Source: a virus. Taken from it: DNA of 64,000 nucleotides. The notes under the pieces were generated by a model. It did no database searches. It was not told where the DNA came from and worked only from the letters and a program-made list of their open reading frames with translations. Positions 1 through 64,000 of this stretch are shown in pieces (position 1 is the stretch's first letter; each line of letters opens with the position of its first letter). The stretch lies in IMG/VR virus record IMGVR_UViG_3300047160_003799. One strand, written 5' to 3'. The translations under genes and the position numbers were made by a program.

Positions 1-415
1 GCGCATCCTGAGCTTCCTCTAACGGAGACCGAAGCTCTACTTGGGGTGGTGGTCCTGGTGGTCCCATTGGTCCTGGGACTCCTTGTGGTCCTGTTGGTCC
101 TGGTGGACCAGCGGGACCTGGAGGTCCCATTAGCCCTGGTGCAATCCCACCTCTAACAAGCTCGTTTACATACTTGATGAAGGATACTGGAATACCGTCC
201 TCGATAGCCTTGCGCTCAAGTTCCCTGAGTTTCTCGTCGCTCAATGACCTACCCTCCTTGAAACGCGTACATTCGCACTTATGACTCTTGCACTTCTCGA
301 TACACTTCTTGCGGTTTACCTCGCGATGCTGATGGCGAGGATGATGGCAAGTGGCGCATAGTTCTAGATCGTAGAAGCTCATAGGTGACTGGACGGTTCT
401 GCCCCGTCGTATCAT
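1..415 (-). CDS. Collagen-like protein, partial (3' end beyond left window edge). Cys/His-rich N-terminus followed by G-x-y repeats
   Basis: Manual translation of minus strand from Met at 413-415 (alt. Met 380-382, upstream stop at 434-436): MIRRGRTVQSPMSFYDLELCATCHHPRHQHREVNRKKCIEKCKSHKCECTRF...GIAPGLMGPPGPAGPPGPTGPQGVPGPMGPPGPP, then runs off window. Not in ORF track because it has no stop in window. Confidence 0.5.
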   Translation of the reverse strand, partial: MIRRGRTVQSPMSFYDLELCATCHHPRHQHREVNRKKCIEKCKSHKCECTRFKEGRSLSDEKLRELERKAIEDGIPVSFIKYVNELVRGGIAPGLMGPPGPAGPPGPTGPQGVPGPMGPPGPPPQVELRSPLEEAQDA

Positions 416-460
416 GGGCCACAGCCACGCGCTCTACTATTGAGCTACAGCCACCATGCG

Positions 461-967
461 TTAGATTGACCAGTGTAGAAACAGTTGACAAACGTATTCA
501 TCGTCTTTACACACCAAAGGCTCGCGCCAGTGTTCCATCTTACGCCCAAACATGAGAGCACCGTCACCCCTCTTGATATCGAAGGCGACCTCTGTGTTAG
601 AGAGATCCTTTGCGTAGAGCAACCAAGGATGATCCACTGTATGTAGCGTAACTGAGAGTGTAACGTCTAACGGCGGTCGATCTACGTGCTTGTTCAGTGT
701 GCTGCCATTCATGTAGATCCGACAGTAGGAGTTTGCTGGCTTCAAGTCCTGTCCAACGAGATGAGTCATATCACGTGTTGAAGTGTTCAACAGCTCCTCG
801 AAGTCAGGGTAACGGGCTATCCCGACTGAATTCTTGTAATACCTGCCATCTGCCTCATTCACCAAGCTGCCAGCATCCTTCAAGGCTAGCATCGCAGCAG
901 TGTATCGTTCGCACTCTCTAAAAGAGAGCACAGAGGAAACGTAGATATAGCCGTTCTCGCTTATCAT
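461..967 (-). CDS. hypothetical protein (168 aa)
   Basis: ORF track; protein-like composition; abuts tRNA-Lys. Confidence 0.5.
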   Translation of the reverse strand: MISENGYIYVSSVLSFRECERYTAAMLALKDAGSLVNEADGRYYKNSVGIARYPDFEELLNTSTRDMTHLVGQDLKPANSYCRIYMNGSTLNKHVDRPPLDVTLSVTLHTVDHPWLLYAKDLSNTEVAFDIKRGDGALMFGRKMEHWREPLVCKDDEYVCQLFLHWSI

Positions 968-968
968 T

Positions 969-1043
969 TGGGCTCGGAGAGACTCGAACTCTCATCTTTC
1001 ACTTTAAGAGAATGACGCTCTTCGCGAATTGAGCTACGAGCCC
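969..1043 (-). tRNA. tRNA-Lys (anticodon CTT)
   Basis: RC gives acceptor GGGCTCG/CGAGCCC, T-arm GAGAG-TTCGAGT-CTCTC, anticodon stem TCATT/AGTGA, loop CTCTTAA. Confidence 0.8.
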
Positions 1044-1089
1044 GTAGGTCTTTCTTGTATTCCGAGTATTCTTCGCGTGATTTTGACAT

Positions 1090-1161
1090 TCGGGGCAGCG
1101 GGGATTGAACCCGCGACCTTTAGGTCCCAAACCTAACGCTCTTCCACTGAGCTACGCCCCG
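1090..1161 (-). tRNA. tRNA-Pro (anticodon TGG)
   Basis: RC: CGGGGCG..GCTC-AGTGGAA-GAGC..TTAGG-TTTGGGA-CCTAA..GCGGG-TTCAATC-CCCGC-TGCCCCG. Confidence 0.85.
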
Positions 1162-1397
1162 TCAACATAAACGATTGGCCCATCCCTTTCTGGATTGTAG
1201 ACGATATCGTTGACCTCTTGCCTGAGTGCCTCGGCTGTAACAGAGACGCCAAGATTCCGTAGAGCAAAGAGCCCTATTCCCTTGGATTCGAGAAGAGCAA
1301 TAGCAACATGCTCTGTACCGATCTCACTGTGGTGCATCCCACGAGCGATGCACTTAGCCCTCTTGAGGACACCTTTGAGCATAGCGGTTTGTTTCAT
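1152..1397 (-). CDS. Clp N-terminal (Clp_N/R) domain-like small protein, 81 aa
   Basis: Sequence ...EIGTEHVAIALLESKGIGLFALRNLGVSVTAEALRQEV resembles the Clp_N repeat (IGTEHLLLGLL...LG...LR.EV). Fills exactly the gap between tRNA-Pro and tRNA-Met; stop codon overlaps tRNA-Pro 5' end. Confidence 0.5.
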   Translation of the reverse strand: MKQTAMLKGVLKRAKCIARGMHHSEIGTEHVAIALLESKGIGLFALRNLGVSVTAEALRQEVNDIVYNPERDGPIVYVDGA

Positions 1398-1399
1398 AA

Positions 1400-1472
1400 T
1401 GGGTCCGCTCGGACTCGAACCGAGATTGTTCTCCTTATGAGGGAGGGGCCATAACCGTTAGGCGACGGACCC
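1400..1472 (-). tRNA. tRNA-Met (anticodon CAT, anticodon loop CTCATAA)
   Basis: RC: acceptor GGGTCCG/CGGACCC, T-arm CTCGG-TTCGAGT-CCGAG, anticodon loop C-T-CAT-A-A. Confidence 0.8.
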
Positions 1473-1480
1473 GATACGAC

Positions 1481-1819
1481 TCAGTCAGGGATATCGGGAC
1501 GGTTCAGATCCTTCATCTCCTCGATGGTAGCAAGCCCAGCTACCCAGAGCGCCCCTTGGACGAAGCCTAGCCAGCGCATTGCCTTCTCCCGTCGATCCTC
1601 CTTGACGAGCTTGGCGGTCTCTTGAAGCATGTACAAGAGATGCTGGGAAACCTTGTCATCTTCCTCAATGGTGAAGATAAGGGTTGCCAGCTCACTCTGA
1701 CTGAGAGGCGAAGGCTGGAGATTGTCGCAGGGGTAGCCGTGCTCATTCGGAGAGGCACGGATGATCCTCTCCATTGACTCACATACAGATTGGACCTTCT
1801 CGGCTGTCATAGCCATCAC
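1481..1819 (-). CDS. hypothetical protein (112 aa)
   Basis: ORF track; start overlaps stop of next gene (ATGA-type coupling). Confidence 0.5.
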   Translation of the reverse strand: MMAMTAEKVQSVCESMERIIRASPNEHGYPCDNLQPSPLSQSELATLIFTIEEDDKVSQHLLYMLQETAKLVKEDRREKAMRWLGFVQGALWVAGLATIEEMKDLNRPDIPD

Positions 1820-2031
1820 ATCTCCACCTTTCTTTCAGCAAGGAGCTTGCGCCGCTGGTCAGCTCGTCGGTGAAGCACATTGGCTCCAATGGCGAGAGGA
1901 AACGCTATCCCCAAAATAATAGCAAGATAGCGATGTGAGAATGCCTCAGTCGGAACCGCAAGGGATACAAGCAACACCCCGTACATGATAAGACTGAGAA
2001 GATTGTCACCGATCCTGTAGTTGCAGTTCAC
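1816..2031 (-). CDS. small membrane protein (71 aa, two hydrophobic helices)
   Basis: ORF track; hydrophobic segments LLSLIMYGVLLVSLAV and LAIILGIAFPLAIG. Confidence 0.45.
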   Translation of the reverse strand: MNCNYRIGDNLLSLIMYGVLLVSLAVPTEAFSHRYLAIILGIAFPLAIGANVLHRRADQRRKLLAERKVEM

Positions 2032-2100
2032 GTGCGCCTCCGTTAGAGCTAGAGCCTATACCATAAGCCAATGGTTGCGGTCAACAGGATTTCTAAAAGG

Positions 2101-2131
2101 AAACGCAGCAGGGCGATATCCTGCTGCGTTT
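2101..2131 (-). terminator. intrinsic terminator hairpin (12-bp perfect stem AAACGCAGCAGG/CCTGCTGCGTTT) with T-tract on the minus strand
   Basis: Inverted repeat read directly; on the minus strand it is followed by CCTTTTAGAAAT; lies downstream of minus gene 2155..2529. Confidence 0.55.
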
Positions 2132-2154
2132 ATTCGTTAGGAAGGTGCAGGGGA

Positions 2155-2529
2155 TTAGGCGGCTGCATCCTTTCGAGCTGACAGGATCCAGGCTTCCTCT
2201 GGGTCGAAGTCATGATGCGGCTTCCCAGGGGGCTTCTTCGGTAGAGCCATGCCAGCGTTCTCTAGTTCTTCCCACGTGACAAGGCGTTTCGCCACGTAGC
2301 GATTCACCTTGCTGTAGTGCCTTTGGCAGAACCCACGAGTCCCAGGATGCTCAATGCAAGCTGGCATCTTGCAGAAGTGGTAGCCATCGTTCTTCGAGTT
2401 CAGCTCCACAGGGATCAGTCGAATCGTATCCATCGCTCTCACCTTCCAACGGTGAAGGGCCATCAGCACCGCGCCTGCCTGGACTCCTCCACGAGATCCG
2501 AGCTTAGCGGAAGTGCAAGGCTCGCGCAA
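2155..2529 (-). CDS. Zn-finger protein with actinophage-type C..C..C..HY motif (CKMPACIEHPGTRGFCQRHY)
   Basis: ORF track. The motif resembles the CxxC...C..HYxR finger common in actinophage HNH/AP2-like proteins. True start may be an internal Met (MALHRW...). Confidence 0.45.
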   Translation of the reverse strand: MREPCTSAKLGSRGGVQAGAVLMALHRWKVRAMDTIRLIPVELNSKNDGYHFCKMPACIEHPGTRGFCQRHYSKVNRYVAKRLVTWEELENAGMALPKKPPGKPHHDFDPEEAWILSARKDAAA

Positions 2530-2775
2530 GAGATAAGGCTGTAGGGATCCGTTCGGGTCCAGCTCTCCGTTCCTTCATCATCTCCGCGAGCGCATCCTCC
2601 TCATCTACGGGAGCACGCATGGTAGGGGAAAATCATGAGCTTGTCAAGAGGCTAGTCCATAAGGGGTTAGGTCCCTCGCCAGAAAAAAGTGTATCTACCT
2701 GTTGTTTGCCGACAGGAGAGGTGTATCGTGGCGTTCGTGGGCGATACGAGGGGAAGACAAGAAAGGACGAGGACC
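2530..2775. promoter_or_regulatory. divergent intergenic region between leftward and rightward gene blocks (probable divergent promoters)
   Basis: 246-bp non-coding gap between a minus-strand gene and the first plus-strand gene; contains TTG..-like hexamers but no confident -35/-10 call. Confidence 0.3.
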
Positions 2776-4200
2776 ATGAGACTCAGCTACGAGATCCCCG
2801 CCGAGAACCTTCCCGAGCTGGAGAAGAAGATGGGTCTCCTGCAGAAGCGTGTCGCGAAGCTGGTCGCGAAGGGCTTCAAGCTCGACGGCGAGATGGTCGG
2901 GCTCAAGGTCATGGATAAGGGCGTGGTCAAGCCCGCGCCTGGCGAGGATCCCGAGCACCCCACGAAGTTCGTGTCCTACAGGCTGGTTGAGGTCACTGGC
3001 GACACGCCCAAGGTTTCGGGCTGGGAGTTCATCGCGACACTCCAGCACGAGGACGGTGGCACGATCCTGCGTCCGCTCCCGACTTCCGACGTGGCTGACC
3101 GTGAACTGGACCCGTTCCGCGCTGCGAGCCCTGTCTGCGATCACTGCGGGTTCAATCGCCGTCGCAACAACACCTACGTCGTCCGTAACGTGGACACGGG
3201 CGAAATGAAGCAGGTCGGCTCGACTTGCCTTGGCGACTTCCTGGGCACGGGCCAGAACCCGCACATGATCGCCACCTACGCTGAGCTGCTCGTGGCCGTG
3301 AAGCGGATGGTCGAGGCCGCGCGCGAGTTCAAGGGTGCGGTTTCCACGCGGACCCTGGTTCCGTTCGAGGAGTTCCTCGCGGCGTGTGTGTCCGTCGCCC
3401 GCGAGAACGGCTTCGTGTCCAAGGGCGAGGCGTGGAGGAGCAACGGTGCCAAGGTCGCGACCGCTTCCCTGGCGTGGCGCGCGATGTTCGTGACCGATCC
3501 CAAGAGCTACGACTTCGTCCAGGTCTCCGAAGACGACGTGCGCTGGGCGCAGAAGATCCTGGCTTGGGGCGAGGCGCGGCTGCAGGACGACGCTGAGCTG
3601 AACGACTACGAGCACAACCTTCGCGTGGTGGTCTACAGCGGCTACGTGGACACTTCCACGGCGGGTATCGGGGCGAGCCTCCTCAGCTACTACAAGCGGG
3701 AGCGCGAGGTCAAGCAGGGCCAGAACCAGCACAGCGAGCACTTCGGGACTGTCGGGAAGCGCGAGAGCTTCGTCCTGACCGTCAGGAGTGTCAAGGAATT
3801 CGACAGTCGGTTCGGGCTCCGCAAGCTGGTCACGTTCAATGACCCGAAGGGCAACGTGGCGATCTGGTGGACGGGCGCGGGCTCCTTCAAGAAGAGCGAC
3901 GAGGGTAAGACTTACATTATCAAGGCGACGGTCAAGGACCACACTGTCTGGGGTCAGCACAACCTCAAGCAGACCGTCCTGACCCGCGCGACGGTCGAGG
4001 GGCGCGTCGAGCTTCCCCCGACTCAGGCTTCCGAGCCCGTGAAAGAGGCCCAGAAGCCCGTTGCGGCCCCTTCCGTGAAGCGCGCTCGCCCCTGGGAACG
4101 GCGGTATTTCCGCGCTCCGAACGTGAACGTTGTCGAGCCTGCGCCAATCGAAGAGGAGAACGGCATGGGCCGTGCGGATGGGCAGGGTCGCGCCGCGTAG
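2776..4200 (+). CDS. hypothetical protein with internal Cys cluster (CDHCGF...GSTCLG)
   Basis: ORF track frame. ATG at 2776 preceded by AAGGACGAGGACC; 475 aa from this start. Confidence 0.6.
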   Translation: MRLSYEIPAENLPELEKKMGLLQKRVAKLVAKGFKLDGEMVGLKVMDKGVVKPAPGEDPEHPTKFVSYRLVEVTGDTPKVSGWEFIATLQHEDGGTILRPLPTSDVADRELDPFRAASPVCDHCGFNRRRNNTYVVRNVDTGEMKQVGSTCLGDFLGTGQNPHMIATYAELLVAVKRMVEAAREFKGAVSTRTLVPFEEFLAACVSVARENGFVSKGEAWRSNGAKVATASLAWRAMFVTDPKSYDFVQVSEDDVRWAQKILAWGEARLQDDAELNDYEHNLRVVVYSGYVDTSTAGIGASLLSYYKREREVKQGQNQHSEHFGTVGKRESFVLTVRSVKEFDSRFGLRKLVTFNDPKGNVAIWWTGAGSFKKSDEGKTYIIKATVKDHTVWGQHNLKQTVLTRATVEGRVELPPTQASEPVKEAQKPVAAPSVKRARPWERRYFRAPNVNVVEPAPIEEENGMGRADGQGRAA

Positions 4201-4233
4201 TGCGGTAAAAGGCCGAGAGAAGGAGATAGGCAA

Positions 4234-4752
4234 GTGGGTAAGAAGAACGATCACGACGCGGCTGGAGCCATGTTCGCCGCCCTGCTGGGCGGCGGGCTGG
4301 GCGACAAGGTGGAGACCATCGGGCCGTTTTCCATTCCGCGTCCTGCGATGAAGTACGACTCGATGGAGCAGGCCACCGCTCATGTCCTGAATGCCTTCAT
4401 GAACGACATCAGCGGCTACCTCAACTCGTTGGAGGACATGATCCGAATCGTGAACTCCACGCTCCAGTACAAGCCCGAAACCATTGCGCCCGCTCTCAGG
4501 ACCAAGCTGGAAAAGCTCGTGGCCCATTACGAGGAGCTGCAGGAAACGGCGGCAGCTTTCCGTCGCGAGGTGTTGTCCAACGGTGATGTGCTGTTCAAGG
4601 GCATCACGAAGGAATTCGAGGACAACCTCAAGGAGCTGCAGAAGCAATGGGGGCTCTACAAGGAAGGCAAGCACCCCCGTCTGGTGGCGGCTGCGGCCCA
4701 GCTCAAGGTCGAAGAAGGGCGGAAGAAGAGGGAGAAGGGCAAGGCTGCGTAG
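4234..4752 (+). CDS. hypothetical protein (172 aa)
   Basis: ORF track; GTG start after GGAGATAGGCAA. Confidence 0.55.
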   Translation: MGKKNDHDAAGAMFAALLGGGLGDKVETIGPFSIPRPAMKYDSMEQATAHVLNAFMNDISGYLNSLEDMIRIVNSTLQYKPETIAPALRTKLEKLVAHYEELQETAAAFRREVLSNGDVLFKGITKEFEDNLKELQKQWGLYKEGKHPRLVAAAAQLKVEEGRKKREKGKAA

Positions 4753-4785
4753 CCTACGTGGGAAGGGGCGACTAGGAGGTCTACC

Positions 4786-5085
4786 GTGCTCTTTGTGCCG
4801 CGTGAGGTCTACGAAGTCGTCAAGAACACCCGTAAGTGGGCTACCTTCCCGATCTTGGAGGTACGCCGCGATATCGGTAACGGCAAGCCTCAGACTGGCC
4901 TGCTGCTGGCTGAGGACGTGGAGAGCGGGGCTGGCGTGGTCTACGACGGAGACGCCTACGACTACCTTGCCATGCCTCACAAGGAGGTCTATAGCCGCAT
5001 CCGTGCGCGCGTCGTTGTTGGCTCATACCTCGATGTCGAGGAAATGATCGAGGAGGGCTGGGAGCCCGATGAGGTGCTGCCATGA
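4786..5085 (+). CDS. hypothetical protein (99 aa)
   Basis: ORF track; RBS GGAGG upstream. Confidence 0.5.
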   Translation: MLFVPREVYEVVKNTRKWATFPILEVRRDIGNGKPQTGLLLAEDVESGAGVVYDGDAYDYLAMPHKEVYSRIRARVVVGSYLDVEEMIEEGWEPDEVLP

Positions 5086-5273
5086 GTGCTGAGAAGAGCC
5101 CTTGGATTAAGGGGCTCAACGCGGACGGCGGAACGATGGTCAACTTCATTCTCAACGACGGTAAGACCTACTGGCGCACGTTTAGCACGGATTGCCCGAG
5201 CGCCATCAAGGGAGGGTGGTTCGAGCTGACCTACGACGAACTTTCTGGCTATGTTGAAGTTGTTAGCGGATAG
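5082..5273 (+). CDS. hypothetical protein (63 aa)
   Basis: ORF track; start overlaps previous stop. Confidence 0.45.
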   Translation: MSAEKSPWIKGLNADGGTMVNFILNDGKTYWRTFSTDCPSAIKGGWFELTYDELSGYVEVVSG

Positions 5274-5302
5274 GTGTAGCCTATCCCCTGGAGGAATGAC
5301 CT

Positions 5303-6283
5303 GTGAGAAAAGATGCTGACATTCTGATCGTCGGGGCTGGTCCCGCTGGCCTTGCGGCTGCGGTGAACGCTTCGAGCGAGGGCCTGCACACCGTCGTTGT
5401 GGACCGTGGGCCTTGCGGTGGTCAGGCTGGCGCGTCGGCCCTGATCGAGAACTATCCTGGCTTCCAATTCGGTATCCCTGGCGATGAGCTGATGCAGCGC
5501 ATGGCGCACCAGGCTGAGCGCTTCGGTGCCGATATCCGAGAACAGGCCGAAATCACGGCTTTCGAGCGCGCGGACGGCATGTTCATCGTGACGGCTGGTG
5601 GCGACGAGATCCACGCCCGTTCCGTCCTGGCGGCTACTGGAATCAAGTACGCCCAGCTCAACGTGCCTGGCATGAACCTCAAGGGTGTGCTTGTCGGAGC
5701 TGCGGCTGTGGAAGCTCCCAAGCACCGCGACGAGGACATCTTCATCGTGGGTGGTGGGAACAGCGCTGGACAGGCTGCGGTTCACTTCGCCCACTACGCC
5801 AGGAAGGTCTCGCTGGTGGTCCGCGACTGTGCGCTCTCGTCGTTCATGAGCGCGTACATGGTCGATAAGCTGGAACACACCGCGAACATCGAGATCATCT
5901 ACTGCTCGACGGTCGAGGAGATCATGGGCGACGGGCACGTCCAACAGCTTCGGATCAAGAACACGAGGGACGGCAAGGTGACGACGGTGCCCGCTGCGGC
6001 CCTAATCATCCACATCGGCGGCAAGCCCAGCTCTCAGTGGGGCCAAGGGCTCGGTATCCTGCTGGACCCCCTGGGATACGTGGTCACTGGCACCGACATC
6101 GGAGCTGGTTGGCCTGACGCTTCCAGAGCGCCGCTCTTCCTCGAAACCTGCGTGCCTGGCTGCTTCGTGGCTGGCGACGTGCGCCACAACGCAACGAAGC
6201 GCTGCGCTACCGCCGTGGGCGACGGTGCCATGGCAGTTGCACTGATCCACCAGTACCTCATGAAGTACACGAGGAGACCATGA
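5303..6283 (+). CDS. thioredoxin-reductase-like FAD/NAD(P)-binding oxidoreductase, apparently lacking the redox-active CxxC
   Basis: Motifs [15 protein letters not shown] (FAD GxGxxG), GGQAG...ENYPGF (TrxR-like GGQ...NFPG), [12 protein letters not shown] (NAD GxGxxG), CFVAGDV (C-terminal FAD motif). No CxxC seen between the two Rossmann motifs. Confidence 0.7.
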
Positions 6284-6408
6284 ACGCGGAGCAGAAGAGG
6301 CAAGTCGAGGAGGAGGTAGGGATCGGAGCTGTGGGGGTCGCGATAGTCGCGTCCTTGATCGCACTCTGGATCGCAAACCTCTTGGATCTGGTTTGGGTTC
6401 TCGGATAG
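6280..6408 (+). CDS. small hydrophobic peptide (42 aa)
   Basis: Manual: ATGA overlap with previous gene; [42 protein letters not shown]. Confidence 0.35.
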
Positions 6409-6418
6409 GAGGTGTGCC

Positions 6419-6901
6419 GTGATGCCGACTGTGGAGTCATTCACTGAGCCGCCTATCACTGCGGCGCGGATCGCATACCTGCAAAAGCAGGGAATCCCCA
6501 AGGCCATCGCGGAGATCGACCTGGAGATGGTCAAGAGCAAGATGCGGGAGCCCGTGAGAATGGGCGGGCTCCATTGGCGAACCCAATGGTGCGAAATCGC
6601 TGAGGTCGAGTACAAGCGCTTCCTCACCCTGCGGCTGCTCTGGCCGAAGCAAGTCGCCGTCCCGACGACGTTCATCGACCAGATGTGGCATTACCACATC
6701 CTCGCTACCAAGACTTACCGCGAGGACTGTAAGCGCGTGTTCGGCACCTTCCTTGACCATGACCCCTACTTCGGTGGCAGCGACTACATGCTGGCGGCTG
6801 CAGCTACCGAGAGGCACTACGAGCGAACCTTCGGTGAGCTGATGATTCGTCAGCTCATCCCGACGCAAGAAGAGCAGGACGGCAAGCGCCGCTTAGGATA
6901 G
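6419..6901 (+). CDS. hypothetical protein (160 aa), contains WHYHIL...DC motif
   Basis: ORF track. Confidence 0.55.
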   Translation: MMPTVESFTEPPITAARIAYLQKQGIPKAIAEIDLEMVKSKMREPVRMGGLHWRTQWCEIAEVEYKRFLTLRLLWPKQVAVPTTFIDQMWHYHILATKTYREDCKRVFGTFLDHDPYFGGSDYMLAAAATERHYERTFGELMIRQLIPTQEEQDGKRRLG

Positions 6902-6910
6902 GAGGACTGT

Positions 6911-7177
6911 ATGAGTCTCAAGACTGGCGTTACGCGGTTCACCCCCAAGGCGGCGAGATTGCTCGCTGCACACCTGGTCTCGAATCCCAGCTTTGTCGAG
7001 CTGGGCCAGCTCATCCTGCAAGTCGCGAACAGAGTCGGATCCAGGTACGTCATGGACTCCGTTGAGATCTGGATCGAGGACGAGAACGATCTCAAGCAAG
7101 AGGAGCTGGACGAGGCGTCGGACCCCTTCAAGGGAGTTCCCCAAGGCGACCAGGGTTTCTATCACGACCACGACTGA
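6911..7177 (+). CDS. hypothetical protein (88 aa)
   Basis: ORF track; GGAGG RBS. Confidence 0.5.
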   Translation: MSLKTGVTRFTPKAARLLAAHLVSNPSFVELGQLILQVANRVGSRYVMDSVEIWIEDENDLKQEELDEASDPFKGVPQGDQGFYHDHD

Positions 7178-7191
7178 GAAAGAGGTGATCT

Positions 7192-7542
7192 GTGGAACGA
7201 GGCAACATTCACGACGACATCGACATTGACAGCTCGGAGCCGTTCAGACCGATGACTACGAAGGAGCTGGGAGAGCGCTTCCTGGTCTACAAGAAGGATC
7301 CACTGGAAGCCGCGCGCCTGGCCTTCCGAGACGTTGTGCGGTTCGCTCCGCACACCGACTTCCCCGTCAAGGGCAAGGAGGAGCTGGGAATGCTCTACGC
7401 CTTCTCGGAGCCCTACTTGCAGGGCCTTTGGGGAGAGAAGAAGGCGCGCAAGCTCATCAAGCGGCTCAACAAGCTCGCCAGCTTGCTTGGGCTCAACAGC
7501 TACGAGGATCTCTGGCGAGAGGAGTGGGACGATGACGATTAG
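7192..7542 (+). CDS. hypothetical protein (116 aa)
   Basis: ORF track; GTG start in GAAAGAGGTGATCTGTG context. Confidence 0.5.
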   Translation: MERGNIHDDIDIDSSEPFRPMTTKELGERFLVYKKDPLEAARLAFRDVVRFAPHTDFPVKGKEELGMLYAFSEPYLQGLWGEKKARKLIKRLNKLASLLGLNSYEDLWREEWDDDD

Positions 7543-7717
7543 CTTTACCAGCGTAGCTGAGCTGACCTCGTACCTCAAGAACGCTGAAATGGAGCATCAC
7601 GAATACGAGAGGCAGCTCGGCCACCGTGACGAGGCGTGGGCGGATTGGTACGCCCGCTGGATCTTCTCTCAAAAACTTGACCCGCATGGGCGTGGAGCAT
7701 TGGAGAGGAACCCGTGA
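7532..7717 (+). CDS. hypothetical protein (61 aa)
   Basis: Manual start at ATG 7532 in frame of ORF 7334..7717; the longer ORF start overlaps the previous gene heavily. Confidence 0.4.
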   Translation: MTISFTSVAELTSYLKNAEMEHHEYERQLGHRDEAWADWYARWIFSQKLDPHGRGALERNP

Positions 7718-8100
7718 CTGAGACTGAGACGACGAAGGAAGCTCTGGTGGTTCTCAAGGAGACGAGGGAGCTACTCTCCGACCCGAGCCGCTGGACGCAA
7801 GGGGCGTTCGCCAGAGACAAGGCTGGAAATGTGGTGTATACGTCGAGTCCCGTGGCTCACAGCTTTTGTGCCCACGGGGCCATCTTGCACATCATCGAGA
7901 CGAAGCACAGCGGGACCGTCGAGCTGAGGGACAAGGTCTGGAGCACCCTTGGGAAGCTCCTTGGACCGAATCGGTCACTCATCTCCTACAACGACGGCTA
8001 CGTGGTGAACGGAGCTGGAGCCCCCACGGGCTACGACGACGTTATCCAGCTCTTCGACGCGGGCATCAGCGTTCTGGAAGCGGAGGTGAGCCATGGATGA
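7714..8100 (+). CDS. hypothetical protein, paralog A of a tandem pair
   Basis: ORF track; shares RWTQGAFARD...FCAHGA with next gene. Confidence 0.55.
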   Translation: MTETETTKEALVVLKETRELLSDPSRWTQGAFARDKAGNVVYTSSPVAHSFCAHGAILHIIETKHSGTVELRDKVWSTLGKLLGPNRSLISYNDGYVVNGAGAPTGYDDVIQLFDAGISVLEAEVSHG

Positions 8101-8476
8101 TCTGCTGAATCGCGCCCCGACGTTGCCTGAGCTGCAGGTCGCGCTCGACCTCGTATTGGAAGGCAAGAAGCTGATAGCAACCCCCGACCGCTGGACGAAG
8201 TTCGCTTTCGCCAGAGACGGTGCCGATGAGGCCGTCAATGAGCTGGATGCGCGAGCTTACAAGTTCTGCATGAGAGGCGCCCTCAACAGGGCGTACCTGA
8301 ATAGGGGGCTGAGCTTCACGCACCCTGCCTTCCAGCACGTCTTGGATACCTTTACCAAGGTTCTCAACGGGAAAGGAATGACAGGCTTCAACGACGATAG
8401 CCCCGAACACGCCCGTGTGATCGGAGCCTTCGATGAAGTCGCCAGCGTCATCAACGCGGAGGTGTGCCATGCCTGA
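8093..8476 (+). CDS. hypothetical protein, paralog B of a tandem pair
   Basis: ORF track; RWTKFAFARD...FCMRGA. Confidence 0.55.
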   Translation: MDDLLNRAPTLPELQVALDLVLEGKKLIATPDRWTKFAFARDGADEAVNELDARAYKFCMRGALNRAYLNRGLSFTHPAFQHVLDTFTKVLNGKGMTGFNDDSPEHARVIGAFDEVASVINAEVCHA

Positions 8477-8642
8477 GAAGAAGGACCACAACTGCTGGAG
8501 CTACAAGCCTGACGAGGAGGAGGACCATCGGCCCGTGCCGCCCCCGCCTCCCATCGTTCACCCCTCTGAGGACCATGCCTTCGGGGCGTGGAACAGCGAC
8601 GAGGGCAATGAGGACTACGAGGACCACATTTTCGGAGCGTGA
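8469..8642 (+). CDS. small acidic/proline-rich protein (57 aa)
   Basis: Manual ATG 8469 in frame of ORF 8433..8642. Confidence 0.4.
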   Translation: MPEKKDHNCWSYKPDEEEDHRPVPPPPPIVHPSEDHAFGAWNSDEGNEDYEDHIFGA

Positions 8643-8645
8643 ACC

Positions 8646-8864
8646 ATGACTCACTCATTCAGCGCCATGTTCAAGGAAGTTCCTTCCCCTGACCCGCTGG
8701 CCTACGTTATGGGCTACACCCACGCCGTCACGGGGCAACATCTCGGCAAGGGCAAGCACAGGAAGCATCTCGCAGAGCAGTACGTCGAGGGCTTCAAGCT
8801 CGGAATGAGGGTGAAGCACAAGCGAATTCCTCAGCCCAAGTGGGCGCGGGAGATCAGACGGTGA
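8646..8864 (+). CDS. hypothetical protein (72 aa)
   Basis: ORF track. Confidence 0.45.
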   Translation: MTHSFSAMFKEVPSPDPLAYVMGYTHAVTGQHLGKGKHRKHLAEQYVEGFKLGMRVKHKRIPQPKWAREIRR

Positions 8865-9340
8865 AGGCACGGACGCGGAAGCTCATCCATCTCCTCAAGG
8901 GCGGATACCCTGTTGTCGCTGACCTTCCCTGGCTCAAGGGGAACGTCTTTGGCTACAACGAGGAGCGGAAGGTCTTCCGCGTTCGTGAGGGGGCAGTAAC
9001 ACTTGAGATTCCATTCGAGGCACCAGAAAGAACGGATGTGGTGCTGGCACCTATCGAGGGAACGTGGACGTTGTGCCTGCCAGCTCACCTGCGGGTGAGA
9101 AACGCGCTCCGCGAGGGAACCCTCAAGAGGATCCACGTCAACCAGCACCACATCCGCGCCAACATGAAGGATGGGCTTGACCGTCCGATCTTCACCGTGA
9201 AGGTAGGCAAGCTCAACTTCTACGGGCGGCAGGTCAGAATTCTGGGACCATCCGAGCTGATTTACCGCCCGTGCAACCCCCTCTCTTGCGGGGCAATGGC
9301 ATGGGTCGAGACCCGTGCCGAAGTCGAGGTGATCCCGTAG
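8861..9340 (+). CDS. hypothetical protein (~159 aa)
   Basis: GTG 8861 in frame of ORF 8840..9340, overlapping previous stop. Confidence 0.5.
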   Translation: MKARTRKLIHLLKGGYPVVADLPWLKGNVFGYNEERKVFRVREGAVTLEIPFEAPERTDVVLAPIEGTWTLCLPAHLRVRNALREGTLKRIHVNQHHIRANMKDGLDRPIFTVKVGKLNFYGRQVRILGPSELIYRPCNPLSCGAMAWVETRAEVEVIP

Positions 9341-9407
9341 GTTAAGTAAAATCTCACTCGCTGCTTTACCGCGCGCTATCTTGCGATATGGTCGCGATAG
9401 GTGAGTT

Positions 9408-9752
9408 GTGAGCGTCAAAGGAACGGTTTACCTGCTTCACTTCGAGACGCCTTACAAGCACGCGGGACACTACATCGGCTGGACCAAGACACCTGCTGAG
9501 GAGCGCATGGCGCTACACGTTAGCGGGCGGGGCTCGCCTTTGGTTAAGGCAGCGGTCGGTGCGGGCTCGAATGTGCTGCTGGTTATGACCTGGGAGGACG
9601 AGGATCGGCATTTCGAGCGCGCCCTGAAAGAGCGACACAACGCCAAGGGGATCTGCCCGAAGTGCCGCGCCGCTTACAACGAGAAGGCCCGCAACAGGAT
9701 GCGGGAAACCCGAGCCAACGCGAGGAGTGTGTATCGTGAACGAGCAGCCTAA
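9408..9752 (+). CDS. GIY-YIG-like nuclease domain protein (free-standing, 114 aa)
   Basis: TVYLLHF(x10)HYIGWT then R and E downstream fits GIY-(10-11)-YIG spacing; CPKC Zn knuckle at C-terminus. Confidence 0.45.
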   Translation: MSVKGTVYLLHFETPYKHAGHYIGWTKTPAEERMALHVSGRGSPLVKAAVGAGSNVLLVMTWEDEDRHFERALKERHNAKGICPKCRAAYNEKARNRMRETRANARSVYRERAA

Positions 9753-10041
9753 GCCCGAGGTCGGTATGGGCGCCAGCCGTGGCTACGGATCGGACTCCTA
9801 CCCCGCTACCATCGTCAAGGTCAGCTCCTCTGGCAAGACACTCTGGATCGAAGAGGACGACTACACGTTCAATCCCAAGGCTGGGGAGCACGAGGACAAG
9901 TACATCTACTCGCGCCGCCCTGGCGGCAGACAGTTCAAGTACACGCTGCGTCAGGACGGCATGTTCCGCGAGGTGGGCGCCAGGCGTGGAGGGACGCTGG
10001 GCATCGGCTTCCGTAGGTTCTACAACGACCCGTGCTTCTAG
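9727..10041 (+). CDS. hypothetical protein (104 aa)
   Basis: ORF track; alternative GTG start at 9736. Confidence 0.45.
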   Translation: MCIVNEQPKPEVGMGASRGYGSDSYPATIVKVSSSGKTLWIEEDDYTFNPKAGEHEDKYIYSRRPGGRQFKYTLRQDGMFREVGARRGGTLGIGFRRFYNDPCF

Positions 10042-10133
10042 CAAGCACGTCTGGGGAGGCGACACCGCCTCCCCTGTGGCACGAGCTATGCAGAGTTTTC
10101 TGAGCCGATAGGGTGGAAGAAAGGAACTAAGTC

Positions 10134-10349
10134 ATGCTGCGAAACGAAGAGGTTCTTAGTCCGAGACCTGTAGGCGACCCGAGCTGCGTGGCGTGCGAGA
10201 GCAAGCTCTACGTCCACGGCATGAAGGCCGACCGCGTCATGAGGATCTTCGCGTGCGAGTTCTGCGCGCCTGGCATGAGTGACGACGAAGCGGACATGCT
10301 CCACTTCGAGGCGAACTGCTGCGAGGACGTTGGCGAAGTCCTGCGCTGA
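10134..10349 (+). CDS. Zn-ribbon protein (CxxC...CxxC)
   Basis: ORF track; CVACESKLY...ACEFCAPG. Confidence 0.5.
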   Translation: MLRNEEVLSPRPVGDPSCVACESKLYVHGMKADRVMRIFACEFCAPGMSDDEADMLHFEANCCEDVGEVLR

Positions 10350-10370
10350 GACAAGAAGGAAAGGTGCAAT

Positions 10371-10683
10371 CGTGAAACTCCTGACCAAAGACATCCTCAA
10401 GAAGCTCCCCAAGATCGGCTCGACTTCCGAGCTGGAGTCCAAGGACGTGAAGGTGCCGCTCAAGCTGTTCGGCGGCGGCTCGTGGACGTGGTACGTCACG
10501 GAGTTCGACGGGACGGACGAGATGTTCGGCTACGTGAAGGGCCTGGACAACGAGCTGGGCTACTTCTCGTACAAGGAGCTGGCGACGGCGAAGTTCCCCC
10601 CGTTCGGGCTTCCAGTCGAGCGCGACAAGTTCTGGGATCCGAACACGACTCTGGAACAGGTCATGAAGGGGGAGAAGTCGTGA
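10371..10683 (+). CDS. hypothetical protein, DUF2958-like (W-x-W-Y-V-T-E-F-D motif)
   Basis: GTG 10371 after AAGGAAAGGTGCAATC; sequence KLPKIGST...GGGSWTWYVTEFDG...FGYVKG recalled as DUF2958-like. Confidence 0.45.
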
Positions 10684-10934
10684 GCGCGGAGAAGGAACGC
10701 CCGAAGCAGACGCACGTGGAGACTTCGTGGGCGAGCCCGAATAAGAAGATGGCCGTTTTCCCTGGCCTCTTCGACTACAGCGGATTCGGCTACGGGACAC
10801 TGTTTCTCGACGCCGAAGGTACGAACGAGTGGCTGACAACGAGTCAGGCCGTGGCACGAGCCAGTGAGCTTGGGCTCAAGTTCAAGTATCACGACTCGCT
10901 TGAAGGCTACACAGGGACTTACCTGGGCGACTGA
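10680..10934 (+). CDS. hypothetical protein (84 aa)
   Basis: GTG 10680 overlapping previous stop (GTGA); ORF 10482..10934 frame. Confidence 0.45.
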   Translation: MSAEKERPKQTHVETSWASPNKKMAVFPGLFDYSGFGYGTLFLDAEGTNEWLTTSQAVARASELGLKFKYHDSLEGYTGTYLGD

Positions 10935-10954
10935 CCCAAGAAAGGACGTGATCT

Positions 10955-11088
10955 GTGCTTACGTTTATCGTCATCGTGTTTGTCCTGCTTCTCCTGCTTG
11001 GTCTCTGGGCGGTCATGGCCCGTCGCCAGAACGGTGGCTGGAGTGGCGGCAGCTTCGGCGGCTACGACGATTGGGATGACGACTGACC
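10955..11088 (+). CDS. micro membrane peptide 1 (44 aa; TM helix + GGWSGGSFGGYDDWDDD tail)
   Basis: Manual; GTG start in GAAAGGACGTGATCTGTG context. Confidence 0.4.
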
Positions 11089-11106
11089 CGAGGAAAGGAC
11101 AAGATC

Positions 11107-11187
11107 TGTGGAAGCACTTGTTGCTGTGCTTGGCACGCTCATCATCATAGGCATCCTCCTGGCGTTCGCGAGTAGTGCTAACGACTG
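11107..11187 (+). CDS. micro membrane peptide 2 (26 aa, single TM)
   Basis: Manual; same upstream motif GAAAGGACAAGATCTGTG; VEALVAVLGTLIIIGILLAFASSAND. Confidence 0.3.
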
Positions 11188-11208
11188 ACCAAAGAAAGGA
11201 TGTGACCT

Positions 11209-11326
11209 GTGTTCATTCTTCCGTGGACCGTTGTTGCTCAGATTGTTGTGCTTCTGATCGGGAGCGCGGTCGCGACGGCCATCGAGAAGGGCGGCGACGG
11301 CGAGAAGCCGAAGGAGAGTGCCTGAT
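11209..11326 (+). CDS. micro membrane peptide 3 (39 aa, single TM)
   Basis: Manual; upstream GAAAGGATGTGACCTGTG; VFILPWTVVAQIVVLLIGSAVATAIEKGGDGEKPKESA. Confidence 0.35.
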
Positions 11327-11504
11327 GGCCCCTGCGCGCGATACGGAGCCCGTGGCTGCAGCGCTGCAAGCTCTCGCGGCACTCTACGCCATCGAGGTGC
11401 GACTCGACTACGACGGCAAGCTCCAGCTCCACGCGAGCATCGTCCCGAAGGAGAACAAGCCCGCGAAGAAGGCGAAAAAGGCCAGGAATAAGGTCCTGGC
11501 ATGA
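11325..11504 (+). CDS. hypothetical protein (59 aa)
   Basis: ATG 11325 in frame of ORF 11175..11504, ATGA-coupled to previous. Confidence 0.35.
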   Translation: MAPARDTEPVAAALQALAALYAIEVRLDYDGKLQLHASIVPKENKPAKKAKKARNKVLA

Positions 11505-11541
11505 ACCGTGCATAAGGTTTTGGTCCCAACGGAGGTGTGAC

Positions 11542-11742
11542 GTGGATACGGACCTGGTGGACGGAATCATGCGCTACGAGAACGGAGACATGGAGCAGGA
11601 CGAGATGGTGGATCTGTTCCAGGCGCTCGTGGACAACGGGATGGCCTGGACACTCCAAGGACACTACGGACGTACGGCCAAGATGCTCATCGATGAGGGC
11701 CTCGTGAAGCTCTCTAAGACCCCTTCCAAGAAGGAGAAGTGA
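11542..11742 (+). CDS. hypothetical protein (66 aa)
   Basis: ORF track. Confidence 0.45.
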   Translation: MDTDLVDGIMRYENGDMEQDEMVDLFQALVDNGMAWTLQGHYGRTAKMLIDEGLVKLSKTPSKKEK

Positions 11743-11745
11743 TCT

Positions 11746-11895
11746 GTGGACAACTTGCGCGACCCCGACGACGTGAGACTGACCGACGCCGATAAGGAGC
11801 GTGAGGCGAACACGGACCCCAAGAGTGAGGTCGAGGACGACGACATCGACTGGACGGACGACATCCACTACCGCGAGCTTGGGGGAGGAGACTGA
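11746..11895 (+). CDS. small acidic protein (49 aa)
   Basis: Manual; GTG in GAGAAGTGATCTGTG context. Confidence 0.35.
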   Translation: MDNLRDPDDVRLTDADKEREANTDPKSEVEDDDIDWTDDIHYRELGGGD

Positions 11896-11898
11896 GCC

Positions 11899-12060
11899 AT
11901 GACTACAACGACGACTGAGGCGAATGAGCTGCACGCGCTTCGGAGCGAGGTTGTCAAGCTCCGCGAAGAGGTCAAGCTCCTCAACGAGATCCTGGTCATG
12001 TATCAGGACACAGAGAAGCGCCGTGTCGAGCGCGCCCGTACGACGGGCATCGAGCTGTAA
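11899..12060 (+). CDS. small coiled-coil protein (53 aa)
   Basis: Manual ATG 11899 after GGGAGGAGACTGAGCC. Confidence 0.4.
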   Translation: MTTTTTEANELHALRSEVVKLREEVKLLNEILVMYQDTEKRRVERARTTGIEL

Positions 12061-12063
12061 GCC

Positions 12064-12294
12064 ATGGTGGCGCTACGGGAAAAGAAGGGTGAGCCGCTAC
12101 GGCGGCTCACCGACACCGCGTTCATCGAGTGGGTCTGGCACGTGTTGGAACACGAGGCAGAGGAGCCTTTCAAGCTCTGGGACGCGCTCGAATTCGCGCA
12201 CCTGGCAGGCTACGAGGTTGTCTACGAAGACGACAAGCCTGGAACCCACGCGGACCCTGAGCTAGAGGTCAAGGTCTGGGAATTCCACAAGTAG
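12064..12294 (+). CDS. hypothetical protein (76 aa)
   Basis: ORF track. Confidence 0.5.
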   Translation: MVALREKKGEPLRRLTDTAFIEWVWHVLEHEAEEPFKLWDALEFAHLAGYEVVYEDDKPGTHADPELEVKVWEFHK

Positions 12295-12313
12295 TGTAAG
12301 AAAGGGCATAGTC

Positions 12314-12799
12314 ATGGAATGCGGCATCTGCGGCAAGAAGACCGATACGGCTCTCATGCACGCTGGGCCTTACTGCAGCCCGAAACACGAGAGGATGCTC
12401 AGGGCGCGTCGGACAGCGCTACACGACCAGCTCCTCGCGGAGCCTGACTTCTCGCTCCCCGACGAGCTTGACTTGCCCGCGTTCGAGCGGTTCTCGCTCA
12501 AGGTGGCGCTCAAGTCCCTGCAGACCTTGTGTCCCAAGCATCGCGCGGAGATCGAGGAGCGGATGCCTCTCTTGCTCGTTCCCGAAGAGATGGCGCTCAA
12601 GGTCAAGGAGGAGATCCTGCAGCACATCCCCGACGAGTACGTCGAGCTGCAAGAGGCGCGCGGGCATGAGCGGCTGTTCCACGGCGGAACCTTCTCCTTC
12701 AAGCGCAACATCCCCGCTCAGGTCATCATCGACGCGCTCGCTCAGACGAGCTTCGTTTCGCGGAAGCGGACGAAGAAGACGCGGCGGAAGGCTGGGTAA
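12314..12799 (+). CDS. hypothetical protein with N-terminal Cys4 knuckle (CGICGKK...CSPKHE)
   Basis: ORF track. Confidence 0.55.
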   Translation: MECGICGKKTDTALMHAGPYCSPKHERMLRARRTALHDQLLAEPDFSLPDELDLPAFERFSLKVALKSLQTLCPKHRAEIEERMPLLLVPEEMALKVKEEILQHIPDEYVELQEARGHERLFHGGTFSFKRNIPAQVIIDALAQTSFVSRKRTKKTRRKAG

Positions 12800-12802
12800 C
12801 TT

Positions 12803-12820
12803 CTACAAAATTGTAGAACA
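12803..12820. promoter_or_regulatory. perfect palindrome TTCTACAAAATTGTAGAA in a 150-bp intergenic gap (candidate operator)
   Basis: Read directly; 8-bp arms with 2-bp centre, immediately after stop of 12314..12799. Confidence 0.4.
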
Positions 12821-12951
12821 CATCGAGCTGTAACGCTGTGATATCGAGTTGGTCCGCAATATGCAAAGGTGACAATCCCCAGAGGTGAGCTAGGAAACGA
12901 ATGGTTCGTTAACTGACTCGCCTCTTTTCTGTGTGTGTTGGAGAGTGATCT

Positions 12952-13566
12952 GTGCTTCACGAGAACGAGAACATCGGCCCCGACGAGGCGCGCGAAGAGC
13001 AGCACGACTACGAGGACGCGGTCAACGAGGACATGGAGTCCATGAGCGACGAGGACGAGGACGACGAGACGGCCCCCGTGGACGACGCGCCCCTCAGCGA
13101 CGACGAGGACGACGAGGAAGAGGACAGCGAGGCCGTCGAGGACGAGCTGGCGAGCCCCGAGATCAAGGGCAGCGAAGGCAATCTCGGTTTCCTCGCGGCC
13201 ATGCTCGGCAACGTTCCCGACGCGGTTCAGTCCGTGTTCGAGGAAGAGGACGGGCACACCAAGAGAAGCCGTGAGCTGTTCGAGGGCCTTCCGTCCGTCG
13301 AGGTGGAGTCGCTTGACCAGCTCCGCGCCGACACCGACGCCTTCTTCATGCGCCGCGAGGACGCGCACGGCGATCTCACCAAGCTCTCGCTCCACGTTCT
13401 GCAGCGTGGCCTGGCGACCGCCGAAGAGCTGCTGCGGCGGATCAAGGACGGCAAGGTCGAGGGCGTCACGGAAGTGGCTCCCGACCACGTGATCTACAGC
13501 GACATCAAGGCGCTCAAGGCCGAGATCAAGAGTCGGCTCTCCAGCGAGGGCACGAAGGCCGCGTAA
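12952..13566 (+). CDS. highly acidic protein (204 aa; poly-D/E N-terminal half)
   Basis: ORF track; GTG in GAGAGTGATCTGTG context; DEDDEDDETAPVDDAPLSDDEDDEEEDSEAVEDE. Confidence 0.55.
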   Translation: MLHENENIGPDEAREEQHDYEDAVNEDMESMSDEDEDDETAPVDDAPLSDDEDDEEEDSEAVEDELASPEIKGSEGNLGFLAAMLGNVPDAVQSVFEEEDGHTKRSRELFEGLPSVEVESLDQLRADTDAFFMRREDAHGDLTKLSLHVLQRGLATAEELLRRIKDGKVEGVTEVAPDHVIYSDIKALKAEIKSRLSSEGTKAA

Positions 13567-13644
13567 CGGTTCCTTCCAGGGGGGAAGGGGCTCAACACTT
13601 GCAAGGTTCTTCAACGGTCCACAACAACTCAAGAAAAGAAAGCG

Positions 13645-13842
13645 ATGTGTGACATGGCTGCGAAGAAAACGACCAAGCGCACGACGAGCCGCAAGCCCGC
13701 GAAGGGACGCACGACGAAGACGCGGAAGCCTTCCGTCAAGCGGACTCCCAAGCTCCCCGAGCCCGAGCCCTACGGGTTCGAGCCCGAGCCCGAGCTTCCC
13801 CCGAGCGGCATGGGCGGCTGCGGAGCTGGCTGCGGTGGCTGA
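13645..13842 (+). CDS. small very basic K/R/T-rich protein (65 aa)
   Basis: ORF track; AKKTTKRTTSRKPAKGRTTKTRKPSVKRTPK. Confidence 0.4.
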   Translation: MCDMAAKKTTKRTTSRKPAKGRTTKTRKPSVKRTPKLPEPEPYGFEPEPELPPSGMGGCGAGCGG

Positions 13843-13918
13843 GAGCTAGCTCTAGCTCTCAACCATTGGTGGAAGGGGGAACTCTTACACAAAACCACAA
13901 AACCACCTGTTACGAGGA

Positions 13919-14368
13919 GTGTCTACCATGGCAAGCAAAGAGTCTGAGGGCATCGGCCCGTTCATCTACAAGGAGAAGCTCAAGGAGCTGGAGGAGCAGG
14001 CCACGCTGGCGATCAAGGCTCGCCAGGATCCCATGAACATGAACGAGATGCAACTCCAGGGCGAGATCGTCGCCTACCTGATGACGCTCAAGGCAGCGGG
14101 CGGCTACGCCAACATCCCCGACGTTGTCAACGAGCGCGGCGAGGCGATCCTTCGAGCTGCAATCGTCAAGGGCTACGTTCCGTCCGAGCTGGCGGGCACG
14201 CTCCAAGAGAAGGTCACGGAGCTGCAAGCGTGGAGTGGCATGAATCCTGCAGAGCGAAAGGAGAAGGTCGCGTCGGACCTGGAAAAGCGGGCTGACGAGA
14301 TCGAAAGAGACGCAGCCAAGGCTGTGAAGGAGCTGCGTGCGAACGCCGCGAAGCGTAGAGCGGCGTAA
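13919..14368 (+). CDS. hypothetical protein (149 aa)
   Basis: ORF track; GAGGAG RBS. Confidence 0.55.
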   Translation: MSTMASKESEGIGPFIYKEKLKELEEQATLAIKARQDPMNMNEMQLQGEIVAYLMTLKAAGGYANIPDVVNERGEAILRAAIVKGYVPSELAGTLQEKVTELQAWSGMNPAERKEKVASDLEKRADEIERDAAKAVKELRANAAKRRAA

Positions 14369-14419
14369 CTTCTACTCTAAACCACCCCGACGTTCCCCGA
14401 AGGGAGAGAGCAGAGGCTT

Positions 14420-14705
14420 GATGGGTCAGCGCCTTCTCAGACATCCCCATCTCAAGGACATCTTGCATCTCCCGCTGTTTACGAGGCTGACGCACAAGGT
14501 TACTCGTAGGCACGTGATCGCGTGGCTCCTGGGTATCGTGTTGATGCTCCTGGGCTCGCTGGTCGCATCGCTCTCGCACCATACCGAAGTTCTGCCCCCT
14601 GTCGTGTTGGAAGCGATTGGGAACTTCTTGCACGCGGTTGGTGCGCTTCCGATCATCAGGCATATCGAGCCTATGTGGCTGGTGCTTGCTGGTAGCGCTG
14701 AGTAG
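14420..14705 (+). CDS. membrane protein (94 aa)
   Basis: ATG 14420 in frame of ORF 14337..14705; hydrophobic helices. Confidence 0.45.
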
Positions 14706-14775
14706 CGGTGGACACGGGCACGGGGCTACGGTCCCGTGCCTGCCAAAAGAGAGGGGGTCCACAAGGAGGCACACC

Positions 14776-15039
14776 ATGCACTCTGTCAGAGACTTCAAAC
14801 GGATGATGGCAACCAAGTACGGCGGGCTCTGGCGCTACATGAACGAATTCGTGCAACGCTCCGAGAACCATCGCGACTTCCATAGCAAGCTCAACAGGCT
14901 AGGCTGGGAGCGCCGCACACTGGAGCCAGAGGAATGTTCCGACGTGGACGCTACGGCGTTCATTACGGAAGCTGAGTGGCACCAGCTTGAGGACGAGTTC
15001 TACAAGCTGCTGGGAGGAGAAGACCACCATGAGGATTGA
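14776..15039 (+). CDS. hypothetical protein (87 aa)
   Basis: ATG 14776 after AAGGAGGCACACC in frame of ORF 14617..15039. Confidence 0.5.
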   Translation: MHSVRDFKRMMATKYGGLWRYMNEFVQRSENHRDFHSKLNRLGWERRTLEPEECSDVDATAFITEAEWHQLEDEFYKLLGGEDHHED

Positions 15040-15280
15040 CGAGAGACTTGGACCGTCTAGCGAGAAGCTCAAGTGGCTCACTGAGAGGCATATCAGACGC
15101 TACCGCAATCATCTGCGGCACGCGGAGCGAGGCACCGACTTCGGCCATTCGGTCAACATCAACGAGACACGCTACTACCTTTCGATCTGGAAGTCTATCG
15201 AGTCGAAAGGCTATCTATGGAATCAACTGAACGAGCAAGAACGGCGGGAGGTCCGTGACGCTCTTGCCGACGAGGAGTAA
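15029..15280 (+). CDS. hypothetical protein (83 aa)
   Basis: ATG 15029 in frame of ORF 14987..15280, overlaps previous stop. Confidence 0.5.
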   Translation: MRIDERLGPSSEKLKWLTERHIRRYRNHLRHAERGTDFGHSVNINETRYYLSIWKSIESKGYLWNQLNEQERREVRDALADEE

Positions 15281-15286
15281 TTACAA

Positions 15287-15439
15287 TGTTCGCGGAGTTC
15301 TGTTTCCATGCGGCTTCGGTGCTGATGCTCATCCCGATCTCTTTCGGACTGGCGAGAGTGAACAAGCATCCCGACAAACACAAGATCGGCATCGCGGCGC
15401 TTTACGTCGCCACCCTGTTGACCGCGCTCTGGATGTAAC
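15287..15439 (+). CDS. small membrane protein (50 aa)
   Basis: Manual ORF MFAEFCFHAASVLMLIPISFGLARVNKHPDKHKIGIAALYVATLLTALWM. Confidence 0.35.
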
Positions 15440-15709
15440 ATGAGCGAGGTTTCCTATTGGCTCTCAGCAAGCAGGAATGTTCCCATGCCTGACTACATAG
15501 GGTTCATTGTTACTCCCAAGAGGCACGATGGCAAAGCCTTTTTCGAGAAGGCTGCAGGTGGGCCAAACGCGGACTCAGCCTACGTTTACTTCGATAAGGA
15601 TACAGCGCTGAGCTTCGCTAAGAACTTCAATGAGATCTATGGCGGCGAGTGGGAGGTCCACCCCGTCGATCTCTGGATCAAACCCGCTGTCTCAGAGGAG
15701 AAGGCATAG
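15440..15709 (+). CDS. hypothetical protein (89 aa)
   Basis: ORF track. Confidence 0.5.
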   Translation: MSEVSYWLSASRNVPMPDYIGFIVTPKRHDGKAFFEKAAGGPNADSAYVYFDKDTALSFAKNFNEIYGGEWEVHPVDLWIKPAVSEEKA

Positions 15710-15713
15710 ACAG

Positions 15714-16073
15714 ATGTTCGGTGGAATACTAGGCATGATGGACATGATGGACGACTACAAGGAACGGAAGGTCAAGCGCTTCGAGAAGGACAAGCTCGTC
15801 GTTGATACCGCAAGGGTCACGGACAGCACCAAGCCCTTCGAGACGGCGGTGGAGCACCCCGACTACAAGAGCGGCGAGTTCATCGTGGTGGAGAACTACG
15901 ATACAAAGGAGGATGCCGAGAAGGGGCACGAGCGCTGGGTCATGACGATGACCGCAGAGACGCTTCCAGAGGAGCTACGGGACGTTTCAGAATCCACCGC
16001 TGCGACCGACCTGGACGACGTGGCAGGAAACAAGGGTTGGCGAACGTACCCGAGAAAGAAGAAGGCATCGTGA
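15714..16073 (+). CDS. hypothetical protein (119 aa)
   Basis: ATG 15714 in frame of ORF 15630..16073. Confidence 0.5.
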   Translation: MFGGILGMMDMMDDYKERKVKRFEKDKLVVDTARVTDSTKPFETAVEHPDYKSGEFIVVENYDTKEDAEKGHERWVMTMTAETLPEELRDVSESTAATDLDDVAGNKGWRTYPRKKKAS

Positions 16074-16218
16074 GCAAGGCAAAGCAGCTTCCGCCGAAGC
16101 CGACGTGAGACCACAAGGACTCTGAGCGCATAGGTGCGTTCGAGTTCTACTGCTTCTCGTGCGGGAAGCTCTACAACTGGCGAACAGGCAAGGAAGTGAA
16201 GGACTGGAGGAGGATGCT

Positions 16219-16509
16219 ATGACTCCAGAGGTTGAAGCTCGCTTGAAGAACGTTACAATCCTCGTGCTCGGTATGCTCGACAAGATGCGCGATGCAGGAC
16301 TGGTGCGAGGTAGCAGCTTCCGACTCTCAGAAGAGGGACAGAAGCGCTATCTTGCCATCCTTGACGAGAACTTCATTCCGACCGAGAATGAAATCGTCAA
16401 GGTCTTGGACCAACTCAACGCCATCTCTGGGCTGCAAGTAGAGCCAGAAGCCAAGGCAGAAATCGAGCGGCTGGAGGAGCGCTATGACTCGCATACCACG
16501 AAAAACTGA
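16219..16509 (+). CDS. hypothetical protein (96 aa)
   Basis: ATG 16219 after GGAGGAGGATGCT in frame of ORF 16159..16509. Confidence 0.5.
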   Translation: MTPEVEARLKNVTILVLGMLDKMRDAGLVRGSSFRLSEEGQKRYLAILDENFIPTENEIVKVLDQLNAISGLQVEPEAKAEIERLEERYDSHTTKN

Positions 16510-16786
16510 TGTAAACCCAGACATGCTGAACATGCGAATGGCTGAGATGATTGCCTCTGGAGAGGCTATCGATGTCAGCGACTTCGAGCGCACGCCCGAA
16601 GGCTACTACATCTTCCCCTACGACCTGTACGGCATGGACACCGACGACAAGGACTTCTGCGATGCCAAGCGGGAGATGTGGATCTGGTCGATAGGACGGG
16701 ATAGGAGGACGGGGCAGCGCTTCGCTTCTACGTCATCCGTGTTCTATCCCTCGAACGAGAAGTTCGAGTGCGTCTGGCTGAGGTGA
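16484..16786 (+). CDS. hypothetical protein (100 aa)
   Basis: ORF track; possible later start ATG 16519. Confidence 0.45.
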   Translation: MTRIPRKTDVNPDMLNMRMAEMIASGEAIDVSDFERTPEGYYIFPYDLYGMDTDDKDFCDAKREMWIWSIGRDRRTGQRFASTSSVFYPSNEKFECVWLR

Positions 16787-16789
16787 AGG

Positions 16790-17047
16790 ATGTCCTGGGA
16801 AAAGTTTGACGACGCCTGCAAGGGATGCGAGCCTGCGATGCTCGATCTGCAGACTGGCAAACCGTTGCCGCTTGACTCTGCGCCTATGAAGGCGATCATG
16901 GGCGTCTGGAAAGAAACGACAAAACAGGAGCGCCAAGCCTTCCACGAGTTCACCTGCAAGAACAGTCGTGCCCCCTGGGTCATGCGCTTCATGCAGGAGT
17001 TCTACGAGAAGGTCCAGGCCGCACTCAAGGAGGCAGAGGCAGCTTGA
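16790..17047 (+). CDS. hypothetical protein (85 aa)
   Basis: ORF track. Confidence 0.5.
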   Translation: MSWEKFDDACKGCEPAMLDLQTGKPLPLDSAPMKAIMGVWKETTKQERQAFHEFTCKNSRAPWVMRFMQEFYEKVQAALKEAEAA

Positions 17048-17298
17048 GCTGGCAAGAGCGGGAGGAACGATGGTTAGCAGCCTGGCGGAAACGCCGTACA
17101 GACTTGATGACTGAGTGTCTACAGGCGCTCGTCAGGAACGACAGGCTTGAAGCGAGAGTGGAGAGCACGCTATCAAGAGTCCCATCGTCCCTCCCGCTGG
17201 TGGCTGAGGAGCTACGGAAGACAAGAGCTGGAGTGAGAGATGAGCGCCAACATTGGATCGCTCTACTCAACAAGCTCCGTTCTCAGGAAGAACCATGA
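17044..17298 (+). CDS. hypothetical protein (84 aa)
   Basis: ORF track; coupled start/stop. Confidence 0.5.
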   Translation: MSWQEREERWLAAWRKRRTDLMTECLQALVRNDRLEARVESTLSRVPSSLPLVAEELRKTRAGVRDERQHWIALLNKLRSQEEP

Positions 17299-17501
17299 AG
17301 AGGCGTATGAACAAGCAGAAGCTACGGGAAGCTCTACACCAGGTCGCAGAGCGTAGAGACGACCTGGACGAGCTTGTCCGCGAGTTCAAGCAAGAGATCG
17401 CGGACAAGTTCGAGATGGAGGTGTTTCCAGCTATCGAGGCGCTCGACGCCGCACTAGCTGGGGCCTCCCAGCTCTTGCAGGACGAGAAGGAAGCAGCATG
17501 A
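17295..17501 (+). CDS. hypothetical protein (68 aa)
   Basis: ATG 17295 in frame of ORF 17253..17501. Confidence 0.5.
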   Translation: MKRRMNKQKLREALHQVAERRDDLDELVREFKQEIADKFEMEVFPAIEALDAALAGASQLLQDEKEAA

Positions 17502-17761
17502 ACGGCAGAGGCACAGACGCTTATCAGATGGAGTCCGACGAGGTCGATACCCTCAATGAGCGGTACATCAAGATGCTCAAAAAGGGTGACAACCCGAAGA
17601 ACGTCGTCTCCAAGGTGCTCAAGGACTACCGCGAGGCTATCAAGCGAGGAAGCCTGGACAGCATCGGGAAGACGCTCGACCTCTACAACGAGGCGCTCTA
17701 TCGCCTCTCGGACGAAGCGATACCGAAGTACTATCCGAGAGAGAAGAAGGCCGCAGCTTAG
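17498..17761 (+). CDS. hypothetical protein (87 aa)
   Basis: ORF track. Confidence 0.5.
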   Translation: MNGRGTDAYQMESDEVDTLNERYIKMLKKGDNPKNVVSKVLKDYREAIKRGSLDSIGKTLDLYNEALYRLSDEAIPKYYPREKKAAA

Positions 17762-17795
17762 CCTACTCGATCTCGTGGTAGAGTAGGGGAAGAGA

Positions 17796-18026
17796 GTGTG
17801 GCTAATGGCTAACCAGCTTCCCCCTGATTTCGGAAAGAAGACGCAAAAAGACATCGCCAAGTCTCGAAACCAGAGATGGTTCGAGGTCAGGATCGAAGGC
17901 GACACGAAGTCGCCTCCAGAGCGACAGAACCTATTTCACATATCTGGAGCATTGCCAGACGATATCTACACAGAGCTGATGGCCTTCTTAGGTCAGCGAC
18001 TCAGTGCTGGCAGGCTCGGCAAGTAG
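17796..18026 (+). CDS. hypothetical protein (76 aa)
   Basis: ORF track. Confidence 0.4.
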   Translation: MWLMANQLPPDFGKKTQKDIAKSRNQRWFEVRIEGDTKSPPERQNLFHISGALPDDIYTELMAFLGQRLSAGRLGK

Positions 18027-18038
18027 GGAGGCAAAGCC

Positions 18039-18521
18039 ATGGAACGCTCACTCAAAGGCACGCATCCGTGCCTCGCGAAGTATTCTCACCTCAAAGACGA
18101 CAATGTCTGGGGTTCCTTCGAGCGCAGGTTCAAAACCTACCGCGTCGATAGGGACATCGCAGAGGCAACCCTGGAACGGATCAAGGATGAGGAAGAGCTA
18201 GCTTATCTTCCTCAGCCCGCCCGTAGGGACTTCGAGCAGCCGATCCAGTACTTCCGCAACCTGGCTGGACTCAAGGGCGAAGTCTTCGTCATTGAGCAGC
18301 TCAACTTCGTCATCGCCAACAGGCTCTACGGCGAGCCTGTGGACGCTGAGGACTCCGACATTCCCTATGCTCCGCTCTCTGAGAAGGCGCTGAGGAGCAA
18401 GGGACGGCGTGCGGAGCGGAAGGCCAAGCGCGAGAAGAAGGGCCAGGCCAAGCCCTACCAGCCCCCGAAGGCGGGAGAAGTCCGACGCCGCGCCGAAGCG
18501 AAGGCCAAGGGCAATCGGTGA
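18039..18521 (+). CDS. hypothetical protein (160 aa) with basic C-terminal tail
   Basis: ORF track. Confidence 0.5.
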   Translation: MERSLKGTHPCLAKYSHLKDDNVWGSFERRFKTYRVDRDIAEATLERIKDEEELAYLPQPARRDFEQPIQYFRNLAGLKGEVFVIEQLNFVIANRLYGEPVDAEDSDIPYAPLSEKALRSKGRRAERKAKREKKGQAKPYQPPKAGEVRRRAEAKAKGNR

Positions 18522-18742
18522 GGCTCGTTCTAGGTAAGCGGCTGCATTACAACTCTGGCGGATCGCCTCTCTGCGGGGCCATCCGCCAGGGTGTTTTCGG
18601 CAAACAGAAGGTCAAGCTATCGCCGCTCGATACCCCTGATAAGGGCGTGAATTGTAAGCGGTGCCTGGAGAAACTGCGGAAGGGTCACGATGAGCACGTT
18701 CAAGGTGGAGGTGGTCAGAGTCGGACAGATAGTTCGCCATGA
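18518..18742 (+). CDS. possible small Zn-ribbon protein (74 aa); overlaps RNA ligase start by 53 nt
   Basis: ORF track; CGAIRQG...CKRC. Confidence 0.3.
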   Translation: MRLVLGKRLHYNSGGSPLCGAIRQGVFGKQKVKLSPLDTPDKGVNCKRCLEKLRKGHDEHVQGGGGQSRTDSSP

Positions 18743-19697
18743 AAACTCTGACTTTGGCCTTGGTCAAACCAGGGTAAAAGGCTACACGTTCATCGTCAAC
18801 ACGAACGATACGAAAGAGGACGACCTTCGAGCCTGTGTCCCGCTGGATGCTCACGTCCCTCTCGATAGCCCGCTCTTCGCGTTCCTTCGAGACAAGAACT
18901 ACAAGCCTGGCGACAGGCACCGTGTCAGGGCGAAGAAGCTGAGGGGCATCTTCTCCTACGGGATCCTTATCGCCGCACCAGAGGGCTCCCGCGAGGGCCA
19001 GGACGTAGCTGAGCAGCTCGGTATCATCAAGTATGAGCCCCCGCCCCCGAAGAGCCCTGACAACATCGTTGACCCTGGCTTCATCGTCACCTACACGAAC
19101 ATCGAGACGCTTAGGGCCTATCCCGATATGCTCAAGCCCGATGAGGAAGTCGTGGTCACGGAGAAGATCCACGGAGAGAACGCCCGCTTCGTCTACTCGA
19201 AGGGGCAGCTCTGGTGTGGCTCTCACACCAACATCAAGGCTGACCACCCCGATAGCGGCTGGTGGAACGCTGCGCGCCGTTACAAGCTGGAGGAGAAGCT
19301 TAAGGAGATCCCTGGCTTCATCATCTTCGGTGAGGTATTCGGCAAGAACAAGCACATGCGCTACGGCGAGAAGGGCAAGGCCAGGGGAGACCTGTTCCAA
19401 GCTTTCGATGTCTTCAACATCGGGCTTGGTCAGTTCCTCGACCACCAGCACGCGAAGAACATGGTGGAGAGCCTTGGGTTGGATTTCGTGCCAGAACTCT
19501 ATCGTGGCCCCTACAGCTTCGCTAAAATGGAGGAGCTTGCAGAGGGCCGAAGTCAGGTCCAAGGAGCAAACCATATCCGTGAGGGAATCGTCATCAAGCC
19601 GCTCAGAGAGCGATTCGATGACCGCGTAGGACGTGTCATCCTCAAGATGCACTCCCAGGCGTATCTGCTCAAGGATTGGGATAGCGGAGAACACTAG
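18690..19697 (+). CDS. RNA ligase (Rnl2-like nucleotidyltransferase) with ~110-aa N-terminal extension
   Basis: Motif I EKIHGENARFVY matches T4 Rnl2 EKIHGTNFSI (K-x-H-G adenylylation lysine); downstream FGEVFG and KMHSQAYL-type motifs consistent with ligase motifs IV/V. Confidence 0.65.
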   Translation: MSTFKVEVVRVGQIVRHENSDFGLGQTRVKGYTFIVNTNDTKEDDLRACVPLDAHVPLDSPLFAFLRDKNYKPGDRHRVRAKKLRGIFSYGILIAAPEGSREGQDVAEQLGIIKYEPPPPKSPDNIVDPGFIVTYTNIETLRAYPDMLKPDEEVVVTEKIHGENARFVYSKGQLWCGSHTNIKADHPDSGWWNAARRYKLEEKLKEIPGFIIFGEVFGKNKHMRYGEKGKARGDLFQAFDVFNIGLGQFLDHQHAKNMVESLGLDFVPELYRGPYSFAKMEELAEGRSQVQGANHIREGIVIKPLRERFDDRVGRVILKMHSQAYLLKDWDSGEH

Positions 19698-19699
19698 CC

Positions 19700-20026
19700 A
19701 TGACTCTCAAGACTAAGCTCCCCGAAGGCGCTCGCCTTCCAAAATTCTTTCCCAAGCTGATCGACAAGAACATCTTCTACTTCGATACGTGGAAAGATGG
19801 GTTCAAGGAGCGGCTCATCAGGTTCTACGGCTTCGATGAAGCCTCTGCGGAGAGCTACTTCAACGAGGTCCGTGAGGCTCTCGCTGGCAAGCGAAAGACT
19901 GACGGTATGCCCTCGATGTTCTTCCCAGAGGACGATGAGGAAGGGATCTGGTACGGGCGGGTGGCGGCAGCTCTACCTTCCGATCCAGCGATGGACCTGA
20001 TAGGGGAGATCGAAATCGAACCATAA
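19700..20026 (+). CDS. hypothetical protein (108 aa)
   Basis: ORF track. Confidence 0.5.
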   Translation: MTLKTKLPEGARLPKFFPKLIDKNIFYFDTWKDGFKERLIRFYGFDEASAESYFNEVREALAGKRKTDGMPSMFFPEDDEEGIWYGRVAAALPSDPAMDLIGEIEIEP

Positions 20027-20065
20027 ATCTCCGTCTCTAGTGAGTAGCTAGAAACGGAGAATACA

Positions 20066-20806
20066 GTGCGATGGTTATTTAAGTCGCTGGCGCTTGCGCT
20101 CGTTGTTAGTATTTTCAACGTGATGGCGCTAGTCGCGCTCATTGAACTAGCACCACACCACCTTCCAGTTTTACCGAGCCAAGAAGCTAACTTCTTTGTC
20201 CCACCTACCTTCAAGAAAGCAACACCACACGACTTCCTGACAGATGATGTCTACAAAGACCTGGTCATCGAAGTTGTCTTCATGACTGGCGCACCGCCTG
20301 ATAAGGAAGCTCTTGACTACCTGGTGGACAACGTTCTCAAGCTTTGTCACAAGGATAGAGTCGATCTCATCATCCATCCTATCGGGCCACAACAGATCGT
20401 CATCCCGATGCTATGGAGCCCGTCGCTGCTAGATTACTTCGAGCAACAAACCCGCGTCTTCCACACTACAACGAAAAAGCTAGCGCTCTACATTGCCTAT
20501 CTTCCAGGGATGGCGGCTCCTCCTGATAGCTGGGCTGGTATAACGATACATAGCGACTCTTTCTTCATCGCCCGCTGGGCTGTCGAACAAGGAATGGAGG
20601 AGAGAGCTACCCTAATGCACGAGTTCGGCCACATACTTGGGCTCGTCAACGTTGGAACACCTATGGGGTTTCAGCACAACGATACAGAACATCCGCCTCA
20701 TTGCACAGGTCATTGCTGTATGTGGTGGCAAACCGATGGGGAGGCCCAATCAGACGAATTCGATGCGATGTGTCTCTTCGATCTTCATCAAGCTGGAGGC
20801 CGCTGA
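20066..20806 (+). CDS. membrane-anchored zincin-like metallopeptidase (HEFGHILGL)
   Basis: N-terminal TM (LALALVVSIFNVMALVALI) and HExxHxxG motif MHEFGHILGLVN; Cys-rich C-terminus HCTGHCCMWW. Confidence 0.6.
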   Translation: MRWLFKSLALALVVSIFNVMALVALIELAPHHLPVLPSQEANFFVPPTFKKATPHDFLTDDVYKDLVIEVVFMTGAPPDKEALDYLVDNVLKLCHKDRVDLIIHPIGPQQIVIPMLWSPSLLDYFEQQTRVFHTTTKKLALYIAYLPGMAAPPDSWAGITIHSDSFFIARWAVEQGMEERATLMHEFGHILGLVNVGTPMGFQHNDTEHPPHCTGHCCMWWQTDGEAQSDEFDAMCLFDLHQAGGR

Positions 20807-20808
20807 GA

Positions 20809-21147
20809 ATGGCTGACGATTCTGAGACGCTGGACACGCAAACGAAGGCTCGTGACGACCTTATGAAGAAGGTCCGCGAAATCTCAGAAAACATCTATAC
20901 CTCTAGCTGGAAACCTGGTATAGAGTTTGACCTCTGGGAAAACCTGCATGACAAGCGCTACAAGGTCGGGGGTGAGCGAATCGCCCAGACAGACCGCGTT
21001 ACCCTCGTCATGCTCGCTCAGGAGGCGGGTGGCTGGGTCATAGCCGAGAATGAGGAAGAGCCCCACTTCATCGAGGGTGATGACTGGCTCAAGAAGTTCC
21101 AGAACTGGAAGTACCTTGGCACCAACTCTGACTTCGATCTGCTGTGA
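20809..21147 (+). CDS. hypothetical protein (112 aa)
   Basis: ATG 20809 in frame of ORF 20701..21147. Confidence 0.5.
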   Translation: MADDSETLDTQTKARDDLMKKVREISENIYTSSWKPGIEFDLWENLHDKRYKVGGERIAQTDRVTLVMLAQEAGGWVIAENEEEPHFIEGDDWLKKFQNWKYLGTNSDFDLL

Positions 21148-21395
21148 TGGAGTATCTGTATGAGGCAGTTCTTGGTGGATCTCGCTGGCAATACTCAGCG
21201 TTGTAACTGCTGTCCTAGCAAAAAAGGTCGGCGGGTCTCCTCCACGCGGGAGGAGACGCAAGCGTCGTGGGTGGGTGCCGCGTTCGACGTAGACTTTCCC
21301 CGCCGACTTCCAATTGATCTTTTGGAGGTGTGCGCAGCGTTCGTGGTAGGCTTTGCGCTCGGACTCCTGCTCATACCACCGAAGAGGGAAACACA

Positions 21396-21800
21396 ATGAT
21401 CGTAGGCCCAGACGGACGACCAATCATCAACATGGACGACAAGGAGGAACGGACCAAGTTCCTCCTTCGTGCAATCGGGCAGCTCGTTGCTACTGGATTG
21501 AGTAACCTGGCAAACCAGGGTCTAGAGCCTCCACAAGTCGTCACAATCGTGATAGACGGAGCTAGGATCCACCTGGCATCGAATCCAGAGATCGCTCGCC
21601 AGCTTGCGCAAGACGATGCACACTGTCCGAGCTGTGGAAGGCCACAGGAAAAGAAGCTCCAGGTTCCAGAAGATCAGCAGAAGGCTGAGGAGCCGAAGCC
21701 CACGAAGAGAGGGCGGAAGATTGACCTGCAGGCAAAGGACTCCATCGAGGACAAGGAAGAACCTTCAACGCACAAGATCCTCAAGTTCCCAGAACAGTAG
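21396..21800 (+). CDS. hypothetical protein (134 aa)
   Basis: ATG 21396 in frame of ORF 21330..21800. Confidence 0.45.
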   Translation: MIVGPDGRPIINMDDKEERTKFLLRAIGQLVATGLSNLANQGLEPPQVVTIVIDGARIHLASNPEIARQLAQDDAHCPSCGRPQEKKLQVPEDQQKAEEPKPTKRGRKIDLQAKDSIEDKEEPSTHKILKFPEQ

Positions 21801-21810
21801 GATAGGGTGA

Positions 21811-22086
21811 ATGGTAGCTGAAAAAGGGCTCGTCTGCCCAGGATGTGACGGACCTGTCTTCCGTGACCTGCGGTTCACAATGCACTTGCCTGGGCGCCGT
21901 CTTAGGGTATACCTCTACGCCTACTGCTGTGCAGGTCCCAATTTCGGATGTGGAACGCTAGCCCACATCGAGATCAGAGGGAGGGCTCCTTCCGCGAAGA
22001 GGATTCAAGACGAGATTGACAAGCAGTACGCCAACATCGTCGCCCGCAAGCTGGAGGCAGCAGATGACGCACAGATGGGACACTGA
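21811..22086 (+). CDS. hypothetical Cys-rich protein (91 aa)
   Basis: ORF track. Confidence 0.45.
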   Translation: MVAEKGLVCPGCDGPVFRDLRFTMHLPGRRLRVYLYAYCCAGPNFGCGTLAHIEIRGRAPSAKRIQDEIDKQYANIVARKLEAADDAQMGH

Positions 22087-22243
22087 CAAGTACCACTACA
22101 TTCTGAAACGAACGACGGAGCGCTGCTTGGACTGTGGGAAAGTCCGTCAGTGGGTTGCTAGCGATGCTCCAGAGCAACGGCCATTCGAGGCAGAAGTCTG
22201 CCCTGGTCCGAAGCCGAAGGTGAAAGAAAAGAGAGTGAAATGA
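22067..22243 (+). CDS. small Zn-ribbon protein (58 aa)
   Basis: ATG 22067 in frame of ORF 22016..22243; CLDCGK...C. Confidence 0.4.
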   Translation, partial: THRWDTDKYHYILKRTTERCLDCGKVRQWVASDAPEQRPFEAEVCPGPKPKVKEKRVK

Positions 22244-22512
22244 ACTTCATAGCAGCTATGAAGGCTGTGAAGAAGGAGAAATTCGTCAAACGTCCCTGGC
22301 CTGACTTTGACCCAGAGACACACATAGGAGAGGATAAGGACGGCCTCTTTGAACGGATCGGATTCTCACCTCCAGTCGTTACTTTCGATCCTATGTTCAC
22401 GACAGAAGACTACACAGCGGAAGACTGGAAAGTCATTCCGAAGATCAAGTTCTCGAAGGCTTATTTCATGCTGCTCTCAAGGAGAAAGCGGACCTGTGCA
22501 TCAAAGCGATGA
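22240..22512 (+). CDS. hypothetical protein (90 aa)
   Basis: ORF track. Confidence 0.45.
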   Translation: MNFIAAMKAVKKEKFVKRPWPDFDPETHIGEDKDGLFERIGFSPPVVTFDPMFTTEDYTAEDWKVIPKIKFSKAYFMLLSRRKRTCASKR

Positions 22513-23368
22513 CATCACCAAGGGCCAAATTGCAACTGGATGTGGGCTAGCTCTGTTCCTTATCTTCCTCATCGTTGGGTTCGAGAGCTACAAGATCGTG
22601 CCACCTGGCGCCGTTGGAATTCAAGCGACGTTCGGCTCGGTGAGCGACACGACCCTCCAGCCAGGGCTCAGCTTCATCAATCCGCTCAGCGGTGTCACCA
22701 TCATGACGACGCAGATCCAGAAGCACGAAGCTAGCTATGGTGGTGCTTCCAAGGATATGCAAGCCGTTCACGTCAAGATGATCATGAACTATAAGCTGGA
22801 CGGTACAAAGGCCATCGATGTCTATAAGACCATCGGTCAGGAATACGAGAACACGATCATAGACCCTGCTGCGAACGAAGTGCTCAGGGCTATTCTCGCC
22901 AAGCACCAGGCAAGCGATATCCTCTGGCATCGGTCAGAAATCAAAACCGACGTGCAGACCACGCTGGAGAAGTGGCTAGGCAAGTACGGCATCCACCTCT
23001 CTGAGATCGCGCTCTCTGAGATCAAGTTCGACCCTGCTTACGAGCACGCTATCGAGCAGAAGCAGGTGCAAGAGCAGCTCGCGCAGCAGAAGGTCTACGA
23101 GCTGGAGCAAGCGCAGAAGCAAGCTGAGATCCGTGCAGCTCAAGCAAAGGGCGAGGGTGACGCGGCCATCGCCAAGGCAAAGGGTGAAGCGGACGCTCTT
23201 AGGCTGCGTGGTGACGCGGAGGCAGCTTACAACCAGCAGGTCTCCAAGTCTCTCAGTCCAGTCCTGATCCAGCAACAGTACCTCAAGACCTGGGACGGGA
23301 AGCTGCCGAAGATCATGACGGGTGACAAGAGCGGAACGACGCTCATGTTTCCAGTAGATGAGAAGTGA
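22496..23368 (+). CDS. SPFH/Band-7 (prohibitin/HflC-like) membrane protein
   Basis: GTG 22496 in frame of ORF 22349..23368; N-terminal TM then SPFH core and Ala/Gln/Glu-rich coiled coil EQKQVQEQLAQQKVYELEQAQKQAEIRAAQAKGEGDAAIAKAKGEADA typical of HflK/C-like proteins. Confidence 0.7.
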   Translation: MHQSDDITKGQIATGCGLALFLIFLIVGFESYKIVPPGAVGIQATFGSVSDTTLQPGLSFINPLSGVTIMTTQIQKHEASYGGASKDMQAVHVKMIMNYKLDGTKAIDVYKTIGQEYENTIIDPAANEVLRAILAKHQASDILWHRSEIKTDVQTTLEKWLGKYGIHLSEIALSEIKFDPAYEHAIEQKQVQEQLAQQKVYELEQAQKQAEIRAAQAKGEGDAAIAKAKGEADALRLRGDAEAAYNQQVSKSLSPVLIQQQYLKTWDGKLPKIMTGDKSGTTLMFPVDEK

Positions 23369-23649
23369 AGCATCACAACTGGACAGATAGACGAACTGGT
23401 AGAGCTATTCCGCCTCCTATTGGTAAACGAATCGTGAAGCCCAAGCTTGTGCCTGAGCCTGGGCTCCGCGATCTCCGTACCTGCTTCCGCTGCTCTGCAC
23501 AGGCTCAAGCATTGGTAGAGGTTGAAACCTCAAGCGGAAGAACCACCTTTCCGTTCTGTAAGACTCACTTAGACACCTATCGGCTCGAACAGAAGGAACA
23601 GGGTAGGGAAGTGAAAATAACACTTTTTTCGAGGTTGCCGAAGCTCTGA
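23365..23649 (+). CDS. small Zn-finger protein (94 aa)
   Basis: ORF track; CFRC...CKTH. Confidence 0.45.
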   Translation: MKHHNWTDRRTGRAIPPPIGKRIVKPKLVPEPGLRDLRTCFRCSAQAQALVEVETSSGRTTFPFCKTHLDTYRLEQKEQGREVKITLFSRLPKL

Positions 23650-23751
23650 TGTCGGCGGTAACTGGTAGACTACTGGCGTTGCCTACACGGGCTATATTGC
23701 GCATTGTGCGCAGTACCCTCAATTTAGGCAACATTCTACGAAGGAACCCTA

Positions 23752-25130
23752 TGAGCAACACAGAGAACATCGAAGTCGTAATCTCATTCGACACCACAGG
23801 CTCAATGTATCCCGTCCTCACGCAAGTCCGACGCAATGTGGAAGACGTTGTCAACCGCCTCTTCCGCGAGATCCCCAACATCCGTATCGGCGTCATTACG
23901 CATGGATGCGCCCACGACGGTCCTCCTCGCTATCAGGACTTGACAGACAACCGCAATTCCCTCATCGACTTTATCCGCAACGTCCCTGCCACGGGCGGCG
24001 GTGGAGCGCACGCTTCCTACGAGCTGGTGCTCCAGAAGGTTCGCTCGTTCGCCTGGACGCTTGGCAAGAGCCGCGCGCTCATCATGATCGGTGACGAGCC
24101 GCCCCACGAGCCTCATGGCCTTTTCGGCAGGCGTGCAGAGACAGGCGATGACATTCCTAACTGGCGTGAGCAGCTCGATGCCCTTGCCAGGGATAGTGTC
24201 CACGTCTACGGTGTCCAGGCGCTCAACAACTCCTATGCAGAGGACTTCTATCACGCTCTTGCACAGGTGTCAGGCGGCGCCTACATGCGCCTCAACCAGT
24301 TCGCCTCTGCAGTGGACTTCATCCTCGCCATCGCGTTCCGCCAGATCTCTCCTGAGCGCCTCAAGACGTTCGAGGAAGAGGTCGTTCGCGAAGGTCGCTT
24401 TGACCGCAGCTACGACGAGATGTTCTCGGCGCTCGACCCCACGCGCGCCAGGAAGGTCGCGAAGAAGCTTGGCCTCACGCCTGTCCCGAATGGTCGCTTC
24501 CAGATCATCGATGTGCCCGCTCAGAACGAGATCGAGCGCCTCAATCGAGCTGGAAAGACCGCTCTTGCGGATCGCATCACGATCATGGAGCTGGTGGAAA
24601 GCCTTGGTATCCCCTTCAAGGAGGGCAATGGCTTCTACGAGTTCAACAAGCGTGAGGAGATCCAGTGGTACAAGGAAGTCGTCGTGCAGGATCGTACCAC
24701 GGGCGATCTCTACAGCGGAGACGCAGCTCGTGATATGGTTGCGCTTCCGAAGTCCTCGTCTCACGTCAACGCGACGATCAAGCCTGAGAAGTTCGGTGAG
24801 TGGCGGGTGTTCGTGCAGAGCACAAGCAACAATCGCATCCTCGCCCGCTTCGACAAGGGCTTCCAGTTGCCGTCGAAGTTCCTCTACGACGTGAGCGGCG
24901 ACTACAATCTGCCTATCAACGGCCCGCCGCAGGGCGTGTCGGCTGCGGACTTCTACGGCTCGAAGAGCAAGGGCACAAAGAAGAAGCCGACGACGAAGGC
25001 GAAGAAGCCCAAGGCCCCGCCCGTTGCTGTAACCCATCCCTCGTCGGGATTGGGGCAGCGGACGAAGGCCAAGGCAACGCGGGGAAACACCTCGCGCACC
25101 ACCAAGAAGGTGGGAACAAGGAGTAGATGA
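23752..25130 (+). CDS. von Willebrand factor A (vWA) domain protein with Lys-rich C-terminal tail
   Basis: ATG 23752; MIDAS motif ISFDTTGSM (DxSxS variant); C-terminus KSKGTKKKPTTKAKKPKAPP. Confidence 0.65.
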
Positions 25131-25352
25131 ATGGGAAATGGCTACGGCGATACGCCTATCACTGTGACTGTGCGCTCCAGCTACGGTTCCTCTGAGGTTC
25201 GGCTTCGCATCGGGAATCGGACGTTCGTTCTCGACCGCAATCTCGGAGAGAACCGCGCAGAGGCGCTTCGGAACCAGATCATCGACATCCTCAACGAAGG
25301 AACGTTCGAGGTGAAGTCGAAGGTCACAGTGACCGCTGACGACGATATCTGA
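25131..25352 (+). CDS. hypothetical protein (73 aa)
   Basis: ORF track. Confidence 0.45.
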   Translation: MGNGYGDTPITVTVRSSYGSSEVRLRIGNRTFVLDRNLGENRAEALRNQIIDILNEGTFEVKSKVTVTADDDI

Positions 25353-25383
25353 GCTGCTACTGCTGCTGAGTTCTGTATCGTGT

Positions 25384-25424
25384 GCCCCTGAGTGGGATAT
25401 CAGTCCTACTCAGGGGCGCGTTTA
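25384..25424 (+). terminator. intrinsic terminator (stem CCCCTGAGT...ACTCAGGGG followed by GCGTTTATT)
   Basis: Inverted repeat and T-tract read directly, 30 nt after stop of 25131..25352. Confidence 0.55.
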
Positions 25425-25460
25425 TTGATTATCAACACATTGATAATAAGGGGATTGATA
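25425..25460 (+). promoter_or_regulatory. AT-rich element with three TTGATAAT/ATTATCAA half-sites (candidate promoter/operator) upstream of gene 25461
   Basis: TTGATTATCAA palindrome plus ATTGATAAT twice, in an otherwise ~60% GC genome. Confidence 0.4.
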
Positions 25461-25907
25461 ATGAAGTGCCCTGGTTGCGGAAACGCGGACGCCTATGTCG
25501 GACTCCGTGATGTCAAGTGTGCTTCGCTTCTCTGTCGCTTCTTTGACAACGACTACGCGACGGAATACGCGGCAGAGCTTCTGGATAAGATCCCAGAGAT
25601 CGACCTACAGATCACGACTACAGAGGTCAAGCCAGCTTCGGAGCTACAGAGATACAGCTCTTCTGCTGGCTATCGCCAAGCAGCGGTAATACCACAAGCT
25701 GTTGAGGGGCAACAGTCCTTTACCATTGGAACGAGGTGGACACCGATCATGCTGGATCGAGTGTATCTTCTAGCCAATACGCTATCGTATCCTCCTCCAT
25801 TCATAGATGTCACGGATGTGCCTGGTGTCAGCTTCACTGTGACCTGGCTCGGTAGCTTCGACCTTACTCCAACCGATGACGTGATTATCGCCTGGTTCAC
25901 TGACTGA
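25461..25907 (+). CDS. hypothetical protein with N-terminal Zn-ribbon (CPGC...C)
   Basis: ATG 25461 in frame of ORF 25392..25907. Confidence 0.5.
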   Translation: MKCPGCGNADAYVGLRDVKCASLLCRFFDNDYATEYAAELLDKIPEIDLQITTTEVKPASELQRYSSSAGYRQAAVIPQAVEGQQSFTIGTRWTPIMLDRVYLLANTLSYPPPFIDVTDVPGVSFTVTWLGSFDLTPTDDVIIAWFTD

Positions 25908-26149
25908 TGGACACTGCACTGCGAGTTCGGACCATGCCGCTCCAAGGTGACACACTCAAGTTCCAGGGCGGGATGCTGGAGTACATGTACCTTGGTAGCT
26001 CGTGGAACGGCGACAAGTTCGTGCAACGCACGAAGCTGTGGCGCAACGGTGACAACTACAATACTGAGGTCACGCGGGAGCGCGTGGGCCTAACTGTATG
26101 GCAGGATCTCGTTCGGATGGCCTGCACAATTGAGGAAGGAAAAGAGTGA
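25907..26149 (+). CDS. hypothetical protein (80 aa)
   Basis: ORF track. Confidence 0.45.
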   Translation: MDTALRVRTMPLQGDTLKFQGGMLEYMYLGSSWNGDKFVQRTKLWRNGDNYNTEVTRERVGLTVWQDLVRMACTIEEGKE

Positions 26150-26463
26150 TGAACTGGCGCTACTACTATCGGACAGTCAAGGGCTGGTTCTGGCGTGAGA
26201 AGCCTGAGATCCGCTGGGCTGTCGATGGTGAGCATCGGGAGCTGGACGAAATCGTCGTGGACCAGCCACGCTACTTCCACCTGGAAATGATGGGTGACAA
26301 TCACTACTGGATGGCGATCTATCTAGCTGACAGACGAGCGATACACGTTGACATCGTCGCTACCAAGAAGACAGAGAAGGGACTCCCAATCGTCGTTGGG
26401 TCAGTCTGGACGGACGGGCCACCAGGGATGAAGCCAGTCAAGGAAGTCGAGCAAGGATGGTAG
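26146..26463 (+). CDS. hypothetical protein (105 aa)
   Basis: ORF track. Confidence 0.5.
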   Translation: MMNWRYYYRTVKGWFWREKPEIRWAVDGEHRELDEIVVDQPRYFHLEMMGDNHYWMAIYLADRRAIHVDIVATKKTEKGLPIVVGSVWTDGPPGMKPVKEVEQGW

Positions 26464-26645
26464 AGCTGAGCTGCTGGGAGGTCATGGGGGTTCCCATGAC
26501 GAAAGCTGAGTGTAAAGAGTGTGGCTCTACGGAGTCGTGCTACGGTCTGAATACCTACGCACGAGCTGAGAAGTGGAGCCAGGAGCATGTATGCACGCCT
26601 ACGCCAACGCACGAAGCGCCATTCGAGCTTCACAGGAGCGATTAG
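26457..26645 (+). CDS. possible small Zn-ribbon protein (62 aa); overlaps the next gene by 59 nt
   Basis: ORF track; CKECGSTESC. Confidence 0.3.
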   Translation: MVELSCWEVMGVPMTKAECKECGSTESCYGLNTYARAEKWSQEHVCTPTPTHEAPFELHRSD

Positions 26646-27204
26646 GCTCTACGACAACGTCCTCGCCTCAGATACCTGCAAGGCTATCATCGAGAAGTTC
26701 GAGCTTGACCCAAGGCAATACCAAGGGACTTTGTATCCGAACAAGATAAATCTGAAATTGAAACGCTGTACAGACCTAGCTGTATCTAGGCATGATGACT
26801 GGAAACCGCTGGACGAGGAGATCAAGAAGGCTGTCAACACTTCGCTTCACCTCTATGCTAAGGACGTTCCAGCCTTGAAGCGCCATCTCATGACAGAGGT
26901 GGCGCGCATCGATGACTCAGGGTATCAGCTACAGCGCTACTTGCCTAAGAAGAACGAAGGCTTCAACTGGCACATTGACGTGGGAGGATTGGGAAGCTGC
27001 GTCCGCTATCTTGCAATGATCCTCTACCTCAACACGGTCAAGAGGGGTGGCGAGACAGCATTCAAGCACCAAGGCTTGAAGATTAAGCCAAAGGAGGGGT
27101 CTATCCTGTGGTTCCCTCCCTATTGGGAATACATTCACTGTGGGCTATCACCTGTAAGTGGCCCAAAATACATCATAACGACGTTCCTCGAATACAAGGA
27201 GTGA
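26587..27204 (+). CDS. 2OG-Fe(II) oxygenase (prolyl-4-hydroxylase-like)
   Basis: WHIDVGG (HxD iron ligands), distal His in EYIHCG, RxS-like 2OG-binding region; IRLYDNVL N-terminal signature common in phage P4H-like proteins. Confidence 0.6.
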   Translation: MYARLRQRTKRHSSFTGAIRLYDNVLASDTCKAIIEKFELDPRQYQGTLYPNKINLKLKRCTDLAVSRHDDWKPLDEEIKKAVNTSLHLYAKDVPALKRHLMTEVARIDDSGYQLQRYLPKKNEGFNWHIDVGGLGSCVRYLAMILYLNTVKRGGETAFKHQGLKIKPKEGSILWFPPYWEYIHCGLSPVSGPKYIITTFLEYKE

Positions 27205-27205
27205 T

Positions 27206-27595
27206 ATGGACATCGAGAAAAAGCGCTATCCTGGCTATTACTCAGTGATACAGTACATGCCTGACCAGGGGCGAAGGGAAGGCGTAAACGTCGGGCTTGT
27301 GCTCTTACGAGAGGATCCCTACTTCTTCAACACACGGATGAATGGAGATAACTCCCGTGCCAAGCGCTTCTTCCCAGGCGTTGACGTTTTTCACCTTGAC
27401 ATGGCGAAGGCATCTTTCTATAACGCTCTAGAGAGACTCAACAAGGAATACGGCCCGCTCGTGAGAGCGTCTCTACAGATGGAGCTACATCGAAGGTCTG
27501 CGAACACGCTAGTAGCTGTAGAGCTAAGAGCCTGTGCGTTGGACGAGGATGCCTTTCCTGAGTACGAGGAGATGTTCAAAGAGCTGGTGCTCTGA
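27206..27595 (+). CDS. hypothetical protein (129 aa)
   Basis: ORF track. Confidence 0.5.
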   Translation: MDIEKKRYPGYYSVIQYMPDQGRREGVNVGLVLLREDPYFFNTRMNGDNSRAKRFFPGVDVFHLDMAKASFYNALERLNKEYGPLVRASLQMELHRRSANTLVAVELRACALDEDAFPEYEEMFKELVL

Positions 27596-27613
27596 CTCGT
27601 ATCTACATTTCTA

Positions 27614-27686
27614 GCCCACATAGCTCAACTGGTAGAGCACTTCATTTGTAATGAAGATGTTGGGGGTTCGACTCCCTCTGTGGGCT
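27614..27686 (+). tRNA. tRNA-Thr (anticodon TGT)
   Basis: Acceptor GCCCACA/TGTGGGC, D-arm GCTC-AACTGGTA-GAGC, anticodon arm CTTCA-TTTGTAA-TGAAG, T-arm GGGGG-TTCGACT-CCCTC. Confidence 0.85.
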
Positions 27687-27713
27687 TGTTCGTTTTCAAA
27701 AGGGGGGATTCCA

Positions 27714-27959
27714 ATGACCACTATAAGGGAAGAGATAAAGAGCGTTTTCAAGATGATAACTGAATTCTTTGGGAACTACACTGGCACCGCCACTCAGCCT
27801 AAGAAGGAGGAGAAGGCGGAACGTAAGCTCGATGACGCGACCGCTGAGCAGGGCCTCTACTTGGGGAACCTCGACGGCGATGAGCGCACGACAGACTACC
27901 TCGCCAACGAGGAGCTGGGACACGATATCCCGCCGCCCCCAGAGGCTAAGCGTGACTAA
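27714..27959 (+). CDS. hypothetical protein (81 aa)
   Basis: ATG 27714 after GGGGGGATTCCA in frame of ORF 27651..27959 (longer ORF would overlap the tRNA). Confidence 0.45.
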   Translation: MTTIREEIKSVFKMITEFFGNYTGTATQPKKEEKAERKLDDATAEQGLYLGNLDGDERTTDYLANEELGHDIPPPPEAKRD

Positions 27960-28359
27960 GAAGCGTCGAGCAACGACAAAGTGCTGGTACTGCAAGATAC
28001 CGCTGGTGAAGCGGAACGGTGACAAGTACAGCGAGTGCCCGAAGTGCGGATCCAAGGTCCGCGTCTACTTCCGCCTGGACGGAGAAGCTCTGCTTGAAAC
28101 AGGCTACGATTCCGTTCTGCATCTGTGGTATGCACTTGTCAACGTCAACATCCCGACACCAAGCGGGATCTACAGAGGGTTGTCTTCACAGACCAGGAAG
28201 GGCGGATCCGAAGCAGAAGCTCTAGCTCGCGCTATTCCGCTCCTTCTGTACAAGATCAATGAGGTTTGCTGTGGCAAAGAAGACGATAGACGAGGTAGCG
28301 AGCATCGTAGCGCAGATCCAGTTCATGGATCGAAGCTTCCGTCTGCTCCCGAAGGGTAG
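27952..28359 (+). CDS. Zn-ribbon protein (CWYC...CPKC); 3' end uncertain
   Basis: GTG 27952 in frame of ORF 27769..28359; C-terminal 30 aa low-complexity and overlapping next gene. Confidence 0.3.
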   Translation: MTKKRRATTKCWYCKIPLVKRNGDKYSECPKCGSKVRVYFRLDGEALLETGYDSVLHLWYALVNVNIPTPSGIYRGLSSQTRKGGSEAEALARAIPLLLYKINEVCCGKEDDRRGSEHRSADPVHGSKLPSAPEG

Positions 28360-28675
28360 TGGCTTCCTGCTCCAGATCCAGTACCATGAAGCTGACATCG
28401 AAACGGGTGAGCTAGCTCTGCAGAGGGCGAGGAAGTGGTACATCAGCCCATGGTCAACGGAAACGGAGATCGTAGAGACAGCTTTCAAGGCTTGTCGAGT
28501 CTCTATGGACCATGTGCTCAAGGAGCACTTCACCTACAAGGGATGCCGCGTCTACTCGCCTCACTTCGATGTCAACGCTCGCGTCGAGATGTGCCAGCAG
28601 AAGCGATTCGACCGTCGCCCCGATGAGCGGACTCCAGAGGAGAAGGCTTTGGGGCTCGACGTGCGAACGGTATGA
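28271..28675 (+). CDS. hypothetical protein (~134 aa)
   Basis: GTG 28271 in frame of ORF 28259..28675. Confidence 0.45.
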   Translation: MAKKTIDEVASIVAQIQFMDRSFRLLPKGSGFLLQIQYHEADIETGELALQRARKWYISPWSTETEIVETAFKACRVSMDHVLKEHFTYKGCRVYSPHFDVNARVEMCQQKRFDRRPDERTPEEKALGLDVRTV

Positions 28676-28893
28676 GCCTTCGAGTATCCGATAGGTGTGT
28701 CTACTGCGACGGGAAGATCCGTGAAGGTGAGGAGGTCATCCACGTCGCAGCGGCAACAGCCACACGGAAAAGCTCCTACTCGCTTCACTTGAAGCGTGGG
28801 CAAGCACGTCTCGTTCACAAAAGAAGCGCGCCGAATCGTAATCTCTACGAGGGCGTGTATCATGTGATGTGCTGGATTCTATGGCTCAGGTGA
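28672..28893 (+). CDS. small Cys-containing protein (73 aa)
   Basis: ORF track. Confidence 0.4.
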   Translation: MSLRVSDRCVYCDGKIREGEEVIHVAAATATRKSSYSLHLKRGQARLVHKRSAPNRNLYEGVYHVMCWILWLR

Positions 28894-28901
28894 GGTGAAA
28901 T

Positions 28902-29378
28902 ATGGCCTTCTTCAACAGCGAAGAGGAAAGACAAACGTTCCTGCGGAAGTTCGACATCCCGCCTCCGATGAAGAAGCTCATCGTAACGGACGGCGAAGGA
29001 AAGCCCTATCTCACGCGATACGTGGTGAACGAGGCGCCAGACGGTAGCAAGGTCTACTTGCACTTCATCCACCAAAGCGACGACGATAGGGACTTCCACG
29101 ACCATCCCTGGGACTGGCATAGTGAGATCATCAAGGGCTCCTACAAGGAGTTCAGGCCAGAAAGCTCCACGATCTTCAAGCCTGGCGATGTGAATGTGAA
29201 GGTCGCAGAGCAGCTCCATAGGCTCGTGGTCCTCGAAGGTCCCGTCATCACGATGGTCTTCCGTGGACCAAAGCGCAGAGAATGGGGCTTCCAGACACCA
29301 GGCAAGCCATGGGTCCACCACGAAACCTATCTTGACCAGAAGTTCGGCAAGGGCAAGTGGTCGAAGGAGTACGAATGA
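28902..29378 (+). CDS. hypothetical protein (158 aa) with HDHPWDWHS motif
   Basis: ORF track; AGGTGAGGTGAAAT RBS. Confidence 0.5.
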   Translation: MAFFNSEEERQTFLRKFDIPPPMKKLIVTDGEGKPYLTRYVVNEAPDGSKVYLHFIHQSDDDRDFHDHPWDWHSEIIKGSYKEFRPESSTIFKPGDVNVKVAEQLHRLVVLEGPVITMVFRGPKRREWGFQTPGKPWVHHETYLDQKFGKGKWSKEYE

Positions 29379-29548
29379 CACCTTTTGAAATCGTTGTAGG
29401 TTCTATTCTTCTTCTCTTTTTCGCAGATCTCGTCCATAGCACATACGCTATGGTAAAGTTGTGGCGCAATCGAGGCGAATACCGCGAGGCTGATATAGCG
29501 CGCAGGGAAATGGAAATCCGTGAGCGCCTGCCGAAAAGGACTGACTGA
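29375..29548 (+). CDS. small membrane protein (57 aa)
   Basis: ATG 29375 (ATGA overlap) in frame of ORF 29357..29548. Confidence 0.4.
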   Translation: MTPFEIVVGSILLLFFADLVHSTYAMVKLWRNRGEYREADIARREMEIRERLPKRTD

Positions 29549-29580
29549 CGATGGATGTGTGGTGGAGGAATATGGTGTTT

Positions 29581-29608
29581 TTGCCACTTGACCCGTTTTT
29601 CCTACAAT
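29581..29608 (+). promoter_or_regulatory. sigma70-like promoter candidate: -35 TTGCCA, 16-nt spacer, -10 TACAAT
   Basis: Read directly; 60 nt upstream of ATG 29668. Confidence 0.4.
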
Positions 29609-29667
29609 TCCAGCTAGGAGCTGCGAGGGAGCTGGATCGAAAAGATAGGGAAGAAAAGGAAATGAAG

Positions 29668-30279
29668 ATGAACTTGCATGATGCCAGCAATGAGTCGCCC
29701 GTCGTAATGGAGGATAGGGAGCTGATCGCACAGCTCGCCTCTGAGACGGATAGGATGCTCTTCACGGTCGATCTGATGAAGGCCAAGCCTTTCGAGGGAC
29801 TCTCCTCTGCGAAGCGCTCGCTTCTCAAGGCGAAGCTCAAGGAGCAGGCGCGTCGTGACGCCGACGACGAGCAAAGCTCCTACTTCAAGTGGAAGGTCAA
29901 GAAGCTCGCAGCAGAGAAGGAAGCGAAGAGGATCGCTGCCAGGACCGAGATGGAGCGCAAGGTCGGAGACAACGACGAGCGCGCCAAGCTGGGCCTTCCT
30001 CCGCTCACTGAGAAGCAGTTGAGGCTGCGCGCGAAGTGGGAAGCAGAGGACACTGAGAAGCTGTTCGAGGCTCAGGCGAGGACCGAATGGGCAGCGGTCA
30101 AGAGCCGTATCCGCTGGCGCCGCTTCAAGAAGGTCAGCGCAGCGACTCTCGTAGCGCTGGCTGCGTCCTTCATTACCCTCGCTGCGATTCATCCACAGAC
30201 GATCAAGGATGCCATCCACGCGGTCTTCTACCGCTATGGAGAGCAGATCGTCAACTCGACGCCTCACATCGAGAAGTAA
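29668..30279 (+). CDS. coiled-coil protein with C-terminal TM segment; last gene of rightward block
   Basis: ATG 29668 in frame of ORF 29551..30279. Confidence 0.5.
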   Translation: MNLHDASNESPVVMEDRELIAQLASETDRMLFTVDLMKAKPFEGLSSAKRSLLKAKLKEQARRDADDEQSSYFKWKVKKLAAEKEAKRIAARTEMERKVGDNDERAKLGLPPLTEKQLRLRAKWEAEDTEKLFEAQARTEWAAVKSRIRWRRFKKVSAATLVALAASFITLAAIHPQTIKDAIHAVFYRYGEQIVNSTPHIEK

Positions 30280-30287
30280 CAAAAACA

Positions 30288-30312
30288 ACACCCTGGTTAT
30301 TCCAGGGTGTTG
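30288..30312. terminator. bidirectional terminator hairpin AACACCCTGG-TTATT-CCAGGGTGTT at the convergence point of the two long gene blocks
   Basis: Perfect 10-bp inverted repeat; A-run upstream gives a T-run for the minus strand. Confidence 0.6.
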
Positions 30313-30421
30313 CTATGTACCTAGAACTCGATGATAACTCCGACCTCGATGCCGAAGTTAGGTGGGTTCCCACCTGAATCGTAGAGCTTCTCGTCGTTGG
30401 TGTAGAGGCTAACGCATCCGC

Positions 30422-30682
30422 TCAGTGTGGACAGGAGCAGGAGCCCGAAGAGCAACCGCATACCGATGGATCTCCTGGGCACGGCATGATAGGAGCGCAA
30501 CAGCTATCGCACGGGATGGAGCACGAGCCCTCTGGTGCCTTGCAGCCGCAGTGAAGACCGATGTGCCGCTTAACGCGCTCTGACTCAGTCAGCGGATTTG
30601 CGGCTTGCAGATATGGTGCAGCGAAGGCAATGAAGATAGCTGCTACCCAGCAAGCGATAAGTATCCAAAGGTTCCTTGACAT
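30422..30682 (-). CDS. secreted Cys-rich small protein (86 aa; signal peptide + 12 Cys in ~55 mature residues)
   Basis: ORF track; N-terminal hydrophobic signal WILIACWVAAIFIAFAAP; CGCKAPEGSCSIPCDSCCAPIMPCPGDPSVCGCSSGSCSCPH. Confidence 0.5.
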   Translation of the reverse strand: MSRNLWILIACWVAAIFIAFAAPYLQAANPLTESERVKRHIGLHCGCKAPEGSCSIPCDSCCAPIMPCPGDPSVCGCSSGSCSCPH

Positions 30683-31045
30683 TTAGACCTCCTTGATGCT
30701 TCTGATAAACCCCAATGACTTGAGGATGAGAAGACCCTTCTCGATGTCGTTCAAGTCGTCGGAGTTCAGTTCAACACAGCCGATCCTGATTGGTTCAATG
30801 AGCTGGACCACAAAGCAGCCTTGCTCAATGACCTTCTGTAGACTACGGACGAGGACGTGCGCGGGGGCGTAGCTCGGAGGCTTGAGAGGCCATCGAAAGC
30901 CCTTGTCTTCGCTATCGCTCCAGTAATCAAATTCCCCGCACCATTCCCCTTCGCGACGGAGAGCTAGCACTATCCCACGCCCGCCACCGTCGTTGACGGC
31001 CCATATCGCTAGAAGATGATCCCCCTCGTAGATGTCCATGTCCAT
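30683..31045 (-). CDS. hypothetical protein (121 aa from Met 31045; ORF track extends to 31132 through a repeat array)
   Basis: In-frame MDMDIYEGDH start with GAGG RBS; the upstream 29 codons would be translated from the ATCCCGACA repeats (SGFLSGFF), more likely regulatory. Confidence 0.45.
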   Translation of the reverse strand: MDMDIYEGDHLLAIWAVNDGGGRGIVLALRREGEWCGEFDYWSDSEDKGFRWPLKPPSYAPAHVLVRSLQKVIEQGCFVVQLIEPIRIGCVELNSDDLNDIEKGLLILKSLGFIRSIKEV

Positions 31046-31071
31046 AGGGCCTCTACTGACAAAGACGAAGA

Positions 31072-31152
31072 ATCCCGACAAGAATCCCGACAAACTGTCG
31101 GGATCCCTGTCGGGATAAAGAAGCTGGCCCAAAGGAAGGTTGAAATCCCGAC
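31072..31152 (-). promoter_or_regulatory. operator-like array: ATCCCGACA x2 direct (31072-80, 31084-92), TGTCGGGAT x2 inverted (31096-104, 31108-116), plus ATCCCGAC (31145-52)
   Basis: Read directly; 9-mers separated by exactly 3 nt, forming a dyad-symmetric 45-bp site upstream of gene start 31045. Confidence 0.55.
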
Positions 31153-31170
31153 CAGCTTCCTATTTCGCAA

Positions 31171-31506
31171 TTACACCCTGATAGGACGCTTGTTGAGTGC
31201 AGCGTCGATGGCCTGGACAGCCTCACTGACGGTGGCACAGAAGACGGTGTTCTCAGGCATGGTGCCAACGAAGAGGCCCTTGCCGCTCTTGCTGCTCCAG
31301 ACGTAGGTGTGGCGCGGATGAGGCATAGGGCCTCGCTCGAACGAGAGCGAGGCCATGGACACGCCTGGGATAACGTCGAGCTGGCGAGCTTCCTTGAGTA
31401 GCTCTAGGATCGGCTCGACAGGACCGAAGAGGCTTGGCCTAGCGGTCCAGTCCCTCTTGACGGTTTCCTCGACGTAGTTCCAGCGGTCCTTATGGCCTTC
31501 AATCAC
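31171..31506 (-). CDS. hypothetical protein (111 aa)
   Basis: ORF track. Confidence 0.5.
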   Translation of the reverse strand: MIEGHKDRWNYVEETVKRDWTARPSLFGPVEPILELLKEARQLDVIPGVSMASLSFERGPMPHPRHTYVWSSKSGKGLFVGTMPENTVFCATVSEAVQAIDAALNKRPIRV

Positions 31507-31994
31507 CAGGGTAACTCCTTCTTTCCTTCGTTGAGAACCTCGAAGATCTGAGCGACGGTTGCGTCCTTCGGGAGCGCGTCCAGCTTGGGCTGGATCCTCT
31601 TGTGGCGCTCCAGCATCTCCACGTTGTAGGCGTCCTGAGCTTCCTTGATCTCTCTGAGAGCTTGCTCCTTACCTTCCCACACGTAGCCGAGATCCGCTGC
31701 TGTCTTGAAGCGGCTCTGCTCCTTCTCCTTCTTGGCCTTCGCGCGGAGCCTGGCAGCTTCTTCCTTGCAGGCACAGTCGTCGGGGTTCCCGAACGGCGGG
31801 ACGAGCTGGTTCATCATAGCTCGTGCGTTTCCCGCTTCAAGTGGGATCACGTTCAGAGGCACCTTGACCTTTGCCTTCGCCTTCTCGATGTCGGCCTTGA
31901 TCTTGTCAAGCATGGCTAATGCCTTCGACTTCGAGTTCTCCTGCAGCTTGATGAGGCCGTTGAGCTTTTCTAGCCCTCTTGCCTTGCTGTCCAT
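31503..31994 (-). CDS. coiled-coil protein (163 aa; start may be internal Met)
   Basis: ORF track; K/E/A-rich heptads. Confidence 0.5.
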   Translation of the reverse strand: MDSKARGLEKLNGLIKLQENSKSKALAMLDKIKADIEKAKAKVKVPLNVIPLEAGNARAMMNQLVPPFGNPDDCACKEEAARLRAKAKKEKEQSRFKTAADLGYVWEGKEQALREIKEAQDAYNVEMLERHKRIQPKLDALPKDATVAQIFEVLNEGKKELPW

Positions 31995-32694
31995 GGGCTA
32001 CCTCCTCGCGGTCTACTAGCTCCAGCGTTCCATAGGTCTGACAGTAGAGGAACAGCCGAAGATCGACCTCTCCTAGTAGCTCTATATCATACACCACGGA
32101 CAGATACGAGCACAAGGCATGAGGTGAAGAGAATCCGAAGCGCTGAGCAACACGTATCAGGTGTAAATCAGGCTTTACGGTGTCAAAGCCTAGATTCCTA
32201 GCGAGGTGGTGTGCGATGATCGAGCCCACGTTGGGGAGCTTGTCCAGGTTCGCGATGACCTCCGCTGTTGATAGTTGCCCGAAGTCGAAGTAGCGCTCTG
32301 AGAAGATGACCCAATCAATCGCTTGGAGGTGAGCAGCCACCGCGTAGATCCCGTTGAGCTTACGTCTGTTACCGAAGATCCTCATGGCAGCTTCAAGAGA
32401 GTCTGGCTTGACCTTGAAGGGATCGCGCCCAATCGTATCCATGAGCTTGTCGAAGAAGCCAGTGACGACGGCAGCGTTGAAGCCAGCGACACACGAGCAC
32501 CAAACGTACTCACGCCAAAAGCGCTCTGGTGTCACGGCATCCTTAGCCGTAGAACGAACCCACGCGATGTGCTCTGGATAGTTCACGTCGGACCATCGTT
32601 TGACGGTCTGCCAGAGGTCGTCTGGTCGTTTCCATTTGTTCCAGTGAGGCGGTAGGTCGAGCTTGAGCTGCTCGCGAGGCTTGATCTTTTCCAT
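31906..32694 (-). CDS. HhH-GPD-superfamily (EndoIII/AlkA-like) DNA-glycosylase-fold protein, putative
   Basis: LDKLPNVGSIIAHHLARNLGFDTVKPDLHLIRVAQRFG resembles the helix-hairpin-helix + Gly/Pro...Asp loop (LPGVG.KTA...VDTHV.RV..RLG); no Fe-S Cys cluster. Confidence 0.35.
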   Translation of the reverse strand: MEKIKPREQLKLDLPPHWNKWKRPDDLWQTVKRWSDVNYPEHIAWVRSTAKDAVTPERFWREYVWCSCVAGFNAAVVTGFFDKLMDTIGRDPFKVKPDSLEAAMRIFGNRRKLNGIYAVAAHLQAIDWVIFSERYFDFGQLSTAEVIANLDKLPNVGSIIAHHLARNLGFDTVKPDLHLIRVAQRFGFSSPHALCSYLSVVYDIELLGEVDLRLFLYCQTYGTLELVDREEVAHGQQGKRARKAQRPHQAAGELEVEGISHA

Positions 32695-32750
32695 GGGAGC
32701 CCATTGTACACGACGAGGCCCACCGTGGAAGGGTGGGCGTCGATTGGACT

Positions 32751-33788
32751 CTAGGCGACGGCGGCGAGCTTCTTATCCGACGCAAGCTCACCGAAGTCCT
32801 GTCCCGCACGCGCGGGGTGCGCGCAGAGATCCTTGTAGGACAGCGGGCGACCCTGGAGGGCGGCACGAATTGCCGTCACCGCCATAGGGTAAACCTGGAA
32901 AGACGTGAGATAGCCTTCCTTGCCATCCTTCCGCTGCTCGTGCCGCTCCTCGATCCACTCGCGGAACGCGAACATAGGATCGTTGTGCAGCAGCTTGTGC
33001 CCGTTCTCGTCGGCGCCTTCGACGTAGCGCTGCGCGATCCGCGTGACGGCGGGCTCGCCGTAGTAGAACGCGGCCTTGCAGAGCGCGCCGCCGAAACCGT
33101 GGCTGTAGCAGGGGCATCCGAGCTTGGGCGAACCACGCTGCGGCTTCTTGCCGTACATCACGCTCGCGAGCACGTTGCGGATGAGCGTCTCGTGCTTCTT
33201 CGCGAACTTGGCCGTAGCGTGAGCCCTCGCCTTCCAGTTGCCGACCGTGATGCCACGTAGCCAGACCTTCGCAGCTCCCGTCACCTGCTTGGCGTGGGTC
33301 TTGACGCCGCCGAGAGCGATGAAAAGGTGCTCTTGCGTGCGGATCCAGCCCTGGTCGATCTTCATGAAGAGCGAAGGCAAGCAATCGGGGAAGATCCACA
33401 TCGGGATTCTAAGTCCAGGTCGCTCTTGCATCGCCATCTTCATGCCGAGAAGACGATGCGTAAGGTCGAGGCTCTCACCGTCCTCCGCGACCGCGCCACC
33501 CTGGTGAGTGAGCGCGTAGTCGCCTTCCAAGAATTTGTCCCTCCAGTCCTCAGCGCGAGTCATGCTGGGAACGCGGTTTCGTCTGTGGATGTTCGCGATG
33601 AACTGATCCACGAGTGCTTCATCGAGCCACACAAGGATCGGTGCCTTTGGAGCGAGCAACTCGTAGTGAACGGGGTTGTCTTTCGGGGGAGTCGTTCGCT
33701 TCATGAGATCTTCAATGGTGATCCGTCTATTGCGCCCCACTTGGGACTTCTCCTTTCGCCCATCATTGGGCTGGCCGAAGTCTCGCAC
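32751..33788 (-). CDS. hypothetical protein (345 aa)
   Basis: ORF track. Confidence 0.5.
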   Translation of the reverse strand: MRDFGQPNDGRKEKSQVGRNRRITIEDLMKRTTPPKDNPVHYELLAPKAPILVWLDEALVDQFIANIHRRNRVPSMTRAEDWRDKFLEGDYALTHQGGAVAEDGESLDLTHRLLGMKMAMQERPGLRIPMWIFPDCLPSLFMKIDQGWIRTQEHLFIALGGVKTHAKQVTGAAKVWLRGITVGNWKARAHATAKFAKKHETLIRNVLASVMYGKKPQRGSPKLGCPCYSHGFGGALCKAAFYYGEPAVTRIAQRYVEGADENGHKLLHNDPMFAFREWIEERHEQRKDGKEGYLTSFQVYPMAVTAIRAALQGRPLSYKDLCAHPARAGQDFGELASDKKLAAVA

Positions 33789-33891
33789 AGGTTAGAGCAA
33801 TTCGTCAACACCATCGCGGATAATTTCTTGACCTTGAGAGTTCAAACCCGCGTTCAGCAAAGGTTTAGTCCGAAAACAATTTGAAATTGAT

Positions 33892-34656
33892 TCAGATGCA
33901 GGGGTCCGCTGCCAGCCGCTTTTTCGAGATGGCTGAGAAGAACGGATCGAATTCCATCCCGATGTAGTGGCGCTTTAATCGCTTTGCCGCCACGAGAAAG
34001 CTTCCGCTTCCACAAGCGTTATCGAGCACGACGGCCCCTTCGTTCGTGAAGGTCTTGATGAGGTATTCGCCAAGAGCAACTGGCTTCTGCGTGGGGTGCG
34101 TGTGGATCGGATCGTCGTTGTTCACCACTGGAATTGCGACCACAGAGGTAGGGTAACGCTCTGTGCTTCCGCCGCCACTATGTTCCTTGCTCTTGCCGTA
34201 ATTGGTGCTGGAAGTGCGGCTAGTGAAGGCGTGGACGGGTGAATGTCCAGTCGTCTTCTGCGGATTGTAGACGGGCTGTTTGTCGTAGAAGATGAGGATA
34301 TCTTCGTGGCAGCGAAGAGGTTGCTTCTTCGCATTCAAGTGCCCACGAACCTTATTCTTCTTCCATACTAGCGAGTACTTGTAGATAGACTCGCCTGCTA
34401 GCATCAGTTTAGCTGAGAAGAGACCGTAGCCTGTCAGAGCAATCACGCCATTTGGTTTGAGTATCCTTCGATATTCAGCCCATAGAGGCTCCATCGGGAT
34501 TGTGGAGTCCCATGGGTTCTGCGTGTGTCCGTAAGGCAGATCGCAGAGGATGAGATCAATGCTCGCATCGTCTACGAATGGCAGGATAAACAGGCAATCA
34601 CCTGTAAGAACATAATCCGTTAGCACGACAACCCCCTCTTGAGTGAAACCGCCCAT
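33892..34656 (-). CDS. DNA methyltransferase, beta-class N6-adenine/N4-cytosine (motif IV DLPY before motif I)
   Basis: IDLILCDLPYG (DPPY-type motif IV) near N-terminus and VLDNACGSGS (FxGxG motif I) near C-terminus = beta-class permutation. Confidence 0.75.
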   Translation of the reverse strand: MGGFTQEGVVVLTDYVLTGDCLFILPFVDDASIDLILCDLPYGHTQNPWDSTIPMEPLWAEYRRILKPNGVIALTGYGLFSAKLMLAGESIYKYSLVWKKNKVRGHLNAKKQPLRCHEDILIFYDKQPVYNPQKTTGHSPVHAFTSRTSSTNYGKSKEHSGGGSTERYPTSVVAIPVVNNDDPIHTHPTQKPVALGEYLIKTFTNEGAVVLDNACGSGSFLVAAKRLKRHYIGMEFDPFFSAISKKRLAADPCI

Positions 34657-34698
34657 CTCACCGTAATAGGTGAGATGGGCGTTAAGGCGGGAGACTTC

Positions 34699-34720
34699 TA
34701 ATAAAGGGGAGCGCCCCCTA
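34699..34720 (-). terminator. intrinsic terminator for the 1134-aa gene (GGGGGCGCTCCCC stem then TTTATTA on minus strand)
   Basis: Read directly. Confidence 0.45.
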
Positions 34721-34837
34721 GTACTTAGCCATCAAGCCGTTTTCCCATCTCGTCCCTTCACCTGCTAGCCCAGGTGTCCGTGGGTTGGGGGTGTGGACTC
34801 CACGAAGCGGGCCTTGCTCCACCGTCAATAGAGACGG

Positions 34838-37800
34838 TTACTCGAAGGCTCCAATCGATGGTGCCGTCGAAGAGCGGACGACGCCGATGATATCTAGCGG
34901 GCAGACCGTGTTAGCGAAGCCCTTGCTCTTGGCTGGACTACCTGCCACGAGCGCGTACTTCGCCTTAGCATCTGCTAGGCCCATAACTCCAGTTGGACTC
35001 TCGTTGACGAGAACCTGAGCACTCGTAACAACGTCGCTTGCAAGCGGGAATGACGGGAGCGCAGGACCAGACTGGCCGTTGAAGCTACCCTTCCAGAGAT
35101 CGTTGGAGACCGTCATGGTTAGGTCGCTATTGCCATCATTCTCAGCATATAGCGGCTTGCCTGTAGCGATGATCAGGTTGTTACGGACATCTAGGCCATA
35201 GTTCCCGATCTGCGTTCCAGAGCCAGATCCGCCCCACGTTGGGCGATAGACGACGAAGCTCGACTGAGTGACGATGGTGTTGTTGTAGATCTGCGCGCCT
35301 TGGATTCCACGGAACTCGATGCAGGAGTCCGTATTGTTGCAGATGAGGTTGTTACGGTAGATCTGGTTGACAGCTTCGACCTTCGGGTTCATGTGGTTTG
35401 GATCGAAGAACGATGCGCCAGTGTCACCGCCGCACATGATAGCTGCAGCCTTGATGATGCCGCTGATGAGGCAATCCTCTACGAGCAAGTTCTCTGAACC
35501 ACCCTTGAAGAAGATGCCTGGGCAAGTGAGGGAACCGTTGACTCCATCGTGGAGCCAGCAACGGCGCACGACGGCATGACGAACGGCGACAGCATCTACG
35601 ATGGCGTTCGATAGTGAACCCGAGAAGTCGCAATCCTCAAGATAGAGGCCATCCACAGGATTGAACGAAGAACCGCTATAGACACCAGCGATCTTGATCG
35701 AGGCGCCTACACCAGATGCCATCGCCTTGCTTGTGACATTGCGCAGAATGAGGTTCGATGCAGGGCCAACAACGTGGATGTTATTGCCCTTACCGTTGAT
35801 GACCGTGAGGTTCTGCACAAGCACGTTGGAAGCCTGGACAGCCATCTCGCCAGTGTTCTTGAGGTCGATGATAACGGTGGCTCCTGCTGCACCACGGACG
35901 ATAGACCAAGCCGCCGCCGTCCCTGACTTCGTGATGCCAGGGTAGTTCGACCCGTCGTAGGTTCCAGCAGCCAGTTCAACAATCGTTCCTGGGGCGACCT
36001 TGTTGAAGGCGTTCTGGACGTTACCTATCGACGGATCGACGGCGACAACATTGGTTGCCCCCACGACGGTCGGAGCCGTGAACCATGCTGGTTCGCCTGG
36101 GCTCGGAGTCGGGGTAGGCGTTGGTGTCGGTGTAGGAGTAGGTGTCGGCGTTGGAGTCGGTGTCGGAGTAGGCGTTGGTGTTGGAGGAGATGGAGTAGGT
36201 GTTGGAGGCGTCGGTGTTGGCGTAGGGGGTGTCGGAGTCGGTGTTGGTGGTGTTGGAGTTGGCGTAGGTGGTGACGGCGGGCCACCACCTGGAGGTGCAT
36301 CGCCCTTCTGCGTTAGGAAGTAGGCGTTGTACCACATCTGCCAAGCGAAGTAACGAGGCTTGCCAGCGAACTCCGACGCCTGGATCTTGTTGTACTGCCC
36401 GTATGCGCGGAGGCACGACTGTTGAGCAAGAGTCTTCTTCGTAGCTGGGTCTGGGCAGTATGCAGCGTGCTGCGAGACATAGAGCGGCGTCGAGCTACCA
36501 GCCTGATTGACCCACATCGTCAGATCTGGCGTATTCGACACAGAGTCATAGCAGACAACAAGGTTGCTGTTCTGACCACCAGTCGGATCCGTCCACGGGA
36601 ACCCGATAACCTGCAGATACGCTTGCTGCTGGTTGTAAGACATCTGAGCGAGGGACACATCGCCAGTAACCTGAGCAGCTACACGGAGAGCGTGCATGAG
36701 CATCGTATCTTGGAACGACGCGATGCCAGGGAAGCCGACGAAGTTATAGGTCGTTGGCCCCGTAATGAGCAGCGCTCCAGAAGCGTTCTTGAAGTTCGCG
36801 TTCTTCGGGAAGAGAACTCGAAGATCCGAACCTGCTGGCTGGTTATCGAATGTTCCACTTCCGTTGACATAGAACTTCGGCATCGAGATGAAGCCGTTGT
36901 AGACTGGCGCAGCCTTGATGCCAGCAATGACGGCCTGGATCTGAGGCATTACGTTACGGATGCCGATCTTCTGCTGGTAGTAGGCGAGGCACTGGAGCGG
37001 ACGTGCTGCTCCACGAGTCTCAACGTACTTCGTCGGAAGCTGAGCAGACGACGTGATGAAGTCAAGCAGACGGTTGATCGCGTCGAGCGTCGGCTGGTCC
37101 TGGTTATCAACGTACCAGTCAACGAGACCCATCATGTAGAAGTGAGTCTGGTTGGCGAAAGCCTTGCCTGACGCTGGCACAGAGTAGACGTTGACCATCC
37201 AGTCATGCTCGTACTGAGCTTGCTTGAGGAAGCCGAGATTACCTGTGCGCTTGTAGAGGCGATAGTAATCGCGGAGGTCATCCGACTCTGTATCCCACTC
37301 TACGTTAGTAGATGTGCTCTTGTTCTGCTTCGGCACGAACGAGGCGTAGCTCGCTTGGAGATCTGCAACAGTTGTGTTGAAGCCAAGAGAGTTGTACCAA
37401 GCAACCTCTTCATCCTCAGTCATCCAGTCCGTCGAGGCAGGATAGCCCCAGATGCCACCGCTTGGCGGCGACGGTGTTGGAGTCGGGGGAGACGGAGTTG
37501 GTGTAGGCGGCGAGGGTGTTGGCGTCGGAGGAGAAGGCGTGGGTGTAGGCGGGGAAGGTGTCGGTGTCGGGGGCGACGGAGTAGGAGTCGGAGGAGACGG
37601 TGTTGGTGTAGGAGGCGAAGGTGTTGGTGATGGCGGCGACGTAACTGTGAAGTCGCCTGCAGGTAGGTCAGCCATACCTGCTGCATTTACCGTGACTGGA
37701 CCTGTGACCGCATTTGCGGGAACTGGCAGAAGAAGTGTGCTTGTAGTGCCTACGTCGGTCCTCTGCAAGTTCTGAGTTGAGGTCGAACCAGAGAACGTGA

Positions 37801-38242
37801 CACCAACAGGAGTCGGAAGATTCTCGCCAACGATTGTTACTGGCGTTCCAACAGGCCCCGATGTAGGTGACATCGAGTCGATGATTGGAGTTGGCGTCGG
37901 TGTAGGTGTGGGCGGGCTAGGTGTTGGAGTCGGTGGCGATGGTGTTGGCGTAGGAGGAGACGGGGTAGGTGTCGGAGGTGAAGGAGTAGGAGTAGGCGGG
38001 GAAGGTGTAGGAGAAGGCGGGATTGGCGCATTCTGCTGAATGAGCCAGTTGTAGTAACCAACCGCCGAATAAAGATCCGCCTGGACTTGATTGAGAAGTC
38101 CAGCGAGCTTGTTAACCTGGAATGGGTTCAATGTGATGGGATACGTCACATCGTCCTGAGCATGGAATTGCTCTATCAGGGACGAGAAGTCGAAAGTAGG
38201 TCCTGTGTCTGTCATGGCAATTCCTTTGTGGGCTAGGTGCAA
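34838..38242 (-). CDS. large multi-domain protein with three Pro-Thr linkers, TIG/Ig-like module and C-terminal right-handed beta-helix (pectate-lyase fold): tailspike/depolymerase-like
   Basis: ORF track. (PTPSPPT)n linkers at three sites. VTIVGENL...VTFSGS Ig-like segment. C-terminal repeats NNTIV / RNNLI / NIHVVG / EDCDFSG typical of parallel beta-helix. Confidence 0.7.
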   Translation of the reverse strand: MHLAHKGIAMTDTGPTFDFSSLIEQFHAQDDVTYPITLNPFQVNKLAGLLNQVQADLYSAVGYYNWLIQQNAPIPPSPTPSPPTPTPSPPTPTPSPPTPTPSPPTPTPSPPTPTPTPTPIIDSMSPTSGPVGTPVTIVGENLPTPVGVTFSGSTSTQNLQRTDVGTTSTLLLPVPANAVTGPVTVNAAGMADLPAGDFTVTSPPSPTPSPPTPTPSPPTPTPSPPTPTPSPPTPTPSPPTPTPSPPTPTPSPPTPTPSPPSGGIWGYPASTDWMTEDEEVAWYNSLGFNTTVADLQASYASFVPKQNKSTSTNVEWDTESDDLRDYYRLYKRTGNLGFLKQAQYEHDWMVNVYSVPASGKAFANQTHFYMMGLVDWYVDNQDQPTLDAINRLLDFITSSAQLPTKYVETRGAARPLQCLAYYQQKIGIRNVMPQIQAVIAGIKAAPVYNGFISMPKFYVNGSGTFDNQPAGSDLRVLFPKNANFKNASGALLITGPTTYNFVGFPGIASFQDTMLMHALRVAAQVTGDVSLAQMSYNQQQAYLQVIGFPWTDPTGGQNSNLVVCYDSVSNTPDLTMWVNQAGSSTPLYVSQHAAYCPDPATKKTLAQQSCLRAYGQYNKIQASEFAGKPRYFAWQMWYNAYFLTQKGDAPPGGGPPSPPTPTPTPPTPTPTPPTPTPTPPTPTPSPPTPTPTPTPTPTPTPTPTPTPTPTPTPSPGEPAWFTAPTVVGATNVVAVDPSIGNVQNAFNKVAPGTIVELAAGTYDGSNYPGITKSGTAAAWSIVRGAAGATVIIDLKNTGEMAVQASNVLVQNLTVINGKGNNIHVVGPASNLILRNVTSKAMASGVGASIKIAGVYSGSSFNPVDGLYLEDCDFSGSLSNAIVDAVAVRHAVVRRCWLHDGVNGSLTCPGIFFKGGSENLLVEDCLISGIIKAAAIMCGGDTGASFFDPNHMNPKVEAVNQIYRNNLICNNTDSCIEFRGIQGAQIYNNTIVTQSSFVVYRPTWGGSGSGTQIGNYGLDVRNNLIIATGKPLYAENDGNSDLTMTVSNDLWKGSFNGQSGPALPSFPLASDVVTSAQVLVNESPTGVMGLADAKAKYALVAGSPAKSKGFANTVCPLDIIGVVRSSTAPSIGAFE
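36098..36288. repeat. PT-linker coding microsatellite 3 (GGTGTNGGNGTNGG... repeats)
   Basis: Read directly; encodes PPTPTPTPTPTPTPTPTP on minus strand. Confidence 0.7.
37462..37642. repeat. PT-linker coding microsatellite 2
   Basis: Read directly; encodes SPPTPTPSPPTPTPSPPT... x8. Confidence 0.7.
37889..38030. repeat. PT-linker coding microsatellite 1
   Basis: Read directly. Confidence 0.7.
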
Positions 38243-38308
38243 ACGACTGTGCGTGGAACAGCACTCATCCAGATTAGACGTGTATGGACACGTCGGCCTG
38301 ATGAATGC

Positions 38309-38731
38309 TCACTCTTCGGAGACCACATATTCGATTGTAACCACATTCGCTGAGTCAGGGTGAACTACCCTGGTGCGACGATCAGGAAAACTTTGGGTGG
38401 CGAGTTTCTCAACCCAGGGGCGTTTTAGTGTACTGTCTATCCTGACCGTATTGACAGAAAGGTCACATGCTGCAGCGACGATCTCCTTCGCCAGCGTGCG
38501 CTTCTGATATTGCGGGTAGACCTCAAAGGTCTTGATAGCTATGACGCTAGTGTACGGATCATAGCAGTACTGGATCTTACCTTCGCGTCCTTCTATCCAT
38601 CCAGCCTCACGAGATCCATTGAATGTGCTGATGGTCTGTGCGAAACGCTGCAGCAATGTAAAATTGGGCACCCCACCCTCCTTTTGTTTAGGTGATAGAA
38701 CGAGGATCACGTCCAGCGATGATCTGTGCAA
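38309..38731 (-). CDS. hypothetical protein (140 aa), possibly GNAT-like
   Basis: ORF track; weak Q/R-x-x-G-x-A-like segment; low confidence on function. Confidence 0.4.
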   Translation of the reverse strand: MHRSSLDVILVLSPKQKEGGVPNFTLLQRFAQTISTFNGSREAGWIEGREGKIQYCYDPYTSVIAIKTFEVYPQYQKRTLAKEIVAAACDLSVNTVRIDSTLKRPWVEKLATQSFPDRRTRVVHPDSANVVTIEYVVSEE

Positions 38732-39377
38732 TCAGGTTCTCGAAGTGGAAACTACGTTCTTTCGATGGTGGTATCCGCCCGAGAGCCCGATCTCGTATTC
38801 CACGAAGGATAGCCTGCTTGAACTCGTGCGCTTGATCGTGTGGAGACTTATCTCCCCACTTTGCGCGGATAAGAGCTTGGTTGTTTAGCTGCGAGTGGAA
38901 GCCAGAAGTACCAGCTCCACGCTCTAGACCACCGAAGCTCATATCAGGCTTACGAGTATCCACATTGAAAAGAGTAGCACCTTGCGTCGGCTCATGGTGA
39001 GCGATGAACTCTTGGGCATAATGTGGGCCAGCGATGTGCGCAAGCTCGAACATCTTGTTCAAGAAGTCAGGATGTGGTGTCCCATCGGCTCTTTTGTTGA
39101 CGATAAGGAAGCTCGCCTCCCGAGAAGGACGGATCTGCCCTGTGTCGGGATCCGTTTCCTGCCCGAAGCCTTCGATACGAACGTAACCAAGACCTTCACC
39201 ACGGACAGCACGAAGAAGCTTGTTGGTATTCGCCACGTTCACGAACCGTGGAACGGTGTGCGCCGTGAGACGGTCAGTCTGCCGCCAGGCTGAGATGATG
39301 ACGAACTCATCGTTCTTGAAATGTTTCTCAATGCGGCTGATAGAGACTTCAAGAAGATCCATGCTGCTATTCCTCAT
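38688..39377 (-). CDS. hypothetical protein (229 aa)
   Basis: ORF track. Confidence 0.5.
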   Translation of the reverse strand: MRNSSMDLLEVSISRIEKHFKNDEFVIISAWRQTDRLTAHTVPRFVNVANTNKLLRAVRGEGLGYVRIEGFGQETDPDTGQIRPSREASFLIVNKRADGTPHPDFLNKMFELAHIAGPHYAQEFIAHHEPTQGATLFNVDTRKPDMSFGGLERGAGTSGFHSQLNNQALIRAKWGDKSPHDQAHEFKQAILRGIRDRALGRIPPSKERSFHFENLIAQIIAGRDPRSIT

Positions 39378-39741
39378 CGGGAACTGTGTCGCCTGCGGCA
39401 GTGATGTAGAAGATTGTGTTTCCCTCTTGAACTAGCTTATTGTCGAAGTAGTGAAAGGCGAAGAAGTAATCCTTAGCTCCTAGCTTGTGTAGTTCCGCTA
39501 GGACGCTGCCATCTAGTGTAGTGATGTGTGGGTTTTCAAGCACATTGCGGGAGGTTAGTGGATTTTTGGCACGCCCATAGCCGATGCCGTTCATGAGCTT
39601 GGCGCAGAACCGTTTGGTCTGAGCATTGGTGGCTTTGTGCTCTATCTGTCTCTGAAAGTGCAGTATGGCCTGACGAAGCTTCATCTCTTCAAGGTTCGCT
39701 TCCAGTAGCTCTCTGAGCTTGAGGTTGACGTGTTCTCTCAT
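39367..39741 (-). CDS. leader-A family protein (MREHVNLKLRELLEA...), 124 aa
   Basis: ORF track 39367..39759; motif starts at second Met (39741), which abuts the upstream gene stop. Confidence 0.5.
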   Translation of the reverse strand: MREHVNLKLRELLEANLEEMKLRQAILHFQRQIEHKATNAQTKRFCAKLMNGIGYGRAKNPLTSRNVLENPHITTLDGSVLAELHKLGAKDYFFAFHYFDNKLVQEGNTIFYITAAGDTVPDEE

Positions 39742-40706
39742 GGCTGCTCCGCGAACCACCAGTCAATGTTTCCTGCATTCATCTTGAGATAGACATCTTG
39801 ATCTACCTCGTAGACGGACAATGTAAACAATCGCCCGCCTCTCGTGACCACGACTGAATGCCTTGTTGCAGGATCTACTCCAATACGTACTGAACCAGTG
39901 AAGAGCGGAGCATGTCCCTTTACGGCCTCTGGTTCTATATCCATCTCTATCTCGTGCATACGGAATGGATCTAGAACAACGGCCAGGAAGGTCTCGCCCT
40001 CATGAGGCTCTGGTGGCGTGCCTCTGTCACCACGAGTCGCGGAGTGTGCAAGAGGATTCTCCACAAACTCTTTGACCGCTGCGATGAGAGCGCGAGCTAG
40101 GTGCGTCGTCTCGTCAAGCTCTTCGTGCTTCTGGAACTGCCACTTCTTCTGGAGCTTGTCGTATCCGATTCCAGCGAGCTGCTGAGGACTTGCTTCGTTA
40201 AGCAAATGGAGCTTTGAGTGAGCTTCCTCGATGGCGTGCTTCATGCCCTGCCAACGATGACGAGGAGAGCCAAGATACAGCTCCCACCTTCCAAGGCCAT
40301 TTCCATGACGCAAGGAGTAGGAGTAGTCAGTAGGTTCCACCTCTTCGGATTCAGCGTGCTTAGCTCCATAGAGCGTCAGCTCAACCAAGCCACCAGTAGC
40401 GAAGTTCTCTCCGTTCTCCAGCACGTAAGGCGAGCCCTTGGCTAGTGAGATCTGGACCTGGTTGAACCTTCCACCGAAAGCACCCCTGATAATGAAGCGT
40501 GAGTCATGGTACTGGCCGATGGCTATCGGCTCCTTATCCGACTGATGGATGACATGCCCGCCCATCACGGCAACAGCACTATCAAAGAAATCGTTGGCGT
40601 CCTCGTAATGCGGCTTCTCAGGTACGCCTTGAGGTGGCTCAACTGCTTCTCTGATAGAGATAGAGCCTTTGATGATGCGAGCTACGGTTTCATCCAGTTC
40701 TCGCAT
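39738..40706 (-). CDS. leader-B family protein (MRELDETVARIIKGSISIREAV...), 322 aa
   Basis: ORF track. Confidence 0.5.
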   Translation of the reverse strand: MRELDETVARIIKGSISIREAVEPPQGVPEKPHYEDANDFFDSAVAVMGGHVIHQSDKEPIAIGQYHDSRFIIRGAFGGRFNQVQISLAKGSPYVLENGENFATGGLVELTLYGAKHAESEEVEPTDYSYSLRHGNGLGRWELYLGSPRHRWQGMKHAIEEAHSKLHLLNEASPQQLAGIGYDKLQKKWQFQKHEELDETTHLARALIAAVKEFVENPLAHSATRGDRGTPPEPHEGETFLAVVLDPFRMHEIEMDIEPEAVKGHAPLFTGSVRIGVDPATRHSVVVTRGGRLFTLSVYEVDQDVYLKMNAGNIDWWFAEQP

Positions 40707-41067
40707 AGAGCTTCGTCACCTTCGAGTCGTTGTGCCCATCGTAGCGGGCTTCTCGGATCTCTATCTGGTGCCCACGGGCCGTTCGGAAGAGTTCGATTAC
40801 GCCCTCAGCGTAGACGTTACCATTCGTCCTCACAGGAATAGAGACCCTGTAGAGGGAGATCCTAGCTGGATCTGGTGACTCGAAGAGATTGAAGGAGAAG
40901 CGATCAAGAAGACTAGCCGCTTCTGTAAGACGCGCAATCGGGCCGATGAGCGCAGCACGCAGTTCAAGCTGCATGGCGTGGATCATCTCGTTCTCGAAGG
41001 GTGTTACCTGCACCCCTGCAACTTCAAGTAGCTGGCGAGACAAAGCTCTCAGGTTCTCCTGGCGCAT
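40690..41067 (-). CDS. hypothetical protein (125 aa) with degenerate leader-A-like N-terminus (MRQENLRALSRQLLEVAG)
   Basis: ORF track. Confidence 0.4.
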   Translation of the reverse strand: MRQENLRALSRQLLEVAGVQVTPFENEMIHAMQLELRAALIGPIARLTEAASLLDRFSFNLFESPDPARISLYRVSIPVRTNGNVYAEGVIELFRTARGHQIEIREARYDGHNDSKVTKLYARTG

Positions 41068-41136
41068 GGATGGACCTCACTAGAAACGAAGACGCCCGAA
41101 GCCACAGTATATGTAGCTTCGGGCGCCAGTTAGAAG

Positions 41137-41589
41137 TCACTCTTCTTTTGAGAAGTAGCCGTATACGCAGCGCGTTCCGCCACGAGTCGGATCGTGAGTG
41201 TCGTGCGGCTTGCCGTCGATGACGGCTACGATGTGCTTGCTCACGCTCACGATGAGCCGCCCCTTGGGCAGCTCGCTCTCCTTGAGGTGGACCTTGCAGC
41301 CTGAGCCGATGAACATCGTCGGGGTCCACTTCCAGCCCCATGCATCGAGAAGCCTGTGGATCGTCGCCTTGTAGACGCCAGAGCGGGCACTTGACTTCCC
41401 GCGACGGCGCTTACTGCGGCGCTCCTTCTTGGCGCACTCGTTGATGGCGTCGTAGACCTCTTGGTAAGGCTTCTCGCTGGCGATTGCGATTGCGCGACAC
41501 ACGCAATCGCCAGTCGCGCCGCTGTAGCCAGCCTTCCGACGCCCTCCGTCGTTGTAGACGAAGTTCTTCGTCATGAAGTTCTCTACCAC
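41137..41589 (-). CDS. hypothetical protein (150 aa), conserved Cys/His (possible peptidase-like)
   Basis: ORF track. Confidence 0.5.
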   Translation of the reverse strand: MVENFMTKNFVYNDGGRRKAGYSGATGDCVCRAIAIASEKPYQEVYDAINECAKKERRSKRRRGKSSARSGVYKATIHRLLDAWGWKWTPTMFIGSGCKVHLKESELPKGRLIVSVSKHIVAVIDGKPHDTHDPTRGGTRCVYGYFSKEE

Positions 41590-42050
41590 GGGCGCTCCGC
41601 AGCCTCCAGGGCCAGCTTCTCTCGCTTGGAGATCTTCTTGGCCTTGACGGCTTGCTGCACGTCGCGGTTGATCGTCGCCTTCATCGCAGCCTTGGCGGGC
41701 TTGGCGTGGCCCTTGAGGCTCGCGGCCATGATCCCTTCCATGAGCCCCAACGTCTTGCCCACGGTAGCGATCTCCTCCTTCGTCGGGGGAGCCTTGGCCT
41801 CGTCCTCCTCGACATTGCGGGGCTTCTTGACGGGCTTGATCTCAGGCTCGCCCAGCGTGCCCTCCAGCTCGAAGTTGTCGATGACCCGCTCGTAGTAGTT
41901 CACCTTCTTGCGTGCTGCCAAGAAGCGTGTCATGCTCCTGGCGAGCTTGTCTTCGGCTTTCTCCAGCTTGGACTTCGCCTGCACGAGCTTGGACTCGTAG
42001 TCCTTGAGCGCAAGCTTTCTGCGCTTAGCCATTGCACACCTCATTGTCAA
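41583..42050 (-). CDS. coiled-coil protein (155 aa)
   Basis: ORF track. Confidence 0.5.
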   Translation of the reverse strand: MTMRCAMAKRRKLALKDYESKLVQAKSKLEKAEDKLARSMTRFLAARKKVNYYERVIDNFELEGTLGEPEIKPVKKPRNVEEDEAKAPPTKEEIATVGKTLGLMEGIMAASLKGHAKPAKAAMKATINRDVQQAVKAKKISKREKLALEAAERPW

Positions 42051-42215
42051 AGAACCAGGTTGCTAGGAGACGATCTCCTCACATCACAACCTAGACACAT
42101 TATATCATGTGCTCGATAATACAAGATAGAGACAGAGATTTTCTAAGTGGCTAGTGTACAAAGAGAAAGGACAGTGTAGGAGTTCTACACTGTCCTCAAT
42201 CGTAACTGTCCTGTT

Positions 42216-42638
42216 TTACCGATTCCTACGAAGTGCTTCCTCGATCTCCGCTATGTTGCCTCGCTCGATGTAGAACCATTGATCCTTCATAGGATCTTTC
42301 GAGCCAAGGTAGAAAGCCATGTCCTTGGTCTCATACTCGAAGATACAGAGAATAGCCTCATTGCCATCGGCATCACACGACTTGAATCCTGAGAAGCGCT
42401 GAACCTTCGCGTCTTCATCGTTGGTTCGAGCCTTGTGGTAAGCTCGCTTCAAGGCGTCATCGATGTCGAGCTTCGGAGTAGAAGGACGTGGCTTCTTCGG
42501 AGGTGTAGCATCGTCGTCATCAAGCTTTTGTGGATCTGCCTTTTTCTCTGGTGGCTTGGTCTGATCCTGCGAGCCAGCGAAAAGCCCAGAGGCAAGAACC
42601 AGTGACAGAGCCCAACAGAAGACCAACGACTTCCTCAT
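42216..42638 (-). CDS. secreted protein (signal peptide; 140 aa)
   Basis: ORF track; MRKSLVFCWALSLVLASGLFAGS. Confidence 0.5.
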   Translation of the reverse strand: MRKSLVFCWALSLVLASGLFAGSQDQTKPPEKKADPQKLDDDDATPPKKPRPSTPKLDIDDALKRAYHKARTNDEDAKVQRFSGFKSCDADGNEAILCIFEYETKDMAFYLGSKDPMKDQWFYIERGNIAEIEEALRRNR

Positions 42639-42868
42639 AGTCTTTTCAGCCTCGCACTCAAGTAGTCCATAGCCTTGTAGTCATCGGGGTTGAGCCGTTC
42701 GTTATTGACGTAGCGCTTAACCACGGACTTTCGAGGATACCAAGTCTGCTTGGAGCCGTCAGGAAAAATCAATGTGATGCGCATCCAGTAGATATTGAAC
42801 CGAGCGCAGGTCTTCCGAAACGCCCAATAGAGTTCGTACCGAAGCTTGAACAGCTTGTACCGAAGCAT
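42635..42868 (-). CDS. hypothetical basic protein (77 aa from Met 42868)
   Basis: ORF 42635..42940 trimmed to internal Met that abuts the upstream stop. Confidence 0.4.
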   Translation of the reverse strand: MLRYKLFKLRYELYWAFRKTCARFNIYWMRITLIFPDGSKQTWYPRKSVVKRYVNNERLNPDDYKAMDYLSARLKRL

Positions 42869-43614
42869 CAACGAACCTCCACAGTGTTCGCACGCTTCAC
42901 AGAACGACGAGCGCGGCACCAACGTCCGCACTCCTGGCATTGGAACCTAGCATACTCATAGGTCGTGGCTCTGGCAACACCCCGACGATGAAGTTTCGTA
43001 CTGCCACAGTTAGGACAACGTGGCTCCTTCTCGTCCGTCATCAAGTTGAGGTTCGGGTGCTGGTCTATCCATGGCAAGAGCTTCTCATAAAGACGTTCGA
43101 GCAGGACCACGTCCTGCTCGTTGTACTTACGCATCGTTTTCCATGATTCCTTGTTGCCGTCGATGCAACCGCGCCACAAGTCCCAACCTTCGTGCTTCAC
43201 CTTCTCACCGATCTCAAGATACGGTCCCACGAAGGCGAGCTTTGTAGATAGCATCGAGAACTGCTTGTTGATGACGAGCTTCAAGTCTATCTGCGGAATC
43301 GGAGGTGGTGGCGACATATCAAGCTTCAAAAACTCTTGGTTGAGTCGAGGTATGTCGAAGCTCTTGCCGTTGTAGTGGCACACAGCATCAGCTTCGGATA
43401 GAAGTGAGTGAATACGCTGGATCATTACCTCGAAGCTGCGATCTCCGTTGCGAGATCCGCACCACATGATTTTGTCCGACCCATGCCACTTCGCTGCCCA
43501 ACACAGAACGGATGTTGGCTCAACTATCTGATCGACGGTTATTGTTTGCTCAAAGAGACCCCACGTGTAAACAAGAGCTGGTGTAGTCTCGATGTCAAGG
43601 AGAAGTGTCTTCAA
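42868..43614 (-). CDS. DEDD-type 3'-5' exonuclease (RNase H-like fold) with C-terminal Zn-ribbon
   Basis: LLLDIETTP (Exo I DxE), later YNGKSFDIP (Exo II-like), CPNCGS...CQECG. Confidence 0.6.
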   Translation of the reverse strand: MKTLLLDIETTPALVYTWGLFEQTITVDQIVEPTSVLCWAAKWHGSDKIMWCGSRNGDRSFEVMIQRIHSLLSEADAVCHYNGKSFDIPRLNQEFLKLDMSPPPPIPQIDLKLVINKQFSMLSTKLAFVGPYLEIGEKVKHEGWDLWRGCIDGNKESWKTMRKYNEQDVVLLERLYEKLLPWIDQHPNLNLMTDEKEPRCPNCGSTKLHRRGVARATTYEYARFQCQECGRWCRARRSVKRANTVEVR

Positions 43615-43652
43615 GCTCCTGCCTCCAATTCGGCATTTGCTTCTTCTGTTCC

Positions 43653-44084
43653 CTATACCAGAGCCGAAGGCGGTAGAAGGTCAAAATCTACTAGGTAGCC
43701 TCGAATTGTGGTTCGACCTTCTTTGATAGCTTTCCAAAGCCTATGCCTTCCGTCAATTACGTCTGGCCCCTTGTGGTCGATACCGACGAGTATCGGATAG
43801 TCGAGAAGGGATTCCTGCGCACGAAGAGTGAAGGCAGGCGTGCCATCTCGTTCGTCAGAGAGTTTACCTTTCGTGAAGGTGTGTGCGACAAGGTCGATTG
43901 GCAGCTCTTGCAGAGGATAGTTCTCTTGAGCCCAATCGAACAGCGCAGAGACGTGGTACTTCTTGCCGTCGTCGTGCCTATATGAAGACCGCTGGAAACG
44001 CTCAGTGCCGACAAGCTCGGACACGATGCGTTCGGGATCGTAGCCCCTTAGCGCGCCATTGATAGCTGCTCTGACGGGGTTCAT
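43653..44084 (-). CDS. ParB-like nuclease domain protein
   Basis: ILVGIDHKGPDVIDGRHRLWKAIKEG matches ParB/Srx DGxHR signature; start trimmed to MNPVRAA abutting the upstream gene. Confidence 0.55.
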   Translation of the reverse strand: MNPVRAAINGALRGYDPERIVSELVGTERFQRSSYRHDDGKKYHVSALFDWAQENYPLQELPIDLVAHTFTKGKLSDERDGTPAFTLRAQESLLDYPILVGIDHKGPDVIDGRHRLWKAIKEGRTTIRGYLVDFDLLPPSALV

Positions 44085-45133
44085 ATCTTCAAGATCCATG
44101 CAGTACGCGCTGCTGGGGCGCCACTGGCTGATGGCATACGCATTGGCGAACCAGGTTCGGTTGCTACCTCGAACGCAAGAACGTAGCAATCAGCTCCGTC
44201 GAAGCGACCCCTGCCGAATACAAGCCGTGCTTGTGTAAGATGGATGCCGATGAGAGAAACGATGTCAACGTGAACATCGTGGATAAAGGGATGTTCAATT
44301 GGAACTTCACTATCACCTGCTGGTGAGAAGCCGTGTAGATTCGCGAGGTCTTCTACTGCGTCCATCGCTGGGAACATGCGATACGAGCGCTTCTCAGCAA
44401 ATTTATTCATAGCGATGATGATTTGAGATTCGATCTTATGAGAGAGGGGGCTCTCTGTAAGACTCTCCTCACGGAAGTCGCTGCCTGAAAGTTGAGGAGG
44501 TGTATCTGGATTACGAGTGAATCTGAGATGACTACCTGTTTTGGAGAGCGAGATGTCTACCTCAATGCCGCCGTCTGGCAGGCGATAGACGATTGCTACG
44601 GTAGCTGCGACCCTTTGTTCCGAAGGTGGGCGATCAACAGGATGAACGCGGATTGGTGACGACACCCTCTGGCGACCTTGGGTCGGGCCAGTCGTATTGC
44701 TACGGAAGCCTGCACGGTTCAACCCATGACCAACTCGTGTATCGTGACCTTGTGCTGCGTCCTTGAGTTCCCGCTCAAGGAAATCGAGGATGTCACGCTC
44801 ATCGTCATTCGGTGCTAGCGCCTCTTCAAGCGGATCCATCTTATGAAGCGAAGTGCGCTGCAGGCGCTTCAAGAAAGCGGCGCGGAAGCCATCCTTGTAG
44901 CCCTGTAGAAAGCGCTCGCTCTCATTGTGGAGATGGCGCATTCTGGCAAAAGCCATGATCGTCTCGTCTTTGGCAAGTCCTTTGATTAGTTGCTTACGTT
45001 GCGCAATGTCCTTTTCAGCAGCGATGTACTCGATGCTCACGGACTTCGACAAGAACTCGCCTGCCTTGTATCCCCTCTTATAGTCGGCATTGTCGCCAGT
45101 AGCTTCGTGGAGCCTAAGAGCATCTCGTATCAT
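44081..45133 (-). CDS. hypothetical protein (350 aa)
   Basis: ORF track. Confidence 0.5.
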   Translation of the reverse strand: MIRDALRLHEATGDNADYKRGYKAGEFLSKSVSIEYIAAEKDIAQRKQLIKGLAKDETIMAFARMRHLHNESERFLQGYKDGFRAAFLKRLQRTSLHKMDPLEEALAPNDDERDILDFLERELKDAAQGHDTRVGHGLNRAGFRSNTTGPTQGRQRVSSPIRVHPVDRPPSEQRVAATVAIVYRLPDGGIEVDISLSKTGSHLRFTRNPDTPPQLSGSDFREESLTESPLSHKIESQIIIAMNKFAEKRSYRMFPAMDAVEDLANLHGFSPAGDSEVPIEHPFIHDVHVDIVSLIGIHLTQARLVFGRGRFDGADCYVLAFEVATEPGSPMRMPSASGAPAARTAWILKI

Positions 45134-45992
45134 AGACCACTATCTGCTGTCTCGGAGAGAAGAGAGCAATGACTTGCCACATCTTCTGAGCCGTGAATGT
45201 GAAGCGGTTGCGATGCTTCTGGTTGATCCTGATAGGCGTGATGATCTCGTTCTCACCGACCTGCTCTGGCGTTGAACCTGGAACTGCTGGGTTGACACGT
45301 GAGCGCCCGAGCGAATCGAAGTTGACACCGTAGATGTCGTAGAGCCCTTGGTCAGTAACAGGGCCAGAAACGCTTGTCGTGAACTGCTGGTGCAAGTACG
45401 CTTGGAATTCTGGATCGTTCACGTCCGCTGGCTTACCCTTCCAGTTGAACGGCGGATATTCTGGTGACGGGTATGGTGGTGGAAGGTTCCTATCGACAGG
45501 CGAGAACGGGTAGTCGGAGAACTCGTTGACGTAGCCTGCTGGCGTTCTCTTTGGCTTGCAGCACGGTGGCTTCGGATAGTCGATTGAAACGACGCACATC
45601 CCGTAGCCGTTCACCGTAGGAATGCTGTTCGGTGTGATGTACCAGAAAAGCTGCTGCCATGGCGAATGAAAACGTACGCTGCCTACAGGAATCGTGAACG
45701 ACTGGACAGGGATGGTCTTTGAGAAAGGGTCAGGCCAATTAGGAATGGCTGTGTCAAGCTCGACGTAAGGCACGTGCTGCTTATCTAGCAGATACTTGAC
45801 CTTATCCATCTCATTCGCATAGACAGCTCTGAACGCCCCATCTAGATCATGGGTCTGCTTGAGCTGGAGCTGCTGGTCGTACTCTTGAACCTGGTTAGTG
45901 ATCGCGAGTTTCTGGCTGTTCCAGGCTTGGTAGGCAGCTTCGAGATTATCTTCGGCAGAGGGCATCGATGATCTCCCTTGGGCTCTCACCAA
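45114..45992 (-). CDS. hypothetical protein (292 aa)
   Basis: ORF track. Confidence 0.5.
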   Translation of the reverse strand: MVRAQGRSSMPSAEDNLEAAYQAWNSQKLAITNQVQEYDQQLQLKQTHDLDGAFRAVYANEMDKVKYLLDKQHVPYVELDTAIPNWPDPFSKTIPVQSFTIPVGSVRFHSPWQQLFWYITPNSIPTVNGYGMCVVSIDYPKPPCCKPKRTPAGYVNEFSDYPFSPVDRNLPPPYPSPEYPPFNWKGKPADVNDPEFQAYLHQQFTTSVSGPVTDQGLYDIYGVNFDSLGRSRVNPAVPGSTPEQVGENEIITPIRINQKHRNRFTFTAQKMWQVIALFSPRQQIVVYDTRCS

Positions 45993-47244
45993 AGATGATC
46001 TTCGCTACGACTGACGAAAGGGACTCACCAAGATCCTTCGGATAGAACCACTTCATTGTTTCGTGACGAAGCTGCTTGTCGTGTCGCCAACGCACTTGAG
46101 CTGCATAAACATACTGATCTGGGTTTCTGACGCCCATACGCGAGAGCCCACCCTTGAGTAGATCTACAAGCCGCTCTGCGACGACTCTGCGCTTCGCAAA
46201 CATCGACCACTTACCATCGCCTGGTACGTTAGGCGTGACTTCTTCGATCTTCCTTCCAGCCGATGAGTGCTTGAGGAGACCGTCAACAAAGGCAGCGTCG
46301 GGACCACCACCAAGGGCGGCGCCTACTCCATGTGTGCTCATAATCTGCGTGCCAAGCGGTCGAAGACCAGACTTCTCTCTGAGCTGCTTGACGTTTTTGA
46401 TCGTGATCCTATAGATAGGTGGCCTATCGTCGCCCTCGACTTCGTGCTGGCGCCTCTGGCTAAAGTTCTCGCACCAACTGTTAGGGCACTTGATGAGCGA
46501 TGGATCGTTCATCTTCTCGTCGGCTGTATTACGAGTACGACGAGCTAGAGGATGGTCACACTTTGGGCAACGGATGTCATCGTCCTGCGCTTCGTCCATA
46601 GCTTCCTGCTTCCCGATGTAGTCAGCTAGCCAGCGAACCTGTTCAAGCGTATGCTGCCCTTTACTCTTGTTAGCTAGATCCTTCTCGACGGCATCCATAT
46701 CACCGTCGTGACTAGCGTATAGGCAAAACACTTCTGCAAAATCTTCTTGCGGATGAGCCTGAGCGTACTTACTGACGAAGCTCGTATCGTTCGGTTTGAC
46801 GCCTGGCTTGCGCTTGTAAACCTTGTGGTAGTCTCCAAACAAGGAGAGGAACTCAGGGCTGCGCCGTACTTCATCAGAGATCTTCTGCGTAAGAAACTTG
46901 TGCCCTAGCTCGTGCATGACCAGGTTGAGCAAGCCACCTTTGACTGAACCTGGAAAGTTCTTATCGCGCTTGTCTAGGTAGACAGGCTGGCCTTGATCTG
47001 ATGCCTCACTGCCACCGCGAGTCGGTTCAATGCGGTAGTCTAGCTCAATACCGAGCCGTTGGAGCTTGGCATCAGCTTCGGCTTTCAAACGCTCCAGCTC
47101 TCTAGGCATCAAGGCGGCTCCTGTTGCAACCACCGACGACCGCAGAGAGCACACCATCGGTTCGGTATGAGATCCTCGTAGTGCTTCTGCTTCGGCTTCT
47201 CTGTTAGAAACGAGCGGACATACATCTCGTGACCTTTGGGGCAA
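45946..47244 (-). CDS. SprT/Wss1-like or DUF4157-like HExxH metallopeptidase-domain protein with Zn-ribbon
   Basis: LLNLVMHELGHKFL plus CPKCDHPLARR...CPNSWC. Confidence 0.45.
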   Translation of the reverse strand: MPQRSRDVCPLVSNREAEAEALRGSHTEPMVCSLRSSVVATGAALMPRELERLKAEADAKLQRLGIELDYRIEPTRGGSEASDQGQPVYLDKRDKNFPGSVKGGLLNLVMHELGHKFLTQKISDEVRRSPEFLSLFGDYHKVYKRKPGVKPNDTSFVSKYAQAHPQEDFAEVFCLYASHDGDMDAVEKDLANKSKGQHTLEQVRWLADYIGKQEAMDEAQDDDIRCPKCDHPLARRTRNTADEKMNDPSLIKCPNSWCENFSQRRQHEVEGDDRPPIYRITIKNVKQLREKSGLRPLGTQIMSTHGVGAALGGGPDAAFVDGLLKHSSAGRKIEEVTPNVPGDGKWSMFAKRRVVAERLVDLLKGGLSRMGVRNPDQYVYAAQVRWRHDKQLRHETMKWFYPKDLGESLSSVVAKIIFGESPREIIDALCRR

Positions 47245-47336
47245 CGCTCCCGCTTTCCTTCTTGGGGTATCGGCATTTCAGGGATGTTGCCACCTCCACT
47301 GTATCCCATGACTACCTCCCAAATAGGAAGACCCTA

Positions 47337-47816
47337 TCATGGCCGTGGTTGTCGTAGCTGTACTAGTCCAGCAGGAGGCGGTGGAATAGAGTGAGCAATG
47401 ATCTCAAGCGTCTGGTGGAATGGAGCGTGTGAGATGTCGAATACGGTGTGGTCGCGCCATAGGCGGAACGGAAAATTGTTGCCTGTCGCGTACTCTATAG
47501 TCCACACAGAATTGGCATAGTGAAACGTGATCTCGCCAACAACCGAACCTCCAGGGGGCGGAAGATAGGATGGTCTTGTCGTTGTAAGAAGTCTGACGAA
47601 GTCAAGGATCCAGTCAAGTTGAATGCTTCTGTAAGGGTTACGGTAAGGCAAAACAGGATTGTCATACTGGATCCTAGCCGCTATCCGAGCGATTCGCATC
47701 GGATGCGTTGGATCTTGGAGCCAGTGCTTGAGGGCTTGCTCCGTTCGATAGCTGATAGCTTCTAGGAGCGTAAGCCTGACGTTCTCACTCATCGAAGCTC
47801 CTAGTAGGAGTACCAA
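47337..47816 (-). CDS. hypothetical protein (159 aa)
   Basis: ORF track. Confidence 0.5.
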   Translation of the reverse strand: MVLLLGASMSENVRLTLLEAISYRTEQALKHWLQDPTHPMRIARIAARIQYDNPVLPYRNPYRSIQLDWILDFVRLLTTTRPSYLPPPGGSVVGEITFHYANSVWTIEYATGNNFPFRLWRDHTVFDISHAPFHQTLEIIAHSIPPPPAGLVQLRQPRP

Positions 47817-48703
47817 ACAGATTCGTCTGGTGGGGCGCCGTCTGCCTGCACTTCAACGGCGAACTCCCCATAAAGTGAACGAAAGATACGGATATCGGTA
47901 CGAAGACCCGTCAAGGTAATGTGATTGCCCCAGACCTGGTGCCAGATACCTGCTGGCTTAGTTTCGTCATCGTGGAAGAAGCCGAAGACTTCGTGAAGAA
48001 GATCATGCAAGGTGTCGAATGCAGCTTCTTCATTACTTGACGGCGCATGTTTCATCCATACGAGGATACCAGTAGCGAGCTTGCCGAAGAAGCCTGGATC
48101 CACTGGATCAAATCTCGGTTGAGAAGGGATCTTGACCTTCGCCTTGATCTCTGTGATCGGCTTGGCAAGCGGGCGTGCCCAGCGCTTGACCTTATCCTGC
48201 TCACCTACGACAGAATGGCTGTATACGAGGATGTAGTTAGATGATTCTGGAATGAAGTTGAAGGTGATCTCCGTATCACTGTTCGGAACGGCTGGAGTCA
48301 GCTTGACGCGAATGGAGAACTTTGCGCCAATAGCCTTCTCACTCGTTACCTTGAAACCATTGGCGTTTGCGATACCGTTGATTTCTTGGAGAACAGCGTT
48401 TTCATCCATCCCTTTCGTCTTCTCAGCAATGGCACGAAGCTTATCTTTGAGATCATTCTCGAATCTCAGATCGCGCGCAGCCTCTTCTTGTGGCTTGTGC
48501 TGTTCCTTTTCTCTTTCTTTCGCTTTGTCTGCCATCCACTGAGCCCAGAGCGCCTTGGCACAGCCAGGACAAATGCCGTGCGTTGTCGGTTCTCCCTTTG
48601 TCGTACCACCAGGGAGATCCAGATCAACTTTGCACCAGGCACAGATCTTCTTGGCCTCTAGCAAGAGCTTGAGCTTGAGCCCTACGTGTTCGCGCTCCCG
48701 CAT
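47801..48703 (-). CDS. leader-A family protein with Zn knuckle (MREREHVGLKLKLLLEAKKICAWC...CPGC)
   Basis: ORF track. Confidence 0.55.
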   Translation of the reverse strand: MREREHVGLKLKLLLEAKKICAWCKVDLDLPGGTTKGEPTTHGICPGCAKALWAQWMADKAKEREKEQHKPQEEAARDLRFENDLKDKLRAIAEKTKGMDENAVLQEINGIANANGFKVTSEKAIGAKFSIRVKLTPAVPNSDTEITFNFIPESSNYILVYSHSVVGEQDKVKRWARPLAKPITEIKAKVKIPSQPRFDPVDPGFFGKLATGILVWMKHAPSSNEEAAFDTLHDLLHEVFGFFHDDETKPAGIWHQVWGNHITLTGLRTDIRIFRSLYGEFAVEVQADGAPPDESVWYSY

Positions 48704-48743
48704 GGCTAATCCTTCCTACGGAATAGAGACTTGCTCATAGCGA

Positions 48744-49667
48744 TCATCTCTTCTTCCAGTTGAGCTTCTGGCCGCTGAGATGCTCCACGAGCGCGACGAC
48801 ATCCTCTTCTGGTATTCCAGTGATCTTGGCTACCCGTTCCACAGCCATGCGAATACCGCGCTCGTTCCAGCCCTCGCGTCCAGCTATGATCTTGAAGTGC
48901 CCGTAGACATCGAGTGCTTTCATAGCGTCGTAACGTTGTGAAGCTGGAAGAGGAGCTGGAGCGGGCGAGGGCGTTTGCTTTTTCTTCTTCTTGTCATCAC
49001 CATTGCCTAGATCAGTCTTGACGGACTCCAACAGTTGCTTGAGCTTGAGGCCGACGTACTCGCGGCTTTCATCTTGCTCTTTAGGTGAGATGTCTTTCAT
49101 GTGACTTACTCTCGGTTGACCATAGCGAAGAAGCCCAAACAGTTGTGTGAGCTTGTGCTGTGGATTCGTTGGCTGTTTGCCTACTATCGGCCTAACAAGA
49201 CCTGTGCTACCGAAGTCAGGCTCAAACGGATTCGAGAAGAACCACTGAACCAGCTTGAGCCATTCGCTCTTATCGCTTGGCTTGGTCACAGAGTTCATGA
49301 TCTTCGACATACCAGAAGCAAGCTGGAACTCGATGCCATGAGCCTGTGCAATGTCGGATGGGTGCATTCCATTGAGGATGTCCTTAGCGATACGAGCTAG
49401 CTTAGGAATAGGGAGCGCACGGGCTTGATCCTCGATCTCCGCTTTAGGCTCTCTGATTGTTCTTCGAGTAAGCGCGCTACTTTTTGCTTTCGTTGCTCGA
49501 TCATAGAGCATCTTGACGAACTTCGGTGATACACCTTCCTTAGCGGCGATCTCCTCGACAGTCTCGCCAGCATGAATGCGACTCATGACCTCATCTCTAT
49601 CGAGTGGCTTTTTCTTTTCCTCCGCTTCGAGCAGCTCCATGAGCTTGAGGTAGACGCTTTCTTTCAT
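48744..49667 (-). CDS. leader-A family protein with HTH-like segment and a second internal leader-A copy (res ~201-215)
   Basis: ORF track; MKESVYLKLMELLEA at N-terminus and SREYVGLKLKQLLESV internally (DNA ~49022-49067). Confidence 0.55.
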   Translation of the reverse strand: MKESVYLKLMELLEAEEKKKPLDRDEVMSRIHAGETVEEIAAKEGVSPKFVKMLYDRATKAKSSALTRRTIREPKAEIEDQARALPIPKLARIAKDILNGMHPSDIAQAHGIEFQLASGMSKIMNSVTKPSDKSEWLKLVQWFFSNPFEPDFGSTGLVRPIVGKQPTNPQHKLTQLFGLLRYGQPRVSHMKDISPKEQDESREYVGLKLKQLLESVKTDLGNGDDKKKKKQTPSPAPAPLPASQRYDAMKALDVYGHFKIIAGREGWNERGIRMAVERVAKITGIPEEDVVALVEHLSGQKLNWKKR

Positions 49668-51127
49668 GCCTTCCTCCAGTAGCTCAAGTAGTAAACGTCC
49701 TGGTCAGTCGGATTCTCTAGTGTTTCAATCGATGCATGTAGCTCAAGCTGCTTCGTCGCATGACCGCCAGATATAGCGTGGTAGATGTGGACCTTGACCT
49801 TGATCCCTTCCGTCGTCGTGTAATGTTCGAGGAAAAGACTAGTGTGATTGATCTTGGAGTGGAATCTGTACTCCTGTAGCTTGTACTTTGTACTGGTAAC
49901 GAGATCCTCGAACTTCTGGCAGAAGTCGGTGTAGGTCAAGCCTTGCGTCTTGCAAAGGTTCTCGGCGTCATCAATGAGATCTTGTTCATTTGGCTTCAAG
50001 TTCCCAGGCGGCGTGACTAGGTTCTCAGCAAGGTGCTCCTTCAAACTCTTGTGGTAAGCATCGGAGAACCAGGATGGTCCCTTCGCCTCCGCTTGCTTTA
50101 CTGCGGATGAGATAGCTGGCTTCGCTACGAGGATCGGGCGATGGTGCTGCGATGCTATCGCTGTGACCTTGTTCGCCTGCTCGTGGTCAACCCAACGAAG
50201 GACGAGGACAGCATCAGGTATCCGCTCTCCAAGAGTGTTTACAATCTTCGTTGGTGAATCAGACCTTGGGAAGTGCTTGACCTCGAATGAAGACTTGATC
50301 CACTGAGGAATGTCTCTCTCCAAGCCGCCAACGACCATGACGAAAGGCTTGTGCGCATGAGGCCATCCCGTTAGTCCAGTCGATGGAGCCTGCTGAGAAA
50401 TGGCCTTCACTGGCCTCACCCAAGGAGCAGGCTTGAATGGCTCTGGTTCTACGACTACTGTTTGCCCACTAGGCTCATGCGGCGCAACGACTGGCTTGTC
50501 AAAGCTATCCGCTAGATCCATTGCCTTATCGACTTCCTTGGTATGGAAGATCATCCAAGACATGAGAGCGCCGTAATGGATACCGTACTGCTCGCTCACC
50601 TCTTTCATCTTGGCCCAGAGCTGCTCTTTGATTTCCTTTTCAGTTTGCGGTGCGAGCTTATGTGCTCTATACAGCACATCAGCGAACAGCTCTATCCACT
50701 CTTCTTGGGTGAGATGGTCGCCGTAGTAGCTCCAATCTATCGTGCCGTTCTTGAGACCAGCGATGAGTTCCTCCTCAGATGGAAGCGGAGCCCTGAGTGG
50801 TACCTTAGCGGCGTTCGCGATTTCGTCCTCTATCTTTTTCAGGCGTCCCTTAGCGTTCATGAGCTTGGCGCCGTGGTAATCGACCTTCGCTTGCAGCGTC
50901 GATGGATTCTCCTGGGAGAGCGTTATCATCGCAGTGAGATCAGAGGGACGGATGCCAGTCATATGCGCATAGGTGATAGGCGAAACCTTCGCGTAGCCGA
51001 ACTTCTTCGATACGCCGTGCATCGCTGCCAGGTAGGCAAGGTGTTTGATGATCTCCTGCTCTTGTGGATCAGGAGGTTTCGTAGCCTCTAGCAAGGCTCT
51101 GAGCTTGAGTCCTACGAACTCTTTCAT
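49664..51127 (-). CDS. leader-A family protein (487 aa)
   Basis: ORF track; MKEFVGLKLRALLEA. Confidence 0.55.
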   Translation of the reverse strand: MKEFVGLKLRALLEATKPPDPQEQEIIKHLAYLAAMHGVSKKFGYAKVSPITYAHMTGIRPSDLTAMITLSQENPSTLQAKVDYHGAKLMNAKGRLKKIEDEIANAAKVPLRAPLPSEEELIAGLKNGTIDWSYYGDHLTQEEWIELFADVLYRAHKLAPQTEKEIKEQLWAKMKEVSEQYGIHYGALMSWMIFHTKEVDKAMDLADSFDKPVVAPHEPSGQTVVVEPEPFKPAPWVRPVKAISQQAPSTGLTGWPHAHKPFVMVVGGLERDIPQWIKSSFEVKHFPRSDSPTKIVNTLGERIPDAVLVLRWVDHEQANKVTAIASQHHRPILVAKPAISSAVKQAEAKGPSWFSDAYHKSLKEHLAENLVTPPGNLKPNEQDLIDDAENLCKTQGLTYTDFCQKFEDLVTSTKYKLQEYRFHSKINHTSLFLEHYTTTEGIKVKVHIYHAISGGHATKQLELHASIETLENPTDQDVYYLSYWRKA

Positions 51128-51954
51128 AGGATCTGGCCCTCCCGACGAGAGTGCATGTAGTAGGAGGGATTTGTTTGTAGACGACCACCGAAGGCTCCGT
51201 CATGAAGGTTCCCAACCAAGATGTAAGCTTTGGCGAGAGGGAACCAGGACAAGACCAAGATGACCGAACGAGAGTAAATCACTTCAATAGGATCGCTCGT
51301 AAGCATGGGATCAACTGTCTGCGCAAAAATGCCTTGATGTGAAAATGGTTCTGAGAAGTCCCAGGCTTGAGTAACCTCGTGCCACAAGTCAATAGGAACA
51401 TCAGCAAAGGAACGATGGGTGTGCAAGTGCAAGTTGCGCTGTACCCACTGCTCTATCTGATGGCAGAGCTTCTGTTCGCCTGGCGTATTGGTGAAGTTGA
51501 CGGTTTCAGTCTGCTGGCGTTCATGCTGAACGTAACGATAACCTATCTCTTGATCGCCACGATTCACAGGATCGCCGTAGAGCACTGGCTTGCCTTGCTC
51601 GAAGGTCATGGAGTCCAATGCTAGGCGACCCTCCACACGCGCTAGCTGAATGATGCTGCCGTGCCGTCCAGGGCTTTCTGGACTGAGGAGCGGATCCTGC
51701 TGCGCAGCTCTTTCATTACTTACGGCTACTGTCACGAGAATAGTTCGCCCCCTAAGATCACGGCGATGGAGTGCCCGCCCTCGTCCGAAGCCCAAGCTTT
51801 CTGCCAGAATGTGGAGATAACGGAAAACTTCCCCCTGGTGTTCTTGCTTGGCCCAGAGCTGGAGCTTCTTCCTGAGTTCTTCCTCTTCTGGAGTAAGCTT
51901 TGGAGCATCCGCTTCTAGCAGTTGCCTGAGCTTGAGTCCTACGAACTCTTTCAT
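51124..51954 (-). CDS. leader-A family protein (276 aa from MKEFVGLKLRQLLEA)
   Basis: ORF 51124..51972 trimmed to Met preceding the motif. Confidence 0.55.
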   Translation of the reverse strand: MKEFVGLKLRQLLEADAPKLTPEEEELRKKLQLWAKQEHQGEVFRYLHILAESLGFGRGRALHRRDLRGRTILVTVAVSNERAAQQDPLLSPESPGRHGSIIQLARVEGRLALDSMTFEQGKPVLYGDPVNRGDQEIGYRYVQHERQQTETVNFTNTPGEQKLCHQIEQWVQRNLHLHTHRSFADVPIDLWHEVTQAWDFSEPFSHQGIFAQTVDPMLTSDPIEVIYSRSVILVLSWFPLAKAYILVGNLHDGAFGGRLQTNPSYYMHSRREGQIL

Positions 51955-52808
51955 ACTTCCACCCTGAACCAAGGGCTAAAAGCAGCGATGCAGCACCATA
52001 GCTCTTGCCCTGTGTAGGTCTCGTGGCCTGTGAAGGGGTAGTGAGTCCATAGGAGATGAACGTCAGGGTGCGGTTTCTCTGCCTCAAAGTCACGAGTTGG
52101 ACTACCAACAGAATGTGGCTCAATCGCATAATCGCCAACAAGCCACGCTGACGGTCCCTTGTGCCACTTGTCTTCGATTTCTATAGCGCCAGGAAACAAG
52201 TGAAAGTCGCCAGCGACTTTCCGATGCTCGTACTTATAGTGCTTGAATGGATAGCCGATCATCTGGAGGAAGTACTGGAACGCGACCTTGGCAGTACTGC
52301 CATGAACGCGGATGATGGCGGTCGCTAGAGCTTTTGCTTGTATAGTGTCTCTGTTGCGCGATGAGATGTCGTGTATGGTGTCTCCAGTCTTAACAAGCTC
52401 GTCACGCTGAGCCTTCCAAGCGTCATACGCCTCATCAATCGACTGGTTCCTCTTGGCTACGATGGCTGCGTCACGGAGCTTGACGATATCGTTGAGGTAG
52501 TTGGAAGCGGTCAACAGATCGTTCTCATCCCAATCGGGGTATTGCTCACGAACGAATGGGATACCGACCATCTTGAAGTTGTAGATCGTCTCTGGGTAGA
52601 ACGTGAGCTTCTTGCCCGCTGCAAGCTGGCGAAGCCCGAAGGCGATGTCAGTAAGCTTCTCCTTGACCCAGCGAGGATCACGGCTATAGCGCCTGGCTTC
52701 CTGCTTAGAGATCTCGCGCTCGATCTTCTGGATGAAGCGAGCGATGTCGTCGTAGGGCTTGAGCCCATCGAGCAGGCGCTTGAGCTTGAGTCCTACGTGC
52801 TCAATCAT
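51951..52808 (-). CDS. leader-A family protein (285 aa from MIEHVGLKLKRLLDG)
   Basis: ORF 51951..52874 trimmed to Met 52808, which abuts the upstream stop. Confidence 0.55.
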   Translation of the reverse strand: MIEHVGLKLKRLLDGLKPYDDIARFIQKIEREISKQEARRYSRDPRWVKEKLTDIAFGLRQLAAGKKLTFYPETIYNFKMVGIPFVREQYPDWDENDLLTASNYLNDIVKLRDAAIVAKRNQSIDEAYDAWKAQRDELVKTGDTIHDISSRNRDTIQAKALATAIIRVHGSTAKVAFQYFLQMIGYPFKHYKYEHRKVAGDFHLFPGAIEIEDKWHKGPSAWLVGDYAIEPHSVGSPTRDFEAEKPHPDVHLLWTHYPFTGHETYTGQELWCCIAAFSPWFRVEV

Positions 52809-53100
52809 CTTGCACCCCCGCTGGCCGTCCATGAACGACGTTTGCAGCCCATCCTCGCTTCTCGGCTGCAGCAATGGCTCGTTGTATAACCTCTTTGAGC
52901 TTGACGCTGTTCCTGTCCATCAATGGAAACCAGCCAACGCCTCCGAAGATCCCCAAAGTAGGATCGTCCACAGGGAATGGCTCCCACTGGAGCATCGTGC
53001 CTCCACCAGATGGATACCAAACGTGCAGATTGATTGGCTTCCCAGGCGTAGGGTTAGCTTCAATGAGCTGTTTGACCTTCTCTCCAACGCACTCTCTCAT
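52801..53100 (-). CDS. small protein with degenerate leader-A (MRECVGEKVKQLIEA), 99 aa
   Basis: ORF track. Confidence 0.45.
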   Translation of the reverse strand: MRECVGEKVKQLIEANPTPGKPINLHVWYPSGGGTMLQWEPFPVDDPTLGIFGGVGWFPLMDRNSVKLKEVIQRAIAAAEKRGWAANVVHGRPAGVQDD

Positions 53101-53372
53101 GCGCCTGAGTCTCCCGTCGCTATCGTGCTCTTGATGGTCGGCGTGCCTTGAGGATGCTGCTTCGGAACGAACTGCCGTGGTGTCTGAGTCTTGGCCTTCT
53201 GCTTCTGAGCTTGACCCACCTGAGTTGGATCAACTGGTGGCTCTGGCTCTGGTGGTGGTGAGGCTTGCTGAGGAGCTGTTGACGGAGGCACGTTCTGGCC
53301 TTGCTCGATGATGGAGCGAGGGCTTGTGCCAGCGATGATAGCTGCAAGTACTTCGGATAGGTTCATCGCCAA
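53097..53372 (-). CDS. leader-B family small protein (MAMNLSEVLAAIIAGTSPRSIIEQ), Pro/Gln-rich
   Basis: ORF track. Confidence 0.45.
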   Translation of the reverse strand: MAMNLSEVLAAIIAGTSPRSIIEQGQNVPPSTAPQQASPPPEPEPPVDPTQVGQAQKQKAKTQTPRQFVPKQHPQGTPTIKSTIATGDSGA

Positions 53373-55066
53373 GTCTCCTGTCGATCATTGACCCACCAAT
53401 GCCAACGATCATCGGTAGGGCGCGGAGGCTCATCGATCAGGATGATGACGTAGCGTTCTGGCAAGCCCATGAAACGAGAGATCCAACGTTCTTGCTCTGG
53501 AGATCCTCCAGTCTGTCCACGGCGCCAGTTGGCGGCTGCTTCATCGAAAGCATTGACGTGGAAGCAGTGGATGATGGCTCTGTGCCCATCGTTGGTTCGT
53601 GGCTGTGCGAAGAAGACAGAACCAAGATCGCCCTGCGGCTGCGACCCTTGCCTATCCCAGACCGTGTGACTATCAGGTGTGTGCTCGTTCGCCAAGTACC
53701 GAAAATGACGGTGATTCGCTATGTTGGAAATCTCCGTAAATAGGTCAGCGAACGACACGGCGATTCTATAGTTGTGGATCTGGTCGCGGAGCTTGTTGAA
53801 GGCAGAAACAAGGCTTGCCTCGAACGCTGGGCTACGAGCTTCACTCAACTCGTCCTCATAGACGTTGAGCTTGAACTTAGAGGCTAGCGTCTTGCGAATC
53901 TCCTTCGAGATCGTCTCTGGATCTTCCGTCGTATCGACGTGCTCGTAGTTCTCCTGAGTTGGCAGAAGCTCGTGATAGAGCTTCGCAGCCTCGTGCTGGT
54001 AGTGCATCGCGCTCTCCTCTTTGCTCTTGGAGTAGCCGATGTCCATGCCAGAGCCGTAGTAGGTGAGGCCCTTGCCCTTCATGAGCCGTGAGAAGGCGAT
54101 CTCATCGCTTACGTCACAGTGGAAGATGATGTCTGGGCGCCGCATGTCGTGATAGGCCGCTTCGATGATGCCAGGATCGGCACCACGGAGCTTGTCCCTT
54201 ACGAGGCTCGTATAGACATAGCGGTCGGAGAGCACGATAGCGTTGCGCTTGAGCGCAGGTTCGATGACAGTCTCGTAACGTGCTACTAGATCCGAAGCAT
54301 GAATCAAGCTATACATCGTTGGCGTAAGGATGCGCTCGTCCTTCGCCTTTCTGATTGTATCCTTCAAGAGATCGGATGAGGCCCACTTCGTTGTTACGAC
54401 CTCGTGGCCTTGATCCTCAAGCCAGTTGACGAGCGCCTCTACCTGTGTGCTCTTGCCCGCACCGTCTATACCCTCGAAGACAATCAATAGGCCCTTGCCG
54501 CCATCATCGGCAAACATCTTGTCGGCCATGGCGGCAAGGTCCGATGTGTCCTCCGCCTCTTCGACCTTATGTGGGTTGAAAAGCTGGTGAGCAGCCCGAT
54601 AGACGTACTGGTTGCTGTGGAAGGCGAGCTTAGGCAAGTCCTCAAGAGGACACCAATAGCCGTCCTTCAAGTCCGAACCAGATTCGGCCTTCTCGTCGTC
54701 ACGAACTTCGCTGTAGAAGATGTGATCGTGTACGTCTCGGCCAGCTTCGGGGCTCTTACGAACGGTTAGCTTCGTAAGCTCGTCTGGCTTGCGCTTGATT
54801 GCCGTCTCTTCGCCTAGCTCACGGCAAGCGGCTTCTTCGGGGGTCTCGCCGTCGTCAACGTGACCGCCAGCGAAGAGCCACTCTTTGCCGTCCTTGAACC
54901 CGCCCTTGTGTCGGCCTATGAAGGTCTCGATGGCCTTACTAGTCTTACGCAGGAGGATGATGGAGGCGACGTGCTTTGGAGCATCCTTGCGTTCGAGCAG
55001 AGACTCAACAACCGCTGTAGCAGCCGTTCCGTGGAGGATAGAGGAGATCTGCTCGTTGAGGTCCAT
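53363..55066 (-). CDS. Nudix hydrolase - thymidylate (dNMP) kinase fusion protein with leader-B N-terminus
   Basis: Nudix box GGHVDDGETPEEAACRELGEETAI (GX5EX7REUXEEXGU); P-loop LLIVFEGIDGAGKSTQ and DRYVYTS (TMK DRY/F motif); ~200-aa extra C-terminal domain. Confidence 0.7.
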   Translation of the reverse strand: MDLNEQISSILHGTAATAVVESLLERKDAPKHVASIILLRKTSKAIETFIGRHKGGFKDGKEWLFAGGHVDDGETPEEAACRELGEETAIKRKPDELTKLTVRKSPEAGRDVHDHIFYSEVRDDEKAESGSDLKDGYWCPLEDLPKLAFHSNQYVYRAAHQLFNPHKVEEAEDTSDLAAMADKMFADDGGKGLLIVFEGIDGAGKSTQVEALVNWLEDQGHEVVTTKWASSDLLKDTIRKAKDERILTPTMYSLIHASDLVARYETVIEPALKRNAIVLSDRYVYTSLVRDKLRGADPGIIEAAYHDMRRPDIIFHCDVSDEIAFSRLMKGKGLTYYGSGMDIGYSKSKEESAMHYQHEAAKLYHELLPTQENYEHVDTTEDPETISKEIRKTLASKFKLNVYEDELSEARSPAFEASLVSAFNKLRDQIHNYRIAVSFADLFTEISNIANHRHFRYLANEHTPDSHTVWDRQGSQPQGDLGSVFFAQPRTNDGHRAIIHCFHVNAFDEAAANWRRGQTGGSPEQERWISRFMGLPERYVIILIDEPPRPTDDRWHWWVNDRQETWR

Positions 55067-55073
55067 CTATGAC

Positions 55074-55307
55074 TCACCTTGACGAGTATGCGTGCTCTTC
55101 TACCCGTTCTTTCGGCTTTCGTTTCAACCGTTTCGGCTCTGTAGTAGCCTCGTGGTCGAACGGGAAGTAGGAGTCGATGCTCTTCACAATGAATAGACCC
55201 ACAAACATCGTGAATATCCTGAGTCTATCGAGGTCGGGCGCAAAGATGAGGAAGAAAAGGAATGCTGTGATAGCCCGCACGATCACAGGCTTCCAGTGAT
55301 GGTGCAT
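55074..55307 (-). CDS. small membrane protein (77 aa)
   Basis: ORF track. Confidence 0.4.
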   Translation of the reverse strand: MHHHWKPVIVRAITAFLFFLIFAPDLDRLRIFTMFVGLFIVKSIDSYFPFDHEATTEPKRLKRKPKERVEEHAYSSR

Positions 55308-55438
55308 AGAAACCTCCCTTGCCAGAAGAAGGAGACGCCCTGGACCGACCGTATTTCTACGGCCAGTCCAGAGCGCGGTCCCAAGGTGAATTGGTACTAA
55401 GTCAGGCTGTTTGTCAAGCCTAATCTTCTGAAAAGGTC

Positions 55439-58279
55439 TCAGGTCTCGTAGAAAGCCTTCATCTTCTTGATCCAGTAGTCGCTTTCTTCGGAAAACTCGC
55501 CCTCGTCCATCCAGTGCATCGCGTAGCCATTGCCAGTGCGACCGAACAAGACGACGTGAGGGAAAGCCTCTAGATCGTTCCGCTCCTCGTAATCCTCGCG
55601 CTCCTTGTCGGTCATGGAGGCAAGATCGAAGAGTTCATGGATAATATCTTCTCCATCTTCCAAGTGTTTTGTCTGATGTAGCTTGAAGCCTTCACGTTCA
55701 GCGATCTCACGAATGATATGACGCCATTCATGAGCGTTAGAGCGCTTGACGCGCCTCTTTAGCTCTTTAACGATCTCTTCTTCCCACTTAGGATTGTGCT
55801 TGCCTGCACCAGCAGGGAAGTCGAGTTCGTCTAGCTGCGACTCGTGCTTCTTCTTGTGGCAGTACGGATCATAGGGCGGGCAAGCTCCCAGAGCGTAGCC
55901 AACACGACCGAAAGGAGGCGGCACGATCTTGTCAGATTGGAGCTGCTGTGCTCTACCAGTTCCAGTTCTTCCTGTTCCCATGCCAGTTGGAGCGTGAGCT
56001 GTACCAACGGTCATGCCTGGTCCCATGCTGGAAGCCCCGCCTGAGCTTGTACCAGCCCCGCCAGCAGCTCCGCTAGCTCCACCTGCACCGCCAGCACCAC
56101 CGCCCCCACCTGCGCCTCCTCCACCGCCTCCCCCTCCACCAGCACCTTGCTCAGCTAGACGACGGGCGCGAAGAGCGGCAATCGCTGTATCCTTGAGTGA
56201 TTCTGGCTTAGCTTTCCTCTTCTCTTGCTTCTTCTGTAGGACGCTCTGGCCCATCATCGTGGTGCTTAGATCGGAACGCCACTGTGCAGGATCATCGCCA
56301 CGCATACGCATGAGCTTGAGGGCAGCATCGGACACCTTGCTGTCCTCGATGCCCTTCATCCTGTCAGCTACCTCAGTGCCCCACTTCTTCCTTTCGGTGT
56401 CACGCCTATACTGCCTGAGCTTCTCGATAGCCTTAGCTACGCTATCCTTCTTCGGTGGCCGTGGCCTCTGACCTGCTTCATGGCCGATGTGACTGTGAGC
56501 TTCGGACTCTGATTCGTTGAACTCGTGAAACGACTTCCGCCAGATCGTCCGATACGGTATGGGCGCATTGACAGCAGCTACGAGACTTGGCTGCTGGGAA
56601 GTGATAGTCATCTCGACTTCGTAGCTACCATGCGACGAATCGCTGTATAGCGCAATCTTTTCGAGAGCGTCCTTGAAGTCCTCATCCTTCGGTGGGTACT
56701 TCCATATAGGATGAACGTAACGACCCTTGCTTGCATCATATGGATCGTTCATCGTATGTGCGCTCGATTTCAACGGACCTTCAAAGTGGTAAGTCGAGGT
56801 CCGAAATAGCGATTCCATGTGATTAGGCCACGTTTTCGGATTGGCCTTGATTGTTTGATTCAAAATGTCTTTGAGATCGCCCTCGAACTCAAACCTATTG
56901 CTCTCCTCTAGCTCAGGCTCAGCTTCGAGGTCGAGCGCAGCTTGCCACTTCGCCTTCTCCTTGCGATGACGACGTACAGCATCATCGTCGCCACGATACT
57001 GAGCTTCCTTCTCCTCACGCTCGTGGTGAGCGATGAGAGCATTGAGATCGAGCGCTCCTGGGTTCATGCCTTGCGTCTGGATGGCTTCTTCTGGTCCACG
57101 GGAACGCATTGGCCCAGCCTGGCCTTGACGTTCAAGGTTACAGTCTGGGCAAATTAGGCCAGTCTCGCCAGGGTCATCATCACCTGCGCCAAAGCAGTGC
57201 TTGTCACAGTGAGCAGCCCCACATTCGGAGCACCAACCTGTAGCACGTCCTTGTTCTCTCTCCTTACGGGAGCAGAACTCACAGGCTGGCATCCTGGCTT
57301 CGTAGAAGGTGCTAGTTTCTGTTGAAACTGTATCAACAGAAGTGTCTCCCAGGAGGGGGGTCGCCACTCTTCGGAACTGGTTAGAAATACTCTCTTCCTT
57401 CTTCTTTGCATTCTCTACAGGCGTTGGCTTGCCAATAGGCTGGATCTTGATCGGCTCCTTCGGCTTCTTCTTAGGTTCAGACCCGCTTTTGGCTTCCCCT
57501 GGTGCAGAAGCGGGCTCAGATCTCTTCGTTACCATCTCAGGCTTGCTGAGAGCCTTGAAAGCCTTGCGGACCTTCTTGAGCTTCTTGTGAACCTCTGGAT
57601 CGAGACCCTTCAAGGTCTTCTCGTAATGACGGATCATGCCAGCGTGATAGTGATAGGCGTCCTGCTCCTGTTCCTTCGCTGCCTTGAGCGCCATCTTGAC
57701 GTGGTGCTGTAGAAGGGACACATGAGGATGGGCATCCTCATTGACGCTCTCTGAGCGGCTCTTGCCCTTCCTTGCTTTCCTATAGCCGAAGACAGCCTTC
57801 TTAGCTGCAGCGACAACGTTAGAGGCAGCTCCAGCAGCAGCAATGGTACGGCCAACAGGAGCGTGGAAAGGATGGAGTGTATGGAGCGTGTCTATGGCAG
57901 CTCTCTGCAGGTGGGTCTTGACAGTGGTCTCTGGATCGAAAGCTCCTACAACGGACTTGGCGCCATGGTAGATGGCGTGAGCAGCCACAGCATGTTGTAC
58001 ATGCGGCTGGATAGGCTTGGTGTGAGCATCGAGGTTCTTGAACATACCCTTCGACTGGTACGTAGATGCTAGAGCATGGGAACCAGTCGGAGGTGTGGGC
58101 GGATGATGAGGTGCTGGAGTTGGCTCTGGAGCAGGAGCGGGTGCTGCTCTCCTGGTTTGCCTCTTCCTGGCTTCATCGAGTGTCAGGGAGCCGTCAAGGA
58201 CGGCTTGAATCGTATCCTCGAATTCATTGCACTCAGGCTCGGCCATAGTGATATCTCCATACGATACGAGGCGTGACAC
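55439..58279 (-). CDS. large protein (946 aa) with leader-B-like N-terminus, Cys-rich Zn module and a ~40-residue poly-Gly/Ala tract
   Basis: ORF track; EDTIQAVLDGSLTLDEARK; CEFCSRK...CSECGAAHCDKHC...CPDCN; GAGGGGGGGGGAGGGGGAGGAGGASGAAGGAG. Confidence 0.55.
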   Translation of the reverse strand: MSRLVSYGDITMAEPECNEFEDTIQAVLDGSLTLDEARKRQTRRAAPAPAPEPTPAPHHPPTPPTGSHALASTYQSKGMFKNLDAHTKPIQPHVQHAVAAHAIYHGAKSVVGAFDPETTVKTHLQRAAIDTLHTLHPFHAPVGRTIAAAGAASNVVAAAKKAVFGYRKARKGKSRSESVNEDAHPHVSLLQHHVKMALKAAKEQEQDAYHYHAGMIRHYEKTLKGLDPEVHKKLKKVRKAFKALSKPEMVTKRSEPASAPGEAKSGSEPKKKPKEPIKIQPIGKPTPVENAKKKEESISNQFRRVATPLLGDTSVDTVSTETSTFYEARMPACEFCSRKEREQGRATGWCSECGAAHCDKHCFGAGDDDPGETGLICPDCNLERQGQAGPMRSRGPEEAIQTQGMNPGALDLNALIAHHEREEKEAQYRGDDDAVRRHRKEKAKWQAALDLEAEPELEESNRFEFEGDLKDILNQTIKANPKTWPNHMESLFRTSTYHFEGPLKSSAHTMNDPYDASKGRYVHPIWKYPPKDEDFKDALEKIALYSDSSHGSYEVEMTITSQQPSLVAAVNAPIPYRTIWRKSFHEFNESESEAHSHIGHEAGQRPRPPKKDSVAKAIEKLRQYRRDTERKKWGTEVADRMKGIEDSKVSDAALKLMRMRGDDPAQWRSDLSTTMMGQSVLQKKQEKRKAKPESLKDTAIAALRARRLAEQGAGGGGGGGGGAGGGGGAGGAGGASGAAGGAGTSSGGASSMGPGMTVGTAHAPTGMGTGRTGTGRAQQLQSDKIVPPPFGRVGYALGACPPYDPYCHKKKHESQLDELDFPAGAGKHNPKWEEEIVKELKRRVKRSNAHEWRHIIREIAEREGFKLHQTKHLEDGEDIIHELFDLASMTDKEREDYEERNDLEAFPHVVLFGRTGNGYAMHWMDEGEFSEESDYWIKKMKAFYET

Positions 58280-58331
58280 TCATCAGTAAAAGACTTAGCG
58301 CTCTATCTGCTCAAAGCGCCTGGATTCATTT

Positions 58332-58352
58332 AGCGCCCAAAGGGCGCTTTTC
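58332..58352 (+). terminator. hairpin AGCGCCC-AAA-GGGCGCT followed by TTTTCTG (terminator-like in plus orientation) inside a 208-bp intergenic gap
   Basis: Read directly; gap 58280..58487 also contains an AT-rich stretch (58380-58470) likely carrying the promoter for the 946-aa gene. Confidence 0.35.
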
Positions 58353-58487
58353 TGCTGGTTCCCTAGCACATGCAACTCACACGTGCAACTTCTCATCAAA
58401 CCAAGACAGAATCACGTAAGTTTTGCGGTCTTTCGTAAGAAACTAGATCTAACACTTAGAGCATTAAGCACAGGCTCGCTATGCTCG

Positions 58488-58724
58488 CTACTTCTCTATG
58501 ACTGGATCCTTGAGTGATAGACTCTTCCTCGCTGCTTGGATCGACTTCCTCAGATCTTCCTCTGTATGCTCATCCATTCCGATAGCTAGGTGCCTTGCTC
58601 CATCTGGCATATCTGCTAGCAACTCACCTATGGTACGTGCTGACTTCGTGTGATCGAAGGTGAGCACGAGTATTCCATCGTGTTGAGTTACTGTGAGTCC
58701 GAGCTTAGACAAGTCGCCTAGCAT
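58488..58724 (-). CDS. hypothetical protein (78 aa from internal Met; ORF track 58488..58814)
   Basis: Trimmed so that it abuts rather than overlaps 58729..59181. Confidence 0.4.
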   Translation of the reverse strand: MLGDLSKLGLTVTQHDGILVLTFDHTKSARTIGELLADMPDGARHLAIGMDEHTEEDLRKSIQAARKSLSLKDPVIEK

Positions 58725-58728
58725 ATGG

Positions 58729-59181
58729 TTACATTCCCTTTCTGAGATATCTGAGCTTGTTGGCTTGGTGTTGTGGTGTACTCGTCTTTGAGAAGAATGC
58801 GAACTTGATGTCATCTGGTACTGATACCGTGTGTATCCTCGTTGGATGATAGTATGGGCTGGATGGATCCTGTGCTTGAGTCTGGAGGTTCATCTCATGG
58901 TATTTGAGCCATGCGGCTGCTGTCTCTGGCTCGTGCATAGCTCCACCCATTGTCCTAGCGGTATTGATGGATGCGGCTCCTAGCCTTAGATAGCGCTTGC
59001 CGAATACGGCTGATGGTTCGCCGTGAGAGCGGATAGCATTGGCTACCCACTTAGATACGGCGCCTGTGTCACCCTTCTGACCTTCACGCTGTAGTCTGCG
59101 CTGCTCTGCATCTGATTCGAGCAATGCGTTGATTACATCGTGAGGAGAGGTGCCTTTGATAATGGCATGAATCGGGTCCAT
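58729..59181 (-). CDS. leader-B family protein (MDPIHAIIKGTSPHDVINALL...), 150 aa
   Basis: ORF track. Confidence 0.5.
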   Translation of the reverse strand: MDPIHAIIKGTSPHDVINALLESDAEQRRLQREGQKGDTGAVSKWVANAIRSHGEPSAVFGKRYLRLGAASINTARTMGGAMHEPETAAAWLKYHEMNLQTQAQDPSSPYYHPTRIHTVSVPDDIKFAFFSKTSTPQHQANKLRYLRKGM

Positions 59182-59183
59182 AG

Positions 59184-60422
59184 CTATTCCTCAGCTATTA
59201 CATTCTTGCCGAAATGAGGGATGAGTGGCTTGCCCATGCAGGTCTTGTGAACGTATATGGGGCGCCCGAACTTCTTGCTTAGCACTTCGAGATGTACTAG
59301 TTGGGACATCATCCCCATGTTGCCACATACCTTGCAGGTACGCTTGCCCTCTGCTTCAAGTAGCTCTTTCAGCTTGATACGTGTGTATTCCATGGTGTGC
59401 TCCTTGAGCATGGCTTGAGCGCAGGCCCATGCGGATTGCCACGTGCGGTGCTTGTGGTTGCACGGCGTATCGCTCTTGCTCAGTCCTGCCCATCCTGAGC
59501 CAGAGTAGTGCCTGACGTGATCCTTGGCCTGTTCCCACGCTTTCTTATCTTTGTCCTCTGACTCGTGTTGAGCTGGAGGCGGTGTAGGTAGCTCGTAGTT
59601 GTATGCGAGGGCACGGACCCAATAGTATGGACCAACGATATCATCAGTCCTATCTGGTTCCTCGAACTCGTTCTCTACATCACGAGGGCGGTGAGGATTG
59701 TATGGATGCTTGTAGATAACTTGTACCATGTGTCGCTGTCGAGCTGTATCCCTGTAAACGATTGCGGTAGCGCTGCTGATGTTGGGATACTTACGCTGTC
59801 TGCGATTCTGTGGGAACTTGATAGAGAAGGCACCGATGCGCAGGCCATGGTCGCGTGGAGCACGCTCGTAGTGCTGTAGTAGCTCTACGAAGCTGTTGAC
59901 ACGTAGCCATTCAGCAATGGAGCTGCGCCCTTGTGGGCCTGGACCCACCTGCGCCATACGTTTCATGGCAGCATCGATGCGTGAAAGCATCTCTTGCTCA
60001 GCAGGCGTTAGCTCTGGCTGCTCACGAGCCTCTTGCACAGGGCGATGCAAGCGTTCCCATGTGGTCCAGTGGTTCGTGCTTACCTGCAGTTCGTATGGTG
60101 CGAGTGCTATGGCATGGCCTGTCGGTGTGCGGAAGAGCAGAACACGACGATCTGGGAAAGGTCGTTCTTCTTGTCGTAGATCTACTTGTGTGAGATACTG
60201 CCAATCCTTTGGAACTTTCCAGATACGGTCTTGAAAGTGTGGACCGTAGAAAGCGTTGTCCACAGCCCAATGGTATAGGCGCTCAGCCATGAGCGGCCCT
60301 TGAGCCCTCTCTTTCGAGAAGGCTTGCAGCCTGGTGATGAGCAGCGTATCCTCTGGCGTTAGCTCTGGCATCTTTCGAGCTTCGAGGAGCTGCCTCAGCT
60401 TGAGGCCAACGTACTCAATCAT
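59184..60422 (-). CDS. leader-A family protein (412 aa from MIEYVGLKLRQLLEA) with second leader-A-like copy (MEYTRIKLKELLEAEG) before a C-terminal Zn-ribbon module
   Basis: ORF 59184..60455 trimmed to Met 60422 (ATGA-coupled to upstream gene); internal copy at ~59349-59393. Confidence 0.55.
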   Translation of the reverse strand: MIEYVGLKLRQLLEARKMPELTPEDTLLITRLQAFSKERAQGPLMAERLYHWAVDNAFYGPHFQDRIWKVPKDWQYLTQVDLRQEERPFPDRRVLLFRTPTGHAIALAPYELQVSTNHWTTWERLHRPVQEAREQPELTPAEQEMLSRIDAAMKRMAQVGPGPQGRSSIAEWLRVNSFVELLQHYERAPRDHGLRIGAFSIKFPQNRRQRKYPNISSATAIVYRDTARQRHMVQVIYKHPYNPHRPRDVENEFEEPDRTDDIVGPYYWVRALAYNYELPTPPPAQHESEDKDKKAWEQAKDHVRHYSGSGWAGLSKSDTPCNHKHRTWQSAWACAQAMLKEHTMEYTRIKLKELLEAEGKRTCKVCGNMGMMSQLVHLEVLSKKFGRPIYVHKTCMGKPLIPHFGKNVIAEE

Positions 60423-60814
60423 GGCTGTCCACCCGCCGTATTGCGCCAATACCAATGCTCAGTGTTCGTCCACATTTCATTGGCGCTGGTATCAGCTAGC
60501 AAACGAATGTAGTGGTCGTTGCCTTGAGGCCAGTATGCAATAGCTACTGCATGATAGGCCGTATCTGGGTTGTGGAAGGCCACACGCTCGTTGAACTCAG
60601 CCTTGGTGTGGAGTGGATCGAATGGAACATCTGTGTTATCTATAGGATCGAAGTCACCAAGAACTTCTTCATGGTGTATCCACATATGTGTGGTCAGTTC
60701 TGTGAGATTGCGAAAACGGCCTTGGATAACTTGATATAGAGCTTTGACGACTTGGCCTGCAAAGCCAGTCGCTTCGAGTATTTGCTTGAGCTTTAGTGAT
60801 ACGTGCTCACGCAT
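60419..60814 (-). CDS. leader-A family protein (MREHVSLKLKQILEA), 131 aa
   Basis: ORF track. Confidence 0.5.
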   Translation of the reverse strand: MREHVSLKLKQILEATGFAGQVVKALYQVIQGRFRNLTELTTHMWIHHEEVLGDFDPIDNTDVPFDPLHTKAEFNERVAFHNPDTAYHAVAIAYWPQGNDHYIRLLADTSANEMWTNTEHWYWRNTAGGQP

Positions 60815-61165
60815 TCATTCGCCTTGGCTGTGTGGATCCTGATTCACGTAGCAAGAGATGCAGGTGTGATACTGGCCCTCTGGGATATCTCTGTTGCAGC
60901 CTGGGCACTTGTAAGCTGGCATGTGTCCGTTCGGCTGTGGGAACAGAGGTGGGCGAACAGGCAACCCTGGGATCGGAACCATTGGAACGAGTGGTGGAAT
61001 AAGTTGCATGATTGGCATTGGCGGATTGATTAGAGGCATGATGCCGTGACCTACCTCAAGCCTAGCGATGCTCAGCTCCGCATTTGCAAGGCGCGCTTCG
61101 AGCAGCGTAATACGGTCTATCAATACTTTCATAGTTGATACCAATGCCAATTCCGTCTCGTTCAT
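60815..61165 (-). CDS. coiled-coil / Pro-rich protein with C-terminal Zn-ribbon (CPGC...CISC)
   Basis: ORF 60815..61189 trimmed to Met 61165. Confidence 0.45.
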   Translation of the reverse strand: MNETELALVSTMKVLIDRITLLEARLANAELSIARLEVGHGIMPLINPPMPIMQLIPPLVPMVPIPGLPVRPPLFPQPNGHMPAYKCPGCNRDIPEGQYHTCISCYVNQDPHSQGE

Positions 61166-61596
61166 GTGACATCTTCCCTTCGTGTCCACGAGTATACGGT
61201 GTAACCGCCTTCTGGCAGTGCCCCTGGGTCATCTGCTTCTATGTAGTCAAACAAATAGACCCAGCCGTATTCCTCCCGTCGTGCATGACGTGTAAGTATG
61301 AACGTGGCGTCGGGGGATAGATCATCTATCCGCCAGACAATGCGTGGGCGCAGTGAGTTGATGTAGCTATCTCTGTTGAACAGAGGAACAGAGAGAGCTT
61401 CATTGTGTGCGAAACCATACTCGCGGCTAGTGAGTATGTTCCCCAGCTCGTCATGTTCCCAGCCCTGCGGCTTCTCTATCAGGGCCTTGATCCTGTTCTT
61501 TAGCTGCTGCTCCCATTTGTTCGCAGCTTGATGTTTTGGCCTACGCCCAGCTTCGAGCAATGCTCTGAGCTTGAGGTTGACGAACTCGATTGACAC
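61162..61596 (-). CDS. leader-A family protein (MSIEFVNLKLRALLEA), 144 aa
   Basis: ORF track. Confidence 0.5.
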   Translation of the reverse strand: MSIEFVNLKLRALLEAGRRPKHQAANKWEQQLKNRIKALIEKPQGWEHDELGNILTSREYGFAHNEALSVPLFNRDSYINSLRPRIVWRIDDLSPDATFILTRHARREEYGWVYLFDYIEADDPGALPEGGYTVYSWTRREDVT

Positions 61597-61599
61597 AGA

Positions 61600-61983
61600 T
61601 CACGACTTCGGCTTCTCCAGCTTGGGAGCTGGGCTTGGCTGCATGACCTTCTTGATCGCCTTGCCCTGGTGATGTGCTGCAAGCGCTGCTGCGATTTGGG
61701 CAGGCACAGTCTTTGGCTGAGCTGGTTTCATTCTAGGTGCGGACCAGCCGAAAGGACCAGACTGATGCTCTAGATCATGAGCAGCTAGATGAGCACCGAT
61801 GCGGATACCACGTACCTTACGAGCTGCACGTGTGAGATCCCCCTTGTTGTCCTTAGTATGCCCTGCACTTCTAAACCATCCGATTGACCTCTGTTCGTCA
61901 AGATACGAAGGATCGGTGAGTAGGAGAGCTTGTACAGTCTCCTGCACGCTTCGACCATTCATAACCTGATGGATAGCGTTCAT
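61600..61983 (-). CDS. leader-B family protein (MNAIHQVMNGRSVQETVQALL...), 127 aa
   Basis: ORF track. Confidence 0.5.
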   Translation of the reverse strand: MNAIHQVMNGRSVQETVQALLLTDPSYLDEQRSIGWFRSAGHTKDNKGDLTRAARKVRGIRIGAHLAAHDLEHQSGPFGWSAPRMKPAQPKTVPAQIAAALAAHHQGKAIKKVMQPSPAPKLEKPKS

Positions 61984-61986
61984 AAC

Positions 61987-62280
61987 TTACTTGGTGGACG
62001 CCTTCGGTGACATCTTCGACGGTGCTGGCGCTGGACACACTGGTGACGCTACTGGTGCTACAGGGCAAGCGTCATGGTGATGATGGTGATGGTGGTGCCA
62101 TGGGCAGTGATGGCACTCACACGACTCTACCGTGCAATCGCAGTGGTCCACGTCGCAGTGGTGCTGTGGGCAAGCCTTGTGGTGGTGATGGTGATGGTGA
62201 TGGTCGTGGTTGAACACGACGACGCAGCCTGGCGCGACGAGCGCGAGAGCTAGTGCCGTGACTATGGCGTAGTAGCGCAT
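61987..62280 (-). CDS. secreted His/Cys-rich metal-binding-like protein (two H8 runs)
   Basis: ORF track; signal-like MRYYAIVTALALALVAPGC then HDHHHHHHHHKACPQHHCDVDHCDCTVESCECHHCPWHHHHHHHHDACP. Confidence 0.5.
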   Translation of the reverse strand: MRYYAIVTALALALVAPGCVVVFNHDHHHHHHHHKACPQHHCDVDHCDCTVESCECHHCPWHHHHHHHHDACPVAPVASPVCPAPAPSKMSPKASTK

Positions 62281-62642
62281 GTTTTCTCTTCCTTCTTCCC
62301 CTTCTTGTCTGGTAGAGGCTTTACCTTTTCCATGAGGTGCTGTTGATCTTGACGGAGAGCGGTCGCATCTGTCAACGGTGGCGTGACTATGAACTTCGGA
62401 GTAGTTGTCGGATCTTTCTCAGGTTGACCCCATTGAACCGCTACGATCTTGCCCTGCTTGTCACGGATGTAATCCAGGCTTTCGGCAGGGATAGGAACGT
62501 TGTGGGACTGAAAGATCTTTCGCAGTGTCATGATCTCTTCATTCGTTCCTGCTTGCTGAGCCTGAGCAACGAGACGCTGCGTTGTCAGTTGCTTCTCCAA
62601 GAGCCAGTCAGCTTCCGACGCAAAGAAGTCCAGACGAGGCAT
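62262..62642 (-). CDS. hypothetical protein (126 aa)
   Basis: ORF track. Confidence 0.45.
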   Translation of the reverse strand: MPRLDFFASEADWLLEKQLTTQRLVAQAQQAGTNEEIMTLRKIFQSHNVPIPAESLDYIRDKQGKIVAVQWGQPEKDPTTTPKFIVTPPLTDATALRQDQQHLMEKVKPLPDKKGKKEEKTCATTP

Positions 62643-62644
62643 TG

Positions 62645-63001
62645 TTACTCTCCTTTTGTTTCCTTTGAGTGGTCATCGTGCTTCGGCTTCGGCTTAGCTT
62701 CTGCCTTCGGCTTCGGCGCATCGTGCTTCGCTTCATCAGCCTTCGATACGACAGCAACCATATCATCGCCCTCAGATACGAGCTGAACAGATGCTCCAGC
62801 GGGAACATCTATGCCTTCGTCTTTGCACACAGCCGCTAGAGCAGACTCAGCGTCTTTCTCTCTCGATTGGGCCAAGACAACCCGTTCTTTTGCCATTGAT
62901 AGGTGGCGCTTCATCACGTTCAAGTGGCCTAGCGCCGCTGCGAGCGCACTGGCTTGCTCTGTCTTGAGCTTCTTCTTGGATAGGATAGCCATGTTAGTCA
63001 T
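62645..63001 (-). CDS. hypothetical protein (118 aa), K/P/E-rich tail
   Basis: ORF track. Confidence 0.45.
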   Translation of the reverse strand: MTNMAILSKKKLKTEQASALAAALGHLNVMKRHLSMAKERVVLAQSREKDAESALAAVCKDEGIDVPAGASVQLVSEGDDMVAVVSKADEAKHDAPKPKAEAKPKPKHDDHSKETKGE

Positions 63002-63004
63002 CCT

Positions 63005-64000
63005 TTATGCGAATACCGTGGTCTTCTTCCAGCCGCCGTTGTAGATGTAGAGGAAGTTGTTGGTCGTATCGTACCACATCGGCACGTGACCAGAGAACGC
63101 AGTTGGTACGCCTGTCGGCGGTCCAGATGCTCCAGCGGGTATGTGAACGAAACCGTCAGTTGACGTATTAGTCGTGCTGCTGAGACCAAGAACAGCGTTG
63201 CCGAAGTGATCGAAGATACCAACGTCATTGACAGTACCGATAACACCTGCGCCTGCGACATTAGAGGTCTGGAGGTGTAGATCGCCACCAGCTCCAGTGT
63301 CCCAACCACGACCAGCGACGATATTGAGCCGTCCACCAGTCTTGTTCGAGGACGAACCCCAATTCTCGCTACCACGTAGGTTCCATGCTGTTGGCGCTGA
63401 GCCGCCAGTGTTCATGCCTGAGCCGAACCACACATCAGTAATCGGGAAGCTGAACGAACCGCCAATGAGAGAGTTCGACTGGCTGTTTGTTCCACCCCAA
63501 TCGGCTGTTGCTGCGCCTAGTAGGACTGTATCGTGCGCTGTGCCAGTGGTAATTGATGTCCCGAAGCCGATGCCTACGTTTCTCACGCCGTAAACAATGT
63601 TTGAGTTACCAATGGATACATCATCGTGATCGGTTGACGAGCCACCTGACGAGTTACCAGCTTGTCCAGAATCACCAAGTACGATGCAATCGTGTAGACC
63701 CTGAGCCGATGAGTTGTCACCGATTGCGATGTTATCGTATGCACCAGTGACACCAGTGAGCCCGTCACCAGCTCCGTAACCAATCGCGATACTTGACGAT
63801 GCCGTGTTAAGATAGGCAGAACTACCGAGCGCGACTGAATTAGAGCAGGTGGCTGCGAGATTTGCACCTGTGCCTACAGCCGTACCGTTGTGGGAATGAA
63901 CTATAGTTGAGGAGCCAACGGCAGTACTATCGTCATCGTCAACTGTAACGGTGTTACCAATGGCTACGCCACCACTTGCGTGCAATGTAACGGTTTGGCC
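63005..64000 (-). CDS. Gly/Ser/Thr/Asn-rich fibre-like protein, partial (5' end likely beyond right window edge)
   Basis: ORF track 63005..63985; composition (GS/GT/NS repeats, IAIGDNSS, LLGAATADWGG) typical of phage tail-fibre / receptor-binding proteins. Confidence 0.5.
   Translation of the reverse strand, partial: GQTVTLHASGGVAIGNTVTVDDDDSTAVGSSTIVHSHNGTAVGTGANLAATCSNSVALGSSAYLNTASSSIAIGYGAGDGLTGVTGAYDNIAIGDNSSAQGLHDCIVLGDSGQAGNSSGGSSTDHDDVSIGNSNIVYGVRNVGIGFGTSITTGTAHDTVLLGAATADWGGTNSQSNSLIGGSFSFPITDVWFGSGMNTGGSAPTAWNLRGSENWGSSSNKTGGRLNIVAGRGWDTGAGGDLHLQTSNVAGAGVIGTVNDVGIFDHFGNAVLGLSSTTNTSTDGFVHIPAGASGPPTGVPTAFSGHVPMWYDTTNNFLYIYNGGWKKTTVFA

Follow-up and report, generated by a model that had tools for sequence, protein, structure and literature searches.

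An uncultured soil phage carries one 15-residue N-terminal peptide, here called leader A, on about a dozen proteins. This leader recurs far beyond chance, is separable from the cargo that follows it, is selected mainly as a peptide and not as a simple DNA repeat, and is specific to this phage lineage; no RNA structure and no Rfam, Pfam or PHROG family accounts for the motif. Among the known systems with which it was compared, leader A appears to most resemble the capsid-loading tag of T4, and we tentatively propose, as a serious possibility, that, like the capsid-targeting sequence (CTS) of T4, it could be a propeptide in two parts, a docking half and, after it, a Glu-Ala cleavage site.

Copies of leader A and selection on the peptide

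A six-frame regular-expression scan of the window (the whole 64-kb stretch of DNA analysed) found 12 copies of the pattern x-E-x-V-x-L-K-L-[KR]-x-L-L-E-A. These all lie on the minus strand, from 39741 to 61593, with none in the rest of the window. Ten of them open genes, and the other two lie in frame within genes; two further copies are degenerate (Table 1). The consensus is M-[KR]-E-x-V-G-L-K-L-[KR]-x-L-L-E-A, with the leader at residue 1-3 in 10 window proteins and in 9 proteins of a relative. The nine N-terminal sequences reported in the first-pass annotation (at 39741, 48703, 49667, 51127, 51954, 52808, 60422, 60814 and 61596) are all present on the minus strand, as are the weaker or degenerate copies that it had placed at 53100 and 41067; copies beyond these are the two internal ones (49067-49023 and 59396-59352) and a degenerate N-terminal one at 47792. 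The 10-nt leader core CTCAAGCTCA occurs nine times (0.35 expected). Translation start at the leader Met is supported by a G-rich Shine-Dalgarno-like motif, found 5-12 nt 5' of it in every leader gene, and by identical leader proteins called independently on public contigs (among them the 144-aa product of gene 61162-61596).

Table 1. Leader A copies in the window, with the genes that carry them.
Feature	Position	Strand	Context
Leader A MREHVNLKLRELLEA	39697..39741	-	Start of gene 39367-39741 (124 aa)
Degenerate leader A MRQENLRALSRQLLEV	41020..41067	-	Start of gene 40690-41067 (125 aa)
Degenerate leader A MSENVRLTLLEAIS	47751..47792	-	Start of gene 47337-47792; L003 ortholog MSENVRLKLFEALS
Leader A MREREHVGLKLKLLLEA, two residues longer	48653..48703	-	Start of gene 47801-48703 (300 aa)
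Leader A MKESVYLKLMELLEA	49623..49667	-	Start of gene 48744-49667 (307 aa, HTH-like segments)
Intact internal in-frame leader A SREYVGLKLKQLLES	49023..49067	-	aa 201-215 of the 307-aa protein
Leader A MKEFVGLKLRALLEA	51083..51127	-	Start of gene 49664-51127 (487 aa)
Leader A MKEFVGLKLRQLLEA	51910..51954	-	Start of gene 51124-51954 (276 aa)
Leader A variant with L-L-D-G end MIEHVGLKLKRLLDG	52764..52808	-	Start of gene 51951-52808 (285 aa)
Weaker leader A MRECVGEKVKQLIEA	53056..53100	-	Start of gene 52801-53100 (99 aa); ortholog r2115, MREHITEKLKTLLLR
Leader A MIEYVGLKLRQLLEA	60378..60422	-	Start of gene 59184-60422 (412 aa, multi-module)
Intact internal in-frame leader A TMEYTRIKLKELLEA	59352..59396	-	aa 343-357 of the 412-aa protein
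Leader A MREHVSLKLKQILEA	60770..60814	-	Start of gene 60419-60814 (131 aa); ortholog q2688 in L057
Leader A M/V-SIEFVNLKLRALLEA, GTG start	61549..61596	-	Start of gene 61162-61596 (144 aa)

The search with a leader profile that the first-pass annotation had suggested was run against 1.84 billion representative proteins, and its matches were limited to this phage and one relative (Logan SRR32120253, ~50% identical to this phage), besides one spurious repeat protein that matched other columns of the profile. The relative's sequence amounts to 17 kb, including L003 and L057, and the public contigs reach at most 7.6 kb for this phage and at most 11.4 kb for the relative. With tblastn, the leader matched none of 50,697 phage records. 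No Pfam family (full proteins and N-terminal 80 aa, E<=10) is common to more than one leader protein, PHROGs hold no family for the motif, and the profile search of the PDB with the leader gave at best E>=0.2, so that no Pfam, PHROG or PDB family begins with the motif, and a known domain, including helix 1 of an Xre-type HTH, was rejected. A Sec/Tat signal peptide was rejected by inspection, since the charged residues E3, K8, K/R10 and E14 break, every 2-5 positions, what should be a hydrophobic h-region, ~10 residues long or longer, behind a basic n-region.

Leader codons are mixed at V5, L12, L13, E14 and A15 (2-6 synonymous codons each), and the leaders of orthologous pairs are no closer in DNA (25.5 of 39 nt identical) than those of non-orthologous ones (25.6 of 39), which argues for selection at the level of the peptide, as had been claimed in the first-pass annotation from the synonymous variation. 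Synonymous sites are saturated, yet 8 of the 15 leader positions are nearly invariant across unrelated cargo. At the core the codons themselves are biased: L7 is CTC in 15/17 copies and L9 in 18/20, compared with 0.35 genome-wide (P = 9e-6 and 5e-7, respectively), K8 is AAG in 21/21, and K<->R changes at position 10 always proceed via AAG/AGG/AGA. No conserved RNA structure was found at the leaders (RNAalifold, 0 pairs), Rfam at the gathering threshold matched no sequence in the leader region (only tRNAs outside it), the 70 nt 5' of the leader starts, which are the 3' ends of overlapping genes, show no conservation, and promoter-like sites are rarer than in shuffles.

Cargo, fusions and genome neighbourhood

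Without the leader, 12 or more downstream modules show no relation to one another at the sensitivity of BLASTP and shallow profile-profile comparison (hhalign). To this extent the earlier description of the downstream parts as unrelated stands; it fails for a subset (g51954, g60422 twice, q4759 and r5929) that shares 25-45 further residues with a 'P-E-L-T-P-E-E' segment (BLASTP E=2.7e-8 with the leader and 0.02 without it; hhalign probability 37-64%). The modules include HTH, Zn-ribbon, Zn-knuckle and DUF4379 types and many ORFans. In the 300-aa protein of gene 47801-48703, for instance, an N-terminal Zn ribbon comes after the leader, which is kept in the L003 ortholog r6791, and a C-terminal Zn-knuckle module lies directly after the internal copy at 59352..59396. 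The cargo evolves faster than its neighbours, as judged from ortholog identities of 34-60% (55% between g51954 and P0002) versus 46-88% for neighbour genes. The leader proteins are 99-487 aa long and most have a pI of 5.6-7.2, with 4/20 being basic (pI >9). A flexible Pro- and charge-rich linker follows the leader: in the 8 residues after it, Pro makes up 12.5% vs 6.2% (P=0.003) and charged residues 36% vs 24%, while hydrophobic residues are depleted. Predicted structures are poor (pLDDT 30-43) and place the leader, at low confidence, in a helix-loop-helix.

In the relative, these modules are reshuffled and fused. The protein r3816 joins the N-terminal part of g49667 to part of g51127; r4757 consists of 118 aa, the leader and a g51954-like module; q3080 carries the leader, a new module, g61596-like and r2115-like modules and a Zn knuckle; and q4759 carries the leader, a module like the N-terminal part of g60422 and two g61596-like modules. 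Since modules are found without an intact leader, the leader is not part of the module fold. At seven internal junctions, read by eye, the front half of the leader is lost, with E-A kept in 7/7 and an aliphatic P3 in 6/7 (SLDEA, VIEEA, PVTEA, SILEA, PVQEA and TLLEA; QEEA is the exception); the E-A-[RK] kept at the junctions may, however, be no more than the structured beginning of the module that follows. The motif [LIVM]-x-E-A has 50 occurrences vs 16.4 +/- 3.9 in shuffles, with leader copies accounting for about half of the 50. Fully intact internal leader copies number three and are not something that a strictly N-terminal signal requires, which counts against the capsid-loading reading.

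The leader genes lie in long operons with a Nudix-thymidylate kinase (Nudix-Tmk) fusion and an RNase H-like exonuclease, a metallopeptidase is also among their neighbours, and genes for nucleotide metabolism, together with auxiliary genes, occupy the left half of the window. Nowhere in the 64 kb was a head, tail or protease family recognised, at odds with the "phage late region" of the first-pass annotation, and the search that it had proposed for a prohead protease and a major capsid gene found neither of these, nor a portal or scaffold gene, in the window or in the relative's 17 kb, which counts against capsid loading. The relative keeps the leader but lacks the neighbouring Peptidase_Mx domain, so that this enzyme is not a conserved leader partner. 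The same gene block contains a second terminal peptide, leader B, found at either the N- or the C-terminus of its carriers. Like leader A it ends in [LIV]-x-E, and when C-terminal it has L-x-E just before it; this favours the T4 reading, T4 Alt too having propeptides at both ends (PMC9026906). Leader B is carried by the Nudix-Tmk fusion, and the packaging of such an enzyme would be odd, a point against capsid loading.

The T4 comparison and its alternatives

The internal proteins of T4 share only the CTS, of 10-19 residues, in which the N-terminal part governs targeting and residues 8 and 10 govern processing, and in which Asp at P1 stops cleavage and not targeting (PMC9026906, PMC3012670, PMC8442874); the head proteases of T4, phiKZ and SPN3US all cleave after Glu (PMC9026906, PMC10052503). 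By analogy, leader A would be a self-contained N-terminal sorting propeptide outside the carrier fold. Its front half, E-x-V-G-L-K-L-[KR], would dock the new protein onto a common phage partner (in the T4 analogy, the prohead scaffolding core). In the back half, L-L-E|A, the cut would come from a Glu-specific protease of morphogenesis of the kind represented by T4 gp21 and phiKZ gp175, freeing the cargo inside the capsid to enter the next host with the DNA. The docking, the cleavage after Glu14 and the capsid destination are what we infer from this comparison. The leader end reads [LIM]-[LI]-E, with A, S or H next, in 19/22 copies (21 plus r3148), which bears out the earlier remark on its resemblance to a prohead-protease site of the gp21 type (aliphatic-x-Glu and then a small residue), as a match at the sequence level only; the exceptions are LLD-G (52808), LLLR (r2115) and a one-residue insertion, LLL-E-D (r2762). 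The cargo, with at least 12 unrelated, fast-evolving and recombining modules, would be as expected of host-takeover or anti-defence effectors.

The likeness to the T4 system (IPI, IPII, IPIII and Alt, with the CTS removed by gp21) thus lies in a short N-terminal peptide that is all that unrelated, rapidly diversifying proteins have in common (PMC9026906, PMC3012670, PMC8442874), in the arrangement of targeting determinants in front and an aliphatic-x-Glu site at the end, and in genes scattered over variable, non-structural parts of the genome. The capsid-targeting analogy of the first-pass annotation is strengthened by the unrelated, fast and shuffled cargo, by the Pro/charged linker and by the junctions at which only h-x-E-A is kept, but it finds no backing in similarity to the T4 CTS: the ending ...GKLEA that had been ascribed to T4 IPIII disagrees with the CTS as published, MKTYQEFIAE (PMC8442874), and direct comparison gives no alignment of this peptide with the leader A consensus. 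The two systems differ additionally in the phage lineage, which here is unrelated and uncultured; in the number of carriers, far larger here (at least 10 within 22 kb); in the multi-module fusions with remnant E-A junctions; and in the second leader type, which co-occurs here and can be C-terminal. The cargo here reaches 487 aa and is mostly neutral or acidic, in contrast to the classic internal proteins of T4, which are small and basic; this property is not obligatory even in T4, as Alt indicates.

Encapsulation peptides of bacterial microcompartments are N- or C-terminal and occur on enzymes. Like leader A, the cargo-loading peptides of microcompartments and encapsulins are short amphipathic helices at either terminus, with a flexible linker leading to unrelated cargo enzymes; unlike it, they belong to cellular systems, stay uncleaved and show no sequence similarity to the leader, and no shell gene was seen here. 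The inner-body or ejection propeptides of phiKZ, 201phi2-1 and SPN3US (cut by gp175/gp245) also occur on many head-internal proteins, some of them large, that are processed after Glu, often at several sites per protein with a 3-residue cleavage motif, and their cargo is paralogous, fast-evolving and ejected into the host (PMC10052503, PMC9026906). These propeptides are, in contrast, long (20-254 aa), have no shared conserved tag and end in A/S/G-x-E, with a small P3 (PMC10052503), whereas P3 here is Leu, Ile, Val or Met; this motif was rejected for the leader itself, whose P3 is Leu, Ile or Met. PeSL cassettes in the hyperplastic regions of T4-type phages likewise place a short conserved sequence at the 5' borders of ORFans, with gene content varying between close relatives (PMC2839356), but they consist of an intergenic promoter and stem-loop, while leader A is coding, in frame and peptide-selected. 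A PeSL-like intergenic cassette was rejected on the unconserved 70 nt upstream and the scarcity of promoter-like sites.

Somewhat unlikely, in our judgement, is that the leader recruits its carriers to one non-capsid hub in the infected cell (a phage scaffold or chaperone, a phage-built compartment, host RNA polymerase or a protease adaptor), with cleavage being optional. The autonomy of the leader and the evidence for peptide selection fit this equally well, and it suits the metabolic and accessory neighbourhood, leader B on an enzyme at either terminus, and the nucleic-acid-binding types (HTH, Zn ribbon, DUF4379) among the cargo modules. No candidate receptor was found, however (Peptidase_Mx, missing from the relative, does not qualify), and docking alone leaves unexplained both the survival of h-x-E-A at decayed junctions and the [LIV]-x-E end of the two leader types. 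A broader reading, which we regard as unlikely, is a two-signal sorting system of the lineage's own, independent of the T4 CTS, in which leaders A and B, N- or C-terminal and each with an aliphatic-x-Glu end, would address at least 20 proteins (including the Nudix-thymidylate kinase fusion and a metallopeptidase) to a phage-built destination, possibly not the capsid, and E-A junctions would be processed in the manner of a polyprotein; the 12-nt core CTCAAGCTCAAG would serve in addition as the crossover point through which new cargo would gain the tag.

More doubtful still is that the leader, kept by descent as an element of structure or oligomerisation and with no sorting role, is the N-terminal helix surviving from a single paralogous family that is old and highly diverged. 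The residues shared beyond the leader by the g51954/g60422 subset, the K<->R codon path, which suggests continuity by point mutation, and the helix-loop-helix of the low-confidence models all fit such descent; against it stand at least 12 downstream module families without detectable kinship, the occurrence of the same modules in fusion proteins both with an intact leader and without one, the Pro- and charge-rich linker between leader and body, and the near invariance of 8/15 positions on unrelated cargo despite synonymous saturation. We consider it very improbable that selection acts primarily on the mRNA 5' coding region or the DNA (core CTCAAGCTC), as a translational-regulator site or, as with PeSLs in T4-type phages, a recombination hot spot for cassette shuffling, leaving the peptide as a by-product. 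The CTC-AAG-CTC core is indeed fixed beyond codon usage and its 10-nt form overrepresented, gene content around the leaders is unlike between the two phages, and ORFan shuffling in T4-type phages is driven by short conserved flanking sequences (PMC2839356); nevertheless, outside the 10-12 nt core amino acids are conserved while synonymous variation is free, every copy is in frame, and neither conserved DNA 5' of the start codon nor RNA pairing or an Rfam match in the region was found.

Implications for the phage and its proteins

The fusions with decayed tags and kept E-A junctions constitute a natural experiment on the role of each half of the signal. If leader A is a capsid-loading or sorting signal, it would mark, by sequence alone, the full set of delivered or co-localised proteins of an uncultured soil phage, and the tagged ORFans, otherwise unrecognisable, would become prime candidates for anti-defence or host-takeover effectors. 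It would also provide a second, orthogonal tag by which phage particles could be loaded with foreign proteins. In that case, the solution known from T4, a short tag combined with a Glu-specific cut, would have arisen or would persist in an unrelated lineage, on a much larger scale.

Copies of leader A and a second terminal peptide

Leader A, the ~15-residue N-terminal peptide x-E-x-V-x-L-K-L-[KR]-x-L-L-E-A, occurs twelve times in the window, always on the minus strand and between 39741 and 61593, with no copy elsewhere in the 64 kb, according to an ORF listing and a six-frame regex scan that also bore out every N-terminal sequence quoted in the first-pass annotation. Two of these copies are internal and had escaped that annotation. 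Upstream of each leader-A start, within the 3' end of the gene before it (usually an overlapping one), lies a G-rich Shine-Dalgarno-like motif, and beyond this motif the upstream DNA shows no conservation. The same start methionine was chosen in independent gene calls on public contigs with identical proteins (these contigs are at most 7.6 kb long, and one window-edge protein has no public record). The source samples of this phage are ENA ERZ272572xx and JGI Ga0306926/Ga0306921.

Features discussed in the text, with coordinates in the window unless a contig of the relative is named
Feature	Coordinates	Strand	Remarks
Leader A at residue 1-3 of gene	39741, 48703, 49667, 51127, 51954, 52808, 53100, 60422, 60814, 61596	-	n=10; the 52808 copy ends L-L-D-G
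Leader A, internal	49067	-	intact, in frame
Leader A, internal	59396	-	intact, in frame; immediately precedes Zn-knuckle module
Leader A, degenerate	41067, 47792	-	
L7-K8-L9 codons (examples)	39723-39715, 51936-51928		
Leader B, N-terminal	53366, 55066, 59181, 61983, 40706, 58246, about 44100	-	seven proteins
Leader B, C-terminal	38691-38745, 45949-46020	-	two proteins
Peptidase_Mx protein	45946-47244	-	
Its ortholog in the relative	L003 8349-9023		
Fusion r4757	L003 4757-5932		
Fusion q3080	L057 3080-4423		
Fusion q4759	L057 4759-5715		
Hairpins	55376-55335, 41127-41091, 42197-42167	-	19, 16 and 13 bp
tRNA genes	384-1472	-	
tRNA gene	27613-27687	+	
Auxiliary genes	2-30 kb	+	ferrochelatase-like (two), cysteine dioxygenase-like, 2OG-Fe(II) oxygenase, endonuclease V, Lar-like, RNR, RNA ligase, RecT-like; GC 0.57-0.61 vs 0.51-0.55 on the right
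Predicted lipoprotein	61987-62280	-	97 aa
Beta-helix protein	34838-38242	-	1134 aa

A second peptide, leader B (h-x-x-I-I-x-G-x-S-P-x-x-I-I-x-x-L-L-E; e.g. MDPIHAIIKGTSPHDVINALLE and LSEVLAAIIAGTSPRSIIEQ), is found only in the leader-A gene block. Its N-terminal carriers include a Nudix-thymidylate kinase fusion and a 946-aa protein, and its C-terminal carriers are the Peptidase_Mx protein and a 229-aa protein. N-terminal copies finish with [LIV]-x-E; in the two peptidase orthologs, the residues before the C-terminal copy are L-G-E|S for one phage and L-Q-E|A for the other.

Several searches define the distribution of leader A. Its 10-nt core CTCAAGCTCA is present 9 times where 0.35 copies are expected. 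A HMMER profile of the leader gave 13 matches among 1.84 billion representative proteins, 12 of them in this phage or one relative and the other in a repeat protein aligned to non-leader columns; a profile search of the kind proposed in the first-pass annotation thus finds the peptide in two phages only. The leader alignment matched nothing in a word-indexed search of 5.8 billion proteins, tblastn of the leader against 50,697 phage records was likewise empty, and degenerate DNA patterns run against IMG/VR, JGI metagenomes and 185,579 GTDB genomes recovered only more contigs of this phage, besides chance matches to internal motifs of unrelated bacterial proteins. Among GenBank phages no further relatives were found beyond this phage and chance motifs, and full-length searches with two proteins led to exactly one relative. 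Pfam, PHROGs and a PDB profile search gave nothing relevant for the leader, and the literature searched holds no mention of the peptide strings. A suspected similarity to helix 1 of Xre-type HTH domains was rejected, there being no HTH_3-type match even at E<=10. Because of the excess of the core over chance and of this distribution, leader A is real, lineage-specific and undescribed.

Selection on the peptide and a constraint on its central codons

For the codon analysis, 21 leader copies from both phages were pooled. V5, L12, L13, E14 and A15 each draw on 2-6 synonymous codons, at frequencies close to those of the genome. Between orthologous leaders 25.5 of 39 nucleotides are identical, and between non-orthologous ones 25.6 of 39, so that synonymous sites are saturated and selection must maintain the similarity; the same equality rules out recent duplication or gene conversion as its source. 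RNAalifold found 0 conserved pairs over the start region, and Rfam nothing over the leader region, its matches being tRNAs elsewhere.

All synonymous sites are saturated except in L7-K8-L9 (nucleotides 19-27 of the leader), where CTC, whose share in the genome is 0.35, encodes L7 in 15 of 17 copies and L9 in 18 of 20 (P about 1e-5 to 1e-6), and K8 is AAG in all 21. This preference, present also in both contigs of the relative, amounts to a residual nucleotide- or codon-level constraint on a CTCAAGCTC(A) core, which is frequently lengthened to the direct repeat CTCAAG-CTCAAG. Five tRNA genes are present (ARAGORN calls four), one being a tRNA-Lys(CTT), which reads AAG, a codon that encodes 85% of lysines and is used by every leader.

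Cargo modules and their reshuffling in the relative

Pfam and PHROGs revealed no family common to the leader-A proteins, only weak HTH and Zn-ribbon hints and, in one protein of the relative, DUF4379. After trimming of the leader, BLASTP and shallow profile-profile comparison related none of about 14 module families to each other, so that the first-pass description of the downstream parts as unrelated is essentially right; it fails for a 25-45 residue 'P-E-L-T-P-E-E' segment following the leader, common to g51954, g60422 (twice) and their relatives (g denotes window minus-strand proteins, named by gene start). In the 8 residues after the leader, proline and charged residues are over-represented and hydrophobic ones scarce (P <= 0.003), a composition that fits a flexible linker. 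AlphaFold2 models of a 131-aa and a 276-aa leader protein (pLDDT 43 and 30) were too low in confidence to use. A shared aromatic-rich C-terminal domain was also rejected: the W/Y/R/G/E-rich tails (…YWRKA, …WWFAEQP, …REGQIL) that end many minus-strand proteins between 39 and 62 kb are largely in-frame translations of the Shine-Dalgarno (GGAGG or TGGAGG) belonging to the next, overlapping gene.

The relative (Logan run SRR32120253), about 50% identical, is represented by contigs L003 (11.4 kb) and L057 (5.7 kb), syntenic with 43-55 kb and 59-64 kb of the window. Leader-A orthologs are 34-60% identical, versus 46-88% for neighbouring genes, and between conserved anchors the gene content differs. 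Modules that are separate genes in the window are fused in the relative: r3816 of L003 combines the front of g49667 with a piece of g51127, r4757 places 118 aa before a leader and a g51954-like body, q3080 of L057 consists of a leader, a new module, g61596-like and r2115-like parts and the Zn knuckle of g60422, and q4759 joins a leader, the g60422 front and two g61596-like modules. The g61596-like modules reach three copies in these fusions, each starting with E-A-R-R-R-P-x-H-Q. Since modules occur with no intact leader in front, the leader does not belong to their fold. Seven internal junctions have lost the leader's front half; they retain E-A in 7/7 and, in 6/7, an aliphatic residue two positions before the Glu. 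These junctions, among whose peptides are SLDEA|RRRP and ELSEA|RSP, were judged by eye in few cases, and the E-A may be part of the downstream module. In both phages, similar V-x-E-A and L-x-E-A strings are present where the 567-aa fusion enzyme passes from Nudix to kinase and from kinase to C-terminal domain. The general reading with the best support, which we consider likely, is that leader A serves as a self-contained N-terminal recognition tag, attached through a linker to exchangeable cargo.

Genomic context and possible destination

The left half of the window encodes a ribonucleotide reductase, RNA ligase, DNA methyltransferase, endonucleases and the five tRNAs, together with ferrochelatase, cysteine dioxygenase and 2OG oxygenase genes and a RecT-like protein whose closest phage homologs lie in 140-440 kb genomes, including Acidobacteria phage Tunturi_5. 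The leader genes stand in long operons, one of them at 55.3-42.2 kb, with the Nudix-thymidylate kinase fusion, an RNase H-like exonuclease and the Peptidase_Mx metallopeptidase. With this content, and no recognisable head, tail or protease gene in the 64 kb (the prohead protease and major capsid protein suggested as targets included), the first-pass label of a late region is unsupported. In T4, however, the genes for internal proteins are likewise located away from the head gene cluster. Scans for sigma-70 promoters and for terminators were uninformative on expression timing; the minus-strand block has few intergenic gaps, and the long, near-perfect hairpins lying there are probably operon-end terminators.

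The window protein has a Zn-metallopeptidase domain (HELGH; Pfam Peptidase_Mx, E=3.8e-10) that its otherwise orthologous counterpart in the relative lacks, which indicates a domain-sized insertion or deletion within a conserved gene. As the relative keeps its leaders, the enzyme is ruled out as leader-processing peptidase and is not the leader's conserved partner. A predicted lipoprotein, which may bind metal, has the signal LALALVAPGC, two stretches of 8-9 histidines and numerous Cys-x-x-Cys/His pairs. A leaderless protein containing three long (PTPSPP)n linkers resembles a depolymerase or fibre; its right-handed beta-helix matches Pfam Beta_helix at a borderline score.

The internal proteins of T4 are diverse and have in common only a 10-19 residue capsid-targeting sequence (CTS), in which the front serves targeting and residues 8 and 10 processing; Asp at P1 blocks cutting and not targeting, Alt carries a propeptide at each end, and the T4, phiKZ and SPN3US proteases alike cut after Glu (PMC9026906, PMC3012670, PMC8442874, PMC10052503). 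This literature supports the precedent for our most specific model, which we put forward tentatively: leader A is possibly a CTS-like two-part propeptide whose front half would dock and whose L-L-E|A back half would be the cut site of a Glu-specific head protease. Against it count the non-basic and large cargo, the metabolic enzyme among the carriers, the protease, scaffold and capsid genes not seen in the window, and the unusable AlphaFold2 models.

Metabolic carriers and neighbours would suit a docking tag for a non-capsid hub, which is rather unlikely in our judgement. A relic helix of one old paralogous family, to which the 'P-E-L-T-P-E-E' segment might point, is harder to reconcile with unrelated modules and we think it improbable. 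A primarily nucleic-acid element could explain the CTC-AAG-CTC core; outside the core the leader varies freely at synonymous sites, and we regard this reading as highly improbable. Most likely, leader A represents a novel form of the capsid-targeting-sequence principle, larger in scale and including polyprotein-like fusions, its destination and cleavage being putative.

Follow-up and report, generated by a model that had tools for sequence, protein, structure and literature searches.

Why do otherwise unrelated proteins encoded in one block of a phage genome share a short peptide, and is the resemblance real? The question is raised by an uncultured soil phage (IMG/VR record IMGVR_UViG_3300047160_003799), of which a stretch of 64,000 nt, here called the window, was analysed. 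The genes that carry the peptide, motif B, all lie on the minus strand in one gene block, flanked on the same strand by a tail-fibre-like gene (63005-63985) and by a tailspike-like gene encoding a PT-linker beta-helix protein (34838-38242). Leader A, a peptide unlike B, marks other genes of the block, which also includes a gene for a DNA polymerase exonuclease subunit. The 64-kb window holds no capsid, scaffold, other head, protease or shell gene.

Members of the family

An earlier note had assigned a common N-terminal peptide to six genes. All six lie on the minus strand where it placed them, but gene callers and ribosome-binding sites moved two of the starts, from 53372 to 53366 (MNLSEV..., 89 aa; the gene call begins there, with AGGAGA 7 nt upstream) and from 58279 to 58246 (MAEPEC..., 935 aa, the length given by the gene calls). 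Four of the six, named here by gene start (61983, 59181, 55066, and 53366), are robust members, whereas 40706 and 58246 form a divergent sub-pair, resembling each other and, weakly, the rest. Two equally strong C-terminal copies (g47244 and g39377) and a probable N-terminal copy (44084) had been overlooked. The copies are as follows.

61915..61983, minus strand: motif B copy, residues 1-23 of gene 61600..61983 (127 aa ORFan), MNAIHQVMNGRSVQETVQALLLT
59113..59181, minus strand: motif B copy, residues 1-23 of gene 58729..59181 (150 aa ORFan), MDPIHAIIKGTSPHDVINALLES
54989..55066, minus strand: motif B copy, residues 1-26 of gene 53363..55066 (567 aa), MDLNEQISSILHGTAATAVVESLLER
53289..53366, minus strand: motif B copy, residues 1-26 of gene 53097..53366 (89 aa), MNLSEVLAAIIAGTSPRSIIEQGQNV
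45949..46023, minus strand: motif B copy at the extreme C-terminus, residues 408-432 of gene 45946..47244, followed by the stop codon, SLSSVVAKIIFGESPREIIDALCRR
38691..38747, minus strand: motif B copy at the extreme C-terminus, residues 211-229 of gene 38688..39377, followed by the stop codon, HFENLIAQIIAGRDPRSIT
44004..44084, minus strand: probable motif B copy, residues 1-27 of the gene starting at 44084 (143 aa), MNPVRAAINGALRGYDPERIVSELVGT
40626..40706, minus strand: divergent B-like copy, residues 1-27 of gene 39738..40706 (322 aa ORFan), MRELDETVARIIKGSISIREAVEPPQG
58151..58246, minus strand: divergent B-like copy, residues 8-32 of gene 55439..58246 (935 aa), EFEDTIQAVLDGSLTLDEARKRQTR

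The robust core is the six copies at 61983, 59181, 55066, 53366, g47244, and g39377; with the three weaker ones, B is carried by six to nine otherwise unrelated proteins. Its consensus is h-h-x-x-I-I-x-G-x-S-P-R-x-I-I-x-x-L-L, over a length of ~22 residues. The pattern proposed earlier, which began M-[DN]-x-I-[HN], describes 61983 and 59181 but fits no other member.

Statistical support

Shuffle and decoy controls exclude chance resemblance as the origin of motif B. The complete translation in six frames (1812 segments, 105 k residues) was scanned with leave-one-out profiles, and each of the six core copies ranked first, whereas non-members reached at most 13.0 and reversed-sequence decoys at most 11.4. 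The four N-terminal core copies scored 15.6 (61983), 20.6 (59181), 21.5 (55066), and 22.1 (53366), g39377 scored 20.5, and g47244 had the highest score of all, 23.0. Relative to shuffles, the core six give a z of 20.4. The six N-termini originally grouped together also withstood the shuffled-control alignment test, with a summed pairwise ungapped score of 438 against 248 ± 14 in 400 shuffles (0/400; z 13.4).

When 148 protein termini from 74 genes were each compared with all the others, without bias, the background had a median of 16 and a 99th percentile of 30, and the best unrelated pairs reached 37. B pairs scored 54, 49, 44, 44, 40, 39, 39, and 38; the best joins g47244 with 53366, the next 61983 with 59181, and g39377 scores 44 with 53366 and 39 with g47244. 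The g47244 copy also gives a BLASTP match of 60% identity over 20 aa (E 0.004). Judged by the core profile, the gene whose call begins at MNPVRAA (44084) probably carries a seventh copy, which scores 15.5 with the six-member profile as compared to 13.3 for the best decoy, and just 8.9 in leave-one-out. That profile recovers neither 40706 nor 58246, whose leave-one-out scores of 6.1 and 8.6 are equalled or exceeded by 32 and 11 non-members, respectively; their mutual pair score of 41 (z 7.6) is barely over the noise ceiling of 37, and in aggregate they are only weakly similar to the robust four at N-termini (z 4.9).

Terminal position and modularity

In all six core copies, at most 2 residues separate the motif from one end of its protein, the proteins being 89-567 aa long (P about 1e-9 under uniform placement). 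Two of the six are at the extreme C-terminus, and B is therefore a terminal tag and not the N-terminal leader that it had been taken for. The prediction that conservation would drop sharply after ~25 residues was borne out: similarity ceases about 22-25 residues in (about G+12), the mean column BLOSUM62 score falling from +1.22 (G-9 to G+12) to -0.82 (G+13 to G+59), and BLASTP finds no similarity past 12-32 residues.

The cargo proteins are unrelated, comprising a Nudix and dTMP kinase protein, a Zn-metallopeptidase, a phrog_17560 protein, and ORFans. Where the tag is N-terminal, cargo domains start downstream of it. The 55066 protein consists of NUDIX, thymidylate kinase, and a C-terminal region without assignment, and its Pfam NUDIX match begins at residue 33, so that the motif lies outside the enzyme domains; in the 44084 protein (phrog_17560, with a ParB-like DGRHR motif) the PHROG match likewise begins past motif B. 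The g47244 protein is a Peptidase_Mx-like Zn-metallopeptidase of 432 aa in which Pfam Peptidase_Mx matches residues 108-178. No homologue of the 59181 protein turned up among 5.8 billion proteins, and g39377 encodes an ORFan of 229 aa whose B copy is truncated in helix 2. In several cases a Pro-rich or polar linker joins tag to cargo: Pro makes up 10 of the 30 residues after the motif in both g53366 and g58246, and the g53366 protein has nothing after the motif but a Pro/Gln-rich tail.

Protein-level constraint and predicted fold

On average, the B copies agree at 42% of nucleotides and at 32% of third positions, and no repeat can be detected in the DNA. Identical residues use the same codon in 41% of cases, as compared to 34% expected from codon usage; serine is encoded as AGC and TCT, and glycine as GGT, GGC, and GGA. 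Synonymous sites are thus near saturation, and the constraint acts on the peptide, not on the DNA.

N-terminal and C-terminal copies are both predicted to form a helix-turn-helix. For the 59181 copy, AlphaFold2 with a 9-sequence alignment gives a helix at 3-8, a turn, and a helix at 13-31, with a pLDDT of 94.9, a measure readily inflated for short helical peptides; for the last 100 residues of g47244, run as a single sequence, it gives a helix at 77-85, a turn, and a helix at 90-98. None of the nine B peptides matches any Pfam family at E up to 10, and the motif has no match in the PDB. A profile search of 1.84 billion proteins recovered this phage's own proteins alone; the metagenomic copies are all about 100% identical, and no related phage was found in the databases searched.

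A proposed docking or targeting tag

A short peptide found on unrelated proteins and conserved as protein has the appearance of a recognition or targeting signal. We put the chances at about even that B is a modular protein-protein docking or targeting tag common to all of its carriers. The motif itself, its terminal position, its modularity, the constraint on the protein, and the predicted fold are shown: B is a self-contained unit of ~22 residues, maintained by selection on the protein and predicted to fold into two helices, the first of them short, joined by a G-x-[S/D]-P helix-capping turn. We infer that B binds something, and likewise the identity of its partner: one common partner would recognise every B-tagged protein, the candidates being a structure of the phage, such as the interior of the procapsid or its scaffold, or a hub protein of either phage or host. 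Duplication, together with recombination or fusion at gene boundaries, may have spread the tag among genes. Counting against this reading, the window has no capsid, scaffold, protease, or shell gene, a Nudix-dTMP kinase and a ParB-like protein would be unusual virion contents, a DNA polymerase exonuclease subunit gene sits in the block, and the two copies at C-termini might be no working tags but debris from recent fusions.

On this reading, the logic of B would be comparable to that of the T4 capsid targeting sequence (CTS) or of bacterial microcompartment encapsulation peptides. In T4, IPI-III and Alt are diverse proteins with nothing in common but an N-terminal CTS of 10-20 aa, which gp21 removes, and in a giant phage protease a C-terminal propeptide has been proposed to target the enzyme into the prohead (PMC3012670, PMC7411985). 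Like B, the T4 CTS is a short terminal peptide that is the sole common part of diverse proteins of one phage; it acts by protein-protein contact, its genes are ORFan-rich, and its proteins evolve fast (PMC3012670, PMC7411985). The CTS is strictly N-terminal and cleaved by the prohead protease, whereas B, a predicted helix-turn-helix of about 22 aa, occurs at either end (in two of the six robust copies at the extreme C-terminus), has no sequence resemblance to it, and is carried by some metabolic enzymes.

Encapsulation peptides of microcompartments are short helical domains fused via a disordered linker; these and encapsulin cargo-loading peptides are, like B with its predicted helices and flexible linker, short helical terminal elements on unrelated enzymes, with a poorly conserved linker, and they are recognised by one shell or scaffold (PMC12339742, PMC4594438). 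They are single amphipathic helices or short extended motifs encoded beside shell genes, whereas B would be a two-helix hairpin, and the block proteins scanned gave no Pfam or PHROG match to shell genes (BMC-H/T/P or encapsulin). The coat-binding domain at the C-terminus of the P22 scaffolding protein, a helix-loop-helix reported by Sun et al. 2000 (PDB 2GP8), suffices to dock the protein, or fused foreign cargo, inside an HK97-fold procapsid. It is, like the predicted fold of B, a terminal helix-turn-helix of similar size. The P22 domain is basic and found on one protein, whereas B is neutral to acidic and found on six to nine; no homology was detected.

Capsid targeting and evolutionary leftovers as less likely readings

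A sub-case of the tag idea, which we regard as unlikely, is that B, and perhaps A, is a T4 CTS-like capsid-targeting propeptide that binds the prohead core or scaffold, brings its protein into the head so that it can be ejected into the host, and is then cleaved off by the prohead protease behind a hydrophobic-hydrophobic-Glu site. Besides the precedent of the T4 IPI-III and Alt CTS (PMC7411985, PMC3012670), it draws on candidate h-h-E sites after the motif in g59181, g55066, g53366, g40706, and g58246: several B copies end LLE/S, LLE/R, IIE/Q, AVE/P, or LDE/A, and leader A ends LLE/A, endings akin to the L/I-x-E and A-x-E sites at which T4-type proteases cut. The position of the block between tail-fibre-like and tailspike-like genes on the same strand also fits. 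However, g61983 lacks Glu at this point, a tag at the C-terminus would have to be cut off on its upstream side, the window has no head genes or protease, the cargo includes nucleotide-metabolism enzymes, the block contains a replication gene, and by inspection B does not resemble the T4 CTS (MKTYQEFIAE).

It is also improbable that B is an evolutionary leftover without present common function, in which the ends of genes were retained after serial duplication, fusion, and body replacement, and the first codons, a gene's own or those of a fused neighbour, were merely carried along. The block is indeed fluid, with in-frame internal leader-A copies in g49667 and g60422 and tandem A genes; the C-terminal B copies look like fusions, and the codons upstream of the g47244 copy weakly resemble the ribosome-binding region of g53366. 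Yet the best-conserved copy is C-terminal, and the peptide pattern is kept with synonymous sites close to saturated, so that neutral leftovers of such age should have decayed.

Relation to leader A

Leader A consists of one helix with a linker after it, as compared to the helix-turn-helix of B. It has 10-12 copies to the 6-9 of B, and both are confined to one block among the 74 genes compared. The earlier note had pointed to three places where a B gene is followed by an A gene, and to alternation of the two. The junctions were correctly located but are not commoner than chance, with 3 observed against 1.7-3.0 expected (P 0.20 for the original gene sets and 0.65 for the extended ones), and A and B neighbouring in either order gives P about 0.4. 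The leader-A genes are instead mostly in one tandem run of 6-7 (P about 0.003). What endures of the suggested recognition signals is a short, protein-conserved peptide on unrelated proteins and a second peptide, A, on others, while the pairing does not.

Two orthogonal terminal tags may sort or assemble about twenty accessory proteins, each tag addressing its own site in a structure that the phage builds (the head interior, a replication compartment, or a condensate), or A binding B to build combinatorial complexes. This is quite unlikely; if true, it would be a self-encoded programmable protein-addressing system, which has not been described for any phage. A cognate partnership of A and B is decidedly unlikely. 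In it the amphipathic leader-A helix would be bound by the B hairpin, perhaps dimerised into a four-helix bundle, and A- and B-tagged proteins would assemble together, as with cohesin and dockerin or the AKAP helix and the PKA docking domain. The docking/dimerisation domain of the PKA regulatory subunit, which is eukaryotic and about 40 aa, pairs with AKAP amphipathic helices. A terminal helix-turn-helix with a short amphipathic helix on many proteins is the architecture that A/B pairing requires, but the PKA domain has no sequence similarity to B. The occurrence of both tags in one block, their respective predicted folds, and a g53366 protein that is B plus a disordered tail and nothing else favour such partnership, whereas chance-level gene adjacency and the unequal copy numbers speak against it.

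Known folds and nucleic-acid elements as improbable alternatives

It is very improbable that B is a known fold or signal, whether the first two helices of a DNA-binding HTH, a secretion signal, or a double-glycine or RiPP leader. The pattern h-h-x-x-h-h-x-G-x-S-x-x-x-h-h also occurs in HTH domains, and the HTH_23-like segment of g49667 and the C-terminal hairpin of GpsA (P0007) show it; but the Pfam and PDB searches, which led us to reject an HTH DNA-binding domain (e.g. Pfam HTH_23), found no match, and no third (recognition) helix follows B. The hydrophobic core of a signal peptide is likewise absent. Double-glycine and RiPP leaders end in GG, GA, or GS ahead of a small core peptide and have a dedicated protease-transporter. 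B has no GG site, the residue before its invariant Gly varies (A, K, N, H, F), conservation runs past the Gly, the cargo (89-935 aa) includes large enzymes, and there is no transporter gene in the window or near the tagged genes. That B is a nucleic-acid element (translation-initiation or regulatory RNA, or recombination site) or a chance resemblance is exceedingly unlikely: most copies are at gene starts, but two are at gene 3' ends, synonymous codons vary freely, the nucleotide identities given above led us to reject a DNA or RNA repeat class, and the controls dispose of chance.

Biological implications

If B and leader A work as address tags, they would provide a sequence handle on about twenty otherwise unannotatable ORFans, and the tagged proteins would be predicted to act in one place or with one partner. 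The idea of hypervariable cargo with a shared targeting peptide, familiar from the internal proteins of T4, would in that case be widened to a peptide of another architecture, to either protein terminus, and to enzymes, among them a metallopeptidase and a fusion of Nudix with dTMP kinase. Autonomous tags as short as these also have a use in engineering, as parts for loading cargo. Should the copies be merely duplication debris, they would offer a clear case of gene-boundary recombination building phage accessory-gene arrays.

Motif B and its members

Motif B is a genuine terminal peptide tag, specific to this lineage; anchored on its sole invariant Gly, it reads [LF]-x-[ED]-h-h-A-x-I-I-x-G-x-[SD]-P-R-x-I-I-x-x-L-L. 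An earlier note had described it as an N-terminal leader of six genes, and the alignment of those six N-termini does score better than shuffled controls (sum-of-pairs 438 versus 248 ± 14; z 13.4; 0/400). A HMMER profile of the same six, tested leave-one-out, over-fits its five short sequences and picked up 59181 alone; in its place we used a BLOSUM-averaged profile with decoys, and compared all termini against each other. In a leave-one-out scan of the whole six-frame translation with this profile (1812 segments, with reversed decoys), six B peptides rank first, with scores of 15.6–23.0 against at most 13.0 for the best non-member and at most 11.4 for the decoys. These core copies are N-terminal in g61983, g59181, g55066 and g53366 and C-terminal in g47244 and g39377 (genes are named by their minus-strand start coordinate). 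The all-against-all comparison took 35 residues from each end of 74 genes (10,804 pairs); its background has a median of 16, a 99th percentile of 30 and a ceiling of 37 for the best unrelated pairs, while B-family pairs score 54, 49, 44, 44, 40, 39, 39 and 38. Three copies lie outside the set first proposed, or extend it:

45946..47244, minus strand: C-terminal copy, final 25 residues encoded by the metallopeptidase gene, SLSSVVAKIIFGESPREIIDALCRR then stop; not in the earlier set
38688..39377, minus strand: C-terminal copy, last 19 residues, HFENLIAQIIAGRDPRSIT then stop; not in the earlier set
44084, minus strand: copy at the start of the gene, MNPVRAAINGALRGYDPERIVSELV, score 15.5 versus 13.3 for the best decoy; a probable seventh member by profile score

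Four of the six genes originally listed thus belong to the core, whereas g40706 and g58246 were not recovered, their profile scores (6.1 and 8.6) being within noise. These two are similar to one another (score 41, z 7.6) and show a weak aggregate likeness to the four robust N-terminal copies (z 4.9), and we treat them as a putative divergent subtype. Gene calls and Shine–Dalgarno positions move two of the proposed start codons, from 53372 to 53366 and from 58279 to 58246. The description as an N-terminal leader does not hold, since two of the six core copies are C-terminal (g47244, g39377); in all six, no more than two residues separate the motif from an end of the protein (P ∼1e-9 under uniform placement).

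Only four groups exceed the terminus-pair ceiling of 37: B, leader A (a different N-terminal peptide of other genes), and two pairs. One pair consists of adjacent full-length paralogues, in which N- and C-termini are both similar:

7714-8100 and 8093-8476, plus strand: adjacent paralogues, scores 45 and 42

The other is a third common terminal motif, at the C-termini of g52808 (51972-52019, minus strand; QELWCCIAAFSPWFRV) and g45965 (45153-45200, minus strand; QKMWQVIALFSPRQQIV), with a score of 52 and BLASTP identity of 56% over 16 aa. Of its two carriers, only one bears leader A; the other is leaderless.

Cargo and predicted structure

Conservation falls sharply at the edge of the tag, as had been expected: the mean pairwise column BLOSUM62 score drops from +1.22 (G-9 to G+12) to −0.82, the random level, at G+13 to G+59. 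The sequence flanking motif B is unrelated in every copy, and BLASTP finds no similarity past 12–32 residues. In g55066 a NUDIX domain begins at residue 33, after the motif; g47244 has a Peptidase_Mx match at residues 108–178; and the phrog_17560 match of g44084 begins past the motif. The protein of g53366 is motif B plus a Pro/Gln-rich tail and nothing else, and Pro makes up 10 of the 30 residues after the motif in both g53366 and g58246. A domain common to the C-termini of A and B proteins, suggested by eye from DQDVY-like endings, was unsupported by phmmer.

AlphaFold2 predicts the same helix-turn-helix for one N-terminal and one C-terminal copy. With the nine-sequence alignment, the N-terminal copy is modeled as a helix at 3–8, a K-G-T-S turn and a helix at 13–31, with a pLDDT of 94.9. 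The C-terminal copy of g47244, modeled from a single sequence, has helices at 77–85 and 90–98 of the last 100 residues (pLDDT ∼72–75 across the last 20). As pLDDT flatters short helical peptides, we read both models for secondary structure alone.

The tag block

Tags A and B are both limited to a block of ∼36 closely packed genes, all on the minus strand, at ∼38.3 to 62.6 kb. Nearly all of these genes are ORFans; the recognizable ones and the flanking genes are as follows:

Tag block, minus strand: NUDIX and thymidylate-kinase fusion, one of the few recognizable genes
45946..47244, minus strand: Peptidase_Mx-like Zn-metallopeptidase, recognizable gene of the tag block
Tag block, minus strand: ParB-like protein (phrog_17560)
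Tag block, minus strand: DNA-polymerase exonuclease subunit (phrog_403)
63005-63985, minus strand as in the block: tail-fibre-like gene, flanking the block
34838-38242, minus strand: 1134-aa PT-linker protein, putative beta-helix, flanking the block at its downstream edge

The 1134-aa protein has several long (SPPTPTP)n linkers and only a weak PHROG match, to an uncharacterized PHROG; by eye, its C-terminal region reads like a right-handed beta-helix of the tailspike or depolymerase kind. Directly upstream of the first B gene, a 97-aa protein (61987-62280, minus strand) combines a signal of the lipoprotein type (LVAPGC) with two poly-His tracts that have Cys residues scattered among them. The B-like g58246 (55439-58246, minus strand; 935 aa) has a segment rich in Cys that resembles a zinc finger, as well as a ∼35-residue Gly/Ala tract (GGGGGGGGAGGGGGAGGAGGASGAAGGAG), and Zn-ribbon-like CxxC pairs recur in g48703, g61165, g47244 and g60422. 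Hairpins occupy two of the block's few intergenic gaps: one with a 19-bp stem (55335-55376, minus strand) between g58246 and g55307, and a GC-rich one (58297-58348) upstream of g58246; the two may be terminators or processing sites.

Outside the block, the phage encodes a stand-alone Clp_N domain (PF02861) protein of 81 aa (1152-1397, minus strand). Clp_N is the substrate- and adaptor-binding N-domain of Clp ATPases, and this protein might conceivably read terminal tags.

Proposed function

We infer, with moderate confidence, that motif B would be a modular docking or targeting tag, with one common partner recognizing all copies. This reading draws on functional precedents for its combination of features: a short helical element that stands on its own, sits invariably at a free N- or C-terminus, is separated by a linker from unrelated cargo and is under protein-level selection. 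In P22, a terminal helix-loop-helix of the scaffolding protein attaches cargo to the coat protein. In T4, the capsid targeting sequence (CTS) is the sole feature common to highly diverse internal proteins, and it binds the prohead core and is then cleaved (PMC3012670, PMC7411985); a C-terminal propeptide of a giant-phage prohead protease has been proposed to play the same role (PMC7411985).

As a narrower version of the docking tag, B could be a CTS-like head-targeting propeptide, given the h-h-E that follows many copies and the position of the block between two tail-protein-like genes; we think this unlikely, in view of the C-terminal copies, the nature of some cargo and a window that holds no head gene. 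We consider it just as doubtful that B is non-functional duplication or fusion debris: synonymous sites are close to saturated, yet the peptide is preserved.

Conservation at the protein level

What is conserved in motif B is the peptide, not the DNA. GGT, GGC and GGA all occur for the invariant Gly, both AGC and TCT for Ser, and CGC, AGG and CGT for Arg; where two copies share a residue, they also share its codon in 39 of 95 pairs (41%), compared to 32.5 (34%) expected from block codon usage. Mean nucleotide identity among the copies is 42%, third-position identity is 32%, and BLASTN-short finds just 8–11-nt words. Because codons vary, and two copies lie at the 3′ ends of genes, a promoter, ribosome-binding site, RNA or recombination site is excluded as the explanation. 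Codon variation with the peptide kept indicates that the copies are old and the peptide under purifying selection. Leader A, unlike B, has codon identity above expectation (54% versus 38%), which fits a more recent duplication or an added DNA-level constraint.

Leader A and gene order

Leader A, M-[KR]-E-x-V-G-L-K-L-[KR]-x-L-L-E-A, starts ten genes, with weak versions on two more. The earlier note had seen B genes as paired or alternating with A genes; its three B-then-A junctions are present (61600/61596, 53097/53100 and 39738/39741), but gene-label permutation gives P = 0.20 for its gene sets and 0.65 for the extended sets, and P ∼0.4 for A–B neighboring in either order. Gene order gives no sign of alternation or pairing. 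That A and B form a cognate pair is improbable. Leader A itself forms a tandem array, a run of 6–7 consecutive genes at 47801-53100 (minus strand; longest-run P ∼0.003).

Two genes contain an in-frame internal leader A: g49667 at aa 202–217 (49017-49064, minus strand; SREYVGLKLKQLLESV) and g60422 at aa ∼345–359 (59346-59390, minus strand; MEYTRIKLKELLEAE), the latter with a Zn-ribbon after it. Both probably arose by fusion of neighboring leader-A genes, or are nested starts, and suggest that neighboring genes fuse in the block; the C-terminal B copies may have the same fusion origin. Immediately before the g47244 copy, the codons bear a faint likeness to the g53366 ribosome-binding region, which is only a hint of fusion. 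After its leader A, g49667 (48744-49667, minus strand) also has HTH-like segments at aa 24–60 and 100–125, VMSRIHAGETVEEIAAKEGVSPKFV (a weak HTH_23 match) and ILNGMHPSDIAQAHGIE; they are motif-B-like in outline and score within noise.

Relatives and known families

None of the nine B peptides (the core six, g44084, g40706 and g58246) matched Pfam at E up to 10, and a PDB sequence search with the tag gave no match; B was rejected as an HTH domain on these searches, and also as a signal peptide and as a double-glycine leader. That it is part of a known domain or signal is very unlikely. Against 1.84 billion representative proteins, the B HMMER profile gave seven matches at E up to 0.001. This phage itself accounts for five of them; the remaining two, a repeat protein and a duplicated GpsA C-terminal fragment, are unrelated. 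We take this fragment to be the C-terminal hairpin of glycerol-3-phosphate dehydrogenase, an alpha-alpha hairpin of generic type capped by G-x-D-P. The absence of other matches is weak evidence, as some true family members also missed the threshold and diverged copies elsewhere would be invisible. An origin as a nucleic-acid element or by chance is scarcely credible, the DNA-repeat explanation failing on nucleotide identity and the chance explanation on the shuffle and decoy controls.

No related phage was found by any route. IMG/VR by protein yielded no relative; the leader-A DNA pattern in IMG/VR, JGI metagenomes and GTDB genomes yielded only the same phage and probable chance matches (several in JGI metagenomes are amidase-like VGLKLKxLLEA motifs, and those in GTDB are single matches each); searches of 5.8 billion proteins with g59181 and with the leader-A profile returned self only; and GenBank phages searched with g47244 and g51127 returned nothing. 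The window belongs to an uncultured phage-like genome, on a contig of at least 71.6 kb. Identical proteins occur on short contigs from several soil metagenomes (ENA ERZ272572xx, JGI Ga03069xx), which at 99.9–100% identity to the window carry no dN/dS information. The nearest homologues of the exonuclease g43614 (58–68% identity) are in unrelated ∼50 kb phages without A or B, and relatives of a 503-aa protein (2689-4200), all at ≤30% identity, are in large phages.

That hypervariable phage proteins can share an address peptide is already known in principle. What is new here is the B peptide itself, its predicted two-helix form and its use at both termini, and also that two different tags coexist across about twenty genes.
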